64,000 bases of DNA, from the IMG/VR virus record IMGVR_UViG_3300032222_000250. The stretch is one strand, 5' to 3'. The notes below the pieces were generated by a model. That model did no database searches. It worked only from the letters and a program-made list of their open reading frames with translations, and was not told the DNA's origin. Shown here one piece after another: positions 1 to 64,000 of the stretch (positions are counted from its first letter, which is position 1; each line of letters opens with the position of its first letter). This stretch comes from an uncultured virus (IMG/VR IMGVR_UViG_3300032222_000250) (lineage: Duplodnaviria; Heunggongvirae; Uroviricota; Caudoviricetes). The position numbers and the translations under genes are program-made.

Positions 1-320
1 ACAAGGAGGACCTGGACCAACAGGAGCACAAGGTGCGACAGGACCACAAGGAGGACCTGGACCAACAGGAGCACAAGGTGCGACAGGACCACAAGGAGGA
101 CCTGGACCAACAGGAGCACAAGGAGCTACGGGTTCACCTGGTTCTAACGGAGCACAAGGAGCTACGGGTTCACCTGGTTCTAACGGAGCACAAGGAGCTA
201 CGGGTTCACCTGGTTCTAACGGAGCACAAGGAGCTACGGGTTCACCTGGTTCTAACGGAGCACAAGGTTCTGCAGGTTCTAACGGAGCACAAGGAGCTAC
301 AGGTTCACAAGGAGCACCGG
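1..320 (+). repeat. Tandem coding repeats: a 45-bp unit (about 2.7 copies) then a 36-bp unit GGAGCACAAGGAGCTACGGGTTCACCTGGTTCTAAC (4 copies)
   Basis: Near-identical direct repeats are visible in the sequence and encode the collagen triplets. Confidence 0.95.
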
Positions 321-826
321 GTCCATTAGCGTGTCCATTACAAATTTGTGATGGTTCAGCTTCGGCACCAGCATATTCATTCTCAGGAGATACAAATACA
401 GGTGTATACAGGCAAGGTAATAGTACTACAGGAGCATCATTAGGTTTTTCAATAAATGGTAATGAAAGATTTAGGATGGATGATGGAAACTTCTTAGCAT
501 ACGCTGACATTATCGCATTCTCATCAACATTATCTGATAGAAGATTAAAAAATAATGTAACTTCTTTATCAAATAGTTTGGAAATAATTAACAAACTAAG
601 ACCTGTGTCTTACACTTGGGATTTAAAATTAAACAGACAAGGAACTGACTTTGGTTTGATTGCTCAAGAAGTTGAAGAAGTTTTACCAAATATAGTTAAA
701 GAAACTGAAACATTATTTGATGATAAGATATATAAAGCTGTGAGTTATGAAAAATTGATACCATTATTGGTTAACTCAATACAAGAACTTACTGAAGAAA
801 TAAAGAAATTGAAAGGTGGACAATAA
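2..826 (+). CDS. Tail fibre C-terminal part (5'-truncated): collagen-like G-X-Y repeats followed by a peptidase S74 intramolecular chaperone
   Basis: The frame from base 2 reads QGGPGPTGAQGATGP...(GAQGATGSPGSN)x4...GSASAPAYSFSGDTNTG and runs without a stop into the 476..826 ORF. That ORF has S74 motifs SDRRLK, LRPVSYTW, GLIAQEVEEVLP and VSYEKLIPLLVNSIQEL. Confidence 0.9.
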   Translation, partial: QGGPGPTGAQGATGPQGGPGPTGAQGATGPQGGPGPTGAQGATGSPGSNGAQGATGSPGSNGAQGATGSPGSNGAQGATGSPGSNGAQGSAGSNGAQGATGSQGAPGPLACPLQICDGSASAPAYSFSGDTNTGVYRQGNSTTGASLGFSINGNERFRMDDGNFLAYADIIAFSSTLSDRRLKNNVTSLSNSLEIINKLRPVSYTWDLKLNRQGTDFGLIAQEVEEVLPNIVKETETLFDDKIYKAVSYEKLIPLLVNSIQELTEEIKKLKGGQ

Positions 827-840
827 ACCACCTTTCAATT
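807..840. terminator. 13-bp inverted repeat spanning the tail-fibre stop codon, a probable terminator or RNA hairpin
   Basis: AATTGAAAGGTGG-acaataaa-CCACCTTTCAATT. Confidence 0.6.
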
Positions 841-855
841 ATTATATTTAACATT

Positions 856-1083
856 ATGGGATTTAGTGAAGAACATTTAGAATTAATGAGAACAACACGA
901 AACTATCTTAAAGAATCTGGTGTTATGATAGATAAGTATAGTTTTGTAAATTACGGTGATGATGATTTATGGGTTTGTACCTATATTGATTGGGATTTTT
1001 ATTTTACAACTGAGATTAAAAATAAATTTATTGAGTTGGGTATTAAATACGACCCAAGACCAAGAGTTACAAATAATAATTAA
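856..1083 (+). CDS. Hypothetical protein
   Basis: 75-aa ORF packed between neighbouring genes. Confidence 0.6.
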   Translation: MGFSEEHLELMRTTRNYLKESGVMIDKYSFVNYGDDDLWVCTYIDWDFYFTTEIKNKFIELGIKYDPRPRVTNNN

Positions 1084-1084
1084 T

Positions 1085-1690
1085 ATGACAACACCAGCTT
1101 CAGGTCAAATATCTTTAGGTGATTTAAAATCCGAATTAAATAGTGCTGGATTTTCAGCACCATCAGCGGACATTGCGTTATCTGAAATGAATTCATATAA
1201 TATGTTGAATGGTTTTTATGATACATATGGGTATAGTTTTATTGGGGGAGGTGCTCAAGTACCACTATCAAATTTTTATGACTTACAAGCGGAGTGTGCA
1301 TCTAGTTTTGTAGTTGCGGGTACAATTACAGAGTATAATTTTTTTATGTTAATGATAACAAACGATTCTTCTGCGGGAGGAATCAACGGGGCTAATTATC
1401 CTGGAAATAATTATTTTAATCCAAATAGTGGAACTATTTCACCAGGAACAACAAGTGGGGTTGACATTGTGCATTTTGACCAATTAACTGCCACAGTGTC
1501 CTGTAATAATACTAAATTTCCACCAACACCACCGTTTGCGAATTTAACGGTACAATACGATAATGGTGGTGGTTTAACTAATTTTCCTGGTTCACCATTT
1601 AATGGGCCAGCAATAAATGTAAATTCTGGAACGGTAAGTAATGCTGCAAATAGTTCTGGAACACCTACATTTACCGTACAATGTGGTTAA
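1085..1690 (+). CDS. Tail-fibre-associated protein or adhesin-like virion protein
   Basis: The likely start MTTPASGQISLGDLKSELN is an N-terminus typical of genes following S74 tail fibres. The body is G/S/T/N-rich. The 956 start in the ORF track overlaps the upstream gene. Confidence 0.6.
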   Translation: MTTPASGQISLGDLKSELNSAGFSAPSADIALSEMNSYNMLNGFYDTYGYSFIGGGAQVPLSNFYDLQAECASSFVVAGTITEYNFFMLMITNDSSAGGINGANYPGNNYFNPNSGTISPGTTSGVDIVHFDQLTATVSCNNTKFPPTPPFANLTVQYDNGGGLTNFPGSPFNGPAINVNSGTVSNAANSSGTPTFTVQCG

Positions 1691-1729
1691 TGTTATTTAT
1701 TTTTTAACGTATTTTCATATTTTTAGTAT

Positions 1730-2317
1730 ATGGACTTAAAACCAATATTCCCCGCCAAAGAAGGTATAAATCAAACAAACTATTATTGGTTTGAAAATGG
1801 GTTTACAACACAAGAAGTTGATACCATTGTTAATGGTTCTTTAGAATACGAGTTTCAAAAGGCTGTTATTATTGATGAAAATAATACTGATAAATTTAGA
1901 AAAAGTAATATTAAGTGGTTACCATTTGATTCTAAATGGGAGTGGGTTATTGATAAGATAATGTCACAAGTTACTGAAGCTAACAGTGCGATTTGGAACT
2001 TTGAATTAAAATCAATTATTGATAATATTCAATATACAGAATATGAGGGAAATGGTGGTCATTATGATTGGCATTTGGATATTGGACCAGGAAGTATATC
2101 ACACAGAAAAATATCAATAGTTATTCAATTATCGGACCCAAATGATTACGTTGGTGGTGATTTACAAATAATGACGGGTTCTGAATATACAACAATTCCA
2201 AGAGGAAAAGGTAATGTAGTGGTGTTCCCATCATTTTTATTACATAGAGTTGTTCCATTAACAAGTGGTAATAGAAAAAGTTTAGTTTTATGGGTTGGAG
2301 GAGACCATTACAAATAA
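1730..2317 (+). CDS. 2OG-Fe(II) oxygenase (PKHD/prolyl-hydroxylase-like)
   Basis: HxD (YDWHLD), distal His (LLHRV) and 2OG-binding Arg (NRKSLV). Confidence 0.9.
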   Translation: MDLKPIFPAKEGINQTNYYWFENGFTTQEVDTIVNGSLEYEFQKAVIIDENNTDKFRKSNIKWLPFDSKWEWVIDKIMSQVTEANSAIWNFELKSIIDNIQYTEYEGNGGHYDWHLDIGPGSISHRKISIVIQLSDPNDYVGGDLQIMTGSEYTTIPRGKGNVVVFPSFLLHRVVPLTSGNRKSLVLWVGGDHYK

Positions 2318-2903
2318 TATGATTATATCGTCAATTATAGTGGATGATTTTTATAATGACCCACACGAAACAAGAGAATTTGCATTACAACAAGAATTTA
2401 ATGTAGTTGGTAATTATCCAGGATTTAGGAGTAAACCATTTTATAATCAAAGTGTTGTTAATTTAATACAGGACATTGTGTATTTTTCTGGTGGTAAAAT
2501 AACAAATTGGGCTACAGATGAATATAATGGTGCTTTTCAATACGCAACTCAAAGAGACCGAAGTTGGATGCATTCTGACCAAACAACAACATGGGCAGGT
2601 ATTTGTTTTTTAACACCTAACGCACCAATTACCGCAGGTACTGGTTTGTTTAGACATAAAGAAACAGGAATATATACGGCACCTTTAAAAAATGATGGTA
2701 CATACGATTATGAAACGTTAGACAAATTATATTTGGACTCCCAAGACATGACTAAATGGGAAATGACAGATATGTTAGGTAACAAATTTAATCGTTTAAT
2801 ATTATATAGAGCCGATTATTTTCATACATCGTTAGATTATTTTGGTAGAAATTTACAAGACGGTAGATTATTTCAAACGTTCTTTTTTGATACCGAAAGA
2901 TAA
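2295..2903 (+). CDS. 2OG-Fe(II) oxygenase (DUF6445-like)
   Basis: IIVDDFY, YPGFRS, WMHSD (HxD), FNRLILY, YFHTS and GRLFQTFF. The true start may be 2319. Confidence 0.8.
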   Translation: MEETITNNMIISSIIVDDFYNDPHETREFALQQEFNVVGNYPGFRSKPFYNQSVVNLIQDIVYFSGGKITNWATDEYNGAFQYATQRDRSWMHSDQTTTWAGICFLTPNAPITAGTGLFRHKETGIYTAPLKNDGTYDYETLDKLYLDSQDMTKWEMTDMLGNKFNRLILYRADYFHTSLDYFGRNLQDGRLFQTFFFDTER

Positions 2904-2908
2904 GATTT

Positions 2909-4156
2909 ATGAAAACTAAAAAACCAAGTGCCATTGTTTACAATTGGGACCGTAAAGGTGTATTTGAGATACAATCAGAAATTTATTGTGAAGAAAATTT
3001 AATTGATTATGTAACCATTTATTCGTTGGATAATATAGATAATTTAATTAAAGACTATTCAAAGTACCAACCTGATTTAATCATCTCTTTTGGAGATAGA
3101 ATTGTTTTAGATTCTAAAATATTAAATTTACGATACATTAATTATGATAAAATTATAAATGATGTTGAATTAGCCAATGAGATTGTAAAACGAGGAACGT
3201 TTATTAATTGTGAAAACCCAAAACCACGATTTTCAATTTTTACACCAACATATAATATTGGTGAAAGAATTCTAAGAACATATGATAGTATTTTAAATCA
3301 ATCATTTACTGATTGGGAATGGATTGTTGTTGATGATTCAACTGACGACATTACGTGGAACATATTACTTGAGTTAAAAGAAAAAGATTATAGAGTAAAA
3401 CCTTATAGAATATTTCCATTAAGTGGTGGAAATATTGGATTAGCAAAAAACAGAGCGGCATCATTATGTGACGGAGATTGGTTGGTTGAATTGGACCATG
3501 ATGACGTATTGACAAAACAATGTTTAGAAGTATCAAACGATGCTATTTTACAATATCCTGATGCAGGTTTTCTATATAGTGATGTTTGTGAAATGTTTGA
3601 AGATGGTGGGATGAAAACTTACGACCACGATTTTTCAGGTAATTGGTACGGAAGAAATGATAACTTTTTTGATTTTGGTTATGCTGGTCATTCATGGACA
3701 AATGTTGATGGTAAAGACCTAATTGCTCATTGGTATCCTGATATAAATCCTTTAACTATAAGATTTAATATTAGTATGCCTGACCACGTAAGAATGTGGG
3801 AAAGAAAAAAATATTTGGAAATAGGTGGTCATAATAAAAATTTACCTATTGCCGATGATTTAGAAATAATTATACGAACATTTTTAAACACAAAAATAAT
3901 TCACGTAAAACAGGTTTTATATATACAATATAATAATAAAAATACTACTGTTGATAATAACGCTATTGATATTAATCGTAGAGCTAGATTAATTAGGGAT
4001 TATTACGATAAAAAAATTCACGAAAAAATAATTAAAATGGGAAAACATGATTGGAATTGGGTTGAGAATGAAAATTGCTCACAAAAGTTCCAAAACCATA
4101 TTTTCATTAGAAAGTTTTATAGTGAAGAAGAAATCTTAAACTACATTTATAAATAA
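2909..4156 (+). CDS. Glycosyltransferase family 2
   Basis: FSIFTPTYN, WIVVDDS, NRAASL and ELDHDD (DxD). Confidence 0.88.
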   Translation: MKTKKPSAIVYNWDRKGVFEIQSEIYCEENLIDYVTIYSLDNIDNLIKDYSKYQPDLIISFGDRIVLDSKILNLRYINYDKIINDVELANEIVKRGTFINCENPKPRFSIFTPTYNIGERILRTYDSILNQSFTDWEWIVVDDSTDDITWNILLELKEKDYRVKPYRIFPLSGGNIGLAKNRAASLCDGDWLVELDHDDVLTKQCLEVSNDAILQYPDAGFLYSDVCEMFEDGGMKTYDHDFSGNWYGRNDNFFDFGYAGHSWTNVDGKDLIAHWYPDINPLTIRFNISMPDHVRMWERKKYLEIGGHNKNLPIADDLEIIIRTFLNTKIIHVKQVLYIQYNNKNTTVDNNAIDINRRARLIRDYYDKKIHEKIIKMGKHDWNWVENENCSQKFQNHIFIRKFYSEEEILNYIYK

Positions 4157-4162
4157 AAAACC

Positions 4163-6049
4163 ATGATAAATTTTACTGTAACCGAAAAAGAAATTAACGA
4201 ATATAATCAAGCACAACCGTTTCCACATATTGTCATTGATAATTTTTTACCACCGTCAATATTGAATGGTGTAATTGATGATTTTAGAAATCATAATGAC
4301 TGGGGATGGGATAATAGTCAGTATTCACAACAACACCAAGTTAAAAAGTTTTTTTCACCTTGGAATGAAAATGGTAATAATATATTACCAATTAATACAA
4401 AATTAATATTAAACTATCTAAACTCTCCTGAAACAATAAGTATGTTGGAGAAGTTAACAGGTATTGATGGCTTAATTGCTGACCCAACATTATTAGGTGG
4501 TGGAATGCATAAAATTGATTCTGGCGGGAAATTATCAATTCACGCCGATTCAAGAAAACATGCGGTTACGGGAAATTATAGACGAATAAACTTATTGGTT
4601 TATTTGAATAAAAATTGGAACAGTGAATGGGGTGGTTCTTTACAACTTTGGAATAATGACATGACAACTATGGTTCAAGATATCCAACCATTTTTTAATA
4701 GAGTTGTTATATTCAACACTGGTGGAGATACATATCATGGACACCCACACGTTTTAAATACTCCCGAAGGTGTATCAAGAATTTCTTTGGCGTTGTATTA
4801 TTATACAAAAGAAAACCCTGATACTGATGAAAATAACGTCACATCAGCGGTTTGGAAAGATGTACCAAGTGAAACAAAACAAATTACACCAACAAAAGTT
4901 ATTAAGGACGGACCAACCATGTGTTTTGCAACCATGTGTAAGAACGAGGAGCATTGTATTCAAAATACTTTAGAGTCAGTCTATAAACATATTGATTATT
5001 GGGTTGTGTGTGATACAGGGTCAACTGACAGAACTTGTGAAATAGTTAAAAACTTTTTTGAAGAAAAAGGAATACCCGGAGAACTACATGTAGATAAATG
5101 GGTTGGTTTTGACCATAATAAAAGTTTAATGATGGAAAGAGCTAAAGATAAAACAGATTATGTTTTACATTTAGATGCTGATGATTTGTTAATAAATGGT
5201 TTAGATTTTGGAAAAAATGATATTGGTGACGACGCTTACTTTATGAATGTGACTAGAGGGACTTTAAAATGGAAGGCGTTAATTATATTCAATAACAGAC
5301 TCACTTGGAGATTTTGTGGTGTTGCTCACACGACAATAAAATGTAAGGAAAAAGAAAGTTTTACCACTAAAGATATTTCAAATCGGAATTCATATGTCTC
5401 AGGTGAAGGTATTGGTTCAAGAGCGTTTGACCCCAAAAAATTTCTATACGATGCCGAAAAATTAAAGAAACAATTTTTTGATACGTTATTGTCTGACCCT
5501 GATAATTTAAACAGTAGGTCGGCTTTTTACACTGGTCAAAGTTATCAAGATTACGGTATGTTAGAAGAAGCCATAAAATGGTATAGACTTTATACTAAAT
5601 TAGATGTTACGTGGTTTGAAGAAATTTTTGAGTGTAACATGAGAATTGCGTATTGTATGATGAAACTTAATTACAAATTAAGTGATATTGAATCTCAAAT
5701 GTCTTTAGCGATTAATATAGAACCTGATAGAGCTGAACCGTATTATTTTATGGGTAAACATTGTAATGAAATTGGTGAGTACGAAAAGGCATATAACTAT
5801 TTGAGGGCTGCCAAATCAAGAGATTATAAAAGTGTTAAAGAAAAATACAGATTGTTTATTCAAGAAACGATGTATGGTATTTACAACAATGATGAATTAT
5901 CGGTTGCTTGTTTTTGGAGTGATAGGTTTGATGAAGGATATAAATACCTTTTAGAAATATTAAATGATGAAAGATTTAGTAGTTCAAAAGATAGATTACT
6001 AACTAATCAAAAACATTTCCAAGATAGAATGGGTGTACTCCATAATTAA
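4163..6049 (+). CDS. Fusion of 2OG-Fe(II) oxygenase, GT2-like glycosyltransferase and TPR region
   Basis: N-terminus PFPHIVIDNFL...SIHAD...TYHGH...SRIS; middle MCKNEEHCI...CDTGSTD...HLDADD; C-terminus with TPR-like helices (FYTGQSY, EPDRAEPYY). Confidence 0.88.
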   Translation: MINFTVTEKEINEYNQAQPFPHIVIDNFLPPSILNGVIDDFRNHNDWGWDNSQYSQQHQVKKFFSPWNENGNNILPINTKLILNYLNSPETISMLEKLTGIDGLIADPTLLGGGMHKIDSGGKLSIHADSRKHAVTGNYRRINLLVYLNKNWNSEWGGSLQLWNNDMTTMVQDIQPFFNRVVIFNTGGDTYHGHPHVLNTPEGVSRISLALYYYTKENPDTDENNVTSAVWKDVPSETKQITPTKVIKDGPTMCFATMCKNEEHCIQNTLESVYKHIDYWVVCDTGSTDRTCEIVKNFFEEKGIPGELHVDKWVGFDHNKSLMMERAKDKTDYVLHLDADDLLINGLDFGKNDIGDDAYFMNVTRGTLKWKALIIFNNRLTWRFCGVAHTTIKCKEKESFTTKDISNRNSYVSGEGIGSRAFDPKKFLYDAEKLKKQFFDTLLSDPDNLNSRSAFYTGQSYQDYGMLEEAIKWYRLYTKLDVTWFEEIFECNMRIAYCMMKLNYKLSDIESQMSLAINIEPDRAEPYYFMGKHCNEIGEYEKAYNYLRAAKSRDYKSVKEKYRLFIQETMYGIYNNDELSVACFWSDRFDEGYKYLLEILNDERFSSSKDRLLTNQKHFQDRMGVLHN

Positions 6050-6663
6050 AGAAAAATATTTTTGTTTGATAGATAGTATAATACACCATTATCAAATTCT
6101 AATTTTTCTTCTTGTGTAAAATACTCAGATGAAAGGTAGTTGTAGTAACAAAGATATTTGTTAATACAAAATGAGTTTTGACCTAATTTTTCAGCAAACG
6201 TACCATCACCAAAATAGTTTTCGTCAAATCTTAAAGTTGGTTTAAATCCGTATCTCCACATATAACTGCCTTGGTCCATGGCTCTAAACACCATGTGTTC
6301 TGTAGGTCTTAATCTCATAGAATTATCGTTCCATAACTGACCCCAACTCAAAATGTTATGGTTGTTATTACAGAAAGGTTTTACGTTTTCATACCAATTT
6401 GGATGGATAATGTTGTCATCATCCAAAACATAAACCCAATCAGAGTCAGTTAGTTTCAAGTTATCTAAAGCGTAATTGATATGAGGTTTACCATAACCAC
6501 CCGTTATATTTTTAGGTCTAAAAATGATATCACCATAAGGTAGTATTTCATCATTATGGTTTGAATCATATATAACAACCCAAATACATTCATCAGGTAT
6601 TGTTTTGGAAATTTGTGATAGATGTTGTATTCTACTACAGGGGGTGATAATATAGATACTCAT
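6046..6663 (-). CDS. GT-A fold glycosyltransferase
   Basis: IYIITPCSR and WVYVLDDDNIIHP (DxD). Confidence 0.75.
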   Translation of the reverse strand: MSIYIITPCSRIQHLSQISKTIPDECIWVVIYDSNHNDEILPYGDIIFRPKNITGGYGKPHINYALDNLKLTDSDWVYVLDDDNIIHPNWYENVKPFCNNNHNILSWGQLWNDNSMRLRPTEHMVFRAMDQGSYMWRYGFKPTLRFDENYFGDGTFAEKLGQNSFCINKYLCYYNYLSSEYFTQEEKLEFDNGVLYYLSNKNIFL

Positions 6664-6732
6664 TGATATAATGATAAGTTAAAACGAAATATTATCTATT
6701 TTTTATTTGTAAATAATTTCTATAATTAAGTT

Positions 6733-7269
6733 ATGGATTTATTGACGGCACAAGATGCTATGAACTTATTGAAGATTGAACAATTAGATTATTCTGTTAT
6801 GAATACAACTGATGTTTCTCACATTAAAGAGATTTATTTGAAGTCAAAAACATATAGAGGTGGAACCGCATGTGAGGTTGGTAGTTTGGGTGGACATGGA
6901 ACATTTTCATTATGTTTGGCAGGGCTTAATGTAACATCATATGATAATAACGGACACAAAGGGTTTAAAGATAAACGAGAAACTTTGTGTAAAGATTTTA
7001 ATGTTAATTGGATTGTTCAAGAAGGACTTTACGCATTAAATAATGAAACAAAATATGATGTTGTATTCCACGACTCATATCACTTTGAAGAGGTAATTCC
7101 TGAATTGGTTGCATTTTGGTTCTATAAAGTTAAAGATAAAGGAATGTTAATTGTTCATGATGTTGAAACTTTTAGTCATGAAAGATTTATGTTCTTAATT
7201 GGTAATCCAAGATTTGAAAGAACTAAAGATATTCACGGTAGAGAACTTGGAACTTATTATAAAAATTAA
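6733..7269 (+). CDS. Class I SAM-dependent methyltransferase (Methyltransf_24-like)
   Basis: CEVGSLGG, YDVVFHDSYH and GMLIVHD. Confidence 0.75.
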   Translation: MDLLTAQDAMNLLKIEQLDYSVMNTTDVSHIKEIYLKSKTYRGGTACEVGSLGGHGTFSLCLAGLNVTSYDNNGHKGFKDKRETLCKDFNVNWIVQEGLYALNNETKYDVVFHDSYHFEEVIPELVAFWFYKVKDKGMLIVHDVETFSHERFMFLIGNPRFERTKDIHGRELGTYYKN

Positions 7270-8513
7270 TGGACCAAACAAATTGTGACATATTAATTAT
7301 TGGCGCTGGTATAACAGGACTTTCGTTAGCATCCTTTTTGGGTACGGATGATTATCTTATTGTTGAAAAAGATTCTGAGGTTGGGGGATATTGCAAAACA
7401 ACAATTAGAAATGGTTTTGTATGGGATTATTCTGGTCACTTCTTTCACTTTAACAATCAAGAAATTAAAGATTATGTATTAGAGAATATTGAGTGTGACG
7501 TGGTTACGGTTAATAAGAAAAGTCACATATATTATAAAGACCGATACATAGATTTTCCATTTCAAAACAACATAGACCAATTACCAACAGATGAGTTTGT
7601 TGAGTGTTTATATGACCTGAGGAACACTGGAAATGGTGAGGTTAATACATTCACAGACTTTGTTAAAAACACGTTAGGAGAGTCAATTTGTAATAAGTTC
7701 ATCATACCTTATAATCAAAAGTTATATGCTTGTGATTTGAATAATTTGGATTATGATGCAATGGGAAGGTTCTTTCCAAAACCCACAAACTTTGATGACT
7801 TATTAACTCAACTCAAAAACAAAAACAAGTCTGAATCTTATAATGACACATTCATATACCCAACAGGTGGTAGTGTTGAATTTGTTAAGTCATTACTCAA
7901 ACGAGTAAACCAAGATAATATTTTATTGGATACTGAAATCATCAGTATTGACCTTGAAAACAAAATCGCTCAAACAACTAACGAATACATAAAGTTTAAT
8001 AAATTGGTGAATACAATGCCGTTTGATACCTTTATGAAACTCACAGGTGAGAAGGTTGATAACTTATCATCAAACAAAGTAGTTGTGTTTAATTTGGGTT
8101 TTGATAAACCCACTGACATCAGTTCAAATTGGGTGTATTATCCTAATGATGAAATATTCTATAGAGTTGGATTCTATAACAATATCTTCGGTACAGATAA
8201 AATGAGTTTGTACGTTGAGATTGGTTTGGATAAAACTGACAGAGTTATTGAGGAGGATTTGTTGAATAAGATATTAGATGATTTATCAAGGATGGGGGTT
8301 ATAAATGACCATAATTTAGTAGACCACCAAATGATTGTTATGAATCCTGCCTATGTTCATATTACCAAAGAATCAAAAGAAGTTTATAATAGTTGGGAAA
8401 AAAAAAATAACCCTAATGGGTTATTTTCTATTGGTAGATATGGTTCTTGGACTTATTGTTCTATTGAGGATAGCATCCTACAATCAAAAGAACTATCAGT
8501 AAGATTGGTATGA
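7269..8513 (+). CDS. FAD-dependent oxidoreductase, UDP-galactopyranose-mutase-like
   Basis: GAGITG dinucleotide motif, WDYSGHFFH, FIIPYNQK, FIYPTGG, WVYYP..FYR and GRYGSWTY. Confidence 0.75.
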   Translation: MDQTNCDILIIGAGITGLSLASFLGTDDYLIVEKDSEVGGYCKTTIRNGFVWDYSGHFFHFNNQEIKDYVLENIECDVVTVNKKSHIYYKDRYIDFPFQNNIDQLPTDEFVECLYDLRNTGNGEVNTFTDFVKNTLGESICNKFIIPYNQKLYACDLNNLDYDAMGRFFPKPTNFDDLLTQLKNKNKSESYNDTFIYPTGGSVEFVKSLLKRVNQDNILLDTEIISIDLENKIAQTTNEYIKFNKLVNTMPFDTFMKLTGEKVDNLSSNKVVVFNLGFDKPTDISSNWVYYPNDEIFYRVGFYNNIFGTDKMSLYVEIGLDKTDRVIEEDLLNKILDDLSRMGVINDHNLVDHQMIVMNPAYVHITKESKEVYNSWEKKNNPNGLFSIGRYGSWTYCSIEDSILQSKELSVRLV

Positions 8514-8873
8514 TTTTTCTTCAACAAATCCTGAAGAATATTTCAAATTAATTTCTTTTTTAATTTTAGCACGAACATCGTTTGTGTAATAAACCGAACG
8601 TGCCAATTTAACAAAATCCTCATCAAATTCTTTAACTCTTTCTTTATCTCTAATATCATCTTCAATAACCCAAAGTTCTTTGTTAATAGATAATAGTTCC
8701 AAATACTCAGGAGATTCAGTTGAAATTCCCAAATCATTCTCAACTACAGATAAAAGATAGTTATATTCTTTTACAATATTATCCAATTTAATTGGGTCAG
8801 TAATGTTTTCTTTTTTAATTTGAAGGATTGTTAACTTATCAACAATCTCCCCGTGTGATACTTCTATATTCAT
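8496..8873 (-). CDS. DUF6165-like protein
   Basis: VSHGEIVDKLTILQIK...INKELWVIEDDIR...LARSVYYTNDVRAKIKKEIN...EEKSY; this family is typical of glycosylation islands. Confidence 0.75.
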   Translation of the reverse strand: MNIEVSHGEIVDKLTILQIKKENITDPIKLDNIVKEYNYLLSVVENDLGISTESPEYLELLSINKELWVIEDDIRDKERVKEFDEDFVKLARSVYYTNDVRAKIKKEINLKYSSGFVEEKSYQSY

Positions 8874-9766
8874 AATAACCAATCTTTAATTTCTTCATAT
8901 ACCATTTCAGGTGTTATTGATGTATGACATTCAAATTGCCTTGGTGTGTCCTTATGCTTGGGACACCAATACCAATCATCGTATTCAAAATCAAATTCTT
9001 TACCAACAATATTCCAACAACCATGACATACACTTTTATTTATTATTCTTTTATAATCATTTATATTTAAATCAAATTCGTACCAATCTTCTGTAAAATT
9101 TGAAATCATAGCAACAGGTTTGTTCATAGCATGTGCTAACCAAGAAATACCTGATGACAATCCAATAAAGAATTCGCAATGTTTTATAATTTCCATAACA
9201 TCTTTTAATGGTAAACCTAATTTTTTTACACAACTTTTTGGTACATAATTTCTAAAATTAGGAATTCCAAAACTTTCATAATTATCAACACATATTGGGG
9301 TATATCCTGATTTTCGTAACATTTTACATAATATATCCCAATTCTTAGAGGTTAATTGTTCTTTTTTACCATTTACATGGTTCCAATATTTAAGTTGAGA
9401 AGTGGATTGTATACTAATCACAATATATTTATTTTTAATAGTTCTCTCTGTTAAAACATCATCAACTTTTGGTCTTATATATTCAGAATTAATAAATCCT
9501 AATTGTTCCGCAAAAACTTGTTGAAGAGGTTTGTCCCATTTATGTCTAAGTATGATTTCTTTGTCGTAATTTTTATTATCGGTTTCATCAATAAAAATTA
9601 TTTCAGGAAATGTTTTTTTAAACAATTCAGAAAAAAAGATATTCTTTACTTTAAAGTAAATTTCAAGGTTTTGAGATACTCTAAATTTATCTAAATATGG
9701 CATTAATGCGATTACATCACCTAAACCAGTTGAAGCGTCATTAAAAGTGATTAAACAATTTTTCAT
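8870..9766 (-). CDS. Autotransporter heptosyltransferase-like (TibC/Aah, GT-B) glycosyltransferase
   Basis: GLGDVIA, QSTSQLKYWN, FIGLSSGISWLA and a Cys cluster CHGCWN..WCPKHK..FEC..SITPEMV. Confidence 0.85.
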   Translation of the reverse strand: MKNCLITFNDASTGLGDVIALMPYLDKFRVSQNLEIYFKVKNIFFSELFKKTFPEIIFIDETDNKNYDKEIILRHKWDKPLQQVFAEQLGFINSEYIRPKVDDVLTERTIKNKYIVISIQSTSQLKYWNHVNGKKEQLTSKNWDILCKMLRKSGYTPICVDNYESFGIPNFRNYVPKSCVKKLGLPLKDVMEIIKHCEFFIGLSSGISWLAHAMNKPVAMISNFTEDWYEFDLNINDYKRIINKSVCHGCWNIVGKEFDFEYDDWYWCPKHKDTPRQFECHTSITPEMVYEEIKDWLL

Positions 9767-12054
9767 AAATTTAAAATGTTAAAAACTTTTAATGGTGTTA
9801 TTGATTTTTGACAAATATGTTGTTTTTTAGTTCCTTTGTAAACAGGACACCAATCCCAATCACCACTATCAAAGACAAATACTTCGTCATTCCAACAAAA
9901 AATACAAACACCCTCATTATATACTCTTGTTACATTTGAAGTAAATTCGTGTTCTGATTTAGCGAAACCATTAATCATATATGTGTGTTTACGTAAACCC
10001 CAATTAAACCAAGATAGACCTGAGCCTAAACCAATAAACGTTTCTGCGTGATATAAATAATTAGCCACCTCATCTAAAGGTTCACCCCAAACATTAATAA
10101 CACCTTCTATGTTATATGGGTGTTGAGTTAATGTAACAACGTCATAACCAAGTTCTTTGATTAATTTAGACAATGATACCCAATTATTATAATCCCATTC
10201 TTTACAACCCGCAGTTGCATTTGGACCAAACACAACATATTTGTTTTTAATTGGTCTATCTTTCTTTTTAAAATTAATACCAAAATTTAATTCTTTAAAT
10301 TCTAAACCAAGAATATCTGATGCCGTTTGTTGTAGTGGAATCAAATTAGGTTGATTTGGGTGATTATCAAAATTTTCCCAAGTATTATTTTTTTTAAACC
10401 AACCAATTCTATAAACGGAGTAACAATTACGAGAATCGCCAGGTTTTATAAATTCAATATTTTTATAAGACTCTAAATCTTCAAAAAATTCATTTTTAAA
10501 AGTTGAAAAATAAACTTTACAATTATGTTTTTTTTGAAATTCAACAACATATGGTGACCAAGCTATTGTATCACCTAATGATTTTGACTCCAAAGAAATT
10601 ATTACTGATTTATCTTTTAAATCAAAAACATCATAAACTTGACCATTTATTTTAATTACCCAAGGTATATAGTATTTTTTATTACTAGCCACCCACATAT
10701 TATTAGATATTGTTTGTGAATGTATAACTTTATCAGTATCCTTATTAATAAATTCAACAAAATATTCTTTTTTTTCATCACCTGAAATTTCAACTTTTGG
10801 ACCATCTAAATAAGTTACGGTAATTTTATTTTCTTTAATTTTTTTGTTTAACCAAGGTTTTCTTTCCATAAAGTCATTTAAAGTTTTAATACCTATTTCG
10901 GCAATTTTTTCCCAATTAAAATTATTTCTAATTTCTTCAGATTCTTTTAATGATTTAATTTTACACTCATCATAATTTTCATAAACATATCTCATTACTT
11001 TTGATAATTCATTAAAATCAGGTTCATAATAATTTCCCGGTAATTCACTCATTTTATATCTTGCATATGAATCAGCGTCTGCGAGTGTTTCATGTAAAAC
11101 ATTAACAGGAAATCCTTTACCTTCAGCAAATTCTAATTGACCTGAACAATTAGAATATATTGAAGGTGTACCACAAGCCATTGCTTCTATTAATGGTAGA
11201 TTCCATCCTTCAGACCTTGCACAAGATACAAATACATGACCGGTTTTAAGGTATTTTATATAATCTTCTCTTTTAGGAAAGTGTATAATTTTAATTCTTT
11301 TATCCGTAAAACCATAATGTTTTAATCTTTCTTCGGTTGTCTTGAATCCATCCAAATGTTCTCCCCACATGTTATCAATAGATACTACTAAATCTACGGG
11401 TTCTTCTTCCGAAAATGTTTTTAAGAACCATTCGATTATTTCTTTAGTTGATTTACGATAATCCCATCTACCGAATAATAAAAACTTAAATCTACCGTCA
11501 TTATATTCACCTAACAAGTCAACAGTTTCAGGAAAAAATGTGTGAACATCAACACCCTCAGGAACTATTTTAATTTTTTCTGGGTCGTAACCTTGTTTGA
11601 TGGTACATTCTTTTTGCCATTTAGATGGTACCCAAAACTCATCAAATTTCTTTAACTCCTCAAAGTATGATGAGGGTTGTAATGTTGACTCCCAAACATT
11701 ATATGCAATTTTTGGACCATAATAAGTATCATAAAATATGTGATGATTTGTTTCTGACAGAACAATGTTAACATCGGGTAAAAATTCTTTTGAATTATCA
11801 ATATACATTTTATGATTACCACGAGTACGGTCTTCATTCCATAAAATTTGTTCATATAATAATTTCTTATCTATATCATTAATATATGGTTCGTTATCGT
11901 GAGGGGTTAAATTGAATCCTTCCCACGTACTACCAACAGTAAAATTCCTAAATTTAATTTGTGAGTGTTTTGACAAGTGTCTAAAAAAATCTCTAGTATG
12001 TTGGTTATAACCTGTGTTACCAACATAAGAACCGTGAGCAAATATTTTTATCAT
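9763..12054 (-). CDS. Bifunctional GT4 glycosyltransferase plus TibC/Aah-like glycosyltransferase
   Basis: N-terminal half: GRWDYRK and RSEGWNLPLIEAMACG. C-terminal half: SLGDTIAW, FIGLGSGLSW and CIFCWN..WCP..HICQKSITP. Confidence 0.85.
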   Translation of the reverse strand: MIKIFAHGSYVGNTGYNQHTRDFFRHLSKHSQIKFRNFTVGSTWEGFNLTPHDNEPYINDIDKKLLYEQILWNEDRTRGNHKMYIDNSKEFLPDVNIVLSETNHHIFYDTYYGPKIAYNVWESTLQPSSYFEELKKFDEFWVPSKWQKECTIKQGYDPEKIKIVPEGVDVHTFFPETVDLLGEYNDGRFKFLLFGRWDYRKSTKEIIEWFLKTFSEEEPVDLVVSIDNMWGEHLDGFKTTEERLKHYGFTDKRIKIIHFPKREDYIKYLKTGHVFVSCARSEGWNLPLIEAMACGTPSIYSNCSGQLEFAEGKGFPVNVLHETLADADSYARYKMSELPGNYYEPDFNELSKVMRYVYENYDECKIKSLKESEEIRNNFNWEKIAEIGIKTLNDFMERKPWLNKKIKENKITVTYLDGPKVEISGDEKKEYFVEFINKDTDKVIHSQTISNNMWVASNKKYYIPWVIKINGQVYDVFDLKDKSVIISLESKSLGDTIAWSPYVVEFQKKHNCKVYFSTFKNEFFEDLESYKNIEFIKPGDSRNCYSVYRIGWFKKNNTWENFDNHPNQPNLIPLQQTASDILGLEFKELNFGINFKKKDRPIKNKYVVFGPNATAGCKEWDYNNWVSLSKLIKELGYDVVTLTQHPYNIEGVINVWGEPLDEVANYLYHAETFIGLGSGLSWFNWGLRKHTYMINGFAKSEHEFTSNVTRVYNEGVCIFCWNDEVFVFDSGDWDWCPVYKGTKKQHICQKSITPLKVFNILNL

Positions 12055-12087
12055 AGGTATATTAATATAGTTGAACTATAATAATAA

Positions 12088-12759
12088 TTGCCTATAATTC
12101 AAGGTATGGATTTAAATAATTTTAATTGGGGTCTAACATCGAAAAGTTTTAGAAAACAAATAACTAATGAAATATTTAATGGAGTTAACGATTACGAAAA
12201 GTTTTTTGAAGTAGAAAAAGGTGATATTGTTGTAGATATTGGAGCAACTATTGGTGAATTTACTTATAAAATTTTAGATAAAAAACCAAAACATTGTTAT
12301 GTGGTTGAACCTTTATCGGTTTTTTTTGACACATTAAAGGAAAATTTACATGGACATCCTGTATCGTTTACAAATGTAGCAATTACTAGTGATAAATATT
12401 GTAATCTAAATTGGGATGGATATAATGAAACAGTCAATACATTAACATTTAATGAGTTTATTAAGTTAAATAGATTGAAACATATTGATTTTCTTAAATT
12501 TGATTGTGAAGGTGGAGAATACAATATATTTTCTTCTGAAAATATATCTTTTTTAAAGACCATTCCAAAAATTGTTGGAGAATTTCACTTACGAACTGGT
12601 GTGTTAAAAGAAAACTTTAGACACTTTAGAGATATAATACTACCAAATTTTGATAATTATCGATTCATGTCTGTTGATTTTGTTGATATTACTTGGGACT
12701 TAAAAAACGAACATTTTATTCAACACTACAAAGAAATTTATTTATACATTAACAATTAA
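12088..12759 (+). CDS. FkbM family methyltransferase
   Basis: VVDIGATIG and IDFLKFDCEGGE. The start may be 12106. Confidence 0.85.
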   Translation: MPIIQGMDLNNFNWGLTSKSFRKQITNEIFNGVNDYEKFFEVEKGDIVVDIGATIGEFTYKILDKKPKHCYVVEPLSVFFDTLKENLHGHPVSFTNVAITSDKYCNLNWDGYNETVNTLTFNEFIKLNRLKHIDFLKFDCEGGEYNIFSSENISFLKTIPKIVGEFHLRTGVLKENFRHFRDIILPNFDNYRFMSVDFVDITWDLKNEHFIQHYKEIYLYINN

Positions 12760-12772
12760 AAAAAATACATAT

Positions 12773-13504
12773 ATGAAAAAAACACTTGATAATTTTGATT
12801 GGGGTTGGATGAATGAGACAAATGAAGTATATAGAATACTTGGGGACAATAATAATAAACAAATGGGACAATTCCATAAAGACACTATTACTAGAGAAAT
12901 TTATGTTGATAGTTGTTATGAGAAATTCTTTGAAGTTAAAGAAGGGGATATAGTATTAGATGTTGGTGCGAGTGTCGGACCATTCACATATTCAATTTTA
13001 GATAAAAAACCAAAACATGTTTTTTGTTTTGAACCAAGTTATAGAGAATTTAAAACATTAGTAAAAAATACTATTGGAAATCCCGTGACCCATATAAATA
13101 AGGGTATTTCCGATAAAAATTCAATTGTTAAAAATGATGAACTTTTTGGTGGAGAAACCGAAATGGAAGGGATAACGTTCAAAACGTTTGTTGATTTGTT
13201 TGGTGTTGATAAAATTGATTTTATTAAAACAGATTGTGAAGGTGGAGAATACCATATATTCAATGATGATAATATGGGATATATTAAAAATAATGTTAAA
13301 AAAATTGTTGGGGAATGGCATTTACGACTTGAGAATCATAACTATGTTGAAGAATTCAGACATTTTAGAGATACCTATCTTAAAGAATTTCCAAATCATC
13401 AAGTTTATTCAATAGACAATATTGATATAAAATGGGATTTATGGAATGAACATTTTCTTGAATATTATAATCAAGTTATAGTTCATATAGATAATCAAGA
13501 CTAA
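12773..13504 (+). CDS. FkbM family methyltransferase, tandem paralogue of 12088
   Basis: VLDVGASVG and IDFIKTDCEGGE. Shares YEKFFEV, ILDKKPKH and FRHFRD with the upstream gene. Confidence 0.87.
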   Translation: MKKTLDNFDWGWMNETNEVYRILGDNNNKQMGQFHKDTITREIYVDSCYEKFFEVKEGDIVLDVGASVGPFTYSILDKKPKHVFCFEPSYREFKTLVKNTIGNPVTHINKGISDKNSIVKNDELFGGETEMEGITFKTFVDLFGVDKIDFIKTDCEGGEYHIFNDDNMGYIKNNVKKIVGEWHLRLENHNYVEEFRHFRDTYLKEFPNHQVYSIDNIDIKWDLWNEHFLEYYNQVIVHIDNQD

Positions 13505-13507
13505 TTT

Positions 13508-14590
13508 ATGAGTAATATATTATATGTTATTGATGGTTATTTATCATCTAAAGATAAGGCGGATGTAACTTTAGAATTAATTCAACAACTTAAATTGTTG
13601 GATGGGTCTCGTAAGATAATGTTAATTAATAAATTTGGTAATTCTTGGGGAATTGATACTCAAGTTGATTTTTATAGAGAATATCTTGATGGTTTTATGG
13701 TTGGTTATCCACCTGAAGAAATTATAAATTCAAATCTATATAATAAACCATATGTTTATTATGAAATTGAAAGTGGTATTTTAGAAAATTGGATGCCATT
13801 TATTGGTGTTTCTGACCATGTGGCAAATGTATATAATGGATTCATATACGGACTTCAAGAGGCAAATAAAGAAGGGTACTCAAAAGTTTTTAGGATTGAA
13901 TACGACATGTTATTTGATAACGAAGAATTTAGTGAGGTCTTAAATGATTTGAATACTTTTGAAACTGAAGATTATTTGATTTATGGAAAAAGAAAAGAAG
14001 GTAAATGGGCGGGTCAACACCAATCGTTAATTGATGTTCATTTTTGTGGATATTCAAATAAAACAATAGGTGATTTTTCATTTGTTAAAAATGATGAAGA
14101 ATATTGGAACTTATGTGGTGAGATAGGATATTCAGGTAAATGGGCTGAGTATGTATTATCAATGATATTTCAATACAATTCAACTGAAAATGTTTTTGGT
14201 AAAATATATGAAGGACCAATTAGAAATAAATTTACAAAATCACAATTTGACCGAATATCATCTTCGGGTGAATGGACAGACAAATGGAAAGATATTCCAA
14301 AAATATGTAAATTGGATATTGGTCAAGGACACAAGACGGACCCAAATAAACTTGTTATTTTTTATTTGAATAGGGATTACGACATGGCGGAGGTTGATGT
14401 TGTGTCTAATACGGGATATTATAAACATGTTGAATTAAAACAAGGGTTTTGGTGTTATGAGATTATTGATAGAACTGACAACATGATATTCATGTCAAAA
14501 GTTACACATAAAGACGGTTCAAATGTTTACCTTAAAAAAGTTAATAATGATAATTTTGAATTAATTAAAGATAGATTTATATTAAAATGA
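13508..14590 (+). CDS. Hypothetical protein in the glycosylation island (possible GT-A fold)
   Basis: 360-aa ORF with RIEYD in a DxD-like position. Confidence 0.55.
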   Translation: MSNILYVIDGYLSSKDKADVTLELIQQLKLLDGSRKIMLINKFGNSWGIDTQVDFYREYLDGFMVGYPPEEIINSNLYNKPYVYYEIESGILENWMPFIGVSDHVANVYNGFIYGLQEANKEGYSKVFRIEYDMLFDNEEFSEVLNDLNTFETEDYLIYGKRKEGKWAGQHQSLIDVHFCGYSNKTIGDFSFVKNDEEYWNLCGEIGYSGKWAEYVLSMIFQYNSTENVFGKIYEGPIRNKFTKSQFDRISSSGEWTDKWKDIPKICKLDIGQGHKTDPNKLVIFYLNRDYDMAEVDVVSNTGYYKHVELKQGFWCYEIIDRTDNMIFMSKVTHKDGSNVYLKKVNNDNFELIKDRFILK

Positions 14591-16416
14591 ATATATTAAT
14601 TCCTTTAGGCGGTATTGGAAAACGATTCAGTGATTATGGGTACCATATGCCAAAACCTTTGATTAAAGTTTTGGGTAAAGAAATAATATTTTGGTTGTTA
14701 GATTCCTTAGATGTTAGTGACGAGGACAGTATATATATCCCATATAATGAATGTTTGGAGTATTATAATTTTAGTGAGATTATTAACTCAAAGTACCCAA
14801 AGATTAAATTAACTCCAATTCCTGACACAAAAGGAGCCTCCGAAACAATATTAAAAGGATTAGATTATTTTAATATTAACGGTAAAATTGTTGTGTTAGA
14901 TGGAGATACATGGTATGATGAGAATATAATAGAAAAAATACGAAAAATTGAGGGAAATTCAGTTTTATACTTTGATTCAAAAAACCCAAATCCAATATAT
15001 TCGTATATTCAAATCAAAGATAATATTATTACAAACATTAAAGAAAAGATTAAAATTTCAAATAATGCTAACAGTGGATGTTATGTGTTTCAGGATTCTG
15101 AAAAGTTAAAAAAACAAATACTTGAAATAGGTTTTGATGTTGAAAAAGAATTATACACCTCTCAAGTTATTAGTAAAATGATTGAAAATGGTGAACAATT
15201 TATACCAATTAAAGTTAATGATTTTTATGTGTTAGGAACACCACAACAAATTATTCAGTTTTCAAAAACATATGAGATATCTAAGAAAAGATTTTGTTTT
15301 GATTTAGATAATACATTGGTAACATATCCAAAAGTTGATGGTGATTATACAACTGTTGAACCAATTTATGACACAATCAATTATTTAAAAAAACTTAAAG
15401 AAAAGGGTCATACGATTATAATTTATACTGCTAGAAGAATGAGAACACATGGTGGTAATGTGGGTGTTGTTATTGCAGATATTGGTAAGATTACTATAGA
15501 TACTTTAGAAAAGTATAACATACCTTATGATGAAATTTATTTTGGAAAACCATACGCTCATTTTTATATTGATGATTTAATGGTAAACCCAAAGACAGAT
15601 TTAAATAAAACTTTAGGGTTTTATATGGAAGATGTGACACCAAGACATTTTAATGAAGTTAAAATTGGGAAGACTTTTATTAAAAAATCCGATGACATAA
15701 AGTTACAAGGTGAAATAGAATATTATAAATGGGTTGTGGATAATGGAACTGAAGAAATTCAAAAATTATTTCCAAAAATGTTAAAATATTCTGATAATAG
15801 TGTGGAATTAGAAATGATACAAGGCATTAATTTTAGTACAATGTATGTCAATAATATTTTAACCATTGAACACCTTCAATTATTAATGGGAAAAATAAAA
15901 CTATTACATAGTAACCTTGAAAGTGATGAAACTCATTTTGATTATCCAAACTTAAGTAAAAAATTTGTGGAAAGGGTTAAAATGTATGATTATAAATCAT
16001 ATGGTATTACAGATAATCAGGTATTACAAATTGAAAAAGAGTTAATTAAAATTGAGTCTCAGGGGTATAAAAATGTTATGATACATGGTGATTGTGTTTT
16101 TAGTAATATTATGTTAAGTGAGAGTGAGGATATAAAGTTTGTGGATGTTAGAGGTATGGTTGGGGATAAAAAAACTTGTTATGGGTTATATCTTTATGAT
16201 TATGCCAAAATATACCAATCTTTGATTGGGTATGATGAAATATTGATGGATAAAAAAATAAAAAAATCATATAAGAATATGATGTTGGAGTATTTTAAAA
16301 CACAAGTTGGTGATGATTTTGAGAAGATAAAAATTATTACAAAATCACTTATATTGTCATTAGTACCTTTACACAATGATGTTGATAAAATTAAAAAATA
16401 TCTTAAATTAATTTAA
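14587..16416 (+). CDS. Trifunctional fusion: NTP transferase, HAD (capsule-type) phosphatase and APH/choline-kinase-like phosphotransferase
   Basis: ILIPLGGIGKRF..PKPLI; FCFDLDNTL..YTARRM..FGKP..YIDD; MIHGDCVFSNI..FVD. Confidence 0.85.
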   Translation: MNILIPLGGIGKRFSDYGYHMPKPLIKVLGKEIIFWLLDSLDVSDEDSIYIPYNECLEYYNFSEIINSKYPKIKLTPIPDTKGASETILKGLDYFNINGKIVVLDGDTWYDENIIEKIRKIEGNSVLYFDSKNPNPIYSYIQIKDNIITNIKEKIKISNNANSGCYVFQDSEKLKKQILEIGFDVEKELYTSQVISKMIENGEQFIPIKVNDFYVLGTPQQIIQFSKTYEISKKRFCFDLDNTLVTYPKVDGDYTTVEPIYDTINYLKKLKEKGHTIIIYTARRMRTHGGNVGVVIADIGKITIDTLEKYNIPYDEIYFGKPYAHFYIDDLMVNPKTDLNKTLGFYMEDVTPRHFNEVKIGKTFIKKSDDIKLQGEIEYYKWVVDNGTEEIQKLFPKMLKYSDNSVELEMIQGINFSTMYVNNILTIEHLQLLMGKIKLLHSNLESDETHFDYPNLSKKFVERVKMYDYKSYGITDNQVLQIEKELIKIESQGYKNVMIHGDCVFSNIMLSESEDIKFVDVRGMVGDKKTCYGLYLYDYAKIYQSLIGYDEILMDKKIKKSYKNMMLEYFKTQVGDDFEKIKIITKSLILSLVPLHNDVDKIKKYLKLI

Positions 16417-16417
16417 T

Positions 16418-17062
16418 ATGGCACAAGGAGTACATAAAATTACAGAAGATTTTGAAAAGGCTCTGTGTGATTACACTGGAGCTCCACATGCGATTGCTTT
16501 GGACAATATGAGTAACGCTTTGTTTTTAGCATTATATTATGAAAAAAACATAAAAAAAAATTTAATATCGGATGAGGTAGATTGTCCATCAAAGACATAT
16601 CCATCAGTTCCTTGTGAGATTATTCATGCTGGTCTTAAAGTTAATTTTACACCTGTTGAAGGTGAAACAATTAAAGGGGCTTACCGATTATCCCCCAGTA
16701 ATGTTTGGGATTCGGCATTACGATTTACGTCAGATATGTATATTCCAAAGTCACATATGTGTCTTTCATTTACAGGACCATACAAAACATTGAAGTTAAG
16801 TAAAGGTGGTGCAATTTTAACTGATGACCATAAAGCAATGTTATGGTTTAAACGTGCAAGATTTAGTGGAAGACGAGAGTGTTCATATCACGATGATAAT
16901 TTTGATATGTTGGGTTGGAATTTTTATATGATGCCAGAACTTTCAGCAAGAGGTTTATTGATGATGTCACAGTTTTATGATTTAAAGGGGAATAAAAAAC
17001 ATATGGACGATTTGGAATTACCCTATCCTGATTTGTCCAAATTTAAAATATATCAAAAATAA
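16418..17062 (+). CDS. Short DegT/DnrJ/EryC1/StrS family sugar aminotransferase
   Basis: FEKALCDY, TYPSVP, WDSA, LSFTGPYKTL (PLP Lys), GGAILTDD and GWNFYM. Confidence 0.78.
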   Translation: MAQGVHKITEDFEKALCDYTGAPHAIALDNMSNALFLALYYEKNIKKNLISDEVDCPSKTYPSVPCEIIHAGLKVNFTPVEGETIKGAYRLSPSNVWDSALRFTSDMYIPKSHMCLSFTGPYKTLKLSKGGAILTDDHKAMLWFKRARFSGRRECSYHDDNFDMLGWNFYMMPELSARGLLMMSQFYDLKGNKKHMDDLELPYPDLSKFKIYQK

Positions 17063-17063
17063 T

Positions 17064-17606
17064 ATGTTTTACACAAAAGAAGAATTAAATGAAATGGGTT
17101 TTAAATCCATTGGAAAAAATGTCTTAATATCTAACAAAGCATCAATTTATGGTGTTAAAAATATTGAAATTGGTTCAAATGTTAGAATTGATGATTTTTG
17201 TATTATAAGTGCAGGTGAAGGTGGAATTCAAATTGGTAATTATGTTCATATTGCGTGTTATGCCCATTTAATAGGTTCAGGTCAAATTATTGTTGAAGAC
17301 CATGCACAAATTTCAGGTAAGGTTTCAATCTATTCATCTTCTGATGATTTTTCAGGAGATTATTTAGTTGGTCCTACAGTACCAAAAGAATTTACAAATG
17401 TTAAAAGTTTAACGGTACATCTTAAAAAATATGTAATATTAGGTTGTAATGTTGTTGTATTACCTGGAGTTACAATTGAGGAAGGCACTGCAATTGGTGC
17501 TTTAAGTTTAGTTTCAAAAAATTTACCCGAATATGGAATATACGGTGGTAATCCATTAAGATTGATAAAAGAAAGAACAAAGGGGATGCAAAAATATGAG
17601 ATATAA
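17064..17606 (+). CDS. Hexapeptide-repeat acyltransferase (VioB-like)
   Basis: GFKSIGKNVLIS, IGSNVRIDDFC, YSSSDDFSG and IYGGNP. Confidence 0.85.
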   Translation: MFYTKEELNEMGFKSIGKNVLISNKASIYGVKNIEIGSNVRIDDFCIISAGEGGIQIGNYVHIACYAHLIGSGQIIVEDHAQISGKVSIYSSSDDFSGDYLVGPTVPKEFTNVKSLTVHLKKYVILGCNVVVLPGVTIEEGTAIGALSLVSKNLPEYGIYGGNPLRLIKERTKGMQKYEI

Positions 17607-18537
17607 TAATGTTGGTATCTTGGGTACTGGTTCATATTTACCAACAAAAATAATAACTAATCAAAAAATTGAAGAGACTGTAGACACAACTCATGAATGG
17701 ATTAATGCTAAATTAGGTATTAATGAAAGGAGAATAGTTGAAGATGAATTACCGTCTGAAATTGGATATCAGGCGGCCTTAAAGGCTTTAGGGTCCGCAA
17801 ATTTGACAATTAATGATATCGATTTAATTATTGTTGCAACGTCAAGTCCCGAACAAATATCACCATCAACCGCTTGTATTATTCATAATAAATTTAATAT
17901 TGAAAAAAATATCCCAGCATTTGATATTAATGCGGTTTGTTCTGGATTTGTATATGCAGTAAATTTAGTATCACCATTGATTAGTTTTGGTGTTTACAAA
18001 AATGTATTAATTATTGCAACCGAAGCATATTCTAAAGTTACTAATTGGAATGACCAACACTGTGTATTTTTTGGTGATGGCGCGGGAGCGGTCGTAATAG
18101 GAACATCAAAAGATGGATGGGTATCGTGTGAGAATAATGCCAACGGTAAAGATACTGGTATGACAGGATTTAAATTACCAATTGGAGGTCCTTTTATTAT
18201 GAAAGGTAAAGAAGTTTGGAACCAAGCAATTAAAGTTATACCCGAATCTGTTAGAAATATTTTAAAAATTTCAAGTGTGGATATTAGTGAAGTTGATATG
18301 ATAGTTCCTCACCAGCCAAGTATTAATATACTTAAAATAATCGCTGAGGATTTAGGTTTCCCAATGTCAAAAGTTAAAACTGTAATGGATAAATATGCAA
18401 ATATTGCGGGGGCATCTGTTCCGATTGCTTTAGATGATGCCGTTAAAAATGGTGAAATTAAAAAGGGTGACACAATTGTCTTAACCGCAATTGGTTCTGG
18501 TTGGACTTGGGGTTCGACAATATTAAAATGGATTTAA
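17596..18537 (+). CDS. fabH: 3-oxoacyl-ACP synthase III family protein
   Basis: GTGSYLP, AFDINAVCSGF (catalytic Cys), FGDGAGA, PHQ (His), YANIAGAS (Asn) and GSGWTWG. Confidence 0.93.
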   Translation: MRYNNVGILGTGSYLPTKIITNQKIEETVDTTHEWINAKLGINERRIVEDELPSEIGYQAALKALGSANLTINDIDLIIVATSSPEQISPSTACIIHNKFNIEKNIPAFDINAVCSGFVYAVNLVSPLISFGVYKNVLIIATEAYSKVTNWNDQHCVFFGDGAGAVVIGTSKDGWVSCENNANGKDTGMTGFKLPIGGPFIMKGKEVWNQAIKVIPESVRNILKISSVDISEVDMIVPHQPSINILKIIAEDLGFPMSKVKTVMDKYANIAGASVPIALDDAVKNGEIKKGDTIVLTAIGSGWTWGSTILKWI

Positions 18538-18541
18538 CAAT

Positions 18542-19441
18542 ATGATTTTAGAGTCTTCAGAAACCAAGTTATCTTTTATAGTTAATACTATGATTAGTAT
18601 TGGTTTTGAGCATAAAGGAGGTTCATATGTTTTACATAAATTGGCGTATGAATTGGCGGAATATGGACATAATATCTATGTATTTAATGAACCATTTTAC
18701 CCGCATAATAATATAAAGGTGATTCCAACCAAAAGATATCCAATTGGTGACGGTTGGAATTCAAAATTTGAATGGGAAGGATTTGAGTATAATCCAAATA
18801 AAACGGTTAGTATTCAACCACAAACAACATTTGGTAATCCTTTTAATACTATTCATAATGCTAGATGGATTTTACACCATACAACACAAGAACAATTTGA
18901 CACTTTTGGTGTGAATGATTTAATATATAAAATTGCGGATTTTGAGGTACCCACAAAATTAGAAATTAAACCTTTAGTTGTTATTGATTATAATTTAGAT
19001 AAGTTTGAAAATCTAAATAAAAAAAATCGTTCAGGTTTTTGTCATATTCTTCATAAGAACACACCTGATTGGGGTAAAGATTTTTTAACTAAATTTAATT
19101 CTAAAGATTTAAGTGATTGGTATAATAAAGGTGGATTAGAATATTTGAACATTGAATTAAATAACTATGAATATATGTTAACTTTTGATGACAAAACATA
19201 TTTAACCACAATTTCGGCATTATGTGGTGCAAAAGCAATAATTTTAAATGAAAAAACAACACCATATAAATACAGACAATTAAATCCAACACAAATGTAT
19301 GGAATTGCTTATGGTATGAATGATATTACATGGGCTAATAGTACAATTGATATGGTTGAAAACCATTTAATTGAACTTAAAAAAAATGATAAAGAAACTG
19401 TTAAAGAATTCGTTAAATATTGGGAAAATAAATTATTATGA
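18542..19441 (+). CDS. Putative glycosyltransferase-like (WavQ-like) protein
   Basis: GGSYVLHKLA, GNPFN..ARWIL and TFDDKTYL..ALCG. Confidence 0.55.
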   Translation: MILESSETKLSFIVNTMISIGFEHKGGSYVLHKLAYELAEYGHNIYVFNEPFYPHNNIKVIPTKRYPIGDGWNSKFEWEGFEYNPNKTVSIQPQTTFGNPFNTIHNARWILHHTTQEQFDTFGVNDLIYKIADFEVPTKLEIKPLVVIDYNLDKFENLNKKNRSGFCHILHKNTPDWGKDFLTKFNSKDLSDWYNKGGLEYLNIELNNYEYMLTFDDKTYLTTISALCGAKAIILNEKTTPYKYRQLNPTQMYGIAYGMNDITWANSTIDMVENHLIELKKNDKETVKEFVKYWENKLL

Positions 19442-20394
19442 TAAACTATAGTATAAAATATGAAGGAATTAATGATGATAAAAATTGTTTTTATTATTCG
19501 TTAAATTCAAAAACAAATAAAACCGTGATTCTTAGAGTTTATAATTCTTATTTGAATTATAAAGAATACGATGAGACAATAGAATTAACTCCCAACTTAA
19601 AATTTTGGACTTGTATTCCGTCAAACAATAGTAATCGTTATGTTGAGTTTAGAGATTTAGAAACTTTGGAAATTGTTGGTCTTTTTGGATTGGAAGGTTT
19701 GCAAGATATTGAAGACTCTGACGATTTAAAGTATGTTAAAACAATTTTTAATGATTTAAAACCTGGTGAAAAACATAATGTTTATACTGTGTTTAATGAA
19801 ATAACGACTCACAATGTTTATAATAATGATTATGTTAGTGTTGAAGAAAATGATTTAGTTATTGATATTGGATTTAATTATGGTTTATTTTCACTGACAA
19901 GCTTAAAATATAAACCATCTAAAATTATTGCATTTGAACCCAACCCAAAATTAGTTAAAACTTTTACTGAATTTTACAATGGCAATATAATAACATTACA
20001 TCAAAAAGCGGTTTCTAATGAAAATGGTCGTACTGTTTTTTATGAAAATTTAGACCCTGGCATGTCAAGTATTTTCCAAGAAATTAATAATATTACTCGT
20101 GGGGAATCATATGAGGTTGAAATTGTTAATTTTAACAATTTTATTCTTCATAATAATATAGATAAAATTGATTATCTTAAAGTTGATTGTGAAGGTGCAG
20201 AATATGGTATATTTGAATCTATACCGTTTGATTTTTTAAAGGATAATGTAAAAAAAATTGCAATAGAGTTTCATCATCAAATTAAAGATGAAAAAGTTCA
20301 AACGTTAATCAATAAACTTAAAAATTGTAATTTCACTATTAAAATTGTTTATGAAGAAAATTCAAATATTGGATTAATTTATGGAAAAAAATAA
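19438..20394 (+). CDS. FkbM family methyltransferase with N-terminal extension
   Basis: VIDIGFNYG, IAFEPNP, IDYLKVDCEGAE and IEFH. Confidence 0.87.
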   Translation: MINYSIKYEGINDDKNCFYYSLNSKTNKTVILRVYNSYLNYKEYDETIELTPNLKFWTCIPSNNSNRYVEFRDLETLEIVGLFGLEGLQDIEDSDDLKYVKTIFNDLKPGEKHNVYTVFNEITTHNVYNNDYVSVEENDLVIDIGFNYGLFSLTSLKYKPSKIIAFEPNPKLVKTFTEFYNGNIITLHQKAVSNENGRTVFYENLDPGMSSIFQEINNITRGESYEVEIVNFNNFILHNNIDKIDYLKVDCEGAEYGIFESIPFDFLKDNVKKIAIEFHHQIKDEKVQTLINKLKNCNFTIKIVYEENSNIGLIYGKK

Positions 20395-22249
20395 TATACT
20401 TTTAATTCAACTTTGGTTAGGTAAAATACCTGATTATTTTTGGTATCATTACGAGACCACTAAAAACTTAATTGGTTTTAATTTTATATTATTTACAGAC
20501 CAAGAAATTGAATTGGATTCTAAGAATTATACAGTTATTAATACAACAAAGGAAGATATTGAATTAAAACTATCAGGTAAATTAAATTATAAAATTAAAA
20601 TTAATAACAATAGAAAAACCTGTGATTTAAAAGCGTCTTTTGGGGATTTATTTGAAGAATATATTAATGGTTATGATTATTTTGGATGTTATGATATTGA
20701 TACATTATTTGGTGATGTTTACGGTAGCATATTACCTTATTTAAATAAATATGATTTTATTACTATTGGTGATGAAACTTTTCATAATAGATTGTCAGGT
20801 CCATTCTTAATTATGAGGAACACCAAAGAGATAAGAACATTATATAAAAAAGGTGATTTTATTAAATGTCTGTCAAACAATGAGGTTGAATGTTATGAGG
20901 AACATACTTTGAGTGATTTGGTAAAAGAAACCCATGAAATTAAAATTGTAAGTTCAATGAACTGTGAAACAAATAATGGTGGTAAAAATACTTATGATGT
21001 TCATTGGAAAGGTGGAAAATTATTAATAAATGGTGAAGAAAAAATTTTGTATCACTTTTACAGGAAAAACCATACAATTTTTCAAAAAGTAGGAAACCAA
21101 ATTTTTGGTAGGTTTAATAAAAACTTTATTGAGGATTTTTATTGGGTGTTTGGGTTTACTGAAAATTACTCACAAACAATCCCATTTTTAATGAATTCAA
21201 TAAATAAATATTCCAATAGAAAATGTGTTATTTACTCAATCAATTTTGACTACAATATTCCCAATAAATTTTTAACTAGTGAACAATTTATTTTCAAAAG
21301 AATTGACATTGAACCAGGTAAAAAAGATTCAAGAGGTAGAGATGAAAATATTATTAGTTGTAAACCAAGATTAATGTTAGATGTTATTGATTTTTTACCA
21401 AATAAAAAATTCATATTCATTGATAGTGATGTTTACATGACAGTTGCTTCAGATGATATTAGTAGTTATTTCAGTCAACTTAAAAACTACCCATTAATTA
21501 ATCAACACTCACACGATAAACTTTATTTATGTAATATTATTGATGGTGAAGAATGGACAAGTACTGTTGATATTTTAGCCGACGCAACAGGAATTGAGAT
21601 ATGTGTTTTTCCAAGAAGAAAAACAAATGTCATGTTATTTGATTATAAATCAAAATGGTTCTTCCAAGAACAATTACAGATGTATGATGAATATAGAGAC
21701 AGCAGACCTGGTATTTTTACATTACATGATGAAGACTCTGCAAATGTTATACTATCTAAGTATAAATTAACTAATTCAATACATCTTTGTGATATTGAGG
21801 AATCTTCAAATATTAATATTAGTAAGTTTACCGATATGAATCATCCATTTCATATGACAGGTATTTCTGATTTTGTTAAACTGCCAAAACACCAAAATGA
21901 TGTAGTATGTTTTCATAATTTAAAAAATGAAGAACAATATGTTAGAATTGAAAATGATTACAATAATCATGTTATTGATTGTGAAGAAATTTTAGTTTAC
22001 TATAAAGACAATTCAGTCTTTTTTGAAAAAAATTCTTTTTTAACTACTAAACATATTGACGAACATGTTGACTTTATAATTAAAGATTTAAATGGTAACA
22101 TTGTTAATGTTTTAGCAAATCAAAATTTACAACAATATTGGTTATTTTACATTTCAGATATAGAATTAACCGATAAAAGTTATATTATTGAAATAGTTAA
22201 AACAAATAGTAGGGTAAAAATCTACAATAATTTATTACAGGTAATATGA
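20381..22249 (+). CDS. Two-domain putative glycosyltransferase (DUF6625-like plus a second GT-A-like domain)
   Basis: WLGKIPDYF, CDLKASFG.LF and YFGCYDIDTLFGD; the second domain has CKP, FIFIDSD and HDED. Confidence 0.6.
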   Translation: MEKNNILLIQLWLGKIPDYFWYHYETTKNLIGFNFILFTDQEIELDSKNYTVINTTKEDIELKLSGKLNYKIKINNNRKTCDLKASFGDLFEEYINGYDYFGCYDIDTLFGDVYGSILPYLNKYDFITIGDETFHNRLSGPFLIMRNTKEIRTLYKKGDFIKCLSNNEVECYEEHTLSDLVKETHEIKIVSSMNCETNNGGKNTYDVHWKGGKLLINGEEKILYHFYRKNHTIFQKVGNQIFGRFNKNFIEDFYWVFGFTENYSQTIPFLMNSINKYSNRKCVIYSINFDYNIPNKFLTSEQFIFKRIDIEPGKKDSRGRDENIISCKPRLMLDVIDFLPNKKFIFIDSDVYMTVASDDISSYFSQLKNYPLINQHSHDKLYLCNIIDGEEWTSTVDILADATGIEICVFPRRKTNVMLFDYKSKWFFQEQLQMYDEYRDSRPGIFTLHDEDSANVILSKYKLTNSIHLCDIEESSNINISKFTDMNHPFHMTGISDFVKLPKHQNDVVCFHNLKNEEQYVRIENDYNNHVIDCEEILVYYKDNSVFFEKNSFLTTKHIDEHVDFIIKDLNGNIVNVLANQNLQQYWLFYISDIELTDKSYIIEIVKTNSRVKIYNNLLQVI

Positions 22250-22794
22250 TAGAAAATATACATTTATGGAAAGCCGACAGAGGAACTTATTTTGACCGAA
22301 ATGTTAACATAATTTCTTGGAGTGATGAATATGAAATCCATGTCGGAAAGTACTGCTCAATTGGAAGAGACTGTAACTTCTTCTTACATGCAAATCATAG
22401 ACCTGATTGGATAACGACAAGTTCCCAATTATGGGGACCTGTTACTCCTGAGATTGCAGGTATGCACATGGAGATGGGTCACCCATCTTGTAAAGGTAAT
22501 ATTATGATTGGAAATGATGTTTGGATTGGTGCAAAATCAACAATAATGTCAGGAGTTAAAATTGGACACGGGGCAATTGTTGCCGCAGGCGCATTGGTCA
22601 CCAAAGACGTTGAGCCTTATTCAGTTGTTGGAGGAAACCCTGCAAAACATTTAAAATACCGATTTACTGAAGAGCAAATTAAAGATTTGTTGGATATTGC
22701 TTGGTGGGATTGGGAAGAAAGTAAAATTAAAGAAGAAGCCATGATTTTATGGAGTCAAGATATAAATTTTTTCATAGAAAAACATAAAAAATGA
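22246..22794 (+). CDS. CatB/Vat-like hexapeptide O-acetyltransferase
   Basis: VGKYCSIG, NH, IGNDVWIG, VTKDVEPYSVVGGNPAK and WWDW. Confidence 0.88.
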   Translation: MIENIHLWKADRGTYFDRNVNIISWSDEYEIHVGKYCSIGRDCNFFLHANHRPDWITTSSQLWGPVTPEIAGMHMEMGHPSCKGNIMIGNDVWIGAKSTIMSGVKIGHGAIVAAGALVTKDVEPYSVVGGNPAKHLKYRFTEEQIKDLLDIAWWDWEESKIKEEAMILWSQDINFFIEKHKK

Positions 22795-23633
22795 TTACAG
22801 TTGAATATAATTCAGAAGGTATTAAAGTTAATGTTGGTGAGATTAGTAAGTATAATAAAAACTTACCATTAAGATTAAAAATTAAAAAACACGTAAGTGG
22901 TGAGGAACAATGGGCAACCGATTTAAATGACAATTGGTTTGCGACATTCCCAAATACTGAAATGTATGATGTTGAAATATATGATACCAAGGATAAATTA
23001 GTTTATAAAAAAGTGTGGGATATTATGGAACATGGAAATCATTTCTATAAGTCTTTGTGGATGTTTAACAAGGGTATTTTGTCTAATGGTAAATTCCCAA
23101 AGGGATTGGTTGTTGGAACTCACGATGGTGAGTTTGGTGAGTGGGTACCAATTGTTCAAAAACGTGAATGTAATGTTGTTTTAGTAGAGGCATCAGATAA
23201 CCAATACAATCAATTAAAAAATAATTACAAGAACAATTCAATGGTTAAAACCATTCAAAATTTAATCACACCTAATGGTGGCGAAGTTGAATTCTTTGAA
23301 GGCGGTGCGGGATATACAAATACCGTAGTTGAAAATGTTATTAGACATTGGGAAACAGAAGAAATTAACTCAACAAAACGAGATTCAATTAGTATTACAG
23401 ATTTAATTTTAAATGAATGTGATGGACATATTGATTGGTTACATCTTGATGTTGAAGGTTTAGATGCTCAGTTAATTATGGGTATTGATGAAACAAAAGT
23501 CCAACTACCAAATTTTATTATATTTGAAGACTATAATTTAACCCAAGATAAAAAAGATGAAATTTATGGTTGGTTACATAATAAAGGGTTTAAAACCTTT
23601 TCTGAAGGCGGTATTTGTGAAGCGGTAAAATGA
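22791..23633 (+). CDS. FkbM-like methyltransferase domain protein
   Basis: VVGTHDG, VLVEA, IDWLHLDVEGLD and IIFE. Confidence 0.7.
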   Translation: MITVEYNSEGIKVNVGEISKYNKNLPLRLKIKKHVSGEEQWATDLNDNWFATFPNTEMYDVEIYDTKDKLVYKKVWDIMEHGNHFYKSLWMFNKGILSNGKFPKGLVVGTHDGEFGEWVPIVQKRECNVVLVEASDNQYNQLKNNYKNNSMVKTIQNLITPNGGEVEFFEGGAGYTNTVVENVIRHWETEEINSTKRDSISITDLILNECDGHIDWLHLDVEGLDAQLIMGIDETKVQLPNFIIFEDYNLTQDKKDEIYGWLHNKGFKTFSEGGICEAVK

Positions 23634-24019
23634 TTTACAATTCAAAAATATACATAGACCAAAGTCCTGTTCATGGATGGGGGGTGTTTGCAAAAGAATT
23701 GATTAAGGAAGGTGAAATTTTTGAAGAATGTCCTGTAATTACCTTACCAATTAATAAAGGTGAATCATCATCATTATTAATTGATTATAGATTCAATTGG
23801 CCACAAGGTGTGGAATGGGAAGAACAAGTATTTGCATTTGGGTATGGTGGGTTATACAACCACAGTGAAAATGCCAATGCTTATTGGGTATCAAATACTG
23901 ATGAAAAAACTTTTAGATTTATTGCCAATAAAGATATTCAACCAAAAGAAGAAATTTTTGTTTGGTATGGTGATATTAATTATTGGAATGACGGAAGAAA
24001 TCATACAAATGTAATTTAA
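23630..24019 (+). CDS. SET-domain lysine methyltransferase
   Basis: SPVHGWGVFA, YNHS..NA and IQPKEEIFVWYG. Confidence 0.9.
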   Translation: MIYNSKIYIDQSPVHGWGVFAKELIKEGEIFEECPVITLPINKGESSSLLIDYRFNWPQGVEWEEQVFAFGYGGLYNHSENANAYWVSNTDEKTFRFIANKDIQPKEEIFVWYGDINYWNDGRNHTNVI

Positions 24020-24189
24020 TTTCTTTTGTAACCGTTAAGTTTGTTGAATTTTTCCAATACTTTAAGTGAGTCAAAGTAATTCTTTTCGGCTCTTTCAATT
24101 TCTTTCATATTAGTTGTGCTTTCAAGAACTTTATTATATTCTTTTTCAGATTCTTCAACTAAATTTTGTATTGTTTTAATGAGTTTCAT
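24016..24189 (-). CDS. Small hypothetical protein (57 aa, MKLIKTIQNLVEESEK...), not in the ORF track
   Basis: Open frame filling the gap, preceded by the TATTTATA motif on the minus strand. Confidence 0.6.
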   Translation of the reverse strand: MKLIKTIQNLVEESEKEYNKVLESTTNMKEIERAEKNYFDSLKVLEKFNKLNGYKRN

Positions 24190-24229
24190 CACTATATAAA
24201 TATCTCCAAACTTTACTATAATTACAAAA

Positions 24230-25210
24230 ATGACTTGGAAAGATAAACTTATATTTGTTTCAGCACAACCAGATGTACCGTATTTTCATTGGCAGTGTGA
24301 AGTATATTTAAATAATTTTATTGAGTTGGGTATTCCAAAAGAGAATATTCATGTTTTATTTGCAATGGTTAATAAAACAACCGAGTTATCTGATGGTGCA
24401 AAATATTTAAAAAAATATACAGAAAATATTCATGGGTATATAGACAACCGTGAAAGAAAACATTACATACCAAGTATTAAACCTTATTTATTATATGAAT
24501 GGATTAAAGAAGACCCAAAAAGAGGAGAGTTATTTTTTCTACATGACTCTGACATTGTATTTAATTACCTTCCTGATTTCAGCAATCTTATAAACAATGA
24601 TTATATCTATATGTCCAATACTCGTGGATATATAGATTTTAATTACATTATGGATTGTGATGGTAGGTATAAAGAAAAACATCCCCAATTAGATTCAGGA
24701 CAACTATTGAGAGAAATGTGTGACATTGTTGGTGTTGAACCAAGTGTTGTTAAAAAGAATGATGTTAATTCAGGTGGTGCTCAATATGTGTTTAAAAAAC
24801 AAGATTGGCAAATGTGGTATAAAATTTATAAAGAATCCACAGGTCTTTATGACAAACTAATGAGATTCCAACGAAAGTATCCAATATCACCAGGTGAGAT
24901 ACAATTTTGGACTGCCGAAATGTGGTCAGTATTATGGAATCAATGGTGGTGGAATAAAGAAACAAGGATTACCAAAGAACTTGATTTTTGTTGGGCGACT
25001 GATAAGATTGAAACTTGTAATACCAACCCAATATTACATATGGCTGGTGTAACTGATAACCTTAAAAATACACTATTTTTTAAAGGTGATTATATTAATA
25101 ATAACCCAATTGAACTTTTGAAATATAATGTTGAGTATTTTAATTATGTTGATAAACAATCAGCAACTTACAAATACATAAATGAAATGAAAAAAATAAT
25201 TCAAAAATAG
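24230..25210 (+). CDS. Putative protein O-glycosyltransferase resembling plant SGT1/HPAT (GT96/GT95-like)
   Basis: Motif order YFHWQ, YIPSIKPYLLYEWI, LHDSDIVF (DxD), GGAQY, WTAEMW and ILHMAG parallels the SGT1/HPAT motifs as I recall them. Confidence 0.6.
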   Translation: MTWKDKLIFVSAQPDVPYFHWQCEVYLNNFIELGIPKENIHVLFAMVNKTTELSDGAKYLKKYTENIHGYIDNRERKHYIPSIKPYLLYEWIKEDPKRGELFFLHDSDIVFNYLPDFSNLINNDYIYMSNTRGYIDFNYIMDCDGRYKEKHPQLDSGQLLREMCDIVGVEPSVVKKNDVNSGGAQYVFKKQDWQMWYKIYKESTGLYDKLMRFQRKYPISPGEIQFWTAEMWSVLWNQWWWNKETRITKELDFCWATDKIETCNTNPILHMAGVTDNLKNTLFFKGDYINNNPIELLKYNVEYFNYVDKQSATYKYINEMKKIIQK

Positions 25211-25220
25211 AATTATCTGT

Positions 25221-25228
25221 TATTTATA
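25221..25228 (+). promoter_or_regulatory. Putative phage late promoter motif TATTTATA (representative copy)
   Basis: The same motif or a close variant precedes starts at + 30228, 33345, 41754, 44468, 47469, 48432, 54029 and 60655, and at - 24202, 43108, 53120, 60374 and 60600. Confidence 0.65.
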
Positions 25229-25246
25229 GTATAGTAGTTTTTTAAA

Positions 25247-27637
25247 ATGGCAAATTATTCAATAATACCTTGTTCAGGAGGACCGTCAGTTGTTGCTGAT
25301 TTTGGTGCATTTACACCAACAACCGGAAAGGTATATTATTTAACATTCTCCTTTGGTATTACTGATGGGTGTTATACTATTGTATCAATTACTGGAAGTG
25401 CGTTTATTGGCACGGTTACGACAATGTCGTCTCAATATGATACTTGTAGTGAATGTGAGTTAGCGACAACACCAACGCCTACACCTACTAATACAGAAAC
25501 ACCAACGCCTACACCTACTAATACAGAAACACCAACGCCTACACCTACGTTAACACCTACACCAACTAGTTGTGTTTGTAGATTTTTGGATGTTGTAATA
25601 ACACAAGGTGATATAGATGACGCGACAGGAAATACAAACACAGCATTAAATGGTAAAGTATATCTTTTTTACACTGATTGTGAAAGTAATCCTACTAGTG
25701 AGGAATACTCAGTTGCTAGTGCGTACACGCATTCAGTTTGTGCGTTAGCTAGTCAAATAGGTGTATTAACAGATACGTATTATTTTAAAAATAATGTATC
25801 AACTAATGGTACGTCAACATGGACTGATAGTAATGATTGTTGTTTTTTGGGTACACCAACACCAACACCAACAAATACAGAAACACCGACAGTAACACCA
25901 ACTAATACTGAGACTCCAACGGTAACTCCAACAAATACAGAAACTCCGTCAGTATCCTCAACTTCAACGACAACACCAACTAATACTCAAACGCCAACAG
26001 TAACGCCAACTAATACTCAAACTCCTACAGGAACTCCGTCAGTATCTCCAACTTCAACACCAACAGTAACGCCAACAAATACTCAAACGCCAACAAATAC
26101 TCAAACGCCAACAGTAACTCCAACTAATACTCAAACGACAACAGTAACGCCAACTAATACTCAAACTCCTACAGGAACTCCGTCAGTATCTCCAACTTCA
26201 ACACCAACAGTAACGCCAACTAATACTCAAACGCCAACAAATACTCAAACGCCAACAGTAACTCCAACTAATACTCAAACGCCAACAGTAACACCATCTA
26301 TTACACCTACAGATTATGCGTTTAATATCTATACGTTTAAGGATTGTTGTAATGAAACAAATATTTTTAGATTTAATACAATATCATCAACTTTAATTGT
26401 TGGACAAACATTTTATATAACAAGTACTGGGTTTACTGGTTGTGCTGAAGTAATACCATACGAACCAATAGGTGAAAATTATTCTGGTGTTGGAGTTGTC
26501 TTTACTGAACAATCTTCTTGTGATGATGGGTTTTGTCCAACATGTCCTACACCAACGCCAACTCCATCAGGTCCTGTAGTTGATTGTACTTGTTTAGAGT
26601 ATCTATTGTATAATAGTAATTCTATTGATGTATATGTTGACCACATTGATTGTTATGGTCAATTTAGAGAATTTTTAGTTGTTGCAGATACAACAGTATC
26701 GTTATGTGCATGTGAAAATTCTGTTATTGCACCTGAGGGTGTGTATATAACCTTAATTGGTGAATGTCCTGCACCATCTTCAACCGTCCAACCTACACCT
26801 ACACAAACACCAACACCATCATTAACACCATCAGCAGGTTGGAATTTATGTCCAATTGATGAGTATTGTTTATTAACATATTTCCCAACAACAGAATTAT
26901 ATGATGGTACTTATTATTCTGCCGGTACACAAAATAATAGAGTATACTATTCAGGTGATACTGGATTTATATACTACACGGGAACTTATTGGTGTCTAAG
27001 TGCAACTTTAGGTGGTAGTTGTATCTTACATGGTAAAATACCAAGTTCATCTATATGTCCTGATTTATGTGATGAAGTGTTTAGTTCAGGAACTTGTGTT
27101 ACAACAACATCAACAACAAACCCTTGTAATGTGTTTGATTTTGATGCGTATTTTTATTGTGATGTATCAACGACAACTACTACAACAACGATAACTCCTA
27201 CACCAACACCAACGCCAACACCAACGGTAACTCTTACACCAACAACCAACCCTTGTTTATTGGTTGGTGCAAATATTACTTTTACAGCATATACAACCAC
27301 AACTACAACTGTCTTTAGCCCAACACCAACACCAAGTCCAAATTATGGTACTCCGGTTAGTGGTGATGTGACTTATCAGTTGGTTGACACAATATTTGTA
27401 TGTCCTGGTCAAACATATCAGTTTCAAGAGTGTAATACAAACAATATGTATTATTTGGAACCATCAAATGTGTTTGTTGATGTTGATTTAATTACCAACT
27501 ATTCATACAATATGACCATAAACGGAACTCAATCATGTTACACCTATATTGGTGTGAGTTCAACATCTCCAAATTCAACAGCGTCTGTTGTTGTTGATTG
27601 GTTTGTAGATTGCTCAACATGTCAAGATAGTTTATAA
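25247..27637 (+). CDS. Cys-rich, Pro/Thr-repeat (mucin-like) putative virion protein
   Basis: Long [10 protein letters not shown] tracts separate Cys-rich modules; TATTTATA motif upstream. Confidence 0.75.
25853..26310 (+). repeat. Pro/Thr coding repeat tract containing a ~144-bp tandem duplication
   Basis: ACTCCTACAGGAACTCCGTCAGTATCTCCAACTTCAACACC occurs at ~26021 and ~26165, within many CCAACAGTAAC.CCAAC.AATACTCAA units. Confidence 0.9.
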
Positions 27638-27978
27638 TGGCAATTGATATAACAATAGCATCAATAACAGGACAATCACCATATGATATTTATATCTGTG
27701 ATTCAGTTGTGGCAAACTGTGTTTATATTTCAACCATACAAAGTGGGAATACACCATACATCTTTACAGTTCCAGCCCCATTAGATAATCAAACTTCTTT
27801 GTGTGTTAAAATTGTTGATAGTAATGAGTGTGTATTTAGTTACTGTTTTGTTGGTTATATAACCCAAACACCAACTCAAACACCAACGGTTACTCCAACT
27901 AAGACTACGACACCAACGGTTACTCCAACTAATACTACAACACCAACAACAACACCAACAATAACACCAACAGCATAA
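27637..27978 (+). CDS. Small Ig-like virion protein with a Pro/Thr tail
   Basis: ITGQSPYDIYICD..CVKIVDSNEC followed by TPT repeats. Confidence 0.65.
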   Translation: MAIDITIASITGQSPYDIYICDSVVANCVYISTIQSGNTPYIFTVPAPLDNQTSLCVKIVDSNECVFSYCFVGYITQTPTQTPTVTPTKTTTPTVTPTNTTTPTTTPTITPTA

Positions 27979-27987
27979 GAAAAAATA

Positions 27988-30213
27988 ATGGCAATTCAAA
28001 CTAACATATTTACCAATTGTAATAATGTAAATCAAACACAGATATTACAGTATAATGACATATTCTTCAATCCTGGAGATATTGCTTATTATGATGGATT
28101 ATGTTGGATTGATACCGAAGTAAATAGTGATTTAATACCCGTTGCCGATGTAACGTTTAGTGGGTATGGTAGTTGTGATGATTGTATTTCTACCAATTTA
28201 CTTGGACTTCAAATTCAAAATTGTACTTCAAGTGAACTTGCTGTAATAACTGTACCAACAAATATTGTACCTACACTTAATACTGTAATTTTATATGATG
28301 GTAGTTGTTGGGAATATGTTGCACTTAGACCAACTAATGACAATGTCTATACATCATTAACTACATATGAAGATTGTACAGTTTGTTTAGATTTAAACAC
28401 AGGAACTACTCAATATTCTGCGGTTACATTTACAAATTGTTGTGACTCAACAGATGTATTAACATTTAATATAATACCATCAAATTTTGTATATCCTTTT
28501 GGTAGTACGGTTGTTTATAATAATAAGTGTTATTCGTTAACTAATACAACAACCGCTTCAACAGTAACAGCAACTTTTGAATATCCTGAATATCAAAATT
28601 GTACTTTTTGTCAATCGGAAATTCCGTGTCCGACACCAACACCAACGCCGAGCGTCACCGCAACACAGACGTTAACACCAACTAATACACCAAGTATTAC
28701 GCCAACAAAAACAATAACACCAACACCAACAAAAACACCGGGATTAACTCCAACACCAAGTTATACTACAACTACAACAACAAGAGCCACAGAAAAAAAT
28801 GAATGTAATGTTATTACATTATTTCCATTAGGTGTTACTTGTAATGTTGTAAATCCAACAATCGTAAATGGATTTGGTACTATGAGTTTATTTATAACTG
28901 GTGGTACACCACCATATAATATAGTTTGGAGTAATGGTATTATTGATTCAACTGTTGTTAGTGGTTTAACACCAGGAGTTTATTCTGCAATTGTAACTGA
29001 TTATTCTTGGCCTAATAGTGGACCTGATTTTACAGCATCTACAACATGTACAATAATTGGAGTAACACCAACACCTACACCATCATTAACACCAACGTTA
29101 ACTCCATCGCCAACACCTACACCATATACTGGTTTATGTGTGACATTTACATTGACTAATAATCAACAATATCAGTATCAGTTTAATTATTATTCAACAA
29201 TAAATAATAAACCTGCTTGGACTGCAGCGACTTATTCATCACCAATAACAACTGGTTCTGGTGGAATATTGGTATTAAGTAATTCTGTATTATCAGGTTG
29301 GACAATTCAAGGTTTGTCAACAGACGCTTACCCAAGTTCAAATACGACTTCAATACCACCGTTAAATAATTGGATTATGAATGGAAGTAGTCAAATTAGT
29401 TCTTTAAGTGTGGTTACAGGTACTTGTCCTACTTATTTACCACTTAACATGTCTGTGGTTACATCATCGGCGACTTGTACAGCAACGGCTGATGGTTCAA
29501 TAGCGATTCAACCATATGGTGGTTCGGGTTCATATATTTACTCAATTAATAGTGGAACCACAACAGGAACAACGGCTTATTTCTATGATTTAAATCCTGG
29601 TATATATACGGTGTATGTTAAAGATACTGTGACAGGATTGTATATTACCCAAAATATTACGGTGGCAAATTTAAATCAAAATGTAACAACAACATTACAA
29701 TTAACACAAACAACAAATCAAACTCAAATTGACAGTCCATATGTGCAATCTAAAAATCAAATATGGAGTTTAAATTGTGGTGATATTCCAAATGGAGTTA
29801 CGATTACAATGTTATTTGACATTAGTAATAATTTTGAACTTTATAAACCTGGTAGTGGAAATAACAATCTAACCAACATTGTTATTAATAAAAATAATGT
29901 ACCAATAACAATAACTTCAGGTGGTACAACAAACACATCATCACCAAGACCTTTCTGTTCACCAAATAACATTGAAACGACTTTAAAAGATTTGTCGGCA
30001 ACAGTTTCTGTAACAAATAGTGATACTTTAACGGTTAATGTTTACAACTATGGTATTATAACAAGTGCTACAACATCAAGTTGTGATACAACAATAAATA
30101 GTGAAATCCAAATTAATGGTTCATTTAACTACATATCTGAGGATAATTGTAATACTATAATATCTGGTGGTTTATCAGTGGTTAGTGTTGTTGAAAAGTC
30201 ATTACAAGAATAA
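27988..30213 (+). CDS. Cys-rich, Pro/Thr-repeat virion protein with SprB-like repeats
   Basis: Three Cys modules, PT tracts, GTMSLFITGGTPPYNIVWSNG..LTPGVYSAIVTD and DGSIAIQPYGGSGSYIYSI..LNPGIYTVYVKD. Confidence 0.75.
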   Translation: MAIQTNIFTNCNNVNQTQILQYNDIFFNPGDIAYYDGLCWIDTEVNSDLIPVADVTFSGYGSCDDCISTNLLGLQIQNCTSSELAVITVPTNIVPTLNTVILYDGSCWEYVALRPTNDNVYTSLTTYEDCTVCLDLNTGTTQYSAVTFTNCCDSTDVLTFNIIPSNFVYPFGSTVVYNNKCYSLTNTTTASTVTATFEYPEYQNCTFCQSEIPCPTPTPTPSVTATQTLTPTNTPSITPTKTITPTPTKTPGLTPTPSYTTTTTTRATEKNECNVITLFPLGVTCNVVNPTIVNGFGTMSLFITGGTPPYNIVWSNGIIDSTVVSGLTPGVYSAIVTDYSWPNSGPDFTASTTCTIIGVTPTPTPSLTPTLTPSPTPTPYTGLCVTFTLTNNQQYQYQFNYYSTINNKPAWTAATYSSPITTGSGGILVLSNSVLSGWTIQGLSTDAYPSSNTTSIPPLNNWIMNGSSQISSLSVVTGTCPTYLPLNMSVVTSSATCTATADGSIAIQPYGGSGSYIYSINSGTTTGTTAYFYDLNPGIYTVYVKDTVTGLYITQNITVANLNQNVTTTLQLTQTTNQTQIDSPYVQSKNQIWSLNCGDIPNGVTITMLFDISNNFELYKPGSGNNNLTNIVINKNNVPITITSGGTTNTSSPRPFCSPNNIETTLKDLSATVSVTNSDTLTVNVYNYGIITSATTSSCDTTINSEIQINGSFNYISEDNCNTIISGGLSVVSVVEKSLQE

Positions 30214-30242
30214 AATAAAAATAAAAGTATTTACTAAATAAT

Positions 30243-32423
30243 ATGGGTTATATAATCAAAGATACCGCAGGGTTAATCAATACAAAGTTGACAGATACTG
30301 GTAGACAGTACTTGTCTGAAGGAAATTTTAACATAAGTTATTTCCAAATTGGTGACTCTGAGGTTTGTTATAACTGTGCCAGTGGTATCTTACCATCATC
30401 AGGTTTTGTGTTAGAACCTATGTTCAATTCTCAAAATTCAACAGGAGTTCCACAAAGTAATAAACAGTATATTAAGTATCCATATTATTTACAAGGAACG
30501 TCAGGTAGTACCTATGGTATACCAACAATGCAATCGGTGGAAACCAACTTATACAACTTTACAGATAGACTTGGATTTTTTACTGGAACTAGTGGAAGTT
30601 ATAGTGCAATAACCAATTCTGCGTATACTGTAACATCTAATTATATTGTAAATTATACAGGTTGTAGTTCGGGAAATAGTATTGATTTAATTTACGATTT
30701 TTGTTCATCATCAACAGGTACTCCTGAGATTGGTAATTTTGTTACATTTATCTTTGACAGTATTGGTGGTTGTGGTAATATTAGTAGTAGTAGTCCTATT
30801 TTAACCTATAAAATACAAGCAGTTACCGCAACTAGTGTAACGGCATTTACTATTACGGTTGACAGAGCACTTCCTGATTTTGTAAATCAACCATGTTTTG
30901 GTGATGCAAGAGCATTGATATATCCAAGCGGTATGACACCATTTTATGATGCGGTTACACCGGCAAGTTATTTTAGTGGTGTCTGTTCATCTGCTGATAC
31001 GGTAAATGTTTGGAATATGAATATTCCTTGGAGTGAATCACCTGCCGGAGTTATCCCAACAATTAATGAAGATTATACATACTATGGTTCTGTTAATTAT
31101 TTAGGAACTAAAGAATATTTGGGATATCAAACTACCTCAGGTCAGTATTTTATGGATTATAGTGGTATTACTGCAAACACAGATACCTTTTATTATAATT
31201 CATACGATGAGGAAATTCCTGTGTTTCCTGAAGAACAAAAAGCGATTGCTATTGTTCATTATACTAATCAAAATGTTAACAATTATTATGGTGAAAAATT
31301 TGCGTTTGAACCATATAATTCTCTTAATCCAACCATACCAGGATTTGCAAGAAACTTCAAAGTTGAAATGCCAACTTTAATGTGGCATAAAACAACAGGA
31401 ACTACAATAGGACAAACTTTTTATGTTGACCCAGTGGGTTACGATTTGTGTTACCCATCTTATATGGATAGTAAAAAGAATGAGGATATGAACACACCTG
31501 GTATGAGATATTATCATTTGTGGGATACGAATCCAAATACAGATGGATTCCCTAACAGAGTTGGTAAAGTATATCCTGACCAAGAAATTATTGTTTTTGA
31601 TGATGAAGAAATTATTGCGGCAATGTCTTATAAGTCAAATAGAAATTGGACATTACCAGCACCAAAGTTAGGATTAATTGTACCTAATATTTGTGAGGGT
31701 GGTTCTGATACTGAAGGTATATTATCGGCAGATACAGAATATATGTGGGTGACTTATAGATTCAATTCAACAGCGTTTACTGATTCATTACATTGTAATT
31801 ATTATTCTAAAATTCAAGGACCGTCATCGGGATGTTCTTTAACCTCACAAAATGTTACCGTAAGATTTGGAAATGAATTTCCATTCTTAACACAAAGTTG
31901 TTCATCTGGTTTTACCGCAAACAAATTAAGTATCTTATGTCAAAAGACGATTGGCGATACAAGACCATTACCACAGAATTGGACTGAAATTGATGTTACA
32001 TCAGATTTGTCGGGTACTTTAGTTGGTGGATATATTACCGCATCAGGACTTACAGGAACAACATTTGTTATTAGTTTAAATGATTTTTCAGGTGGTACTA
32101 ACTATGATTTGAATGACTATGTTGACATACCAATGAATGGTGAAACTGACAAGTTGAATTTTGGTGATGAGTATTCTTTTTATGGTGATATTAGTACTGA
32201 TATCCAAGGTACGATTTATGAAATGAAATACGCAGTTAACTTGGCGGAAGAGCAATTTACTAACTCGTCAAACCCTACGTATTCAATATTAACAAGTAAT
32301 CAAAAATATATTACTGAAATTGGTCTTTATAATTCTAATAATGACCTTATGATTTTATCTAAGTTGCAGTACCCCGTGTTAAGACAGGGTATTCAGCAAT
32401 TCTTGATAAAATTTGATTTCTAA
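30243..32423 (+). CDS. Virion structural protein, tail-collar/baseplate-like
   Basis: The N-terminal KLTDTGR..G..ISYFQIGD and C-terminal YITEIGLYN..LMILSKL.YP resemble the two halves of tail-collar fibre (DUF3751-like) domains. Confidence 0.6.
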   Translation: MGYIIKDTAGLINTKLTDTGRQYLSEGNFNISYFQIGDSEVCYNCASGILPSSGFVLEPMFNSQNSTGVPQSNKQYIKYPYYLQGTSGSTYGIPTMQSVETNLYNFTDRLGFFTGTSGSYSAITNSAYTVTSNYIVNYTGCSSGNSIDLIYDFCSSSTGTPEIGNFVTFIFDSIGGCGNISSSSPILTYKIQAVTATSVTAFTITVDRALPDFVNQPCFGDARALIYPSGMTPFYDAVTPASYFSGVCSSADTVNVWNMNIPWSESPAGVIPTINEDYTYYGSVNYLGTKEYLGYQTTSGQYFMDYSGITANTDTFYYNSYDEEIPVFPEEQKAIAIVHYTNQNVNNYYGEKFAFEPYNSLNPTIPGFARNFKVEMPTLMWHKTTGTTIGQTFYVDPVGYDLCYPSYMDSKKNEDMNTPGMRYYHLWDTNPNTDGFPNRVGKVYPDQEIIVFDDEEIIAAMSYKSNRNWTLPAPKLGLIVPNICEGGSDTEGILSADTEYMWVTYRFNSTAFTDSLHCNYYSKIQGPSSGCSLTSQNVTVRFGNEFPFLTQSCSSGFTANKLSILCQKTIGDTRPLPQNWTEIDVTSDLSGTLVGGYITASGLTGTTFVISLNDFSGGTNYDLNDYVDIPMNGETDKLNFGDEYSFYGDISTDIQGTIYEMKYAVNLAEEQFTNSSNPTYSILTSNQKYITEIGLYNSNNDLMILSKLQYPVLRQGIQQFLIKFDF

Positions 32424-32424
32424 C

Positions 32425-33027
32425 ATGGCAAAAAAAACTTTACAGAATAATCCTAAAGTCTTGGGATTAGATGTGTCAACTAAAACAATTGGGTGGGCTC
32501 TATTTGATATGAGAACACAAGAGTTATTGGAATTGACCCACGTGTCACCAAGACCAAAAATTAAAACTGAAAATAAAATTGAGGAGTTGTTATCAAAGGC
32601 GGATGTCTTCAAAAGTAAATTGGAGGAATATAAGAACTTGGGTATTACCAAAGTTATTATTGAAGAACCTTTATTAAACTCAAACAATATCTACACGGTT
32701 CAAACGTTACTAAGATATAATTCGTTTGTTACAAAAAACATTTACGATGTCTTGGGTTTGGTACCTGAATTCATTTCAACATACAATTCAAGAAAGTTTG
32801 CGTTTCCACAACTGTTACAATTAAACGATAAGGGTAAGATGGTTTTATTCGGTGGATTACCAAAGGACGTTGATAAGAAACAAATCATTTGGGACTTAGT
32901 GGCAAAACGTGAACCACAAATTACTTGGCAGTACACAAGGAACAACACACTTAAGAAAGAAAACTTTGACCAAACGGATGCATATTGTGCCGTTCTTGGT
33001 TTTATGAATTCTGAAAAAATTTGGTAA
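32425..33027 (+). CDS. ruvC: RuvC-like Holliday junction resolvase
   Basis: Acidic triad in VLGLDVSTKTIGW, VIIEEP and DQTDAY. Confidence 0.8.
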   Translation: MAKKTLQNNPKVLGLDVSTKTIGWALFDMRTQELLELTHVSPRPKIKTENKIEELLSKADVFKSKLEEYKNLGITKVIIEEPLLNSNNIYTVQTLLRYNSFVTKNIYDVLGLVPEFISTYNSRKFAFPQLLQLNDKGKMVLFGGLPKDVDKKQIIWDLVAKREPQITWQYTRNNTLKKENFDQTDAYCAVLGFMNSEKIW

Positions 33028-33032
33028 TTTGT

Positions 33033-33063
33033 TTTGTATTTATCAGTGTATGTTGTATATTTG
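33033..33063 (+). promoter_or_regulatory. Bacteroidota sigmaA-type promoter
   Basis: TTTG (33033), 19-bp spacer, TATATTTG (33056). Confidence 0.75.
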
Positions 33064-33081
33064 TATAACAAACAAACGGAC

Positions 33082-33213
33082 ATGGAAAACAAAGACTGGA
33101 AACAAGGAATGACAAACGGACACATCGCACAGATTGTACGTAGAAAAAACGTGGTTCGTGTGGTTGGTTCAAAAAAAGTGTATAATAGAAAAAAAGAAAA
33201 AAAAGTTTGGTAG
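33082..33213 (+). CDS. 43-aa basic peptide, possibly ArfA-like (not in the ORF track)
   Basis: MENKDWKQGMTNGHIAQIVRRKNVVRVVGSKKVYNRKKEKKVW, directly downstream of a consensus promoter. Confidence 0.65.
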   Translation: MENKDWKQGMTNGHIAQIVRRKNVVRVVGSKKVYNRKKEKKVW

Positions 33214-33237
33214 TGTAAACAAAAATCACTATCTTTG
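33206..33237 (+). promoter_or_regulatory. Bacteroidota sigmaA-type promoter
   Basis: TTTG (33206), 20-bp spacer, TATCTTTG (33230). Confidence 0.75.
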
Positions 33238-33240
33238 TAT

Positions 33241-33339
33241 TGAGGATGGGAGTAAGGGGTAGAATAGGTTAAGACGGTCATCGTAAACATAATTCCCCTG
33301 AAATCCTTAAAAGGGAACTTCGGTTCCCTTTTTCTTTTT
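33241..33339 (+). ncRNA. Candidate ~95-nt structured small RNA
   Basis: Bounded by its own promoter and terminator, with only an 8-codon ORF inside. Nested pairings GAGGAT/ATCCTT, AGGGG/CCCCT, GTT/AAC and ACG/CGT. Confidence 0.5.
33309..33339 (+). terminator. Rho-independent terminator
   Basis: AAAAGGGAAC-TTCG-GTTCCCTTTT followed by a T-tract. Confidence 0.9.
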
Positions 33340-33351
33340 GTGGGTATTTAT

Positions 33352-33909
33352 ATGTTAGTGAAACTATTATCAATTATAAAAACACTTATTAGTGAAGATG
33401 ACCGTTTAGTTAAGGGTTCAAAGGTACTTGCTAAAACCAATTACAAAGGTTATAACTATGTGTTGGAATATGGTGACCATGCTTTTAGAAGATTTGATAG
33501 AGACCAAAATGTTGAACCAATGACAAAGGAAGAGGTTATTGAAATGTTTTATGATGCATTACCTGAATTATCTAAAAGGGCGTTTGGAATAAACAGAACA
33601 GCAATGATGAGTCCAATCATTGATGGTGTTATATATCTTAAAGATAAAAAGACTGGTCAAACCAAAAAATTACAACAACCTATTAAGTTTTATATCATTA
33701 GAAGGTCAAACAGTAACGCACAAGTTTTGTTAATGGTTAATGATTATGATAAAGAAGGTGATACCATTGTCTACAGAGTAATGACGGTAATGAAAAGTCC
33801 TGATGAAAATTTGGATTATAATAACCCAAATAAGGTTAGGGTGAACTTAAATGTATTCTTGGAGAGTTATCAACCAGAAGGTTACGAATTGTTTGTGATT
33901 GAATTGTAA
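33352..33909 (+). CDS. Hypothetical protein, possible RelE/DUF4258-like (BECR) RNase fold
   Basis: GDHAFRRFDR...EEVIEM and a terminal VMTVMK strand. The start is 33352 or the GTG at 33358, after TATTTATA. Confidence 0.5.
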   Translation: MLVKLLSIIKTLISEDDRLVKGSKVLAKTNYKGYNYVLEYGDHAFRRFDRDQNVEPMTKEEVIEMFYDALPELSKRAFGINRTAMMSPIIDGVIYLKDKKTGQTKKLQQPIKFYIIRRSNSNAQVLLMVNDYDKEGDTIVYRVMTVMKSPDENLDYNNPNKVRVNLNVFLESYQPEGYELFVIEL

Positions 33910-33949
33910 AAAATTTGTTTTTCCCATTTAATTTATTATCTTTATAGAT

Positions 33950-34867
33950 GTGGATGATGAAAAAGAAATTGTAATTGACCTTTTGCGAGATATGTTGGGC
34001 AAAGAAAAGGCCCACTATGACATGAAGTGTCAAATCACTTTTGACTGTCCAGTGTGTTCATATGAGGTTAAGGGTTTAGATAATGGTGATGGTAAGGGTA
34101 ACTTGGAGATAAATTATTGTAGACACTTATATAAGTGTTGGAGTTGCGCTGAGACTCACGGAACTCAAGGACCATTAGGTAAATTGTTTGATAGGTTCGG
34201 AAACAAGAAATCAAAAAAGACTTATCTACTTTTAAATCCTGAAGAAAAGAAAGATGAAATTAAAAAAATCCAAGTAAAACTTCCACAAGGTTATGTACAA
34301 TTCAAGGATTCAAACAAGAGATTCATTCCACACGGTGAAGCATTAAGATACCTTCATAGTAGGGGTATAACCAACGAATTGATTGAGAAGTATGAGATAG
34401 GTTATACCGTTGATGGTGAGTTCGCCTACAGGATTATTATCCCTTCATATGACAAGGACGGACTACTTAACTACTTCATTGCTCGTAGTTGGGTTCCAAA
34501 GAAGATGAAATACAAAAACCCCACAGTTCCAAAGGATGAGATTATCTTCAATGAAAGGAATGTTGATTTCAGTAAAGACATTTATTTGGTGGAGGGTGCA
34601 TTTGATATGTTGTTCTTGGACAACTGTATTCCTATATTGGGTAAACACGTATCGGCCATGTTATTTGAAAGGTTATACAATGAAGCCAAGGGTGACATTC
34701 ACATATGTTTGGATGGTGATGCTTGGGACAATGCTCAAAGATTATTCCACGAATTAAATGGTGGTGTGTTATACGGAAGGATTAAAATTATCCGACCACC
34801 AAAAGACCAAGACGTGTGTGATTTGAAAGGACAGATTAACGAATATTATATAGATTTAATGAGATGA
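33950..34867 (+). CDS. dnaG: DNA primase (Zn finger plus TOPRIM)
   Basis: CPVC..CWSC, YLHSRGI, RIIIPS, KYKNP, LVEGAFD and CLDGDA. Confidence 0.88.
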   Translation: MDDEKEIVIDLLRDMLGKEKAHYDMKCQITFDCPVCSYEVKGLDNGDGKGNLEINYCRHLYKCWSCAETHGTQGPLGKLFDRFGNKKSKKTYLLLNPEEKKDEIKKIQVKLPQGYVQFKDSNKRFIPHGEALRYLHSRGITNELIEKYEIGYTVDGEFAYRIIIPSYDKDGLLNYFIARSWVPKKMKYKNPTVPKDEIIFNERNVDFSKDIYLVEGAFDMLFLDNCIPILGKHVSAMLFERLYNEAKGDIHICLDGDAWDNAQRLFHELNGGVLYGRIKIIRPPKDQDVCDLKGQINEYYIDLMR

Positions 34868-35724
34868 TGGATGTAGAAATAGCTGTAAAAGAAATAAGAG
34901 AAATTTTAGAAAGTAAAAGGAATGAATTCAATTTAACCTTTACTGAAGAAGACCACAAATATATGATGGTAAACACGGATGGTGAAGTGGTTGATAGTCA
35001 CCCATCAGTATCAAAGGTGACCAAATTGTTCTATGAAGAATTTGATGCTGAAGGTATTGCCTACAATAAAGCCAAAGGTAATATTCAATACATGAAAGAA
35101 CTCCTGAAAGAGTGGAGTGATTCAGGTGATTACGCTTCCAACATGGGAAGTAGAGTTCACTACCATTTAGAAAAAGAAACCATTGAAAGATTTGGGGGGT
35201 TCAAAGAAGTTCGTCAACCAATATTTGATTGTGATTTGGAACAAATTACCAAAGGTGATTCCATGATTTCAGCTGGTAAAAAATACCTTAAGTTATGTGA
35301 GAGTAGGAACTTGGCTCTGTTGGATACAGAGGCGGTGTTAGGTCATCCTGAACTTGGATATACGGGACAACCTGATAAAGTTTGGGTAACAGTAAATGCC
35401 GCGGGAAATGAGATTGGTCTATTAATTACGGATTGGAAAACAAACAAGGAAAAAAACTTTAAGACTAACAAGTTTACAAAAAATATGTATCCACCGTTCC
35501 ATGAATATCCAAGTACGGCCTTGGGTCACTATTACCTTCAGTTACCTTTGTATGGTAAATTGTTGGTTAAGATGTTGGAAGGTACCAAATATGAAAACAT
35601 TAAGTTGTTGGGTTGTATTGTGGTGTTATTAAAAGAAAACTCTGAGTACGAAGAGTTCAGAGTACCAAAACCACTCATCAATACAATTTTAGATATGGAC
35701 ATTAGGAATTATTTGGAAAATTAA
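34864..35724 (+). CDS. PD-(D/E)XK family exonuclease
   Basis: PSVS, GSRVH, GQPD, ITDWKT and HYYLQLPLY. Confidence 0.82.
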   Translation: MMDVEIAVKEIREILESKRNEFNLTFTEEDHKYMMVNTDGEVVDSHPSVSKVTKLFYEEFDAEGIAYNKAKGNIQYMKELLKEWSDSGDYASNMGSRVHYHLEKETIERFGGFKEVRQPIFDCDLEQITKGDSMISAGKKYLKLCESRNLALLDTEAVLGHPELGYTGQPDKVWVTVNAAGNEIGLLITDWKTNKEKNFKTNKFTKNMYPPFHEYPSTALGHYYLQLPLYGKLLVKMLEGTKYENIKLLGCIVVLLKENSEYEEFRVPKPLINTILDMDIRNYLEN

Positions 35725-35737
35725 CTATCTTCGTATT

Positions 35738-35977
35738 ATGATTGATGAACTATTAGAAGAAAGAGACCATTTATTTGAAATTGCTACGGTGTTGTATGGT
35801 GATATGTTTGTCACCGATGAAAGTTTTTGGGGTTCACCAACCGAATTACAATTACAAAGAGTGTATGACAGATTAGATTTGTTTGGACATCAAGATGAAG
35901 AACCAACAGATGAAATGATTGAAGCTGCGGAAATCATTAAAAAAATAGTTGATAAAGGAAGAAATTCTAAAAAATAA
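35738..35977 (+). CDS. Hypothetical protein
   Basis: Co-oriented ORF filling the gap. Confidence 0.6.
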   Translation: MIDELLEERDHLFEIATVLYGDMFVTDESFWGSPTELQLQRVYDRLDLFGHQDEEPTDEMIEAAEIIKKIVDKGRNSKK

Positions 35978-35994
35978 TTATTATATTTTAAGTT

Positions 35995-36867
35995 ATGTCA
36001 AAAAAAGATAGATTAATTGAAAAATACTCATCAACTGTGGTTCCTGTTGTTACCTTGAGAAAACTTATTGATGGTGATACAACACCAACAAAGAAGTATG
36101 CTGAAAAAATTATTCAGTATTATTTATCAAGACTTTCATTGGGGAATAGAAAACAAACTGATATATTTAAAGACATTACAAAATTTGATGAGTTATTACC
36201 ATATATAAACAACAAAGACATTTATAATACTGAACATTACCCAAATAACAATTACGAACTTTTTAAGGATGTAATTAGGGATGCTGAAGTAATTAAAGAA
36301 GAAAAGACATTTGTTAGAGAAGAACACGCGACTATTTTATATGAAGATGAGAACACTCTTTTAGTAAGACCTTTAACTCATAGAGGTTCGCTGAAATACG
36401 GTGCAAATACCAGATGGTGTACTGTAAGTAAAGACAACCCAAATACGTTCAAAAGTTATTTTGATAGTAACTACTTATTTTACTTAATAAGAAAAAATAA
36501 ACAAGGTACCAAATGGGATAAAATTGCCCTTCAATTTCCAAAACAACAAAATATATTTGGTGGTGTTACTATCTATGACGCAAATGACAGTCGTGCAAAT
36601 GAACAATCATTTTCCAAGTGTGATTGGAATTTGACGGATATTATTAAGTTTGAAACGATATGTAAGGTTTTTTGTAACAGACAAAAAGAGTTGGACAATG
36701 CTCATAAAACTATTAGTCAATTCAAAAGTAGTGTTTTAGAGTATGACTACAATAAATTGAACAAAGCATTTGAGCTTTTACAAATAAAAACTGAAGATAA
36801 TTTTTATGAGGATTTGAAAAATCAAATTAAATTATTAGCTGACAGATTAAAATTAGAAAAATATTAA
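35995..36867 (+). CDS. Hypothetical protein, 'YG..TRWCT' family (paralogue 1)
   Basis: RPLTHRGSLKYGANTRWCT..FKSY..LFYLI. Confidence 0.7.
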   Translation: MSKKDRLIEKYSSTVVPVVTLRKLIDGDTTPTKKYAEKIIQYYLSRLSLGNRKQTDIFKDITKFDELLPYINNKDIYNTEHYPNNNYELFKDVIRDAEVIKEEKTFVREEHATILYEDENTLLVRPLTHRGSLKYGANTRWCTVSKDNPNTFKSYFDSNYLFYLIRKNKQGTKWDKIALQFPKQQNIFGGVTIYDANDSRANEQSFSKCDWNLTDIIKFETICKVFCNRQKELDNAHKTISQFKSSVLEYDYNKLNKAFELLQIKTEDNFYEDLKNQIKLLADRLKLEKY

Positions 36868-36868
36868 T

Positions 36869-37081
36869 ATGGAAATACCAAAAATGAAAATTGACTTAAG
36901 GGAACAACCTACGGTCAAGTGTGCTAAATGTGAATCACTATGGTTTGAAGAAGTAACCATGATAAAGAAAGTATCAAAACTTTTAACAGGTGGAACTGAA
37001 GATACCATTGTACCATTCCCAACTTACAGATGTGCGGATTGTAAGCACATGAATGAAGAGTTTAATGTGTTTAACCAATGA
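36869..37081 (+). CDS. Zn-ribbon protein
   Basis: CAKC...CADC. Confidence 0.7.
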   Translation: MEIPKMKIDLREQPTVKCAKCESLWFEEVTMIKKVSKLLTGGTEDTIVPFPTYRCADCKHMNEEFNVFNQ

Positions 37082-37857
37082 TAAAAAAATTAGTGCATTT
37101 TTCTGACCTACACATTCGTCTATTTAAAGACCACGAATTGTATAAGTCAATCATGATGAATATGTTCAAACAATGGGGTGATATTGCCCCTGATAGAATT
37201 GTATTCACTGGTGACCTGGTACATTCAAAGAATCAGATGACACCCGAACTAATTGAAATGGTTTCGTGGGTGTTGACTGAATGTTCCAAAATCGCTAAGA
37301 CAATAGTTATTATTGGTAACCACGATTTTTTGGAGAACAACATGTCAAGGTTAGATGCATTAACACCAATTATAGAATCACTTAAGAATGAGAACATCGT
37401 ATATTACAAGAATCGCGGGAGCTATGAAGACCAAAATGTTGAATGGGTGGTATTCTCCCTCATGGACCATAACGTGCCACCAGATATCACTGAGAGCCAA
37501 AGAACTAAAATCGGACTCTTCCATGGCCCCGTGGTTGGTTTATCTACGGATATTGGGTATAAGTTTGAGGATGGTTTTGATTCATCTCGTTTTGCCGGTT
37601 GTGACTTGGTTCTATGTGGTGACATCCATAAGCGCCAAGTATTTTCAATCCCGAATGAAAAAAAGGCGTACATGGTAGGTTCTACCATCCAACAAAACTT
37701 TGGTGAAACAGTTAGAAAACACGGATTTGGTATTTATGACATTGAAGAAGACAAATATGAATTTGTGGATTTGGAAAATTCAAAACCTTTCTTATCTTTT
37801 AAAATCACATCAATAGATGACTTGGTAAATGGAACCGAAAGACTTCTCAACTATTAA
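37078..37857 (+). CDS. sbcD: Mre11/SbcD-like metallophosphoesterase nuclease
   Basis: HFSDLH, TGDLVH, GNHD, FHG, GDIH and GSTIQQNFGE. Confidence 0.87.
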   Translation: MIKKLVHFSDLHIRLFKDHELYKSIMMNMFKQWGDIAPDRIVFTGDLVHSKNQMTPELIEMVSWVLTECSKIAKTIVIIGNHDFLENNMSRLDALTPIIESLKNENIVYYKNRGSYEDQNVEWVVFSLMDHNVPPDITESQRTKIGLFHGPVVGLSTDIGYKFEDGFDSSRFAGCDLVLCGDIHKRQVFSIPNEKKAYMVGSTIQQNFGETVRKHGFGIYDIEEDKYEFVDLENSKPFLSFKITSIDDLVNGTERLLNY

Positions 37858-38593
37858 CCTTACACAAAAAGAAATTAAGGATATCCAACAGTTTTGTAAC
37901 TTAAACAAAATTGAGGATATCCCTACTTTTTTGCACACTTGTGCTTGGAAAGGATATGAGGTGGAAAAATTTGGAATTTTAGGAAAAACGGGTGGGATTC
38001 AAGAAAAACGGGTGGAAATTGAGGTAATCCGAGAAAAACGGGTGGAAATACCTGTTGAAGTAATCAAAGAGGTTGTTAAAGTTGAATATGTTGAGGTACC
38101 AGTTGAGGTAATCAAAGAGGTTACAGTAGACAAAATTGTTGAAGTTATTAAAGAAGTTCCTGTAGAAAAAATTGTAACAATTTACGACAACAGTAATGAG
38201 AGTGAACTGTTGTTAAAAATACAACAGTTGGAAAATCAAAAACAAGAATTTTCCACTAAAGTGAGTGATTTGACTAATGAACTACAAAAATTTTCCACTA
38301 TAACCCAAGAAAACGAAAATATTTTCCAAGATAAAATAAAAGAGTTGGAAAGTCGTGAACCTGAAAGAATTGAAATTATCAAAGAAGTTGTTGTTGAAAA
38401 AACAACTACAGACAATTCAAAACAAAAAGCCTTAGAGGAAACTATACAAAAGATTAGAACAGAATTACAATTGAAGAATAAAGAAATAAACGACCTGAAA
38501 AATACAATTACCGAAATCCAAGTATCAAACGGAAGACAAGGTATTTTCTTGGACGGGTCAAATTTAAACAGAACAATAAATAATAGAAAATAA
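37829..38593 (+). CDS. Hypothetical protein with V-E-V-I-K-E repeats and a coiled coil
   Basis: EKRVEIEVIREKRVEIPVEVIKEV...VPVEKIV. Confidence 0.7.
   Translation: MEPKDFSTINLTQKEIKDIQQFCNLNKIEDIPTFLHTCAWKGYEVEKFGILGKTGGIQEKRVEIEVIREKRVEIPVEVIKEVVKVEYVEVPVEVIKEVTVDKIVEVIKEVPVEKIVTIYDNSNESELLLKIQQLENQKQEFSTKVSDLTNELQKFSTITQENENIFQDKIKELESREPERIEIIKEVVVEKTTTDNSKQKALEETIQKIRTELQLKNKEINDLKNTITEIQVSNGRQGIFLDGSNLNRTINNRK
37960..38330. repeat. Opposed arrays of short repeats (GAAAAACGGGTGG x3; ATTTTCCA x3) around a 9-bp-arm palindrome
   Basis: GAAAAACGGGTGG at 37983, 38003 and 38033; AACTGTTGT-taaaaat-ACAACAGTT at ~38205-38229; ATTTTCCA at 38248, 38290 and 38321. Confidence 0.75.
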
Positions 38594-38594
38594 T

Positions 38595-38936
38595 ATGGAA
38601 CTACTAATTTGGATTTTGATTGCTTACGGAATGAGCAACATTTTGGTTTGGGGGTCAATCTTTAGAGCGCCCCGTCAAGCATTGTATGACATGTCACTTG
38701 TGCCAGGTCTACATCAACCAATTGCGAAGTTTTTCGCTGACTTGATTCAATGTATGATGTGTACATCAACATGGGTAGGATTTTTCTTATCTTTAACATT
38801 TTATTCACCATCAATAGAGTTAATGAACTTTAATCCCTACTTTTCTTGGTTCTTTGACGGATGTTTGGCATCAGGGGCAGTTTGGGGAGTCAATGCGTTG
38901 GTTGAATATTGGGAAGGTAATAGACACACCAACTAA
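38595..38936 (+). CDS. Membrane protein, DUF1360-like
   Basis: Hydrophobic segments and CMMCTSTWVG. Confidence 0.65.
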   Translation: MELLIWILIAYGMSNILVWGSIFRAPRQALYDMSLVPGLHQPIAKFFADLIQCMMCTSTWVGFFLSLTFYSPSIELMNFNPYFSWFFDGCLASGAVWGVNALVEYWEGNRHTN

Positions 38937-39137
38937 GTGAAACGATTTTTTATTTTCCTATTAATTTGGATTAGTCAAAATTTATCCATACCTTTTTGGA
39001 TGGTAGGCCATGTTCATCTGATGATGACAGTTTATGATGACATCCATGAGATAATAATGAGTATGGGAATGAACATAGTCGTAGCAATAGGATTTTATTT
39101 AGATTACAAACAAACAACAAAAAAAGAAAATGGGTAA
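38937..39137 (+). CDS. Small membrane protein
   Basis: Two hydrophobic segments; GTG start immediately after the upstream stop. Confidence 0.55.
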   Translation: MKRFFIFLLIWISQNLSIPFWMVGHVHLMMTVYDDIHEIIMSMGMNIVVAIGFYLDYKQTTKKENG

Positions 39138-39327
39138 AAGAGACAAAGAACACAGAAAACGTGTACAGGCAAGAAACAACCAACTGAAAGGTGCTGAGAA
39201 AATGTATCAGAAGATGTACCAAGAGGTTATGAAAAAACAACTTGAGCACTTAGTTGCCGAGCATAAAGCAAAGACAAGTGGCGAAACGGAAACTGACGAA
39301 ACCACCATTCAAGAAGGACAGGATTGA
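39130..39327 (+). CDS. Small hypothetical protein
   Basis: MGKRDKEHRKRVQARN; overlaps the upstream stop. Confidence 0.6.
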   Translation: MGKRDKEHRKRVQARNNQLKGAEKMYQKMYQEVMKKQLEHLVAEHKAKTSGETETDETTIQEGQD

Positions 39328-39361
39328 TTTATTTAATCCACCTTTAACATTTAATTATACC

Positions 39362-41695
39362 ATGAGCAAAGAGATTGAATTAGGGGTCTTAGACAACCCT
39401 TATGTACAGGTAGTATGGGAAGACACCCCCGAGAATTTCACACAAGAAAGGATTAAGAGTGTCAAGGCGTATTTCCAAAAGAAGTATGCTACCACCAATG
39501 TGAACGTCCTAACGAGAGTTAAGAGTGTTGATGATGATACACAACAAACCATTGATGTATCCTTTAACATCATGGACAAGAACTACCAATCTGAGTTAAT
39601 TAAATCGTACTTGAAGTCAAAGAACTACGAACACTATACCGATAGTGTTTTGAATATTGACAACATGGTGGAGAGCAAGATTGCTTCTGAAGCTGAGGAA
39701 GTAACAGCATTTAAAAAGTGGTTCATCAAGAAGATTGAGTTTAGTAACTTTTTATCTTATGGTGAGAACCAAGTTTTAGATTTCACCAAGTGTGATGGTA
39801 TTACGGTGGTAGAGTCAGACCCACCGAATTTTGGGGGAAAGACGGTGTTGACTGTTGACCTACTTATGTTCTTGTTTTTTAATACCACAACCAAGACAAC
39901 AAAGGCTGAGGAAATCTTCAACCGATTTACGGACAAGAACAAAGTGTCTGTAAGGGGTGAAATCAACATTGATGGTGAAGATTACCTAATTGTAAGAAAC
40001 GTTGAAAGAAAGTTATCCAAAGCGGGTGAATGGAACGTTAAAACCGAATTGGACTTCTTCAAGAAACTTGCTGATGGACAACTTCAGAACTTTACTGGTG
40101 AACAAAGAAGGGAAACCGAAAAGTTTATTAAGTCATCCATTGGTGAACAAGAAGACTTCTTAATGACAATTCTTACAACATCGGCAAACTTGGAAGACTT
40201 GTTGGAATCCAAACCCACAGCTCGTGGTCAGGTTCTAACTCGTTTCTTGGGTCTTGAATTCTTGAAGAAGAAAGAAGAAGCGGGAAAAGAATTGTTCTCA
40301 CAATTCTCAAAAACAATGATGTCAAATGTGTATTCAACAGAACAGTTGAACCAAGACAATCAAAACGCAACAGACCAAATCACAAACATCAACGTCAGGA
40401 ACATTCTTATTGAGGGTGAGATGATGATGGTGAATGAAAAGATTCAAAAGGGGGTTGAATACCGTGATGGTTTGATTGCCAAAAGACACGCTGACATTGA
40501 CCAAGAACTGGCAATTCTTAATCCACAAGATTTAAACTTGGCTGTTCTACAACTTGAAACCAAAAAACAAGAACAGGTTGTTTTGTTAAAAGGTGTTAAG
40601 GTTGTTGAACCAAGTCAATTCTACCACGAGGACAAACACGATGCAATTAAAGATGAAGTTAACAGAGTTTACCGTGAAAAGGTAAGTGTTGACCACAAAG
40701 TATCTGAGTTGGTTAAATTATCACAAACAGTATCAGGGGGTATTAAATGTGAACACTGTGGTATTGATTTGATGAACGCAGCCATCACGGCATCAAAACT
40801 TGCCGAACTTGATGGATTAAGAACCAAGAGTTCTGAACTTGGCAAAGAACTTGCCGAGTTAACAGAAAAAGAAAAAGGGTTTGTACAACTAAAGAAAGAC
40901 TTTGATGAATATGAGAGAAACAAACTCATCAAAGAAAAGATTGAAGTTGCCATAGAATCATTTGATATTAAGATTGGACAACAAAAGAGTATTCAAGAAA
41001 GATATTTTCAACAACAAACCAAAATTGAAGAGAATAAAAAGATTGAAGAAACTCTTACAAGAGCTACCTTACGATTGAATGAATTGACTGGTGAACAATC
41101 AAAATTGGAAAGAGAAAAAGGTGGTAACATCACTCAAATTGAAACATTGAATAAGAAGGTTGAAAAGAATAATGAAACAATCTTAAAAATTGCACAAGAA
41201 TTTGAACGTGAACGTCTATATAAGATTTACTTGGAAGTATTTGGGAAGAACGGTATTACCAAGATGATTATGAAGACAATGATGCCTTTAATCAATTCTG
41301 AATTACAAAGGTTACTTCAGGACAGCGCCTACTTCAAATTGGAAGTTCGTATCTCTGAAAAGAATGAAGTTGAATTTGTGATGATTGATAACTCTACCGG
41401 CATTGAAAAACTGATGGTATCAGGTTCAGGTTATGAAAAGACAATTGCATCATTAGCTTTAAGGGCCGTGTTGTCTAAGATTTGTTCATTACCAAAACCA
41501 AATATAATAGTTATGGACGAAGTTTTTGGAAAAATATCAAATGATAACCTTGAAATGGTTGGAGATTTTTTTACAAAGATTAAAGAATATTTTGAAAAGA
41601 TATTTGTAATTTCACATAATCCCTTGATAAGTAATTGGGCCGATAATATGGTTAGAATTACAAAATCAGACAATATTTCAAAAGTCTCACAATAG
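39362..41695 (+). CDS. sbcC: Rad50/SbcC-like SMC ATPase with an extra N-terminal domain
   Basis: FSNFLSYG, Walker A variant NFGGKT, zinc hook CEHC, signature variant SGSGYE, Walker B IIVMDE and H-loop ISH. Confidence 0.9.
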   Translation: MSKEIELGVLDNPYVQVVWEDTPENFTQERIKSVKAYFQKKYATTNVNVLTRVKSVDDDTQQTIDVSFNIMDKNYQSELIKSYLKSKNYEHYTDSVLNIDNMVESKIASEAEEVTAFKKWFIKKIEFSNFLSYGENQVLDFTKCDGITVVESDPPNFGGKTVLTVDLLMFLFFNTTTKTTKAEEIFNRFTDKNKVSVRGEINIDGEDYLIVRNVERKLSKAGEWNVKTELDFFKKLADGQLQNFTGEQRRETEKFIKSSIGEQEDFLMTILTTSANLEDLLESKPTARGQVLTRFLGLEFLKKKEEAGKELFSQFSKTMMSNVYSTEQLNQDNQNATDQITNINVRNILIEGEMMMVNEKIQKGVEYRDGLIAKRHADIDQELAILNPQDLNLAVLQLETKKQEQVVLLKGVKVVEPSQFYHEDKHDAIKDEVNRVYREKVSVDHKVSELVKLSQTVSGGIKCEHCGIDLMNAAITASKLAELDGLRTKSSELGKELAELTEKEKGFVQLKKDFDEYERNKLIKEKIEVAIESFDIKIGQQKSIQERYFQQQTKIEENKKIEETLTRATLRLNELTGEQSKLEREKGGNITQIETLNKKVEKNNETILKIAQEFERERLYKIYLEVFGKNGITKMIMKTMMPLINSELQRLLQDSAYFKLEVRISEKNEVEFVMIDNSTGIEKLMVSGSGYEKTIASLALRAVLSKICSLPKPNIIVMDEVFGKISNDNLEMVGDFFTKIKEYFEKIFVISHNPLISNWADNMVRITKSDNISKVSQ

Positions 41696-41709
41696 TGGGA
41701 CTTTTTTTT
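41680..41709 (+). terminator. Rho-independent terminator
   Basis: AAAGTCTCAC-aata-GTGGGACTTT followed by a T-run. Confidence 0.8.
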
Positions 41710-41764
41710 ATTATATTATTTTAATACTTTATGGTTTTTGATGAATTAATAAATATTTATTAAT

Positions 41765-42472
41765 ATGGAAAATAAATTATGTGTTTGTTGTAAAATGACT
41801 AAAGATGTCAATGAATTTCATAAAAACAAATCTAAAAAAGACGGATTACAAGAAAATTGTAAAGTTTGTAGAAATTTAAAATCACAACAAAATAAAGAAA
41901 AACAAAAAGAATATAAAATAGAATGGTATCATAAAAATTTGGATAAGGTTAAATCAATGTCAAATTTAAGATACCACATGAATAAAGATATCATCAACAA
42001 AAAAAAGAAGGATACCTATCATAAAGATGAGTCAGTAAGACTTAAATATAGAGAGCAACAAAAAAAATATTACGAAAATAATAAAGAGTTATTTTCTAAA
42101 AACGCAAAACTTTGGACAGAATTGAATAGAGATAAACGTAATGAAATTTCCAAAAAACATTATAATGAATATAAGACATTAATGATATGTCGTAGATTGA
42201 TTAAACGAACCATAAAGTATTTGGGAACTGAAAAAGAATCAACAACAATTGAACTTTTAGGATACTCACCATGTCAATTGAAAGAAAGTATTGAATCTAA
42301 ATTTACTAATGGAATGTCTTGGAGTAATTATGGTGAGTGGCATATTGACCACAAAAAACCTATATCTGTATTTGATAAAACAGAAAAACCTAATGTAATC
42401 AACTCTTTAGATAACTTACAACCATTATGGGCTTTTGATAATTTAAGTAAAGGATGTAAATTTGAACAATAA
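41765..42472 (+). CDS. HNH homing endonuclease-like protein
   Basis: N-terminal CVCC..CKVC; C-terminal WHIDHKKP..NLQPLWAFDNLSKG. Confidence 0.85.
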   Translation: MENKLCVCCKMTKDVNEFHKNKSKKDGLQENCKVCRNLKSQQNKEKQKEYKIEWYHKNLDKVKSMSNLRYHMNKDIINKKKKDTYHKDESVRLKYREQQKKYYENNKELFSKNAKLWTELNRDKRNEISKKHYNEYKTLMICRRLIKRTIKYLGTEKESTTIELLGYSPCQLKESIESKFTNGMSWSNYGEWHIDHKKPISVFDKTEKPNVINSLDNLQPLWAFDNLSKGCKFEQ

Positions 42473-42503
42473 AAAAAACCCCCTTCTTATGTTGGGGGTT
42501 TTT
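42471..42503. terminator. Bidirectional terminator between convergent genes
   Basis: AAAAAAAACCCCC-loop-GGGGGTTTTT. Confidence 0.8.
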
Positions 42504-42507
42504 AATT

Positions 42508-42798
42508 TTATTCTGAATTTCTCATTTGATTTGATACTTCTCCAACATAGTCAAAGAAATTTTCACCATAGAGTTCCATGAGTCTTTTAATTATAAGTTT
42601 TGGGTTTTTTCTCATGTATCTAACAACATCATTTGGTATTTCTGATGAATAACTTCCAAAGACATTTTTTAAACCTGTTTCTCTTTTTGTTTCAGGAACA
42701 TTAGGTTCAACGGAAAAGTCCGCTTCTAATAAATTTTTTTTGAGTGATTTACTGATTAAGTTTTTCAGGTCACCTTCTGATAGGGTTACTTTTTTCAT
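42508..42798 (-). CDS. Hypothetical protein, probable internal head protein
   Basis: Leader MKKVTLSEGDLKNLISKSLKKNLLE. Confidence 0.6.
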   Translation of the reverse strand: MKKVTLSEGDLKNLISKSLKKNLLEADFSVEPNVPETKRETGLKNVFGSYSSEIPNDVVRYMRKNPKLIIKRLMELYGENFFDYVGEVSNQMRNSE

Positions 42799-42801
42799 AA
42801 A

Positions 42802-43083
42802 TTAATGTTTTGCACCTTTATAACCACCAATGTTTTTTGCAAAGTTGGCCATTTTAACAACACTACTATCTTCTGATTTCATAGCTTTGTTAATACATTT
42901 CATTGATACTTCTTCGCCAAAACCGTGGTCTTTACACCATTCACCAAATTTACCTTTGGTTCCTTTTTTTTCTGATTTGGCAACGGCTTTTTGGATAAAA
43001 TTTTCATCTTTTTTTGCTTCAGTCACAATTGACTTAATTAAATCTTTAAGTTGTGTTTCGGTTAAACGAACTATATTTGACAT
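42802..43083 (-). CDS. Hypothetical protein, probable internal head protein
   Basis: Leader MSNIVRLTETQLKDLIKSIVTE; TATTTATT upstream. Confidence 0.6.
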   Translation of the reverse strand: MSNIVRLTETQLKDLIKSIVTEAKKDENFIQKAVAKSEKKGTKGKFGEWCKDHGFGEEVSMKCINKAMKSEDSSVVKMANFAKNIGGYKGAKH

Positions 43084-43088
43084 GTGAG

Positions 43089-43119
43089 TTTGGTTTTTCA
43101 AATAAATATCTTATCTTTG
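43089..43119 (+). promoter_or_regulatory. Bacteroidota sigmaA-type promoter with a divergent late motif inside its spacer
   Basis: TTTG (43089), 19-bp spacer, TATCTTTG (43112); minus-strand TATTTATT at 43101-43108. Confidence 0.75.
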
Positions 43120-43138
43120 AATAATAATCCTACAACAT

Positions 43139-43657
43139 ATGAGATATATAACTTTTTTAATGGGTGTTGATTTTGATTCAAAAGAAGAACTTGACAATTT
43201 TGCTTTATCATTAACACCAATACATAACGAACATTTAAAATATCTTTTCATTATGAACTCAATGGTAATCCACTTTGATTCGGATTTGCCATATGATGAT
43301 TTAAAACTTTTTATGGGTGAATTATGTAAAGAATATAACTTTTTTTACATTTTACAGGAATTCCCTAACAAAATGGCGTTAAATTTTGATGATGTTGATG
43401 CTAAACATTTATTTGATTTAAGTTTTTTTGAAAAAAATATTGATAATACAGACGGAATTAAATTTAATTTTAAATTTGACTATGGTGATGACGAAGATGA
43501 AGATGATATGGATGATGATTTGGTACAACTATTAAAAGAAAAATATTTGATTAAACAGGAAGAACCATCTTTGGATGAGATATTAGAAAAAATCCACCAA
43601 AAAGGCGTATCTTCGTTGACGATTCAAGAAAAAGCAATACTTAACAACTACAACTAA
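43139..43657 (+). CDS. Hypothetical protein with a C-terminal DUF6576-like motif
   Basis: SLDEILEKIHQKGVSSLTIQEKAIL. Confidence 0.65.
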   Translation: MRYITFLMGVDFDSKEELDNFALSLTPIHNEHLKYLFIMNSMVIHFDSDLPYDDLKLFMGELCKEYNFFYILQEFPNKMALNFDDVDAKHLFDLSFFEKNIDNTDGIKFNFKFDYGDDEDEDDMDDDLVQLLKEKYLIKQEEPSLDEILEKIHQKGVSSLTIQEKAILNNYN

Positions 43658-43662
43658 GAACT

Positions 43663-44463
43663 ATGAAAGATAAAAACCTACAGATTCCAATTAACCAAGA
43701 AGAAATTTCAAGTTATTTAAAAGACATCCGTAAACTCAAGGTGATGACCGTTGAGCGTGAACGTGAATTGTCTGAACGTATCTGCAGTGACAATATCTCT
43801 GAAAGAGAACGTCAACGAATTTATAAGGAGTTGTTGGAAGGTAACCTACGATTTGTTATCACGGTTGCCAAACAATACCAAAACCAAGGTCTTGAATTGT
43901 CTGACTTGGTGGCTGAGGGTAATGTTGGTTTATTAAAAGCAATTCAGAATTTTGATTGGACCAAGAAACTTCGTTTCATATCATACGCTGTGTGGTGGAT
44001 TCGTCAGTCTATTCTACAATCTTTGAACGAGAATGCCCGTACAATCCGTCTACCAGTAAACGTGGTACAAGAATTATTCAAGGAGAAAAAGTTGATTGAC
44101 CGTAATGGGGGTGAATTATCAGATAAGTTTACATCTCTACCATCTATTGTAGATTTGGATAAACAAATCAACGAGGAAGGTGATACATTGTTGGATATGA
44201 TTGCGGACCAAAACGCGTCAATGCCTGACGAAGTATTCAACTCTAAAGATGTCCTGAAGGAAAAGTTGACAGGTATTATGAGAATCTTGGATGAGCGTGA
44301 AAGAGCTATTGTTGAGGATTATTTTGGTATCTCAGGTCAGACAAGAACCCTTGAAGATATTGGTAATGACTTCAACTTGACTAAAGAAAGAGTACGTCAA
44401 ATCAAGGAAAAAGCATTACGAAAACTTCGTAATGAGAGTGCCGAGTTGTTTGAATACATGTAA
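43663..44463 (+). CDS. Sigma-70 family RNA polymerase sigma factor, Bacteroidota primary-sigma-like
   Basis: Region 1.2 SSYLKDI; region 2 NLRFVITVAKQYQNQGL..RFISYAVWWIRQSILQ..IRLP; region 4 TLEDIG..LTKERVRQIKEKALRKLR. Confidence 0.93.
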   Translation: MKDKNLQIPINQEEISSYLKDIRKLKVMTVERERELSERICSDNISERERQRIYKELLEGNLRFVITVAKQYQNQGLELSDLVAEGNVGLLKAIQNFDWTKKLRFISYAVWWIRQSILQSLNENARTIRLPVNVVQELFKEKKLIDRNGGELSDKFTSLPSIVDLDKQINEEGDTLLDMIADQNASMPDEVFNSKDVLKEKLTGIMRILDERERAIVEDYFGISGQTRTLEDIGNDFNLTKERVRQIKEKALRKLRNESAELFEYM

Positions 44464-44499
44464 TTGATATTTATAATTAACATATAAAATAAAAAAACT

Positions 44500-44781
44500 A
44501 TGAAATTTTTAGAAACATTAAAAAAATACCAACAACAAATCTTGGTTGTTTTGTTCCTTTTATTATTGTTAAAAGGATGTGGTACTAACTCAGAAGTAAC
44601 TAAATTGAGAAAAGAGGTTGAATCTCAAAGAGAGATTTTAAAAAACCTACCAACTAAAAAGGATTTACAAATTGAAGGTTTGAAATCAGAAAAAAGAATG
44701 ATTCAGGCTACCGACAGAAAAATGCTGGATGTTCAAAGACAAAGTGAAATTGATAAAGAAATTGAAAAATTAAACAAATAA
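44500..44781 (+). CDS. Putative lipoprotein or membrane-anchored coiled-coil protein
   Basis: The hydrophobic N-terminus ends LLLLKGC (lipobox-like). Confidence 0.55.
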   Translation: MKFLETLKKYQQQILVVLFLLLLLKGCGTNSEVTKLRKEVESQREILKNLPTKKDLQIEGLKSEKRMIQATDRKMLDVQRQSEIDKEIEKLNK

Positions 44782-44782
44782 A

Positions 44783-45598
44783 ATGAAAAAGTGGTTACAA
44801 TCAAACTTAAACAATATTATTGTTGGTAGTTTTTTAATTCCAATTTTATTAGTTGCTTTCGTTTCAATATCTCACGTTACTACATTGTATTCATTGTCAA
44901 ACCCTCTAAGTTGGGCAATTTACTTATCAGTTGCAGTTGAGATTGCCGCTCTTGCGGCTTTGGCGGGTGTCTCAGCGAAGTTTGGTAAGTTTATCTATAT
45001 ACCATTTGGTATTGTAACGTTCATACAATTTGTAGGTAACTTCTTTTATTCGTATTCACACATCAACATAAACTCACAGGACTTCAAAGACTGGGTAGAT
45101 ATGATATCAGGTTTATTAGAAACACTTGGTGTTGACCCTACAGATGTAACATCACACAGAAGAATCTTGGCATTTATCACTGGTGGTCTTATACCATTTA
45201 TTTCTTTGACATTTGCTCATATGTTAATTGTATATTCTTCAAAGATTCAAACTAATGAAGATAATATTGGTGATACTGTAAGTGATACTGTAAATGAACC
45301 TGTAGTTTTAACCGAAGAAGAATTAATTGAGTTAAGTAAAAAAGCTGGTACAATAGAAGCTGAACAAGTTGAAGAAAAAATAAACCCAACACCTGAAGAG
45401 TTAGACCTTTTAGAAAAAGCGTTAAAAAATCTTGAGGAAAAATCTAAAATTGAGGAACCTGTTGAAACACAAGAAACTACAAAATATTTCGTTGATGATG
45501 AAGAAATTGTGGTGGATGAAGAATCAACAACATTGACAGGACTAACTGAAAAAACTCAAGAAAAGATTAAAAGGTTAAGTTACACAAAAGATGTATAA
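44783..45598 (+). CDS. Multi-pass membrane protein with an acidic tail (holin-like context)
   Basis: About four TM segments, immediately upstream of the amidase-like gene. Confidence 0.55.
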   Translation: MKKWLQSNLNNIIVGSFLIPILLVAFVSISHVTTLYSLSNPLSWAIYLSVAVEIAALAALAGVSAKFGKFIYIPFGIVTFIQFVGNFFYSYSHININSQDFKDWVDMISGLLETLGVDPTDVTSHRRILAFITGGLIPFISLTFAHMLIVYSSKIQTNEDNIGDTVSDTVNEPVVLTEEELIELSKKAGTIEAEQVEEKINPTPEELDLLEKALKNLEEKSKIEEPVETQETTKYFVDDEEIVVDEESTTLTGLTEKTQEKIKRLSYTKDV

Positions 45599-46196
45599 TA
45601 CGGTTGAAAGACTTTCACCAAATATTTCTGGTAAACAGAAAAAGAAAAAACAAATTATTTTAACAAATACTGGAAGGGACGTTGAGGAATACTTAACGTC
45701 CCTTAAGTATAGAATGAACGGTAAGTTCAAAAGAATTCCACATTATGTGGTTACTAAAGATGGGAATGTAGTTCAATTACTTCCTGATGAAGCCTACTCA
45801 GATTACTTCAACGAAATAAACATAAACAGAAACTCAATTATTATTTCTTTTGAAAATCTTGGTTGGTTAGAAAAGGTTCCATTAAAAGATTATTACACTA
45901 ACTGGATTGGCAATATTTATAAAGGAAGTGCTTACGAAAAGAAATGGAGAGATTATTTTTTGTGGGAACCTTACACAGATGTTCAGATGAAATCCGCAGC
46001 TGAACTTTGTATAAAATTAGTAACAGAACATAAAATAGATAAACAATGTATTGGTCATAATACAAAAATAGATAACGTAGATAAGTTAGGTGGAATTGTT
46101 TCCCGAAGTAACTTTGACACAATATTTACAGATGTAAGTCCGGCATTTAATTTTGAAAAATTTACAACATATATTAAAAATGAACAACTCGTATGA
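45591..46196 (+). CDS. N-acetylmuramoyl-L-alanine amidase (Amidase_2)-like protein
   Basis: IPHYVVTKDGNVVQL, NRNSIIISFEN, YTDVQMKS, IGHN and TDVSPAF. Confidence 0.72.
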   Translation: MYNTVERLSPNISGKQKKKKQIILTNTGRDVEEYLTSLKYRMNGKFKRIPHYVVTKDGNVVQLLPDEAYSDYFNEININRNSIIISFENLGWLEKVPLKDYYTNWIGNIYKGSAYEKKWRDYFLWEPYTDVQMKSAAELCIKLVTEHKIDKQCIGHNTKIDNVDKLGGIVSRSNFDTIFTDVSPAFNFEKFTTYIKNEQLV

Positions 46197-46803
46197 TGAA
46201 ATAAAAAAACTCTTGGAATCTTCAAGAGCAATGAAAGGTGATGATATCCTTTTAAATGAAGTTAGAAACACTTTGAAAAAGAGTGGATTATTAACAGAGC
46301 AAGGCTCTGAAGGTTATGAAACAGCTACAAATACTTTAGGTAGTCCAAGACCCAATTTGGCTGCGGATACTGAAGAAGAACTTGAAATGTCTGCAAACCC
46401 AAAAGAAGATAAACAACAAGCCTATCGTGTGTCAGGTGGTATATTGGTTATGCATGGTAAGAATAAAGGTGATTTAGAAATCACTACAGAAGAAAAAAGA
46501 GCGTTCCAAGAAACTATGGATGAATTCATCAATGAAGTTTCTGAAATGGTTGATTTCTATCCATTAAACATGTACCCAACGTCTGTGGAATGGTCAGGTA
46601 AAGTTATTGACCAAGATTTAGAATTTTTCTATTCTATCGGTGAAAATAATGGTGTATATGTTAATGGTACTATGAGTAGAGTTGATGAAGATTTTTTAAC
46701 TTTTATAACAAAACTTAAATCATATTACCAAAAATTTAAAACAAAGTGGGCTAAAGTTTTAGCGGCAAGAAAGAAAACACAAACTTCTGAGGAGGACCAA
46801 TAA
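46180..46803 (+). CDS. Hypothetical protein
   Basis: Likely start MNNSYDEIKKLLE, overlapping the amidase stop. Confidence 0.65.
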   Translation: MNNSYDEIKKLLESSRAMKGDDILLNEVRNTLKKSGLLTEQGSEGYETATNTLGSPRPNLAADTEEELEMSANPKEDKQQAYRVSGGILVMHGKNKGDLEITTEEKRAFQETMDEFINEVSEMVDFYPLNMYPTSVEWSGKVIDQDLEFFYSIGENNGVYVNGTMSRVDEDFLTFITKLKSYYQKFKTKWAKVLAARKKTQTSEEDQ

Positions 46804-47141
46804 TGAAAAAAAGAGAAATTCTTTGGATTGTCGTGATTATTCTTTTAGTTGTAACTTTTTTACTAACCAATAACCAAACACCATCAAAGTTTGATGAACA
46901 ATCTTTTCAAAAAAGAATAGATTCATTAAGTTTGATTATTGAAAATAATAACAAAATTAAAGACTCGTTAGAGTTAGACAACAAAAATAGACAAATTAAA
47001 ATTGGTGAATTATCAACCAAATTAACAAAGTTAAATGAAAAATCTAAATATTATGAAAAAAAATATAAAGAAGAATTGGATATTATTAATGATATGTCTG
47101 ATGATGACATCATTGGTGCATTCTCAAACACCTTCAAATGA
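46803..47141 (+). CDS. Protein with an N-terminal TM segment and coiled coil (spanin-like)
   Basis: ILWIVVIILLVVTFLL then a heptad region; overlaps the next gene. Confidence 0.5.
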   Translation: MKKREILWIVVIILLVVTFLLTNNQTPSKFDEQSFQKRIDSLSLIIENNNKIKDSLELDNKNRQIKIGELSTKLTKLNEKSKYYEKKYKEELDIINDMSDDDIIGAFSNTFK

Positions 47142-47466
47142 TAATTGTGTAGTTCCATGTAGTGCATTAAAAAATGCTCTTAAAGTAAAAGTTCAATATG
47201 ATTATTGCTATAATCAACTTAGTGTAACAAGAGATTCAATTTTATTGTTGGATAGTATTAGTCTTCAAAAAGACACCATCATTCTTAATAAAAATAAAGA
47301 AATTATTTTGTTAGAGGACAATGTAGTACAGATAAATAAAATTGCTACCGAACATGAACAAAGAGCTAATTTTTATAAGGGAGAAGCTGATAAACAAAAA
47401 AGATTAAAAAATCTTTCAATTGGTGGTGGTATTTTAGGGGTGTTGTTATCAATATTGTTTTTATAA
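47035..47466 (+). CDS. Secreted or membrane coiled-coil protein (spanin partner-like)
   Basis: Signal-like N-terminus and C-terminal TM GGGILGVLLSILFL. The start may be 47053. Confidence 0.5.
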   Translation: MKNLNIMKKNIKKNWILLMICLMMTSLVHSQTPSNDNCVVPCSALKNALKVKVQYDYCYNQLSVTRDSILLLDSISLQKDTIILNKNKEIILLEDNVVQINKIATEHEQRANFYKGEADKQKRLKNLSIGGGILGVLLSILFL

Positions 47467-47479
47467 GATATTTATAGAC

Positions 47480-47725
47480 ATGGCATTGACTGCAACAGAA
47501 AAAAAAGAAATTGAAACTTTAGTTCGTAAAGAAATTAAAGATTTTATCGGTACAACTACAGTAAAACAATTTGAAGATAAATTGTTGAATATTGTCATAC
47601 AAGACATGAAAAGAGGTAAGACCGAAAAAGAAATCAAAGATTTGGTCATAAAAATGTTCACAGAATTTTATGGTATGATGTACCAACAAAGAAGTATGTG
47701 GCAAGGTAGATTAAGAAATGCATAA
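47480..47725 (+). CDS. Hypothetical protein
   Basis: ORF following TATTTATA (47469). Confidence 0.65.
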   Translation: MALTATEKKEIETLVRKEIKDFIGTTTVKQFEDKLLNIVIQDMKRGKTEKEIKDLVIKMFTEFYGMMYQQRSMWQGRLRNA

Positions 47726-48426
47726 TGGATAATATGACTAAAAAATTGGTGGATAATGTAGAATCTTCATTGAGAAGAAATAAGGATAATACACCAGAAA
47801 CTTCATTACAGATTGATAAATTTAAAAAATCAGTACAATCTGAGGAAAGTGAAATTGACGAAAAATGGAGTAAAAAATACAAAGATAGTATTGATTGTAG
47901 TAACCCAAAAGGGTTTAGTCAAAAGGCTCATTGTCAAGGAAAAAAGAAAAAAGAAACAAATGAAAAATCAGATAAAAGAAAGAAAAAAGAAGCCGTTGAA
48001 GCCACTAGCTCAGCATCTTCAGGACAATACTCCGCGCCTTTATTCTCTCTCGAGACCCCAAAGGACCCTCTTAGTAAAGTTAGTAAAGTTCAGGAAAGCA
48101 CTGTAATTGGTGGAGAGACAACTGAGGCCACAAGTACATCATCTTCAGGACAATACTCAACACCAGGTTGGGTGGCGCCAAATAAAAAACAATGGAGAGG
48201 GGCCGCTAAAACTCAAATCCCTGGTGGTAAATTTGTACAAATAAAAAAGAAATGTCAAACATTCCCATATTGTAATCAAGGTGATATTAATGCTTTGAAA
48301 TTATATGAAAATGAATTAGTAAAAGAATCAATTACTAATTTATCAAAGAAAATGGGTATAAACGAAAATGTCATAAAAGCTATTATTCAATATGAATTAG
48401 AGCAAAAAATGACCAAAAGAAAATAA
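47725..48426 (+). CDS. Hypothetical protein, probable head-associated
   Basis: KWSKKYKDSIDCSNPKGFSQKAHC motif, repeated EATS.SSSGQYS.P and CQTFPYCNQG. Confidence 0.65.
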   Translation: MDNMTKKLVDNVESSLRRNKDNTPETSLQIDKFKKSVQSEESEIDEKWSKKYKDSIDCSNPKGFSQKAHCQGKKKKETNEKSDKRKKKEAVEATSSASSGQYSAPLFSLETPKDPLSKVSKVQESTVIGGETTEATSTSSSGQYSTPGWVAPNKKQWRGAAKTQIPGGKFVQIKKKCQTFPYCNQGDINALKLYENELVKESITNLSKKMGINENVIKAIIQYELEQKMTKRK

Positions 48427-48451
48427 TAAAGTATTTATAGATAAAATTACA

Positions 48452-49714
48452 ATGAAAAACATTGAAAAACATATTGACGAAATAGTATCAAAAGTTTTGG
48501 CTGAAGCGATTAATTCAAAAGCTAATGATATTTTAACAATGGCTACAGAAGAACTTCACGGTGGTCAGAAAAAAATTGATGTTGCAGAACCGAAAGGTAA
48601 AATCACTGCGGCCGATTTTAAAAAATTAAGAGACAAGAAAGAAAAACCAAGAACACCAGCTGGTTTTGAACATGGTGAGATTGTTTCAGGTGATATGGGT
48701 GAAGGATGGGATGAAGAAAGTGATGGTCAGGGATGGCATGAAGCTAATAAATTATCTAAAAACGAACCGTTGTATAGAGGTACAAAATTTGTTAAAGAAG
48801 ACATCAATGAATATTCATTTGGTGATACTGCAACTGATGATGATTTGAGTTATGATGATATGTTACCAAATGCTGATTACGAAAAACAAATTAAAAAACC
48901 ACATAAAGTAAAAAATGTTGGTGACAAATACGAAAGAAAGATTGGTAAAGAATTCAACGAAGAAGATATGGAAGAGGGTAATGAATTTTCGGGAGCTTTA
49001 GCGGACGCTAAAAAACGTGGTGATAAATCTTTTGAGGTTGATGGTAAAACATATCCGGTAAAAGAATCAATTCAACTTACTGAAGATGAACTTATTGATT
49101 TAATTGAAAAAATTGTTAACGAACAGACTACGGTTCCTGTAACTAACAAGTCATTAAAATCATCAAAAACTGAAAATGATGATTATATTAAGTCAGTAAC
49201 TAAAAAAATGCAAACTTACTTGAAAGATGCATCTAAAGGTAAATATGATATGAACCCAACACAATTTCCAAAAGGTAATGGTGAATTAGCGAAGATGGCT
49301 AAAAAGGCTTATACACCATCAAGTGCTGTTGAAGAATACATTGAGAACTTTGCATACTCACCTGGTATGGAAAACTTACAGTATGATGAAATTAAACCAA
49401 ATGAAGATTGGTTAGAAGCGAACATTGAAGGTTCTTCTAAGACAGGAAACGGTGCTGGTGGAAACGCTATTGACACAGGTTTAGGAAAGAAGATTAATGC
49501 TAAGAGAAAGAAAAACTTGTACGGGGCTGAAAAGAATAGGTCGTACAATAGAGTACCTCAACCAGTTGACCAAGCGGGTGAGGAAACTCACAATAATACT
49601 TTAGATAGTATGTTTAAGAAACTTGGTGAGTCTGAAGACAAAAAGAGTAAATTGATTAACGAAGAGATGGATAAAATGAAACATCTTTTAGGTTACAAGA
49701 AAAAAACTCAATAA
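48452..49714 (+). CDS. Hypothetical protein, probable internal head or scaffold-like protein
   Basis: Charged mosaic with LTEDELIDLIEKIVNE and a C-terminal LINEEMDKMKHLLGY; TATTTATA upstream. Confidence 0.65.
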   Translation: MKNIEKHIDEIVSKVLAEAINSKANDILTMATEELHGGQKKIDVAEPKGKITAADFKKLRDKKEKPRTPAGFEHGEIVSGDMGEGWDEESDGQGWHEANKLSKNEPLYRGTKFVKEDINEYSFGDTATDDDLSYDDMLPNADYEKQIKKPHKVKNVGDKYERKIGKEFNEEDMEEGNEFSGALADAKKRGDKSFEVDGKTYPVKESIQLTEDELIDLIEKIVNEQTTVPVTNKSLKSSKTENDDYIKSVTKKMQTYLKDASKGKYDMNPTQFPKGNGELAKMAKKAYTPSSAVEEYIENFAYSPGMENLQYDEIKPNEDWLEANIEGSSKTGNGAGGNAIDTGLGKKINAKRKKNLYGAEKNRSYNRVPQPVDQAGEETHNNTLDSMFKKLGESEDKKSKLINEEMDKMKHLLGYKKKTQ

Positions 49715-49762
49715 TATACATTTAGTAAAGATTATACTTATATTCTCCATAGATACTTTTCT

Positions 49763-50230
49763 ATGGAGAATTTTTATTCTTGGATGATGAAGCCTGTTAG
49801 TCGGGAAGATGTTGAAGTTTGGTTCAACATGAACAATATGATTTATGAGAAACGTGAGTTGTTTGCGGACTTTACGTATAGTTTAGATTCTTTAGTAAAA
49901 GAAACCTATTTGGGTAATGAACCTAACGATGCTACTGAGACCAGAGTCTTATTAACTGACAAAGAAAAAATGTTACATTTTGATTGGTGTTGGTCAAAGA
50001 CTGTTGAAAATTTTGCAAAAGAAAATATCAGGTTCAAGGTTGAAGGTGAACATAAAGAATATTATCAAAAGTTTTATGAGGATTTATTTTATAATCCTGA
50101 CAACAAATCAATTTCTGAGAATATCCACAAATTCTTTGATGAGTTATTTGATGAGAAAAAAGTATATACCAAGTCAGATTTGGATATGGTTACTGACATT
50201 TATAAGATTCTAAATAAAAACTTAATATAA
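49763..50230 (+). CDS. Hypothetical protein
   Basis: 155-aa ORF. Confidence 0.65.
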   Translation: MENFYSWMMKPVSREDVEVWFNMNNMIYEKRELFADFTYSLDSLVKETYLGNEPNDATETRVLLTDKEKMLHFDWCWSKTVENFAKENIRFKVEGEHKEYYQKFYEDLFYNPDNKSISENIHKFFDELFDEKKVYTKSDLDMVTDIYKILNKNLI

Positions 50231-50293
50231 AAAAACCTTTATTTTATTTACAACCAGCAATAAAAAATTATGATTTAATTAAATTTAAAAAAC

Positions 50294-50470
50294 ATGGAAA
50301 CACTAGAACAACTTAAAGTCTTAATGGAAGAACTTTCTGTAGATACTACAAAATTCTTCAAAGGTAACAAAAGTGCGGGTACAAGAGCTCGTAAACTTTC
50401 TCAAGATATGAAAGCGCTTTTGCAACAACTACGAGGTGAAATCCTTGAAAACAAAAAACAGAATGATTAA
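50294..50470 (+). CDS. Histone H1-like protein of the Hc1 family (58 aa, not in the ORF track)
   Basis: METLEQLKVLMEELSVDTTKFFKGNKSAGTRARKLSQDMKALLQQLRGEILENKKQND contains the Hc1 signature KGNK.AGTRARK. Confidence 0.85.
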   Translation: METLEQLKVLMEELSVDTTKFFKGNKSAGTRARKLSQDMKALLQQLRGEILENKKQND

Positions 50471-50642
50471 TATAGAACCTATATTATTATTTCTATTTGT
50501 GTTCTCATTATTAATTATTTTGAGAACATCAACTAAATTTGCGTCAGCCCTGTCAGTACCAGTTAAATTTGTAATGACTGACAGGGAACGTATTATCAAT
50601 GCGATTGCATTATCATACTTAATCACATATCTTTTATCATGA
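50463..50642 (+). CDS. Small membrane protein
   Basis: Two hydrophobic segments; the start overlaps the Hc1 stop. Confidence 0.55.
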   Translation: MINIEPILLFLFVFSLLIILRTSTKFASALSVPVKFVMTDRERIINAIALSYLITYLLS

Positions 50643-51061
50643 CATTCCAAGAAGTATTACAATACTTATTCCCATATTTTCACGGCATAAGAAAACTAAA
50701 AAATTATGTAAGCGTTGAATTAATTTTCCCAAAAACTTGGGAATTTCCAAATGAAATTTTACAGAAAGCACAAGTTGAACAAAATGAAAAATTTACTGGT
50801 GAAGGTTACTTTTTAATCTTTGTTAGTCAATTAAATGATGATTTTAATCATATGGTTGAAGTCATTGCAGAACTTATTAATCATAACCTTGAGAGAGAAG
50901 AAAAAGAAAGATTACTTAAGATGAAGGTTATGGAACTAAAAGAAATATTTAAATCATCAAGTTTAGATGAACTTAAAGGATTAAAAATTAATCTTGAACA
51001 CGATGATATGGATGATGTTGACCATTTATTGAAAGAAGTTGTAGAAGATGAAGTACAATGA
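50639..51061 (+). CDS. Hypothetical protein
   Basis: ATGA-coupled ORF. Confidence 0.65.
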   Translation: MTFQEVLQYLFPYFHGIRKLKNYVSVELIFPKTWEFPNEILQKAQVEQNEKFTGEGYFLIFVSQLNDDFNHMVEVIAELINHNLEREEKERLLKMKVMELKEIFKSSSLDELKGLKINLEHDDMDDVDHLLKEVVEDEVQ

Positions 51062-51218
51062 GGATTGGTATAAAAAAGAAGAAGCCAAAGACAAAGCGTT
51101 TGTAGACAATTACAAACAACAAATGATTAATTCTTTAAAAGGTTTAAAGAAGGAAGATATTATTAAAATAAAACAATATACATTATGGCAGAGGATAAAA
51201 AAGAGTTTGGGGTTTTAA
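51048..51218 (+). CDS. Small hypothetical protein (56 aa, not in the ORF track)
   Basis: MKYNEDWYKKEEAK...TLWQRIKKSLGF fills the gap between neighbours. Confidence 0.6.
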   Translation: MKYNEDWYKKEEAKDKAFVDNYKQQMINSLKGLKKEDIIKIKQYTLWQRIKKSLGF

Positions 51219-51421
51219 GTGATTTGGCAGAAATTGCTGATAGAGTTAGTGAGATATATCGTGGTAAAGCTACAATTGTATTTGAATTGGATAAAGAAGA
51301 GTATCAGTCGACTTTGAATATGTTCAGAGAAATTGATAGGAATAACGAAAAATTTAAAATTGACATTTCTAATGTTGAATTTATTTATATCCTGAATAAA
51401 TTAGAAGAACCTGGTGTGTAA
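51185..51421 (+). CDS. Hypothetical protein
   Basis: 78-aa ORF. Confidence 0.6.
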   Translation: MAEDKKEFGVLSDLAEIADRVSEIYRGKATIVFELDKEEYQSTLNMFREIDRNNEKFKIDISNVEFIYILNKLEEPGV

Positions 51422-52044
51422 GTGGTTTCTTTTCGGTAAAGAAAATCTTTACTGAAACCTTTTTGTTCAAGTAAATTATAAAGATATTTTTTTTGGGGTG
51501 CTGATGAGTCATTGACAAACATACAGTCACCCCTTTTTAATTTAACAAAATGTTTAGTTAAACTATCAATAAATCTTAATGCGTCTTCGTCACTCTTAAG
51601 TACAAATAAATTTATGTGTTCCTCATTTTGAACAATGATTTTGTTATTTAATTTTGAAACCATTTTAACACCTTGTTTAGATAAGTACTTACTTAAGAAT
51701 GTGTTTATGTTAATTTTATTCTTGGTTTGATAATCTTGAATTGTTTCGGGTTCTCTGTAATCAGCAATCTTTATGATATTATATTCGTCACTATCAAATT
51801 CTAATTTTACGTTTCTCCCAAATTCATCTTTAGTATAAATAGGAAATAATTGGTTTCCTTTTTTTTCAAGTAACGCCAATTCATAATCAACGGATTTACC
51901 ATTTTTGGTTTTGGTTTCAAAAATAACATCTTGGTTTTTATCCAATAAATTTTTATAAAAGTCATTAGCATTTTTGGATGTCATAAATTTATTGATTATC
52001 CTTTTCTTTGACTTATTTTTAAACAAAACAACAAGATAGTTCAT
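51385..52044 (-). CDS. Hypothetical protein
   Basis: 219-aa ORF. Confidence 0.65.
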
Positions 52045-52978
52045 GAAAGATTATTACGGTATATTAGGTGTTGATAAAAATGCATCTCCTGACGAAATTA
52101 AAAAAGCATATAGGAAATTAAGTAAACAATTTCACCCAGATGTAAACCCTGAAGGTGCTGAAAAGTTTAAAGAGATTGCTGAGGCATATAGTGTTTTAAG
52201 TGATAGTGATAAAAAACACAAGTATGATAATCCATCTATGTTTGGTGGTGGACCGGGAGGTATGAACTTTGAAGATTTTTTAAGTCAGATGGGTTTCAGT
52301 CAAAATCCTTTTAATGGTGGACAACGAAAACCAAACGCACCTGAAAAGATTATCTCAATAGATGTAACACCAATAGAGTCTTATTTGGGTTCTGAGAAAG
52401 AAATAAACTACAGAAGAGAAGTTGGGTGTCAACCTTGTAATGGAACTGGTGGTGAACGTGCCACGTGTACCAATTGTCGTGGTAGTGGTCAAATAGTACA
52501 ACAGGTTGGAAATGGTATGTTTAGTCAAATTATTAGAAATGCATGTCCTTTGTGTCAAGGTAAAGGAACTATGATACTTAAAGCATGTTTTCAATGTGGT
52601 GGTAAATCTAGTGTTGGTGAGTTTAAGAACATTAAGATTAATTTAAACCATGGTATTGATGATGGTGAATATTATAGGATGGAAAAGGCTGGTGATTTTT
52701 ATAATGGAAACTATGGTAACTTATTAATCAAGGTGAATATGGTTAAACATCCTGATTGGGAAAAAATCGGTGACGATTTGATTTATAACAATGTTGTTGA
52801 TTTTGAGGGGTTACAAAAAGAAAGTGTTGAAATCCCACACCCTGATGGAAAAATTGCAATTAAATATCCTGAATTGTTTGATACCTCAACACCGATGAGA
52901 GTAAAAGGTAAAGGTTATAGAAGAGAGAGAGTTGGTGATATGTATGTAAAAAATATTGTTAAGTTTAAAAAAGGGTAG
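52043..52978 (+). CDS. dnaJ: DnaJ chaperone
   Basis: J domain with HPD, G/F-rich linker, four CxxCxG repeats and a C-terminal domain. Confidence 0.92.
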
Positions 52979-53096
52979 AAAGTAGTTGAAACAATTTAAC
53001 GTGACCATAAATTGAAACTATTAATACCTCAACGGCAAAAACAACCATCCAATTAAATTTAGATTGACCTTTTTCTTTACAAGTTTTACATCCCAT
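52965..53096 (-). CDS. 43-aa membrane peptide [31 protein letters not shown]... (not in the ORF track)
   Basis: Open frame with CxxC and one TM segment; TATTTATT upstream. Confidence 0.55.
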
Positions 53097-53133
53097 ACTC
53101 TTAATATATTACAATAAATATTTCTTGTAAACA

Positions 53134-53165
53134 TTTGCTTTTTGGATAAAACTTTATTATATTTG
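53134..53165 (+). promoter_or_regulatory. Bacteroidota sigmaA-type promoter
   Basis: TTTG (53134), 20-bp spacer, TATATTTG (53158). Confidence 0.75.
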
Positions 53166-53169
53166 TAGT

Positions 53170-54009
53170 ATGTTAAGTTACATAGGCGGAAAATCAAAAA
53201 TCGGTAAATGGATTAAGGATTACTATCCAACCGATATGGAAACATATGTGGAAACATTCGGTGGAATGTTTTGGTGTTTCTTCAATATGGATTTGAGTAA
53301 GTACCCAAATCTTAAACGAGTGGTATACAATGACTTCAACCCATTGAACTACAACCTATTCTTGTGTCTTCAGAACCCCTCAGTTCTGTTGAATGCTGTG
53401 AATAGTATTCCATGTCAGGAAAGGGGTGTTGAGGACACTCCGAGTATCTATAAAGAGCAATTTAATTTGTTTCAGAAAGAGTTGTTTGCTACGGGGTTTA
53501 CGATTAACTACCCTGACTATGACGTGGCGGCCAAGTACGCTTACATCCTTACATCAATCTTCAGTGGTTCACGACCTGAGACATCAGGGTTCATTGACCT
53601 TAAGGGTAAGTACAAATCAAAGTTTTTGACGTTCAGGGATAAGTTATCAAAACCTGATTGGGTTGAACATTTTAATAAGATATCTCATTTTAGATTGGGG
53701 GATTTTGGTGATGTAATTGATGAGTTTGATAGTCCTACTACATACTTCTATGTGGACCCTCCATATTGGAAGACAGAGAACTATTATTCTAATCACGACT
53801 TTGATGTGGACGACCACAAGAGACTTGCGGACAAGTTAACATCAATAAGTGGAAAATTTTCTCTTTCATATTATGACTTTGATTTACTATCTTTGTGGTA
53901 TCCAAAAGAAACTTACACATGGGAAATGAAGGAGTTTGCTAAGGCGGCTTCAGCGACCAAGGGTAAGACACAGAACATGGGTCAAGAACTTTTAATAATG
54001 AATTATTAA
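53170..54009 (+). CDS. D12-class N6-adenine DNA methyltransferase (Dam-like)
   Basis: SYIGGKS, YVETFGG, YNDFN and YVDPPY. Confidence 0.9.
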   Translation: MLSYIGGKSKIGKWIKDYYPTDMETYVETFGGMFWCFFNMDLSKYPNLKRVVYNDFNPLNYNLFLCLQNPSVLLNAVNSIPCQERGVEDTPSIYKEQFNLFQKELFATGFTINYPDYDVAAKYAYILTSIFSGSRPETSGFIDLKGKYKSKFLTFRDKLSKPDWVEHFNKISHFRLGDFGDVIDEFDSPTTYFYVDPPYWKTENYYSNHDFDVDDHKRLADKLTSISGKFSLSYYDFDLLSLWYPKETYTWEMKEFAKAASATKGKTQNMGQELLIMNY

Positions 54010-54053
54010 AAAAACCACAATTTATAGATATTTATATGACAAAAGGTAAAGAA

Positions 54054-55412
54054 ATGAGATTTCAAGATTTATTGAAGACGGTTATTGTTGAACAATCAAG
54101 AATGGATGTCTTGGCGGACAAGCTTACTAAAGCCGAAAAGGGTAAGAAACCCTTATTAACTCCTGAGGAGTTATTTGCATTGGTTGTGGCTGACCCACAG
54201 ACTAAAGTTGCTGAAGGTGTTGACATAGATAATTTTGATGGTGACTTTTCTGTTGTCAAAAAAGTTGGACCATATGCTCAATGGATAATCAAAACTTACC
54301 TTAACCAACGTCCAAAAGATGAGGAAGGACAATTCCGTGATTTATCTGATAAAATGGCGGCAAATGCGGCTAAAATTATGAGAGCTCAATTCATGGAGGA
54401 CCTTTATAAAATCACCGCTGACTTACAAAAGTTTGACAGACATAAGGGTAAAATACCTTCAGAATTAAGAGATATCAATAAGTTAACACCTGAAAAACTT
54501 TATGACTTGGTTAAAGATTTCTCAATGGAGAAAACCAAAGCATCTAAAGAAGAAAAGAAATTGGCATCTCAAACTTATGAGCATCCAGGTGGAGAGATTG
54601 TATTCCGTGGTCCTAATTGGACAATCGCTAAAGTTGAAGACAAAGGTCAGTTGGGTAAAGACGCGGCTTGTTTCTATGGTGGTAATCAGTTGGAACCAAG
54701 TAAAGGTGAAACAAGATGGTGTACATCAGCACCTGGTTTAAGTTGGTTTGACCGTTACATTAAAGATGGTCCTTTATATGTTGTTATCCCTAACGAATCA
54801 GGTGGAAAGGTAGGTCAAGTATCAGGTCTTCCAGCTGAAAGATATCAGTTCCACTTCCCATCTAATCAATTTATGGATGTTCATGACCGTAGCGTTGACT
54901 TGGTTCAATTATTAAATGGTCCAATGAAGGAATTAAAACCTTACTTCAAACATGAATTTGCTAAAGGTTTATCTAAAGATGCCAAATCTGGTAAAGAATT
55001 GGTTGTTGATTACCCAAGAGATTCTTCATCTAAGTATGTTGCCTTGTATGGTTGGGATGATTTGTTTAAGAACATTGACCCTGGTACTGAAAGAATTGAT
55101 TTTACAAACTCTTCAAACGAACCTTTGGATTTATCATTCCCTAAAGAGTTAGCTAACTTGAAAAACCTTCAAACTTTTTATGTTGAAAAGGGTTTGAGTA
55201 AAGTTCCTGATGAATTGAAAGACCTTAAGAATCTTGAGTTCTTATCACTTCCAAACAACCCTAATTTGAAAGAACTTCCTGAATGGATTGCTGACCTTCC
55301 AAATTTGATTGCGTTGTCTGTTAAAGGAACTAATCCTGATTTGAAAATACCTGAAAGACTACAACAACGTTTTGTTGAGAATGGTGGTGAAGTTTGGTTC
55401 GTTCAAAACTAA
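54054..55412 (+). CDS. 'YG..TRWCT' family protein (paralogue 2) with C-terminal leucine-rich repeats
   Basis: AACFYGG..ETRWCTS; LRRs LANLKNLQTF, LKDLKNLEFLSLPNNPNLKELP and IADLPNLIALSV. Alternative start 54036. Confidence 0.75.
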   Translation: MRFQDLLKTVIVEQSRMDVLADKLTKAEKGKKPLLTPEELFALVVADPQTKVAEGVDIDNFDGDFSVVKKVGPYAQWIIKTYLNQRPKDEEGQFRDLSDKMAANAAKIMRAQFMEDLYKITADLQKFDRHKGKIPSELRDINKLTPEKLYDLVKDFSMEKTKASKEEKKLASQTYEHPGGEIVFRGPNWTIAKVEDKGQLGKDAACFYGGNQLEPSKGETRWCTSAPGLSWFDRYIKDGPLYVVIPNESGGKVGQVSGLPAERYQFHFPSNQFMDVHDRSVDLVQLLNGPMKELKPYFKHEFAKGLSKDAKSGKELVVDYPRDSSSKYVALYGWDDLFKNIDPGTERIDFTNSSNEPLDLSFPKELANLKNLQTFYVEKGLSKVPDELKDLKNLEFLSLPNNPNLKELPEWIADLPNLIALSVKGTNPDLKIPERLQQRFVENGGEVWFVQN

Positions 55413-55702
55413 TGTTTATGAATGTAGATGTTGAAATCTATTTAAAACAAATTTTTCATTTTTTTGATGTCAATCCTGACCAATTAAAAATATTGATTGG
55501 TGATATGAGCAAAGACAAATTCTATGACAAGATTAAAGTCAAAGTGTATGAACATGCTGATAAAGGTGATGAACTTGAATTAACCCGAAAAGAAATGGTT
55601 GATTTAATATTTGAATTATTCAATGAAACACACAAGACAGATGTCAAAGTAAAACAGTCACCATTTATGAAGACTGGTTTTGGTTTGGTTGGTTTAAACT
55701 AA
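55412..55702 (+). CDS. Hypothetical protein
   Basis: ORF coupled to the upstream stop. Confidence 0.6.
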   Translation: MFMNVDVEIYLKQIFHFFDVNPDQLKILIGDMSKDKFYDKIKVKVYEHADKGDELELTRKEMVDLIFELFNETHKTDVKVKQSPFMKTGFGLVGLN

Positions 55703-55719
55703 TTTTTTTATTATCTTTG
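55689..55719 (+). promoter_or_regulatory. Bacteroidota sigmaA-type promoter
   Basis: TTG (55689), 20-bp spacer, TATCTTTG (55712). Confidence 0.65.
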
Positions 55720-55723
55720 TAAA

Positions 55724-57403
55724 ATGGAACCATTATTAAAAAATGTGTTTGAAGAATTTCATTGTAGAAAATTCTATGACCATTGTGATATACAAAGAGA
55801 TTTTGACTTGGCTAAAAGTATTAAGAATGATGGTAAGAAAAAACGTTATTTTTTTAGACCTGATGGTCGTTTAAATACAATTGATAAAGAAACTTATTTA
55901 GAAAACTATGGAAATAAGTTATGGAACATTCATCACAATAGAGTTACATTAGTTTTAGAAGACAATGAGGATAAAGTAAGTATTAAGGCGTATTTCTATA
56001 TAAAGTATAGAACGGAAGGAAAACATTATTTTGTGACCAATAAGAGAGTTGAATTTTTAACTTTTAATAAAAAAAGTAAAATTGTTTATGTTGGTATAAA
56101 ATACAATAAAGGTAAACAATCATATGTTAGGTCCAATGCTTGGAATGGTATGATTAATGATTTTTTTAGTAGATTATCTGCTTTATGTAAGACACATTTT
56201 CCTAATGATGGTGAAGGGATGTTTATTAATTATTCTAATGTTTTTTTTAATAAAGTTTTTGGTTATGAAAAAAACATATCTGAAAATGGTAAATTTAATC
56301 CTACCAACTTACTTATAACAAATTATCTTACATTACACAATGTTGTAGTACCCAACAACTATTTGGCATTTTTTAACAATGGGGAGACTATGACAATGAA
56401 AGAGTTAAGAAAATCACATCTTAACTTAATTGAAGCCGCGGAAAAAAAATATGGTTTAAGTGGTAAAAAATTCCATCGTATTTTACATTTGGTGAATTGT
56501 ATTAATTCAAATCTTATTAATTTCGTTCAAAATATTGTTTCACCAAAATATCTTAAATCACGACCTGATGATGAAATTTTAGGATTGTTTCAGTATAGAG
56601 ATTACTTTGATGTAAGAAATTACACAAGACTTTTAAACAGACACATTACTGATAAAGAAAGAAATAATGTTTATACATGTCTTGTTAATGCTGTTATGAA
56701 TGGTGGTAGTGTCTATACCTTTATGGACCATATTAAATTTTACCTTACATTAAAATTACGGTATAATGAAGATGTTATATGGAGAAGTAAAACTAATAGT
56801 GAGTTTACGGTTGAACATATAGAATATTCAAATAAAATAGCTCTTCATAGAGATGGTGAATGGAATAGAATATACTCACAACAATTCTTTGATGGTATAG
56901 GTAAAGAGATAGCCACACCTCAAGGTGCTGTGTATTATCCTATTTTGTTTACAAAACAATACGAATATTTTGACGAATCAGAACATCAATCAAATTGTGT
57001 TAAAACTTATCACAAAAACGTACACTGTTTTATTATATCGTTAAGGGAGGGTAGTTCTGAATCAAAAGAAAGAGCAACCATTGAATACCGATGGAATTAC
57101 TCTAATTCAAAATTTGAAAGAAAACAAAGTCTTGGAAGGTTTAATAAAAATTTGGATTCCAAATGGAACTTCGCACTTGAAGAACTTGATAATCAAGTTA
57201 TGTTGGCTGTTAAACATTTTAAGTTTGAAGATTTTAAAATGACAAAAACAACACAAACAGAAACCATCAAATACAATGTGGTTAAAAATTCTATGAGTGA
57301 ATATAGATTACTACAGGATGGTATTATAAACACAAATGACAATTCAGAAATAACCAATGAAGAATATTTACAAAATATTATCATGTTTGATTTGGATTTC
57401 TAA
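55724..57403 (+). CDS. PcfJ-like domain protein
   Basis: C-terminal EYFDESEHQSNCVKTY..IISLR..RATIEY..QSLGRFN. Confidence 0.7.
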   Translation: MEPLLKNVFEEFHCRKFYDHCDIQRDFDLAKSIKNDGKKKRYFFRPDGRLNTIDKETYLENYGNKLWNIHHNRVTLVLEDNEDKVSIKAYFYIKYRTEGKHYFVTNKRVEFLTFNKKSKIVYVGIKYNKGKQSYVRSNAWNGMINDFFSRLSALCKTHFPNDGEGMFINYSNVFFNKVFGYEKNISENGKFNPTNLLITNYLTLHNVVVPNNYLAFFNNGETMTMKELRKSHLNLIEAAEKKYGLSGKKFHRILHLVNCINSNLINFVQNIVSPKYLKSRPDDEILGLFQYRDYFDVRNYTRLLNRHITDKERNNVYTCLVNAVMNGGSVYTFMDHIKFYLTLKLRYNEDVIWRSKTNSEFTVEHIEYSNKIALHRDGEWNRIYSQQFFDGIGKEIATPQGAVYYPILFTKQYEYFDESEHQSNCVKTYHKNVHCFIISLREGSSESKERATIEYRWNYSNSKFERKQSLGRFNKNLDSKWNFALEELDNQVMLAVKHFKFEDFKMTKTTQTETIKYNVVKNSMSEYRLLQDGIINTNDNSEITNEEYLQNIIMFDLDF

Positions 57404-57421
57404 AAATTATCAGTATCTTTG
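57391..57421 (+). promoter_or_regulatory. Bacteroidota sigmaA-type promoter
   Basis: TTTG (57391), 19-bp spacer, TATCTTTG (57414). Confidence 0.75.
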
Positions 57422-57455
57422 TATAACAATCTAACAACATAAAAACATATAAGAA

Positions 57456-57608
57456 ATGGCTAAGAAACCCGCAAAATCAACCTCAAGCTTCTCATTGAAG
57501 TACAAAGAAAAGGCAAAAGTATCTCGTCCTGGTGTCCACGCAAAAACAAAGACATCCAAACACAAACAATCCAAGAATTATAAAAAAGCGTATCGCGGTC
57601 AAGGTTAA
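57456..57608 (+). CDS. 50-aa highly basic protein (not in the ORF track)
   Basis: MAKKPAKSTSSFSLKYKEKAKVSRPGVHAKTKTSKHKQSKNYKKAYRGQG; first gene after a consensus promoter. Confidence 0.75.
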   Translation: MAKKPAKSTSSFSLKYKEKAKVSRPGVHAKTKTSKHKQSKNYKKAYRGQG

Positions 57609-57928
57609 TGGATTACCCTGATAAAATAGAAAGAGTAATCCTACATCTTGAAAAAGAAAATGGTGTTCCCCTATCCGAAATTGAGGTGGGGGAACTTACC
57701 ATTGTGGATGAAATTTTCAAAATGAAACAAATATATTTGGATATTACGTCTAGTGGAAATATTACTAAAGGGGTTTACGAAACAAGTGCATCTTTCTATA
57801 TTTATATAAGACAAATCAACCCATCATTTTATGCTCTAAAGATATACTTTAGACCTGAACAATATGATGAAGTGATATTTTTTATAACAAGATTAAAGAA
57901 AAAACAAAATGCAAGAACTAACAGCTGA
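57608..57928 (+). CDS. Hypothetical protein
   Basis: TAATG-coupled ORF. Confidence 0.6.
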   Translation: MDYPDKIERVILHLEKENGVPLSEIEVGELTIVDEIFKMKQIYLDITSSGNITKGVYETSASFYIYIRQINPSFYALKIYFRPEQYDEVIFFITRLKKKQNARTNS

Positions 57929-58205
57929 ACAATTGAGAGAGAAGATGGAATCTGGTGAAAGATTCATAATTGATTACTTTGCCACTTGGTGTGGACCATG
58001 TAAAATGTTAAGTCGTATCTTGGAAACAAGTGGTGACAAATTGGGTGTTCCAATTTACAAATTTGATGTAGATTCAGACCGTACCTTTACAATGGAACAA
58101 AACATCCGTAGTGTACCAACACTTAAACTTTACGAAGGTTCTTCAGTAGTTAAATCTCACACAGGTATTCTACAAGAATCTCAATTTGAAACATTTGTAA
58201 ACTAA
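57909..58205 (+). CDS. trxA: Thioredoxin
   Basis: FATWCGPCK and IRSVPT. Confidence 0.92.
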   Translation: MQELTAEQLREKMESGERFIIDYFATWCGPCKMLSRILETSGDKLGVPIYKFDVDSDRTFTMEQNIRSVPTLKLYEGSSVVKSHTGILQESQFETFVN

Positions 58206-58477
58206 TGAAACATGTGTTAGTTTTCACGATGGATGGATGTCCACATTGTTCTGACTTCAAAGATATGTTAACCAAAGAGGGTATTGAATATATTGAAGCA
58301 GATATCAATGAAAACGAAGAAGAGTATAATTTGTTTGTTAAAGTAACTGATAATGAATATGTACCGGCAATAATGATTATTGAAGAAGGTACAACAGATG
58401 CTAAGTTTTATGCACCTGACAGAGACTTTCAAGAGTTGGAAGAAGCGGTTACCCTTATTCGTGAACAAATTGCGTAA
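58205..58477 (+). CDS. Glutaredoxin-like protein
   Basis: GCPHC and YVP. Confidence 0.85.
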   Translation: MKHVLVFTMDGCPHCSDFKDMLTKEGIEYIEADINENEEEYNLFVKVTDNEYVPAIMIIEEGTTDAKFYAPDRDFQELEEAVTLIREQIA

Positions 58478-58483
58478 CTCTTT

Positions 58484-59290
58484 TTAAAAGAGAATTAATT
58501 CATCCATCTTATAATGTTCATTCCATGGCTTGTCGGCTATTGGTAAAAACAAATCATCATTAATATCATAGTCAATGATTGCTTCGTCAATTTTATAATC
58601 ACATAAAACATCAAGAGCGACTGATGATAGTTTTTGATTGCTCCATCTTGAGTTTGTTCTTATTTTGAACATAGTATCATTCATTGTAAATGTTTCAGGT
58701 GTTTCACCCCAAGTATGGATGTCCATCACTTTTGATTTTGATACCCTGAACAGGTTGTAGGCGATAAACTCCATTGAGTATAGTTTCTTTCTTAATTCTT
58801 TTGAGTAACCGTGTGGGTATTGACTGTGATAAGTAGAACTTGAAAGATATGTTAAACTGTTGTCATCAAAAAAGAATGAAGATACGTTTGAGTAATCCTC
58901 ACCAATACTAACAATATTACTTGATTTATAATCTTTTTCAATGTATGTACTGAGTTGATATTCATTATACAATGGTCTTGGGGTATTGTAGAACCTGTGC
59001 CAGTTTTGATTGTATGATGATGATGTGTTGTATCTGATATTATCAATGAATCTTAATTTCGTACTTGGAAAATCATATTTGTATTTTTCTTTAAACATTT
59101 CAAATTGTTTTGGTAGGTTAAAGAATTCATTATCAGATGTAACTGAACCTGACACAACCATAATGGATGGAAAATAATATGATACTTGGAAGGTGTTTTC
59201 GTTAATTAAACTATCACCAACTTGTTCTAATAAATGATTTGCAAAATGATTAATAATTCCTTCTATAGAATCGGGGTTGATTAAATTCAT
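58484..59290 (-). CDS. Hypothetical protein (possible remote MetK-like fold)
   Basis: 268-aa ORF; see the corresponding finding. Confidence 0.55.
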   Translation of the reverse strand: MNLINPDSIEGIINHFANHLLEQVGDSLINENTFQVSYYFPSIMVVSGSVTSDNEFFNLPKQFEMFKEKYKYDFPSTKLRFIDNIRYNTSSSYNQNWHRFYNTPRPLYNEYQLSTYIEKDYKSSNIVSIGEDYSNVSSFFFDDNSLTYLSSSTYHSQYPHGYSKELRKKLYSMEFIAYNLFRVSKSKVMDIHTWGETPETFTMNDTMFKIRTNSRWSNQKLSSVALDVLCDYKIDEAIIDYDINDDLFLPIADKPWNEHYKMDELILF

Positions 59291-59335
59291 ATTGGTAAAA
59301 ACTTATGAATTTAATTTGATAGTATAAAGGGTTAA

Positions 59336-60364
59336 TTAAATTTCAACGTATTCATTATAAGATTTTTTAACATCATCAAAATCTGGATAATCAGGAATTC
59401 TAAAATCAATACGGTCAAGACCATCATTAAATAATTCGTTTAACATTTCCTTGAAAGAACCATAATATTCAATTGGGTTGTAGTTGTTTTTCCAATTCAT
59501 GAAAAATTCTCTGAATAAATAATCAAATGTGTTGGTTACATCAATTGCGTAAGTCCAAATATCATTTCCGGCACGATTGGTACCTACATTAACCATCTTA
59601 CCTGAATCACCAAAAAACCCTTCTAATCCACCATATACATTTTTGGATAACTCATCTTCATATGCTGTGTTAAATGCATTCCAATATGCACTTTCCATAT
59701 CACTTCTTAAATCAGGAAAAAAATTCTTTATAATATATTTGGTAGTTTTCTCATCTTCTAATAATTCAGTAATATTATCGGCAGTAATACTTAAAGTTTC
59801 AGGTTGACCTTCAATTTCCCAAAGTTCTTCTAAAAATGATGTTTGTTCAATATCATCTGAAGTTAATGGTGGTAATTCGGAAACAATTTTATTTGCCAAT
59901 AAACTTTTATTATTGTCATTCAATGTTTCTATACAATCATCATAAAAATCATTAATAACATCATTAAAATGTTCATTGAAATCCTCATTAAAAACTGTTT
60001 CAGCAGCATTACGAGCGGTTCCATCTCTTCCTCTATCATCAAAGGCCGTCAATAAATCATCTTTATCTGTTAGCCAAATAATTCTATCATTCTGAACAAC
60101 TAAATCACTTTCTAAAAACTCACTAATAAAATGTTTAAAATACTCAAATTTATCAGGTGCTGCTTGGTATTGTTCCCAAATCAATAAGTCTTGTAATCCT
60201 TCATCAAAAAAGAATTGATTTTTTGGGTCCAAATAATGTTCTTCAGGATTACCTTTTGATAAAACAAATCTTATGAATTGTTCTGGTCCACCAAAGTTTT
60301 TGGCGACACCAATGGGATTATCATAAAATTTATCTATTAGGGCTGATATTTTATCTTCCATCAT
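59336..60364 (-). CDS. Acidic hypothetical protein
   Basis: Likely start MMEDKISAL, just after a minus-strand TATTTATA. Confidence 0.65.
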   Translation of the reverse strand: MMEDKISALIDKFYDNPIGVAKNFGGPEQFIRFVLSKGNPEEHYLDPKNQFFFDEGLQDLLIWEQYQAAPDKFEYFKHFISEFLESDLVVQNDRIIWLTDKDDLLTAFDDRGRDGTARNAAETVFNEDFNEHFNDVINDFYDDCIETLNDNNKSLLANKIVSELPPLTSDDIEQTSFLEELWEIEGQPETLSITADNITELLEDEKTTKYIIKNFFPDLRSDMESAYWNAFNTAYEDELSKNVYGGLEGFFGDSGKMVNVGTNRAGNDIWTYAIDVTNTFDYLFREFFMNWKNNYNPIEYYGSFKEMLNELFNDGLDRIDFRIPDYPDFDDVKKSYNEYVEI

Positions 60365-60375
60365 AATATAAATAC

Positions 60376-60404
60376 AAAAAAAATGGGAAGTTTTCACTTC
60401 CCAT
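60376..60404 (-). terminator. Rho-independent terminator (minus strand)
   Basis: ATGGGAAGT-tttc-ACTTCCCAT preceded by an A-run. Confidence 0.75.
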
Positions 60405-60415
60405 ATTAAAGAGTA

Positions 60416-60565
60416 TTATTTTTTTTGATTGTAATACTTTTGGACCGTCTTTTTAATTGCTTGTTGAATTGTTTGACTTTGATTTTGTCCTCTGTTAATT
60501 GGTTGACCCTGTGGTTGTGCTGGTGGTTGTTGCACAATACCGTTGTTTTTACATCCGCATCCCAT
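60416..60565 (-). CDS. 49-aa Gln-rich peptide MGCGCKNNGIVQQPPAQPQGQ... (not in the ORF track)
   Basis: Has its own late-like motif upstream (60593-60600) and a terminator downstream. Confidence 0.65.
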   Translation of the reverse strand: MGCGCKNNGIVQQPPAQPQGQPINRGQNQSQTIQQAIKKTVQKYYNQKK

Positions 60566-60674
60566 AGTTTTATATTATTAAGGTTTATTATACATAAATA
60601 GTTGTTTAATACAATCTGTTTATTAAGTTTGTGTGTATATTACAAGTTTATCAATATTTATAGTAAATTGAATA

Positions 60675-62465
60675 ATGAAATTTATTAATTTGTTATTAGA
60701 GGGAAGAGAAGATGACTTCAAAAATACTTACGGGAAAAAGTTTTCTCCCGAAAAGTTAGACGCCATTATTAATATGGTTAATGAAATTCCAAATGGGTCA
60801 AAGTTTTTGACTTTCTTGGGTAAAACATTACCTCAAACAATTCCTGATGGACTATTAGATGAGAAAGTAAAAGATACTTTAAAGAAGTTTGTTTCTATTG
60901 GTCCCAACTTACAAATCAAAGATATTAATCAATACAAAACATTTGCTGAATTATACTCGGCAATTCAAGAATATGAAACTAGAATAAGAAGAACTGTTAA
61001 GTCTGTTGATGGTGCGGATATTGTTTTTGAAAATGACCAATTTACCGTTGTTGCACCACTTACAACATCAGCGTCTTGTTATTATGGTGCAGGTACCAAA
61101 TGGTGTACAGCATCAAGTGCCGATAATACACACTTTAACAACTATATGAAGGATGGAAAATTGTTTTACATATTAGATAAAACAAAACCAACATCTGATA
61201 GATTTTATAAGGTTGCTTTGTTAAAGAAATTTGATGGTGATGAAAGTTATTTTGATGCTCCTGACCAAAAATTCACTAGTGGTTGGATTATGGGTACAAA
61301 TGAACTTGCTCGTATAAAACAGTATATTGATTTATATATCAGGGAGAAATATTCTAAGGAACTTGAAATTTGGGGTGATAAAGAAAAGGCAGCAATTGAA
61401 AGAAAAAGATTACAGAGAATAGAACAACAAAGAATTGAAAATGATTTAATCGCATCTGCTAATCAAAGAAGAGAAGATAATGAGTGGAGTATGGATAATA
61501 TATCTCAAGGTGATATGGGTTCTTGTGCTTACGCTCTTTTTAAGTTTTTAATTAGTGAAGGAACGATTGAAGCAAAAACACCTGAAAATATAGAAAGACT
61601 TCAACAAGCCAAACAACAATTGGAGGTACTTCAAACAAGACTTGACAATGAAGAGAATGCTAATGAAGATATTGATTTAGTTTCTGAGATTGAAGTTTTG
61701 GAAGATGAAATCACTGAATTGGAAAAGTTAAAAGATGTTTATGATATGTTACCTATTGGTGATTATGTTTTAAAAGAATTTACTACAACAGATTTTCAAG
61801 GTAGATGGAAAGTTGGTGATACTAGTGATACTGAAAGAGAAGCTGTACGATATGTAAAAGATATGTTGGATGATGTGGGTTATGATGGTTTTAACCAATC
61901 ATTTATTATGGAACATTTTGACGATGATAGCTTTAAAAATTATTTAAGAGAGTTTTTTGAAGAGGATGTTTATAATAATCCTGAGGTTTATTTAGATGAT
62001 AGTGATAAAGAATTGAGTCGTAGTCAAGAAGCTAGAATTATTGAATTAAAACAAATGGTTTCAGATTTAGAGTCTGAAAGAAATAATTTAGATGATGAGG
62101 ATGAAGATTATAGTGATGAATACGATAGAATAGGTGGTGAGATTGATGAGGCAAATAATGAAATTGAAGAAATTGAATCAGACCCTGATGGTGAATATGA
62201 TAGTAATAAGTTAGATTCTATAGTTTTAGATAGAATATCTGAATATAGATATGATGCTAAAGATTTTTATGAAAATTATTTGGGTGGTGATGACTTTGAA
62301 AATTGGATAACATCTAACGGTTTTATTGATGAAGATGAGTTTGCTCAAGCGGTTGTTGATGCTGATGGATATGGTGCAACTTTGAATAACTATGACGGAA
62401 GTGAAGAAAGTGTGTCTTTTGAAGGTGAAACTTACCACATTTTCTATGATGGTGACTTTCATTAA
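60675..62465 (+). CDS. 'YG..TKWCT' family protein (paralogue 3) with an acidic coiled-coil C-terminus
   Basis: APLTTSASCYYGAGTKWCTAS..FNNY..LFYIL; leader MKFINLLLE. Confidence 0.72.
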   Translation: MKFINLLLEGREDDFKNTYGKKFSPEKLDAIINMVNEIPNGSKFLTFLGKTLPQTIPDGLLDEKVKDTLKKFVSIGPNLQIKDINQYKTFAELYSAIQEYETRIRRTVKSVDGADIVFENDQFTVVAPLTTSASCYYGAGTKWCTASSADNTHFNNYMKDGKLFYILDKTKPTSDRFYKVALLKKFDGDESYFDAPDQKFTSGWIMGTNELARIKQYIDLYIREKYSKELEIWGDKEKAAIERKRLQRIEQQRIENDLIASANQRREDNEWSMDNISQGDMGSCAYALFKFLISEGTIEAKTPENIERLQQAKQQLEVLQTRLDNEENANEDIDLVSEIEVLEDEITELEKLKDVYDMLPIGDYVLKEFTTTDFQGRWKVGDTSDTEREAVRYVKDMLDDVGYDGFNQSFIMEHFDDDSFKNYLREFFEEDVYNNPEVYLDDSDKELSRSQEARIIELKQMVSDLESERNNLDDEDEDYSDEYDRIGGEIDEANNEIEEIESDPDGEYDSNKLDSIVLDRISEYRYDAKDFYENYLGGDDFENWITSNGFIDEDEFAQAVVDADGYGATLNNYDGSEESVSFEGETYHIFYDGDFH

Positions 62466-62508
62466 TCTTTAGTATTCATAATCCATAAACCTTTTTTATT
62501 ATTAGTTT

Positions 62509-63237
62509 ATGGAAGACAAAAAACAAATAAAATTTATACTCCCCTCAGATTGGTTTTTAAAAGACCCAATTGATTTTGAGCACAAGGAATATGTATTAAA
62601 TTCGTTTTTGATGAAAGTGGAGGATGCTTTATCAAGAGGTGAAATTTATCCGTTCTTTACTGAGATATCGCTTCATATGGCATCCATTGGAAGTTTTCTT
62701 AAATCAAACAAATATGTTTTTATTAATAAGGAATTAAATTCCATTGATGATGAGATTATGTTATATGAACTCAAATCAAAAAAGACAAGAAAGAAATTTA
62801 CAACAGAGGAGTTAGAAGAGATTAAACAAATACTTGAATATTCCCAAGAAAAATTACTTCAATATTTTACAATCTGTAAAGGTATATGGGAATTGTCTTA
62901 CCAATCAACATCAATTAAATTAAGAAAGAATAAAAAGAATTTACCACTTCATAATTCATATGTGGTATATCAAGATTTATTTAACAAAGAGGTTTATGTT
63001 TGGCAAGGAAAGTTTGAACAACTATCTAAGAAAAAACACGACACCAAAATAGATTTCAGTTTAATATATAAAGGTCACGATAAAAAATTCACGGAAGTTA
63101 TCCGTGAGTATTCAGATACAAAGAGTTTGGAGTATCCAATCTTTGAAGCGTTCTCAACACAGAACCTACCATTGGAACATACATTATTACCTTTATTTAA
63201 GAGGAAAGTACAATCTTACTTCACACAGTCAGTATGA
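62509..63237 (+). CDS. Hypothetical protein
   Basis: DWFLKDPIDFEHKEYVL...PLEHTLLPLFKRK. Confidence 0.65.
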   Translation: MEDKKQIKFILPSDWFLKDPIDFEHKEYVLNSFLMKVEDALSRGEIYPFFTEISLHMASIGSFLKSNKYVFINKELNSIDDEIMLYELKSKKTRKKFTTEELEEIKQILEYSQEKLLQYFTICKGIWELSYQSTSIKLRKNKKNLPLHNSYVVYQDLFNKEVYVWQGKFEQLSKKKHDTKIDFSLIYKGHDKKFTEVIREYSDTKSLEYPIFEAFSTQNLPLEHTLLPLFKRKVQSYFTQSV

Positions 63238-63635
63238 GTACACCATCTCACTATGAAAAGGCTGAGACTAAATTCAGTTTGCTACCTTACGCAAGTAATG
63301 TAGGGTCACCAGTCATTGTTGTTGAAGACACAGACCAATTTAAAAGAAAACAAGTTACCAAGTTTAATAATTTTGTTGATAAGAGATTTAGTGAATTAAA
63401 ATCTGAAATGGAAAAGTTGGTTGACGCTTATAAACTCAATGAATTTATCTTTAGTATTGACCTTAGGTTTGAGCCAATAGTGGGTGAAACTTATTATGTG
63501 TATCAGAATGAAAAAACTATTAATTTTTTATCAATGATAGCTCCACATGAATGTAAATTTTTGTATATTTGTAGTGTTAAACTAAATACTGAAGGTCAAT
63601 GGGTTTTAATAGACGGTACTTTTCCAAAGAGTTAA
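63234..63635 (+). CDS. DUF2452-like protein
   Basis: LPYASNVGSP, FEPIVGETYYVY and FLSMIAPHE. Confidence 0.7.
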   Translation: MSTPSHYEKAETKFSLLPYASNVGSPVIVVEDTDQFKRKQVTKFNNFVDKRFSELKSEMEKLVDAYKLNEFIFSIDLRFEPIVGETYYVYQNEKTINFLSMIAPHECKFLYICSVKLNTEGQWVLIDGTFPKS

Positions 63636-63811
63636 TTTTACGTGAGATAGACAAAGAATATCCACTAAAAAAGTATTTCGCTTCTGACGCTTGTATATTT
63701 ACAGATAGTGTGTCCCATCAAGCATATGAATTACATAATAAAGGTGTTTCTGACAAAGAAATAAAAGAATTTATTTTAAAAAACTCAACACCCTTGATTG
63801 AACAAAATTAA
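63599..63811 (+). CDS. Hypothetical protein
   Basis: 70-aa ORF starting MGFNRRY. Confidence 0.55.
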   Translation: MGFNRRYFSKELILREIDKEYPLKKYFASDACIFTDSVSHQAYELHNKGVSDKEIKEFILKNSTPLIEQN

Positions 63812-63829
63812 AAACATATATTTTATACT

Positions 63830-64000
63830 ATGAAAACACTAAAAAATTCCAAGACAGGTGAAATCAAAAGATTACACGACAAAGCCGCTCACAATTTAGT
63901 AATGCAAACTTTCTTGGGTTGGGGATATGCTCCCAAATCCGAATGGAAAAAAGATAAGTCTGTGGTAACTGAAGAAAGGCCGGATAAACAGACAAAAAAA
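63830..64000 (+). CDS. Hypothetical protein, 3'-truncated
   Basis: MKTLKNSKTGEIKRL..WGYAPKSEWK runs off the window end. Confidence 0.55.
   Translation, partial: MKTLKNSKTGEIKRLHDKAAHNLVMQTFLGWGYAPKSEWKKDKSVVTEERPDKQTKK

Follow-up and report, generated by a model that had tools for sequence, protein, structure and literature searches.

A phage gene block that may encode post-translational modification of its own collagen-like virion fibre

It appears moderately probable, from sequence comparisons, that an uncultured tailed phage encodes a post-translational modification system for its own collagen-like virion fibre. The genes lie in a stretch of 64,000 nucleotides from a member of the Caudoviricetes (IMG/VR record IMGVR_UViG_3300032222_000250), hereafter the window, in which a collagen-like fibre gene (2-826) is followed by ~24 kb of soluble modification enzymes (about 24) and then by three proteins with Pro/Thr tracts. 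What the sequences show directly is which genes and families are present, which residues are conserved, how the genes are ordered and what covaries; from these we infer every chemical step and the acceptor. A sequence-only reading of the window had proposed that the phage hydroxylates and O-glycosylates both collagen-like and extensin- or mucin-like virion proteins. The collagen half of this proposal gained support from protein-directed enzyme families, gene order and covariation between triplets and enzymes; the extensin/mucin half did not. The fibre would be modified in the host cytoplasm, ahead of virion assembly.

The fibre gene (2..826, plus strand) runs off the start of the window, leaving a C-terminal fragment of 274 aa. 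It matched Pfam Collagen (55.5 bits) and Peptidase_S74 (63.4 bits), each above its cut-off, and many PHROG tail-fibre families. The fragment carries 36 Gly-X-Y triplets at nt 5-328 and a Peptidase_S74 intramolecular chaperone at ~nt 533-700. Triplet composition confirmed the earlier description of a collagen tail fibre with Pro (GGP, GSP) and Thr (GPT, GAT) in the Y position, and Pro was found in the X position too (GPT, GPQ). In the relative G001, whose fibre gene spans the contig ends, GSS/GTS triplets make up the N-terminal part. Between the fibre gene and the first hydroxylase lies an ORF without assigned function (956..1690, plus strand) that relatives do not share; searches of Pfam, NCBIfam and PHROG gave no match for it, and none of the related loci L002-L019 contains a homologue.

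The block had been thought to hold three 2OG-Fe(II) oxygenase domains, and this was borne out for two P4H-type domains (PF13640), with the third, in a DUF6445 protein, being an oxygenase by motif only. The first P4H-type enzyme, P4H_a (1730..2317, plus strand), scored 54.6 bits against PF13640 (cut-off 27), and its residues H115, D117, H172 and R182 were invariant in 11 orthologues. By sequence it is nearest to PKHD-type hydroxylases without known substrate, not to collagen P4Hs. The DUF6445 protein (2295..2903, plus strand; PF20043, 48.5 bits), a candidate cupin/2OG oxygenase, has invariant H93, D95, H177 and R191; its profile does not resemble that of the P4H group (hhalign probability 0.3%), and a search for a PDB relative gave none. 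The other P4H-type domain (PF13640, 65 bits) forms the N-terminus of a fusion with a GT2 domain (PF00535, 29.5 bits) and TPR repeats (4163..6049, plus strand). This protein matched GmaR, HIF prolyl hydroxylase, ThuS/SunS and TPR proteins in the PDB, and YhhC, SunS and FlmC in NCBIfam, each below its own cut-off; the GT2 domain is most like GmaR, ThuS and SunS, and the oxygenase most like HIF prolyl hydroxylase and YhhC. Hydroxylase and GT2 form a single polypeptide in the window and in L020-L025, and two ORFs in L065. As a first step, both P4H-type oxygenases, and perhaps the DUF6445 protein, would hydroxylate Pro in GPx/GxP triplets.

Oxygenases and glycosyltransferases could also hypermodify the phage DNA, a base being hydroxylated and then glycosylated as protection against restriction. 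Phage systems combining a dioxygenase with a glycosyltransferase exist, according to the accessible part of bioRxiv 10.1101/2023.12.21.572611, and a DNA methyltransferase is encoded at 53170-54009 of the window. We nevertheless regard this as highly improbable: the oxygenases belong to PF13640 and DUF6445, no TET/JBP match was found at E<=0.01, the block contains no nucleotide-metabolism gene, and the TibC family described below is protein-specific. In addition, a dioxygenase or 2OG enzyme goes unmentioned in the accessible text of the paper on glycosylated 5-hydroxycytosine.

The protein O-heptosyltransferase TibC has, as judged from sequence, two true relatives among the domains encoded in the window. 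One is a full-length TibC-type protein O-glycosyltransferase fused to a GT4 domain (9763..12054, minus strand), which passes TIGR04414, the curated equivalog of bacterial autotransporter heptosyltransferases (BAHT; 227.4 bits, cut-off 200), and matched PDB 4rap at E 1.9e-41 across TibC residues 28-384, including the N-terminal barrel region. The other (8870..9766, minus strand) is a short enzyme consisting of the catalytic domain and iron finger without the beta-barrel; it matched 4rap at E 1.3e-32 and scored 192.7 bits against TIGR04414, slightly below the cut-off of 200. In an alignment of viral TibC-like domains (78 rows, 76 distinct sequences), the four Cys of the iron finger were invariant in 78/78, as were Asp-110, Lys-230 and Trp-305, and Thr-226 of TibC is conserved in the window's enzymes. 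In TibC, Asp-110 is catalytic, and Arg-286 reads the adenine of ADP-heptose and is needed for activity (PMC4358343, in its accessible part). Both window domains have Val in place of Arg-286, which is retained in only 14 of the 78 viral rows. As a second step, both enzymes would O-glycosylate Ser/Thr of GSS/GTS triplets in the N-terminal part of the fibre, using a donor that is probably not ADP-heptose.

Roughly ten GT or GT-like domains had been counted from the sequence, seven of which could be supported. Besides the GT4 domain, the two TibC-type domains and the GT2 domain within 4163-6049, these are a GT2 glycosyltransferase that is a conserved cassette member (GT2_a; 2909..4156, plus strand; PF00535, 73.6 bits), a weak GT2-like protein with 72-82% conservation in relatives (6046..6663, minus strand; PF00535, 21.5 bits, short of the 23.3 cut-off) and, by fold, a protein at 24230..25210 (plus strand). 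The latter is glycosyltransferase-like with a GT-A fold, and its H-D-x-D motif is invariant. It matched phrog_4417 (E 2.3e-71) and has 1309 homologues and no Pfam family; its AF2 model (pLDDT 95.5) gave the UGGT catalytic domain and glycogenin as best Foldseek matches (E ~5e-7, TM 0.35-0.45). The ORFs at 13508-14590 and 18542-19441 and the DUF6625 protein received no GT assignment. In a third step, the GT2, GT2-TPR, GT4 and GT-A proteins could attach sugars to Thr or Hyp or lengthen those already there, and Galf may be supplied by a UDP-galactopyranose-mutase-like flavoenzyme (7269..8513, plus strand). All 23 of its 23 PDB matches were UGMs, the best being the eukaryotic-type 4dsg (E 1.7e-23, residues 7-396), and its score against the TIGR00031 equivalog (49.4) is below the cut-off of 303.75.

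Profile matches in Pfam, NCBIfam and the PDB upheld the earlier assignment of a UGM-like mutase, of methyltransferases (four FkbM enzymes), of acyltransferases and of sugar-activation genes. Close to the mutase lie a putative class I methyltransferase (6733..7269, plus strand; Methyltransf_24, 23.7 bits, short of the 26.3 cut-off; 87-95% conservation in relatives) and a DUF6165 protein (8496..8882, minus strand; PF19662, 37.3 bits), homologues of which are found close to TibC in L009, L086, L087, L107 and L113. From 12088 to the end of the block, the genes are all on the plus strand. Two FkbM-family methyltransferases (12088-12759 and 12773-13504; PF05050 and TIGR01444, above cut-off) are followed by an ORF (13508..14590) with counterparts in L002 and L003 (98% conserved) and in L009 (48%), for which Pfam, NCBIfam and PHROG searches gave no family. 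A fusion of a sugar-1-phosphate nucleotidyltransferase (PF00483, 37.3 bits), a HAD phosphatase and a kinase-like domain (14587..16416) is a probable sugar-activation enzyme; it matched TIGR01689 (EcbF/BcbF capsule phosphatase) at E 3e-23, below that family's own cut-off, and gave weak matches to EcKL kinases and, in the PDB, to HddC-type heptose guanylyltransferase (E 0.004). Pfam and NCBIfam searches further identified a short DegT-like protein (16418-17062), a WbbJ-like hexapeptide acyltransferase (17064-17606), a FabH-type ketoacyl synthase III (17596-18537; FabH, 324.7 bits, cut-off 249), FkbM methyltransferases (19438-20394 and 22791-23633), a DUF6625 protein (20381-22249) and an XAT-class hexapeptide acetyltransferase (22246-22794), whose 143.9 bits fall far short of the 350 cut-off of the CatB/Vat families; the same searches left 18542-19441 without a family. 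A SET-domain protein (23630..24019; PF00856, 57.8 bits) is a candidate protein lysine methyltransferase. As a fourth step, these right-hand genes would make and tailor the sugars, which would be activated with nucleotides, aminated, acylated or acetylated, and O-methylated.

Part of this gene set falls into families characteristic of polysaccharide loci (WbbJ-like, WcaA/TuaG-like, EcbF/BcbF phosphatase, PseC/LegC-like, FkbM, UGM), and GT9 is otherwise the family of LPS heptosyltransferases. The island might instead act on the surface of the infected host cell by remodelling its LPS core, O-antigen or capsule, for instance as a block to superinfection, and the adjoining fibre genes would then just mark the plastic region usual for 'host recognition'. 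Glycosyltransferase clusters of pelagimyophages and cyanomyophages have been interpreted in this way in print, as far as the accessible parts of PMC7029224 and PMC12801897 go, and the former interprets fibre-region clusters of marine myophages as modifying host LPS. For the window we consider it quite unlikely. None of the island enzymes has a TM segment, and family profiles detected no flippase, polymerase, ligase, priming or phosphoglycosyl transferase in the block. The GT9-type domains fit the protein-specific TibC/Aah equivalog far better (227 bits) than LPS heptosyltransferases (19-24 bits). Host-surface remodelling also leaves the hydroxylase-GT fusion, and triplet chemistry that tracks enzyme content, without explanation.

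Gene order and covariation were surveyed in 55 dereplicated P4H_a clusters and in 38 dereplicated clusters that contain a collagen ORF. Many viral contigs share one arrangement, namely collagen ORF, P4H_a, DUF6445, GT2, GT2-TPR, UGM, TibC, and the collagen ORF lay upstream of P4H_a in 24/55 clusters and downstream in 0/55. Pro triplets reached at least 9% in 23 of the 24 collagen clusters with P4H_a and in 1 of the 14 without (raw Fisher p 3.5e-8, 38 clusters), and GSS/GTS-type ORFs were present in 14/24 clusters with TibC vs 1/14 without (p 0.002, 38 clusters). Collagen-like GTS/GSS ORFs also adjoin a TibC-like gene in Microcystis phage Mel-JY01, in megaphage LR756501 and in a group at 42% identity (L016-L018). 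In one close contrast, the window and L082, which carry the P4H cassette and have Pro values of 0.39-0.43, nest among L004, L005, L015, L014 and L009, where the cassette is absent at that site and Pro is 0.00-0.01. The raw Fisher values overstate the association, since only three to five contrasts for the triplet-enzyme link are phylogenetically independent: the TibC tree gave 3 pairs, all concordant (sign test p 0.25), and the GT2-TPR tree 1-2. Single exceptions occurred in both directions: the 12-kb contig L050 has Pro-bearing triplets and no P4H_a, and L113 has P4H_a and a Pro-poor collagen.

In 31/55 P4H_a clusters there was no collagen ORF within the flank, and most of these consist of a lone P4H_a+DUF6445 pair. 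The complete relative G003 has one of these pairs plus a P4H standing alone, both far from its Pro-free collagen gene, and the P4H-type enzymes of these phages therefore also have other targets. More broadly, the enzymes might act mainly on proteins other than the collagen fibre, by glycosylating Pro/Thr-tract, capsid or tail proteins, with the P4H-type oxygenases directed at non-collagen proteins of host or phage such as translation factors. A Pseudomonas P4H (PDB 4iw3) acts on EF-Tu, mycobacteriophages glycosylate capsid and tail-tube proteins, and P4H_a resembles PKHD-type hydroxylases. In the window's lineage, moreover, Pro/Thr-tract genes occur on both flanks of the island. We judge this alternative unlikely, as the collagen association is directional and recurs in distant lineages, whereas Pro/Thr-tract ORFs were found in only 6 of the 157 fetched loci, all six from one lineage, and covary with no enzyme.

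The three right-hand ORFs with Pro/Thr tracts, as previously noted, were verified by tract coordinates. They encode Cys-rich proteins with 303 (25247-27637), 40 (27637-27978) and, together with SprB repeats, 109 tract residues (27988-30213), all on the plus strand; searches for signal peptides and TM segments found none. The ORFs are syntenic in L004, L014 and L015, and their products, candidate fibres or adhesins of the virion, probably belong to the same module as the collagen-like fibre. The idea that they are extensin/mucin-like substrates was not upheld: the six loci all belong to the window's own phage lineage, the ORFs are retained in relatives without the P4H cassette at the syntenic locus, and profile and homology searches detected no HPAT/SGT1 homologue in the window. 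Their modification is possible but unsupported, and covariation with P4H/TibC was seen for the collagen ORFs and not for the Pro/Thr tracts. The block is closed by a very conserved 726-aa phage protein without assigned function (30243..32423, plus strand), with 3578 homologues at E<=1e-5, the best 120 of which are at least 57% identical; its fold model is poor (pLDDT 51.8) and its best VIA Z of 6.7 is within noise.

Parts of the proposed fibre modification are known from other systems. BclA of the Bacillus anthracis exosporium is an O-glycosylated collagen-like filament with Thr-rich GPT triplets, whose sugar requires an aminotransferase and an acyltransferase and bears a methyl group, a toolkit matched by the window's DegT-like, hexapeptide acyltransferase, FabH and FkbM proteins. 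BclA is a cellular spore filament, and to our knowledge no BAHT or P4H-GT fusion takes part. Mycobacteriophage glycosyltransferases, in work by Freeman et al. in 2023, reportedly glycosylate the phages' own structural proteins in the cytoplasm, with capsid and tail-tube as targets; neither a hydroxylase nor a collagen-like acceptor nor an enzyme of the BAHT type is known to us from that system. Plant extensins/HRGPs likewise undergo Pro hydroxylation and then Hyp/Ser O-glycosylation of a repetitive structural protein (P4H, HPAT, SGT1), but the window tracts are TPT/NTQ-type rather than Ser-Pro(n) and lack covariation with P4H. For the algal virus PBCV-1, Eriksson et al. are said to have tested the P4H on short Pro-rich peptides, and, unlike in the window, the enzyme's gene is not known to lie in synteny with a collagen gene or a GT cassette. 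This Chlorella virus prolyl 4-hydroxylase (Eriksson et al. 1999, cited in PMC9301287) is thought, in the portion of that account available, to target the virus's own Pro-rich repeats.

Mimivirus, in the available parts of PMC9546862 and PMC5802723, combines collagen-like proteins with the fused lysyl hydroxylase-glucosyltransferase L230 and further collagen glycosyltransferases. That enzyme of a virus of amoebae is of the PLOD type and makes Glc-Hyl, whereas the tailed phage of the window has P4H-type enzymes (PF13640), fibre segments almost without Lys and, as predicted, additional BAHT-type Ser/Thr O-glycosylation. The BAHT enzymes (TibC, Aah/AAH; TIGR04414; PDB 4rap, 4rb4), true sequence relatives of the window's TibC-type enzymes, are soluble and cytoplasmic, and their target for hyperglycosylation is Ser in a repetitive, fibre-like protein, as predicted here. 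They differ in that one window copy follows a GT4 domain in a fusion and the other has no beta-barrel; the window has no autotransporter, and its candidate acceptor is a Gly-Ser/Thr-Ser collagen-like virion repeat instead of a beta-helix passenger. Host-recognition clusters of pelagimyophages and cyanomyophages are plastic regions in the genomes of large aquatic myophages, with fibre genes (some with collagen repeats), many glycosyltransferases and 2OG oxygenases, and the substrate assigned to the glycosyltransferases is host LPS or DNA; the accessible parts of these accounts (PMC7029224, PMC12801897) report neither TibC-type enzymes nor a P4H-GT fusion nor triplet-enzyme covariation. What is new here is the two TibC-relative domains, the recurrent cassette order, and the tracking of P4H by Pro triplets and of TibC by GSS/GTS triplets. 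If true, hydroxylation and glycosylation of fibres would account for the presence of prolyl hydroxylases in so many aquatic viruses.

The left end of the window (2-826, + strand) encodes the last 274 aa of a collagen-like fibre (PF01391, 55.5 bits), among them a Peptidase_S74 chaperone domain (PF13884, 63.4 bits); a predicted collagen triple-helix repeat is followed by a C-terminal intramolecular chaperone. Its 36 Gly-X-Y triplets form an uninterrupted run that includes GAQ (8), GAT (7), GSN (5), GSP (4), GGP (3) and GPT (3). Pro occupies 17% of the X and 22% of the Y positions, and Thr 28% of the Y positions, in agreement with the sequence-only reading, which had placed a collagen fibre with Pro and Thr in Y on this side of the island of modification enzymes. 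The window has a GC content of ~30% and originates from a large tailed phage. On the 3' side of the island, PHROGs identified a RuvC-like resolvase, a primase, an exonuclease, SbcCD-like (gp46/47-type) nuclease subunits, endonuclease VII and a sigma factor. The T4-type late promoter TATAAATA was uninformative: it had 21 matches where 13.6 were expected, a number reached by 4 of 100 shuffles.

Near relatives of the window in IMG/VR measured 190-317 kb. The closest cultured or metagenomic matches were Microcystis phage Mel-JY01 and metagenomic phages of 480-735 kb, at 25-43% protein identity, and no cultured phage was close. In the relative G001 (294,914 bp, CheckV completeness 98%), the N-terminal 749 residues of the fibre contain 37% Ser and 0.9% Pro, with GSS, GTS and GES triplets. 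This gene spans both contig ends (locus L078, 2-2248; loci L003 and L020), which implies a circular or permuted assembly that broke inside the repeats. Many related contigs likewise end within collagen repeats, and such genes therefore escape routine annotation. Mel-JY01 (locus L001, PP395634.1) contains an unannotated 1016-aa collagen-like ORF (2-3052, + strand; 77 GTS and 57 GSS triplets), over which the record places two hypothetical proteins on the reverse strand. It lies directly 5' of a "structural protein" and a 1227-aa GT4-TibC-FkbM fusion, and a second, short Gly-X-Y ORF (9152-9986, + strand) follows 3' of the fusion.

Three oxygenases had been claimed for the island. Two PF13640 domains were verified, in P4H_a (1730-2317; 54.6 bits) and at the N-terminus of 4163-6049 (65 bits), both against a gathering cut-off of 27; the third, the DUF6445 protein (2295-2903), is an oxygenase candidate by its invariant HxD...H...R motif. 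Homology gave no help with DUF6445: hhalign against the P4H_a profile returned 0.3% probability and a PDB profile search returned nothing. The iron and 2OG motif H-x-D...H...R of P4H_a (H115, D117, H172 and R182) was invariant in 11 orthologues, and its match to PF03171 (E 0.0067) fell under the cut-off. Among solved structures, P4H_a was nearest to PKHD-type hydroxylases and the oxygenase of 4163-6049 to HIF PHDs. The latter gene encodes a 628-aa fusion of a P4H-type oxygenase, a GT2 domain and TPR repeats (GT2-TPR), in which the GT2 was closest to GmaR, ThuS and SunS and the oxygenase to HIF prolyl hydroxylases and the peptide oxygenase YhhC, all of these matches lying under family cut-offs. 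The two halves are separate, adjoining ORFs in locus L065, and this fusion or fission would link hydroxylation with glycosylation.

Three viral-contig scans, with GT4-TibC (9763-12054), P4H-GT2-TPR and P4H_a as queries, gave 18, 56 and 77 loci, respectively, to which Mel-JY01 and two megaphage regions were added. The 153 loci and the window were dereplicated at 95% nucleotide identity into 100 clusters. An ORF was counted as collagen-like if it had 10 or more triplets in one run and 15 or more altogether; such ORFs were present in 38 of these. The recurring gene order, with variations, was collagen ORF, P4H_a, DUF6445, GT2, GT2-TPR with or without fused P4H, UGM-like gene and GT4-TibC. The collagen ORF was upstream of P4H_a in 24 of the 55 P4H_a clusters and downstream in none of the 55. 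At least 9% of the triplets carried Pro in 23 of 24 clusters with P4H_a versus 1 of 14 without it (raw Fisher p 3.5e-8), and ORFs of GSS/GTS type accompanied a TibC-like gene in 14 of 24 clusters and were found in 1 of the 14 that lack it (p 0.002), raw counts that are inflated by the relatedness of the loci. Loci L050 and L113 were exceptions to the P4H covariation. Where P4H_a was missing and DUF6445 and GT2-TPR were present (L066, L070 and L073; GT2-TPR only in L052), the fibres were of GAQ/GAT type with 0-6% Pro triplets. The Peptidase_S74 end was seen on Pro-bearing fibres beside P4H_a (window, L039 and L083) and was absent from the Pro-free fibres tested (L004, L005, L015 and L070).

In a tree of TibC domains (24 rows), the P4H label required only three changes, giving 3 independent pairs, all concordant (sign test p 0.25). 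A GT2-TPR tree (15 rows) added 1-2 independent pairs, for 3-5 contrasts overall. The most telling contrast is that of the window and L082, which carry the cassette and 39-43% Pro triplets, with L004, L005, L015, L014 and L009, among which they nest and in which the TibC pair directly adjoins a Pro-free fibre. The pairing of TibC with GSS/GTS fibres appeared again in distant lineages, namely Mel-JY01, megaphage LR756501 and L016-L018 (42% identity). Synteny and Pro-triplet covariation point indirectly to peptidyl-Pro of the collagen repeat as the putative P4H substrate. Giant-virus MAG (GVMAG) labels in IMG/VR were attached to L045, L049-L051, L054, L060, L064, L067, L070-L072 and L074; all of these contigs carry a GT2-TPR gene, and some also DUF6445 and collagen ORFs.

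The remaining 31 of the 55 P4H_a clusters had no collagen ORF within 10 kb and mostly contained a lone pair of P4H_a and DUF6445. In the complete 317-kb relative G003, one such pair, of the kind found in ~30 other clusters, is located at 148 kb (L157, ~8818-10339) and a lone P4H at 28 kb (L156, ~8042-8710), both far from any collagen ORF, and the fibre is Pro-free (GTS, GTD, GSN and GSS triplets). These lone enzymes in a phage with a Pro-free fibre indicate that P4H-type enzymes of such phages also have other targets.

The C-terminal 350 residues of 9763-12054 align with residues 28-384 of TibC (E 1.9e-41), and the protein scored 227.4 bits with TIGR04414, the model of the bacterial autotransporter heptosyltransferases (BAHT; TibC and Aah), above the curated equivalog cut-off of 200. 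A second TibC-type copy (8870-9766; E 1.3e-32) scored 192.7 bits, just under this cut-off. The N-terminal beta-barrel region is represented in 9763-12054, where the TibC alignment begins at residue 28 and PF21129 (TibC_1st) came within half a bit of its cut-off of 27 (26.5 bits); 8870-9766 lacks the domain. According to the TibC structural paper, Asp-110 is the catalytic base, residues 226, 230, 286 and 305 bind the donor, and Arg-286 touches adenine N1 and accounts for ADP specificity (PMC4358343). In an alignment of 78 viral TibC-like rows (76 distinct), both window domains included, Asp-110 and the iron-finger Cys 339, 342, 358 and 370 were invariant (78/78), as were Lys-230 and Trp-305, and position 226 was Thr or Ser. 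Arg-286 was retained in just 14 of the 78 rows and is Val in both window domains, from which it follows that their donor is probably other than ADP-heptose, with the BAHT fold and mechanism predicted to be retained. By its sequence, 9763-12054 is a BAHT member save for Arg-286, and BAHT is the closest known family. Known BAHT enzymes are dodecamers that act on an autotransporter passenger; a Pfam scan found no autotransporter in the window. The donor sugar could possibly be supplied by the nucleotidyltransferase-HAD-kinase fusion of the island (14587-16416). No bacterial relatives of GT4-TibC were found in genome contigs by a scan that reaches close relatives sharing peptide patterns with the query.

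Searches of Pfam, NCBIfam and PDB confirmed GT2, GT4 and two GT9/TibC-type domains, four FkbM methyltransferases, a SET domain, two hexapeptide acyltransferases, FabH, a short DegT-like protein and the nucleotidyltransferase-HAD-kinase fusion. The DegT-like protein (16418-17062; 214 aa) matches the aminotransferase profile over its first third only, and is 85-90% conserved in relatives. The presence of FabH, above the NCBIfam cut-off (within 16418-18537), and of a SET-domain protein (23630-24019) inside a phage glycan island is a further observation. The hexapeptide acetyltransferase encoded at 22246-22794 is of the xenobiotic-acetyltransferase class. Its highest NCBIfam scores, for CatB and Vat, are at most 143.9 bits, far short of the cut-offs of 300-475, and the setting of the gene makes a sugar O-acetyltransferase the likelier function. 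The protein of 7269-8513, whose gene is conserved next to GT2-TPR in many loci, matched TIGR00031 over its N-terminal 160 residues only (49.4 bits versus a cut-off of 303.75). All 23 of its PDB matches were UGMs, the best covering residues 7-396 (E 1.7e-23). UGMs of eukaryotic type (Trypanosoma and Aspergillus) were the nearer ones, at E ~1e-22, with bacterial UGMs matching at E 3e-07 or weaker. The protein is UGM-like and a putative mutase.

The protein of 24230-25210 belongs to phrog_4417 ("unknown function"; E 2.3e-71), with 1309 homologues outside any Pfam family and an invariant H-D-x-D motif. Its fold model (pLDDT 95.5) resembled the GT-A domain of GT8/GT24 type (TM 0.35-0.45), and on this model it is a GT-A glycosyltransferase-like protein. 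Seven of the roughly ten GT domains first counted are supported, this one by its fold, and the remainder are not. For three ORFs of the island (13508-14590, 18542-19441 and that of the DUF6625 protein), the searches gave no functional assignment. An HPAT lead for the same protein (one neighbouring Atlas cluster with HPAT in 10% of its members) was unconfirmed: the protein has no Pfam match, PF23452 occurred in none of the 120 homologues listed, and PF23452 matched 0 of 5 related records in a search whose control also matched nothing.

Many of the island sugar enzymes come from families common to LPS and capsule pathways, and glycosyltransferase islands in fibre regions have been read as modifying host LPS or DNA (PMC7029224 and PMC12801897). 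None of the ~24 island enzymes has a transmembrane segment, and no flippase, polymerase or priming transferase was found in the island; the composition of the island suggests protein substrates. DNA hypermodification was also considered, and set aside; the paper on glycosylated 5-hydroxycytosine mentions no dioxygenase.

Protein substrates had also been proposed on the right, where three Pro/Thr-tract ORFs were indeed found, all on the + strand and all with the tracts set between Cys-rich modules: 25247-27637, with 303 tract residues; 27637-27978, with 40; and 27988-30213, with 109, SprB repeats and 44 homologues. The genes are real; outside the repeats, their sequences are conserved in L004, L014 and L015. 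The proteins carry neither a signal peptide nor a transmembrane segment. Further Pro/Thr-tract proteins (674 and 657 aa in G001 and G003) are encoded just 5' of the fibre gene, among large ORFs on the same strand, and are probably part of the fibre module. The SprB repeats of 27988-30213 distantly match proteins that carry T9SS sorting domains (PF18962), a hint of a Bacteroidota host. Pro/Thr-tract ORFs were confined to 6 of 157 loci, all of the window's own lineage, and were still present where the syntenic site lacked the P4H cassette; no HPAT or SGT1 homologues were found among the island proteins. For these reasons the extensin analogy is a guess, and the extensin/mucin-like half of the original proposal gained no independent support. 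Co-occurrence across loci spoke for the collagen genes, in both order and covariation, and not for the Pro/Thr-tract genes. The adjacent 726-aa protein (30243-32423; 3578 homologues, the 120 best sharing 57% identity or more) is a very conserved protein of an abundant uncultured phage group. It belongs to no family found, tblastn against cultured phages gave no match, an Atlas search returned unnamed viral clusters only, and the AF2 model (31 sequences) was poor (pLDDT 51.8). The best VIA-align Z, 6.7 to a phage tail part, is within the stated noise of the tool.

On balance, we lean towards the reading that the phage would modify its own collagen-like fibre by means of the island enzymes. What stands of the sequence-only reading, partly confirmed as an observation and partly supported as an interpretation, is this self-modification of the collagen fibre, without the link to extensins and mucins. 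Analogues are the BclA filament and the virion glycosylation of mycobacteriophages. The closest functional analogue is the collagen modification of mimivirus, which has a fused hydroxylase-GT (PMC9546862 and PMC5802723). The island would work alike, but is not a member of the mimivirus/animal PLOD/L230 type, and a Pfam scan of all 30 proteins found no PLOD-type lysyl hydroxylase/GT domains. We found no account in the literature of a phage TibC-type enzyme or of a collagen/P4H/GT cassette: papers joining TibC, heptosyltransferase and phage were, judged by title, not about a phage enzyme; those joining phage, prolyl 4-hydroxylase, collagen and tail fiber did not describe the cassette; and the literature searched did not mention Mel-JY01. 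New findings are that P4H covaries with Pro triplets, that P4H and GT2-TPR are fused and have a UGM-like partner, and that Arg-286 has been lost.

A broader and rather doubtful proposal is a modular "collagen code" in aquatic jumbo phages and giant-virus-binned contigs, in which each type of fibre triplet travels with its own enzyme module. GSS/GTS would go with a BAHT-type O-glycosyltransferase that lost ADP-heptose specificity, GAQ/GAT with DUF6445, GT2-TPR and the UGM-like enzyme, possibly adding Galf, and GPx with P4H, whose Hyp may be glycosylated by the fused GT2, so that a bacteriophage would O-glycosylate Hyp in the manner of plants. Recombination would exchange a fibre segment jointly with its enzymes. 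If true, Pro-free, sugar-stabilised collagen would be a common virion material.

Of the "auxiliary" genes that aquatic viruses carry, prolyl 4-hydroxylase is one of the most abundant, and its use has been called "cryptic" (PMC9301287). The fixed place 3' of collagen-like genes and the covariation with Pro triplets offer a testable answer for part of these viral P4Hs. The large glycosyltransferase islands in the fibre regions of marine and freshwater phages, until now linked to modification of host LPS or DNA, may in fact serve to glycosylate the virion. The BAHT family would reach from bacterial adhesins to phage particles, and long Pro-free Gly-Ser/Thr-Ser "collagens" may depend on sugars to be stable. 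Confirmation would place phage fibres beside mimivirus fibrils and the BclA filament as collagen-like materials that are self-glycosylated, which would matter for host recognition, for resistance to proteases, for the immune recognition of phages and for the design of recombinant collagen.

Follow-up and report, generated by a model that had tools for sequence, protein, structure and literature searches.

A soluble phage glycosyltransferase encoded beside threonine-rich proteins as a probable initiator of O-glycosylation on virion proteins

What is the acceptor of a phage glycosyltransferase whose gene stands between a large block of sugar-metabolism genes and a row of genes for threonine- and proline-rich proteins? 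The question is raised by the gene at 24230-25210 of the window, which is the whole 64,000-nucleotide stretch of DNA that was analyzed. The DNA is that of a large uncultured phage, with a collagen/S74 tail-fibre gene (2-826) and genes for a primase, SbcCD, endonuclease VII, a sigma factor, a Dam methylase, DnaJ and an amidase. Its GC content is around 30%, and a megablast search with positions 20000-32000 against isolate phages gave no match.

The gene product matches the HMM of phrog_4417 over its full length (E 2.3e-71, residues 9-323 against positions 3-291 of the 293 in the profile), a family that PHROGs v4 annotates as of unknown function. The family is large: a homologue search with the window protein yielded 1309 related proteins at E <= 0.001 (179-571 residues), and a full scan gave 813 related cluster representatives, 291 of them at E <= 1e-30. 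Searches with the protein against Pfam reached no family, the sole match being a sub-threshold DUF3113, and searches of the PDB sequences, whether with the single sequence or with a profile, returned nothing meaningful. More specifically, the family PF01501 (CAZy GT8) did not match the window protein at E <= 0.1 and was neither among the families listed for 51 relatives (E <= 1) nor among the 25 of 26 families listed for 56 further relatives (E <= 1).

The AlphaFold2 model, built on the family alignment A1, has a pLDDT of 97.4 and a pTM of 0.94, and in it the whole chain forms one globular domain. No hydrophobic segment is present (maximum of Kyte-Doolittle(19) 0.83). The model has the features by which a GT-A enzyme is recognized, namely a Rossmann-like fold, a DxD that follows the fourth strand and, farther along the chain, a His. 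The nearest folds are those of the retaining GT-A enzymes of GT8 and GT24, at 7-10% sequence identity, and Foldseek likewise returned GT8/GT24 families (TM 0.4-0.5). When glycogenin, LgtC, the Skp1 alpha-galactosyltransferase, GlyE (from the pathway of the pneumococcal serine-rich repeat protein) and UGGT are compared, the window protein differs from these retaining enzymes in its low identity, in the missing Pfam GT8 match and in extra helical elements, which hold the TM to GT8/GT24 enzymes at 0.45-0.5. Among the viral models of BFVD the top two matches are members of the family itself, an uncultured phage protein (TM 0.85) and Orf49 of Lactobacillus phage LP65 (0.72), after which viral GT8 proteins follow. 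Judged by its model, the window protein is a GT-A glycosyltransferase in the neighbourhood of the retaining GT8/GT24 enzymes, and because the closest solved folds are those of retaining enzymes its own mechanism is probably retaining as well.

A preliminary description, made from the DNA letters and their translations, had called the product a glycosyltransferase on account of four motifs. All four lie at the quoted positions in the reading frame of 326 residues (Table 1), and they are not chance strings, since in alignments of 51 and 56 relatives conservation is complete or no lower than 90% at their residues W21, Q22, Y79, D106, D108, W227, M231 and W232. In the 51 single-domain relatives the invariant residues are Y79, D106, D108, Y134, Y139, G183, W232, F253, H270, G273, F283, K285 and Y316, and the second alignment (56 sequences from bacterial genomes and isolate phages) fixes W21, Y79, D106, D108, Q225, W227, M231 and H270. 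Both aspartates are invariant in all three family alignments (n=51, 140 and 56); H270 is invariant in those of 51 and 56 sequences and at least 90% conserved in that of 140. The DxD would form the binding site for a divalent metal and the nucleotide-sugar, and H270 is a putative third metal ligand by analogy with GT8-type enzymes. The call as a glycosyltransferase was borne out by the confident GT-A model together with the invariant DxD and His.

Table 1. Coordinates of the features discussed in the text, with their basis and the counterparts of the motifs
Feature	Position	Strand	Basis and counterpart
Sugar-metabolism island upstream of the transferase gene	1730..24019		Pfam matches
ORF of 58 aa in the gap between sugar island and transferase gene	24016..24192	-	open frame only
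Gene of a phrog_4417-family GT-A glycosyltransferase, 326 aa, soluble, distant relative of Pfam HPAT	24230..25210	+	ORF, HMM, AF2 model
YFHWQ motif, residues 18-22, following the first beta-strand, with W21 and Q22 conserved	24281..24295	+	alignments; pairs with PYxxWQ of bacterial PF23452 proteins
YIPSIKPYLLYEWI motif, residues 79-92; Y79 invariant	24464..24505	+	alignments; pairs with Y.P.NRP..L.EWL of the PF23452 profile
LHDSD, residues 104-108; DxD with D106 and D108 invariant	24539..24553	+	alignments; pairs with DPD/DCD of PF23452 proteins
WTAEMW motif, residues 227-232	24908..24925	+	alignments; pairs with WESDM of PF23452 proteins
Codon of the invariant His, H270	25037..25039	+	alignments; pairs with H of IIHYCQ in PF23452 proteins
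Cys-rich protein of 796 aa with 14 Thr/Pro/Ser tracts, 24% Thr, 37 Cys; likely acceptor	25247..27637	+	ORF and tract scan
Protein of 113 aa with a C-terminal Thr/Pro tail of 38 residues; likely acceptor	27637..27978	+	ORF and tract scan
Protein of 741 aa with four Thr/Pro linkers; likely acceptor	27988..30213	+	ORF and tract scan

The motifs had also led to a comparison with the plant HPAT/SGT1 enzymes, SGT1 being a peptidyl-serine alpha-galactosyltransferase (CAZy GT96). Passages of PMC8012813 describe HPAT1-3 as hydroxyproline O-arabinosyltransferases, which founded family GT95 and are type II membrane proteins of the Golgi, and relate GT95 to the SGT1 of GT96; in a part of PMC8476585, GT95 is predicted to be GT-A-like. 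The resemblance was upheld as remote homology (profiles that align at 91.6%, E 8e-7, with the motifs in register), whereas membership of the Pfam HPAT family, PF23452, was not, the scores staying below its cut-off. The window protein had no match to PF23452 (cut-off 23.9 bits) at E <= 0.1; a single one of the 51 relatives matched it, at E 0.38; it was not among the 25 of 26 families listed for the 56 further relatives; and none of five phage records matched it, a result that carries no weight since its controls matched nowhere either. The ESM Atlas supplied a lead only: PF23452 is carried by at least 10% of the members in 19 of the 30 nearest named clusters, and others carry DUF7164.

The connection runs through bacteria. 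A search of five bacterial genomes in which members of the family occur gave one PF23452 match above the cut-off, a protein of 290 residues from an Acidimicrobiales MAG (26.5 versus 23.9 bits), which is encoded some 4 kb from a long-form family member. BLASTP aligned this actinobacterial protein with the window protein (E 4e-8, residues 17-112). When a profile of 32 bacterial PF23452 proteins (A4) was aligned by hhalign with the phage family, the match to A1 (the 91.6% given above) extended over 253 columns and brought WQ, Y79, D106/D108, W227..M231, H270 and K285..Y288 into coincidence, while the match to a further phage-family alignment, A3, reached 62.7% (E 7e-5). The phage-family profile against the single PF23452 protein gave 82.6%; two unrelated GT-A proteins were set against that profile as controls, one of the GT60 type (0.2%, 6 columns) and the GT2 encoded in the window (0.7%), and A4 against that GT2 gave 0.1%. 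In BFVD, moreover, the hit ranked first for the AlphaFold2 model of the PF23452 protein (pLDDT 95.4) belongs to the phage family (E 1.9e-9, TM 0.64, 327 columns) and stands above GT6 and GT8 proteins; the top PDB neighbours of this model are those of the window model: glycogenin (15.8), LgtC (15.1), the Skp1 galactosyltransferase (15.0) and UGGT (14.9). Profiles and structures agree, and they support a resemblance to HPAT that is real but distant, by way of the bacterial members of the Pfam family alone. Among the 74 relatives of the 290-residue protein, most of which have PF23452 by precomputed annotation, 17 are fused to PqqD, a peptide-recognition domain. The remote HPAT kinship and the PqqD fusions suggest that the relatives act on peptides.

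What the window itself offers as acceptors is found directly downstream. Tracts rich in Thr, Pro and Ser occur in three of the 63 window ORFs of at least 100 aa, and these are exactly the genes +1, +2 and +3 of the transferase; the chance of three marked genes falling exactly there is 1 in 37,820 (2.6e-5), a figure qualified by the possibility that tandem paralogues cluster for other reasons. The first of them begins 37 nt past the transferase gene and is followed by the other two, which agrees with the preliminary description, where the transferase was said to adjoin the Pro/Thr-repeat genes. It was also said to end the sugar island, and indeed genes for GT2, GT4, GT9 and FkbM proteins, among others, lie upstream, though a gap of 210 nt lies in between. 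Because this gap holds a minus-strand ORF and the spacing to the first repeat gene is so short, the transferase gene is to be grouped with the repeat genes, with which it belongs by position; the ORF, if real, would make the grouping a transcriptional one that leaves out the island. A scan of the window for promoters and terminators gave 51 promoter-like sites where 50.6 were expected, no excess over chance.

According to its Pfam matches the island encodes GT2 and GT4/GT9 glycosyltransferases, FkbM methyltransferases, a nucleotidyltransferase, a DegT aminotransferase, hexapeptide acetyltransferases, KAS III and two 2OG-Fe(II) oxygenases. These enzymes may supply donors or extend or decorate the glycan, a tie to the transferase that is drawn from position only. 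For the three repeat proteins, Pfam and PHROG searches gave no informative family. More specifically, the family search with the first yielded none except a low-complexity PHROG match, and an SprB-repeat match in the third is weak (25.7 bits, under the Pfam cut-off of 28). In tblastn against isolate phages there was no match for the C-terminal part of the first repeat gene or for the next gene after the three (30243-32423). The tail of the 113-residue protein resembles the C-terminal threonine tags that are found in other phages.

The pairing with threonine tracts recurs in many unrelated phages, though not universally across the family. Close relatives (51-57% identity) come from IMG/VR contigs whose lengths reach 318 kb and of which one is rated complete, and 62 of the 67 distinct sequences obtained from 80 close viral relatives have a Thr-rich ORF (at least 8 Thr in 15) within positions +1 to +3. 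All counts over related loci, these included, share ancestry and overstate independence. A tblastn search of isolate phages returned 77 records, every one at less than 60% identity and at least 80% query coverage, and the context was examined in 12 of them, with hosts in Lacticaseibacillus, Lactobacillus, Lactococcus, Enterococcus, Staphylococcus, Clostridium and Chryseobacterium. In all 12 the homologue lies in the structural module and a capsid, tail or neighbouring protein has a Thr run; in ten it stands between the head and tail genes. Among these ten it is directly 3' of the major capsid gene in R3.3, bIL285, Enterococcus 4995_1 and VPE25, one small gene away from it in iLp84, and behind the gene of the major tail or major structural protein in phiCTP1, phiFL2A, SA2 and 1706. 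In MA9V-3 it lies between an unannotated protein with a Thr run and a large fibre-like protein, and in two Herelleviridae (Iacchus and 521B) it follows small Thr-rich or Ig-like proteins.

The runs are mostly at the very C-terminus of the protein (e.g. ...TTTTTTTTTTHHD, ...TTTTTTTSK and ...TTTTTTSHA). The tags of the Firmicute phages are runs of threonine alone, devoid of proline, and are attached to the major capsid and tail proteins. The gene directly upstream of the homologue has at least 8 Thr in 15 in nine of the 12 phages; in VPE25 and bIL285 the run is not adjacent, being on a tail protein five genes off, and the tract of 521B is a Thr/Val/Pro repeat with merely 6 Thr in 15.

The 80 loci examined in bacterial genomes were divided into short stand-alone forms (up to 370 aa), mostly in prophages of Bacillota and some in Bacteroidota, and long fused forms (n=33). 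At least 7 Thr in 15 were found in the upstream gene at 37 of 46 short-form loci, in the downstream gene at 0 of 46 and in 46 of 396 other ORFs, a contrast with a Fisher p of 2e-22 in which independence is overstated as the loci are related. The long forms (33 loci in Bacteroidota and Actinomycetota), in which the enzyme is joined to the glycosyltransferase domains PF11397, O-FucT, GT2 and GT7C, have a Thr-rich gene upstream at 2/31 loci, downstream at 0/32 and elsewhere in 3/184 cases. Since a Thr-rich upstream gene is this rare among the long forms, other acceptors, polysaccharides for example, may be used by part of the family.

The tags also vanish with the enzyme. A total of 203 proteins from isolate phages, most of them phages of Streptococcus, Ruminococcus and Bacillus, are homologous to the tail protein of bIL285. 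Six phages from genera that are not represented among the 77 transferase-bearing records have a tail protein 45-56% identical to that of bIL285; the Thr run is missing in all six (3-5 Thr in 15), and in all six a chaperone gene lies directly 3' of the tail gene. In addition, no GT2 or GT4 domain was found in five small phages that carry the enzyme, in searches that matched all of 14 control genomes. Among transferases of the GT2/GT4 type that were searched for, the enzyme is therefore the only one in these phages, where it would have to start a glycan, which fits an initiating role.

Considering the genomic and structural evidence together, we regard the enzyme as probably a soluble glycosyltransferase that starts O-glycosylation on threonine residues of the phage's own virion proteins. 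The claim that it is the candidate initiating protein O-glycosyltransferase gains support from comparative genomics, through the pairing with Thr runs and the sole transferase of the small phages. In the proposed mechanism, the metal-dependent GT-A enzyme would work in the cytoplasm of the infected cell and move the first sugar from a nucleotide sugar to the threonine hydroxyls of Thr-rich unstructured tracts, so that the phage's own proteins would be glycosylated before or during assembly. In the window phage the acceptors would be the three Thr/Pro-repeat proteins, and the glycan may then be lengthened or altered by the enzymes that the island encodes. The protein-threonine acceptor, the initiating rather than extending role, the donor, the stereochemistry and the presence of the repeat proteins in the virion are what we infer here.

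The nature of the acceptor is where other readings differ most. A route in two steps as in plants, in which the oxygenases of the island would hydroxylate prolines and the HPAT-like enzyme would glycosylate the hydroxyproline as on extensins, draws on the remote kinship with Pfam HPAT, on the Pro-rich character of the window repeats and on the two PF13640 domains in the window, one at 1730-2317 and the other at the N-terminus of the protein encoded at 4163-6049, where the oxygenase domain is weakly like a HIF prolyl hydroxylase (E 6e-5) and is followed by a GmaR/SunS-like GT2 domain and TPR repeats. The protein encoded at 1730-2317, however, is nearest to hydroxylases of the PKHD/PiuC type and not to collagen-type P4H. 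Moreover, because the tags of the Firmicute phages lack proline and PF13640 is missing in all five other enzyme-carrying records, including the complete 318-kb relative, threonine appears to be the common acceptor throughout the family, instead of the Ser or hydroxyproline of the preliminary description, and the plant-like route is very unlikely. A wider version, an extensin-like phage pathway, would have the oxygenases hydroxylate the Thr-Pro repeats and the HPAT-like enzyme and its partners glycosylate both Thr and hydroxyproline, giving mucin- or extensin-like fibres on the particle, and the plant GT95/GT96 enzymes would then have a common ancestry with a large family of peptide O-glycosyltransferases from bacteria and phages; we consider it quite unlikely.

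Glycosylation of a protein is itself in question if the true acceptor is a cell-wall or capsular polysaccharide, a teichoic acid or a lipid-linked sugar, and the Thr tracts are coincidental or serve otherwise. The 33 long forms, with their fusions to GT2/GT7C-type domains and their lack of Thr-rich neighbours, would suit such an acceptor, as would the position of the transferase gene at the end of a large sugar island and the action of the GT8 relatives LgtC and WbbM on glycans. The short form, however, is placed inside the late operons for structural proteins, with capsid or tail genes on one side and chaperones on the other, and is gained and lost together with the Thr tags; the enzyme is soluble, and the small phages have no other GT2/GT4 enzyme for making a primer, which makes a non-protein acceptor unlikely. 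Phage glycosyltransferases are often assigned a role in glycosylating modified bases of the phage DNA, by which host restriction is evaded (as stated in a part of PMC12619734), and the window also has DNA-metabolism genes and a Dam-type methylase. Yet no hydroxymethylase or base-modification gene was found beside the transferase in the window, the conserved place of the enzyme is the structural module, adjoining Thr-tagged proteins, and it is carried by temperate siphophages of 35-40 kb, so that a DNA acceptor is extremely improbable.

Returning to O-glycosylation of virion threonines, glycosylation of the virion has a precedent in the mycobacteriophages, for which it is reported in passages of PMC12619734. 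The systems differ in their hosts, since the one described here belongs to phages of Bacillota and Bacteroidota and to uncultured aquatic phages. In work attributed to Freeman et al. 2023 (Cell Host Microbe), mycobacteriophage glycosyltransferases reportedly glycosylate the C-termini of capsid and tail-tube subunits. In the Firmicute phages, too, it is the C-terminus of the major capsid and tail proteins that bears the Thr tag, in what is here a purely genomic pairing, and the proposed acceptor is a plain threonine run, unlike that of the mycobacteriophage system. No publication that deals with the family, with phrog_4417 or with poly-threonine tags on proteins of phages came up in our literature search, and the function that we propose is new for phrog_4417.

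If the proposal is true, glycosylation of the virion is not confined to mycobacteriophages; it would involve a widespread system of two parts, one soluble enzyme and a short poly-threonine tag, and a family that counts over 1300 members but has no annotation would gain a function. The system occurs in well-studied phages related to dairy and therapy (Lactococcus 1706 and bIL285, Enterococcus VPE25, and phages of Staphylococcus and Lactobacillus) as well as in aquatic jumbo phages. It would have a bearing on how the immune system recognizes therapeutic phages, on the stability and adhesion of particles and on how extra density in cryo-EM maps is interpreted, and would offer biotechnology a minimal portable tag for O-glycosylation.

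The comparison also gives the 'plant-specific' HPAT family relatives among bacteria and phages. The two families are remote homologues that have their top solved neighbours in common, and the HPAT enzymes start O-glycosylation on peptides, in low-complexity tracts rich in hydroxyl groups, a role that is proposed here for the phage enzyme. They differ in location and acceptor: HPAT is anchored in the Golgi membrane and acts on hydroxyproline with UDP-L-arabinofuranose as donor, its SGT1 kin acting on Ser, whereas the window enzyme has no anchor and the likely acceptor of the phage family is Thr.

The sugar-metabolism island upstream of the transferase gene encodes two 2OG-Fe(II) oxygenases, which are listed in the table below together with other genes of the island. 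In the larger of the two, the oxygenase part (PF13640; the similarity to HIF prolyl hydroxylase is weak, E 6e-5) is joined to a GT2 domain whose nearest likeness is to GmaR and to the peptide glycosyltransferases of the SunS/ThuS type, and to TPR repeats that make up the C-terminal part. This product may constitute a second protein-directed modifying enzyme of the island. The sugar-enzyme group includes a 609-aa nucleotidyltransferase with isomerase- and kinase-like parts fused on. It also contains a KAS III-like enzyme, a hexapeptide acetyltransferase and an aminotransferase of the DegT type that is truncated. Taken together, this set suggests that the sugar made is an unusual amino sugar, which is possibly acylated. 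The phage-encoded SET-domain gene is located just ahead of the transferase gene.

Genes of the island in the window
Feature	Position	Strand	Remarks
2OG-Fe(II) oxygenase, 195 aa	1730-2317	+	PKHD/PiuC-type hydroxylases closest, E 2e-8
2OG-Fe(II) oxygenase + GT2 + TPR protein, 628 aa	4163-6049	+	three-part fusion, domain matches
Sugar-enzyme group	14587-18537	+	nucleotidyltransferase fusion, DegT-type, hexapeptide acetyltransferase, KAS III-like
SET-domain protein, 129 aa	23630-24019	+	PF00856, E 1.7e-15

Homologues of the transferase were also found in isolate phages. The homologue of Enterococcus phage phiFL2A (L084, 5001-5856) was recovered by tblastn in two pieces, is mostly unannotated and may be a recent pseudogene; despite the split, the capsid-position and tail proteins of this phage retain their threonine runs. 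In Staphylococcus phage SA2 (L085, 4111-4924) such a run lies at the end of the major tail gene, which is overlapped by an 87-aa Thr/Ser-rich frame; the tail protein might be extended into this frame by a frameshift. The nearest match among the genome contigs (54% identity) resides on a 5.3-kb contig assigned to a Woesearchaeota MAG; rather than being archaeal DNA, this contig is more probably a piece of phage DNA that was mis-binned.

Chromosomal long forms of the family (500-830 aa; L099-L170) occur in Chitinophaga, Pedobacter, Mucilaginibacter and Sphingobacterium. They carry a fused GT7C/GT2-like C-terminal domain and are followed by a conserved gene coding for 340-390 aa. Thr-rich neighbours were absent beside the long forms at the loci of these four genera, and this branch probably uses another acceptor.

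Among the bacterial HPAT-family (PF23452) proteins, some of about 370-430 aa (P0331-P0347) are fused to the peptide-recognition domain PqqD (PF05402), which suggests that these fusions act in leader-guided peptide glycosylation. In addition, a single locus of an Acidimicrobiales MAG (L173, 1-3477, and L146) encodes one HPAT-family, one O-FucT-like and one PF11397 protein, the last belonging to the Skp1-type GlcNAc transferase family, as well as a protein of 1013 aa in which the phage-family domain is fused to F5/8C and PF11397. The transferase families clustered here are more familiar from protein O-glycosylation in eukaryotes.
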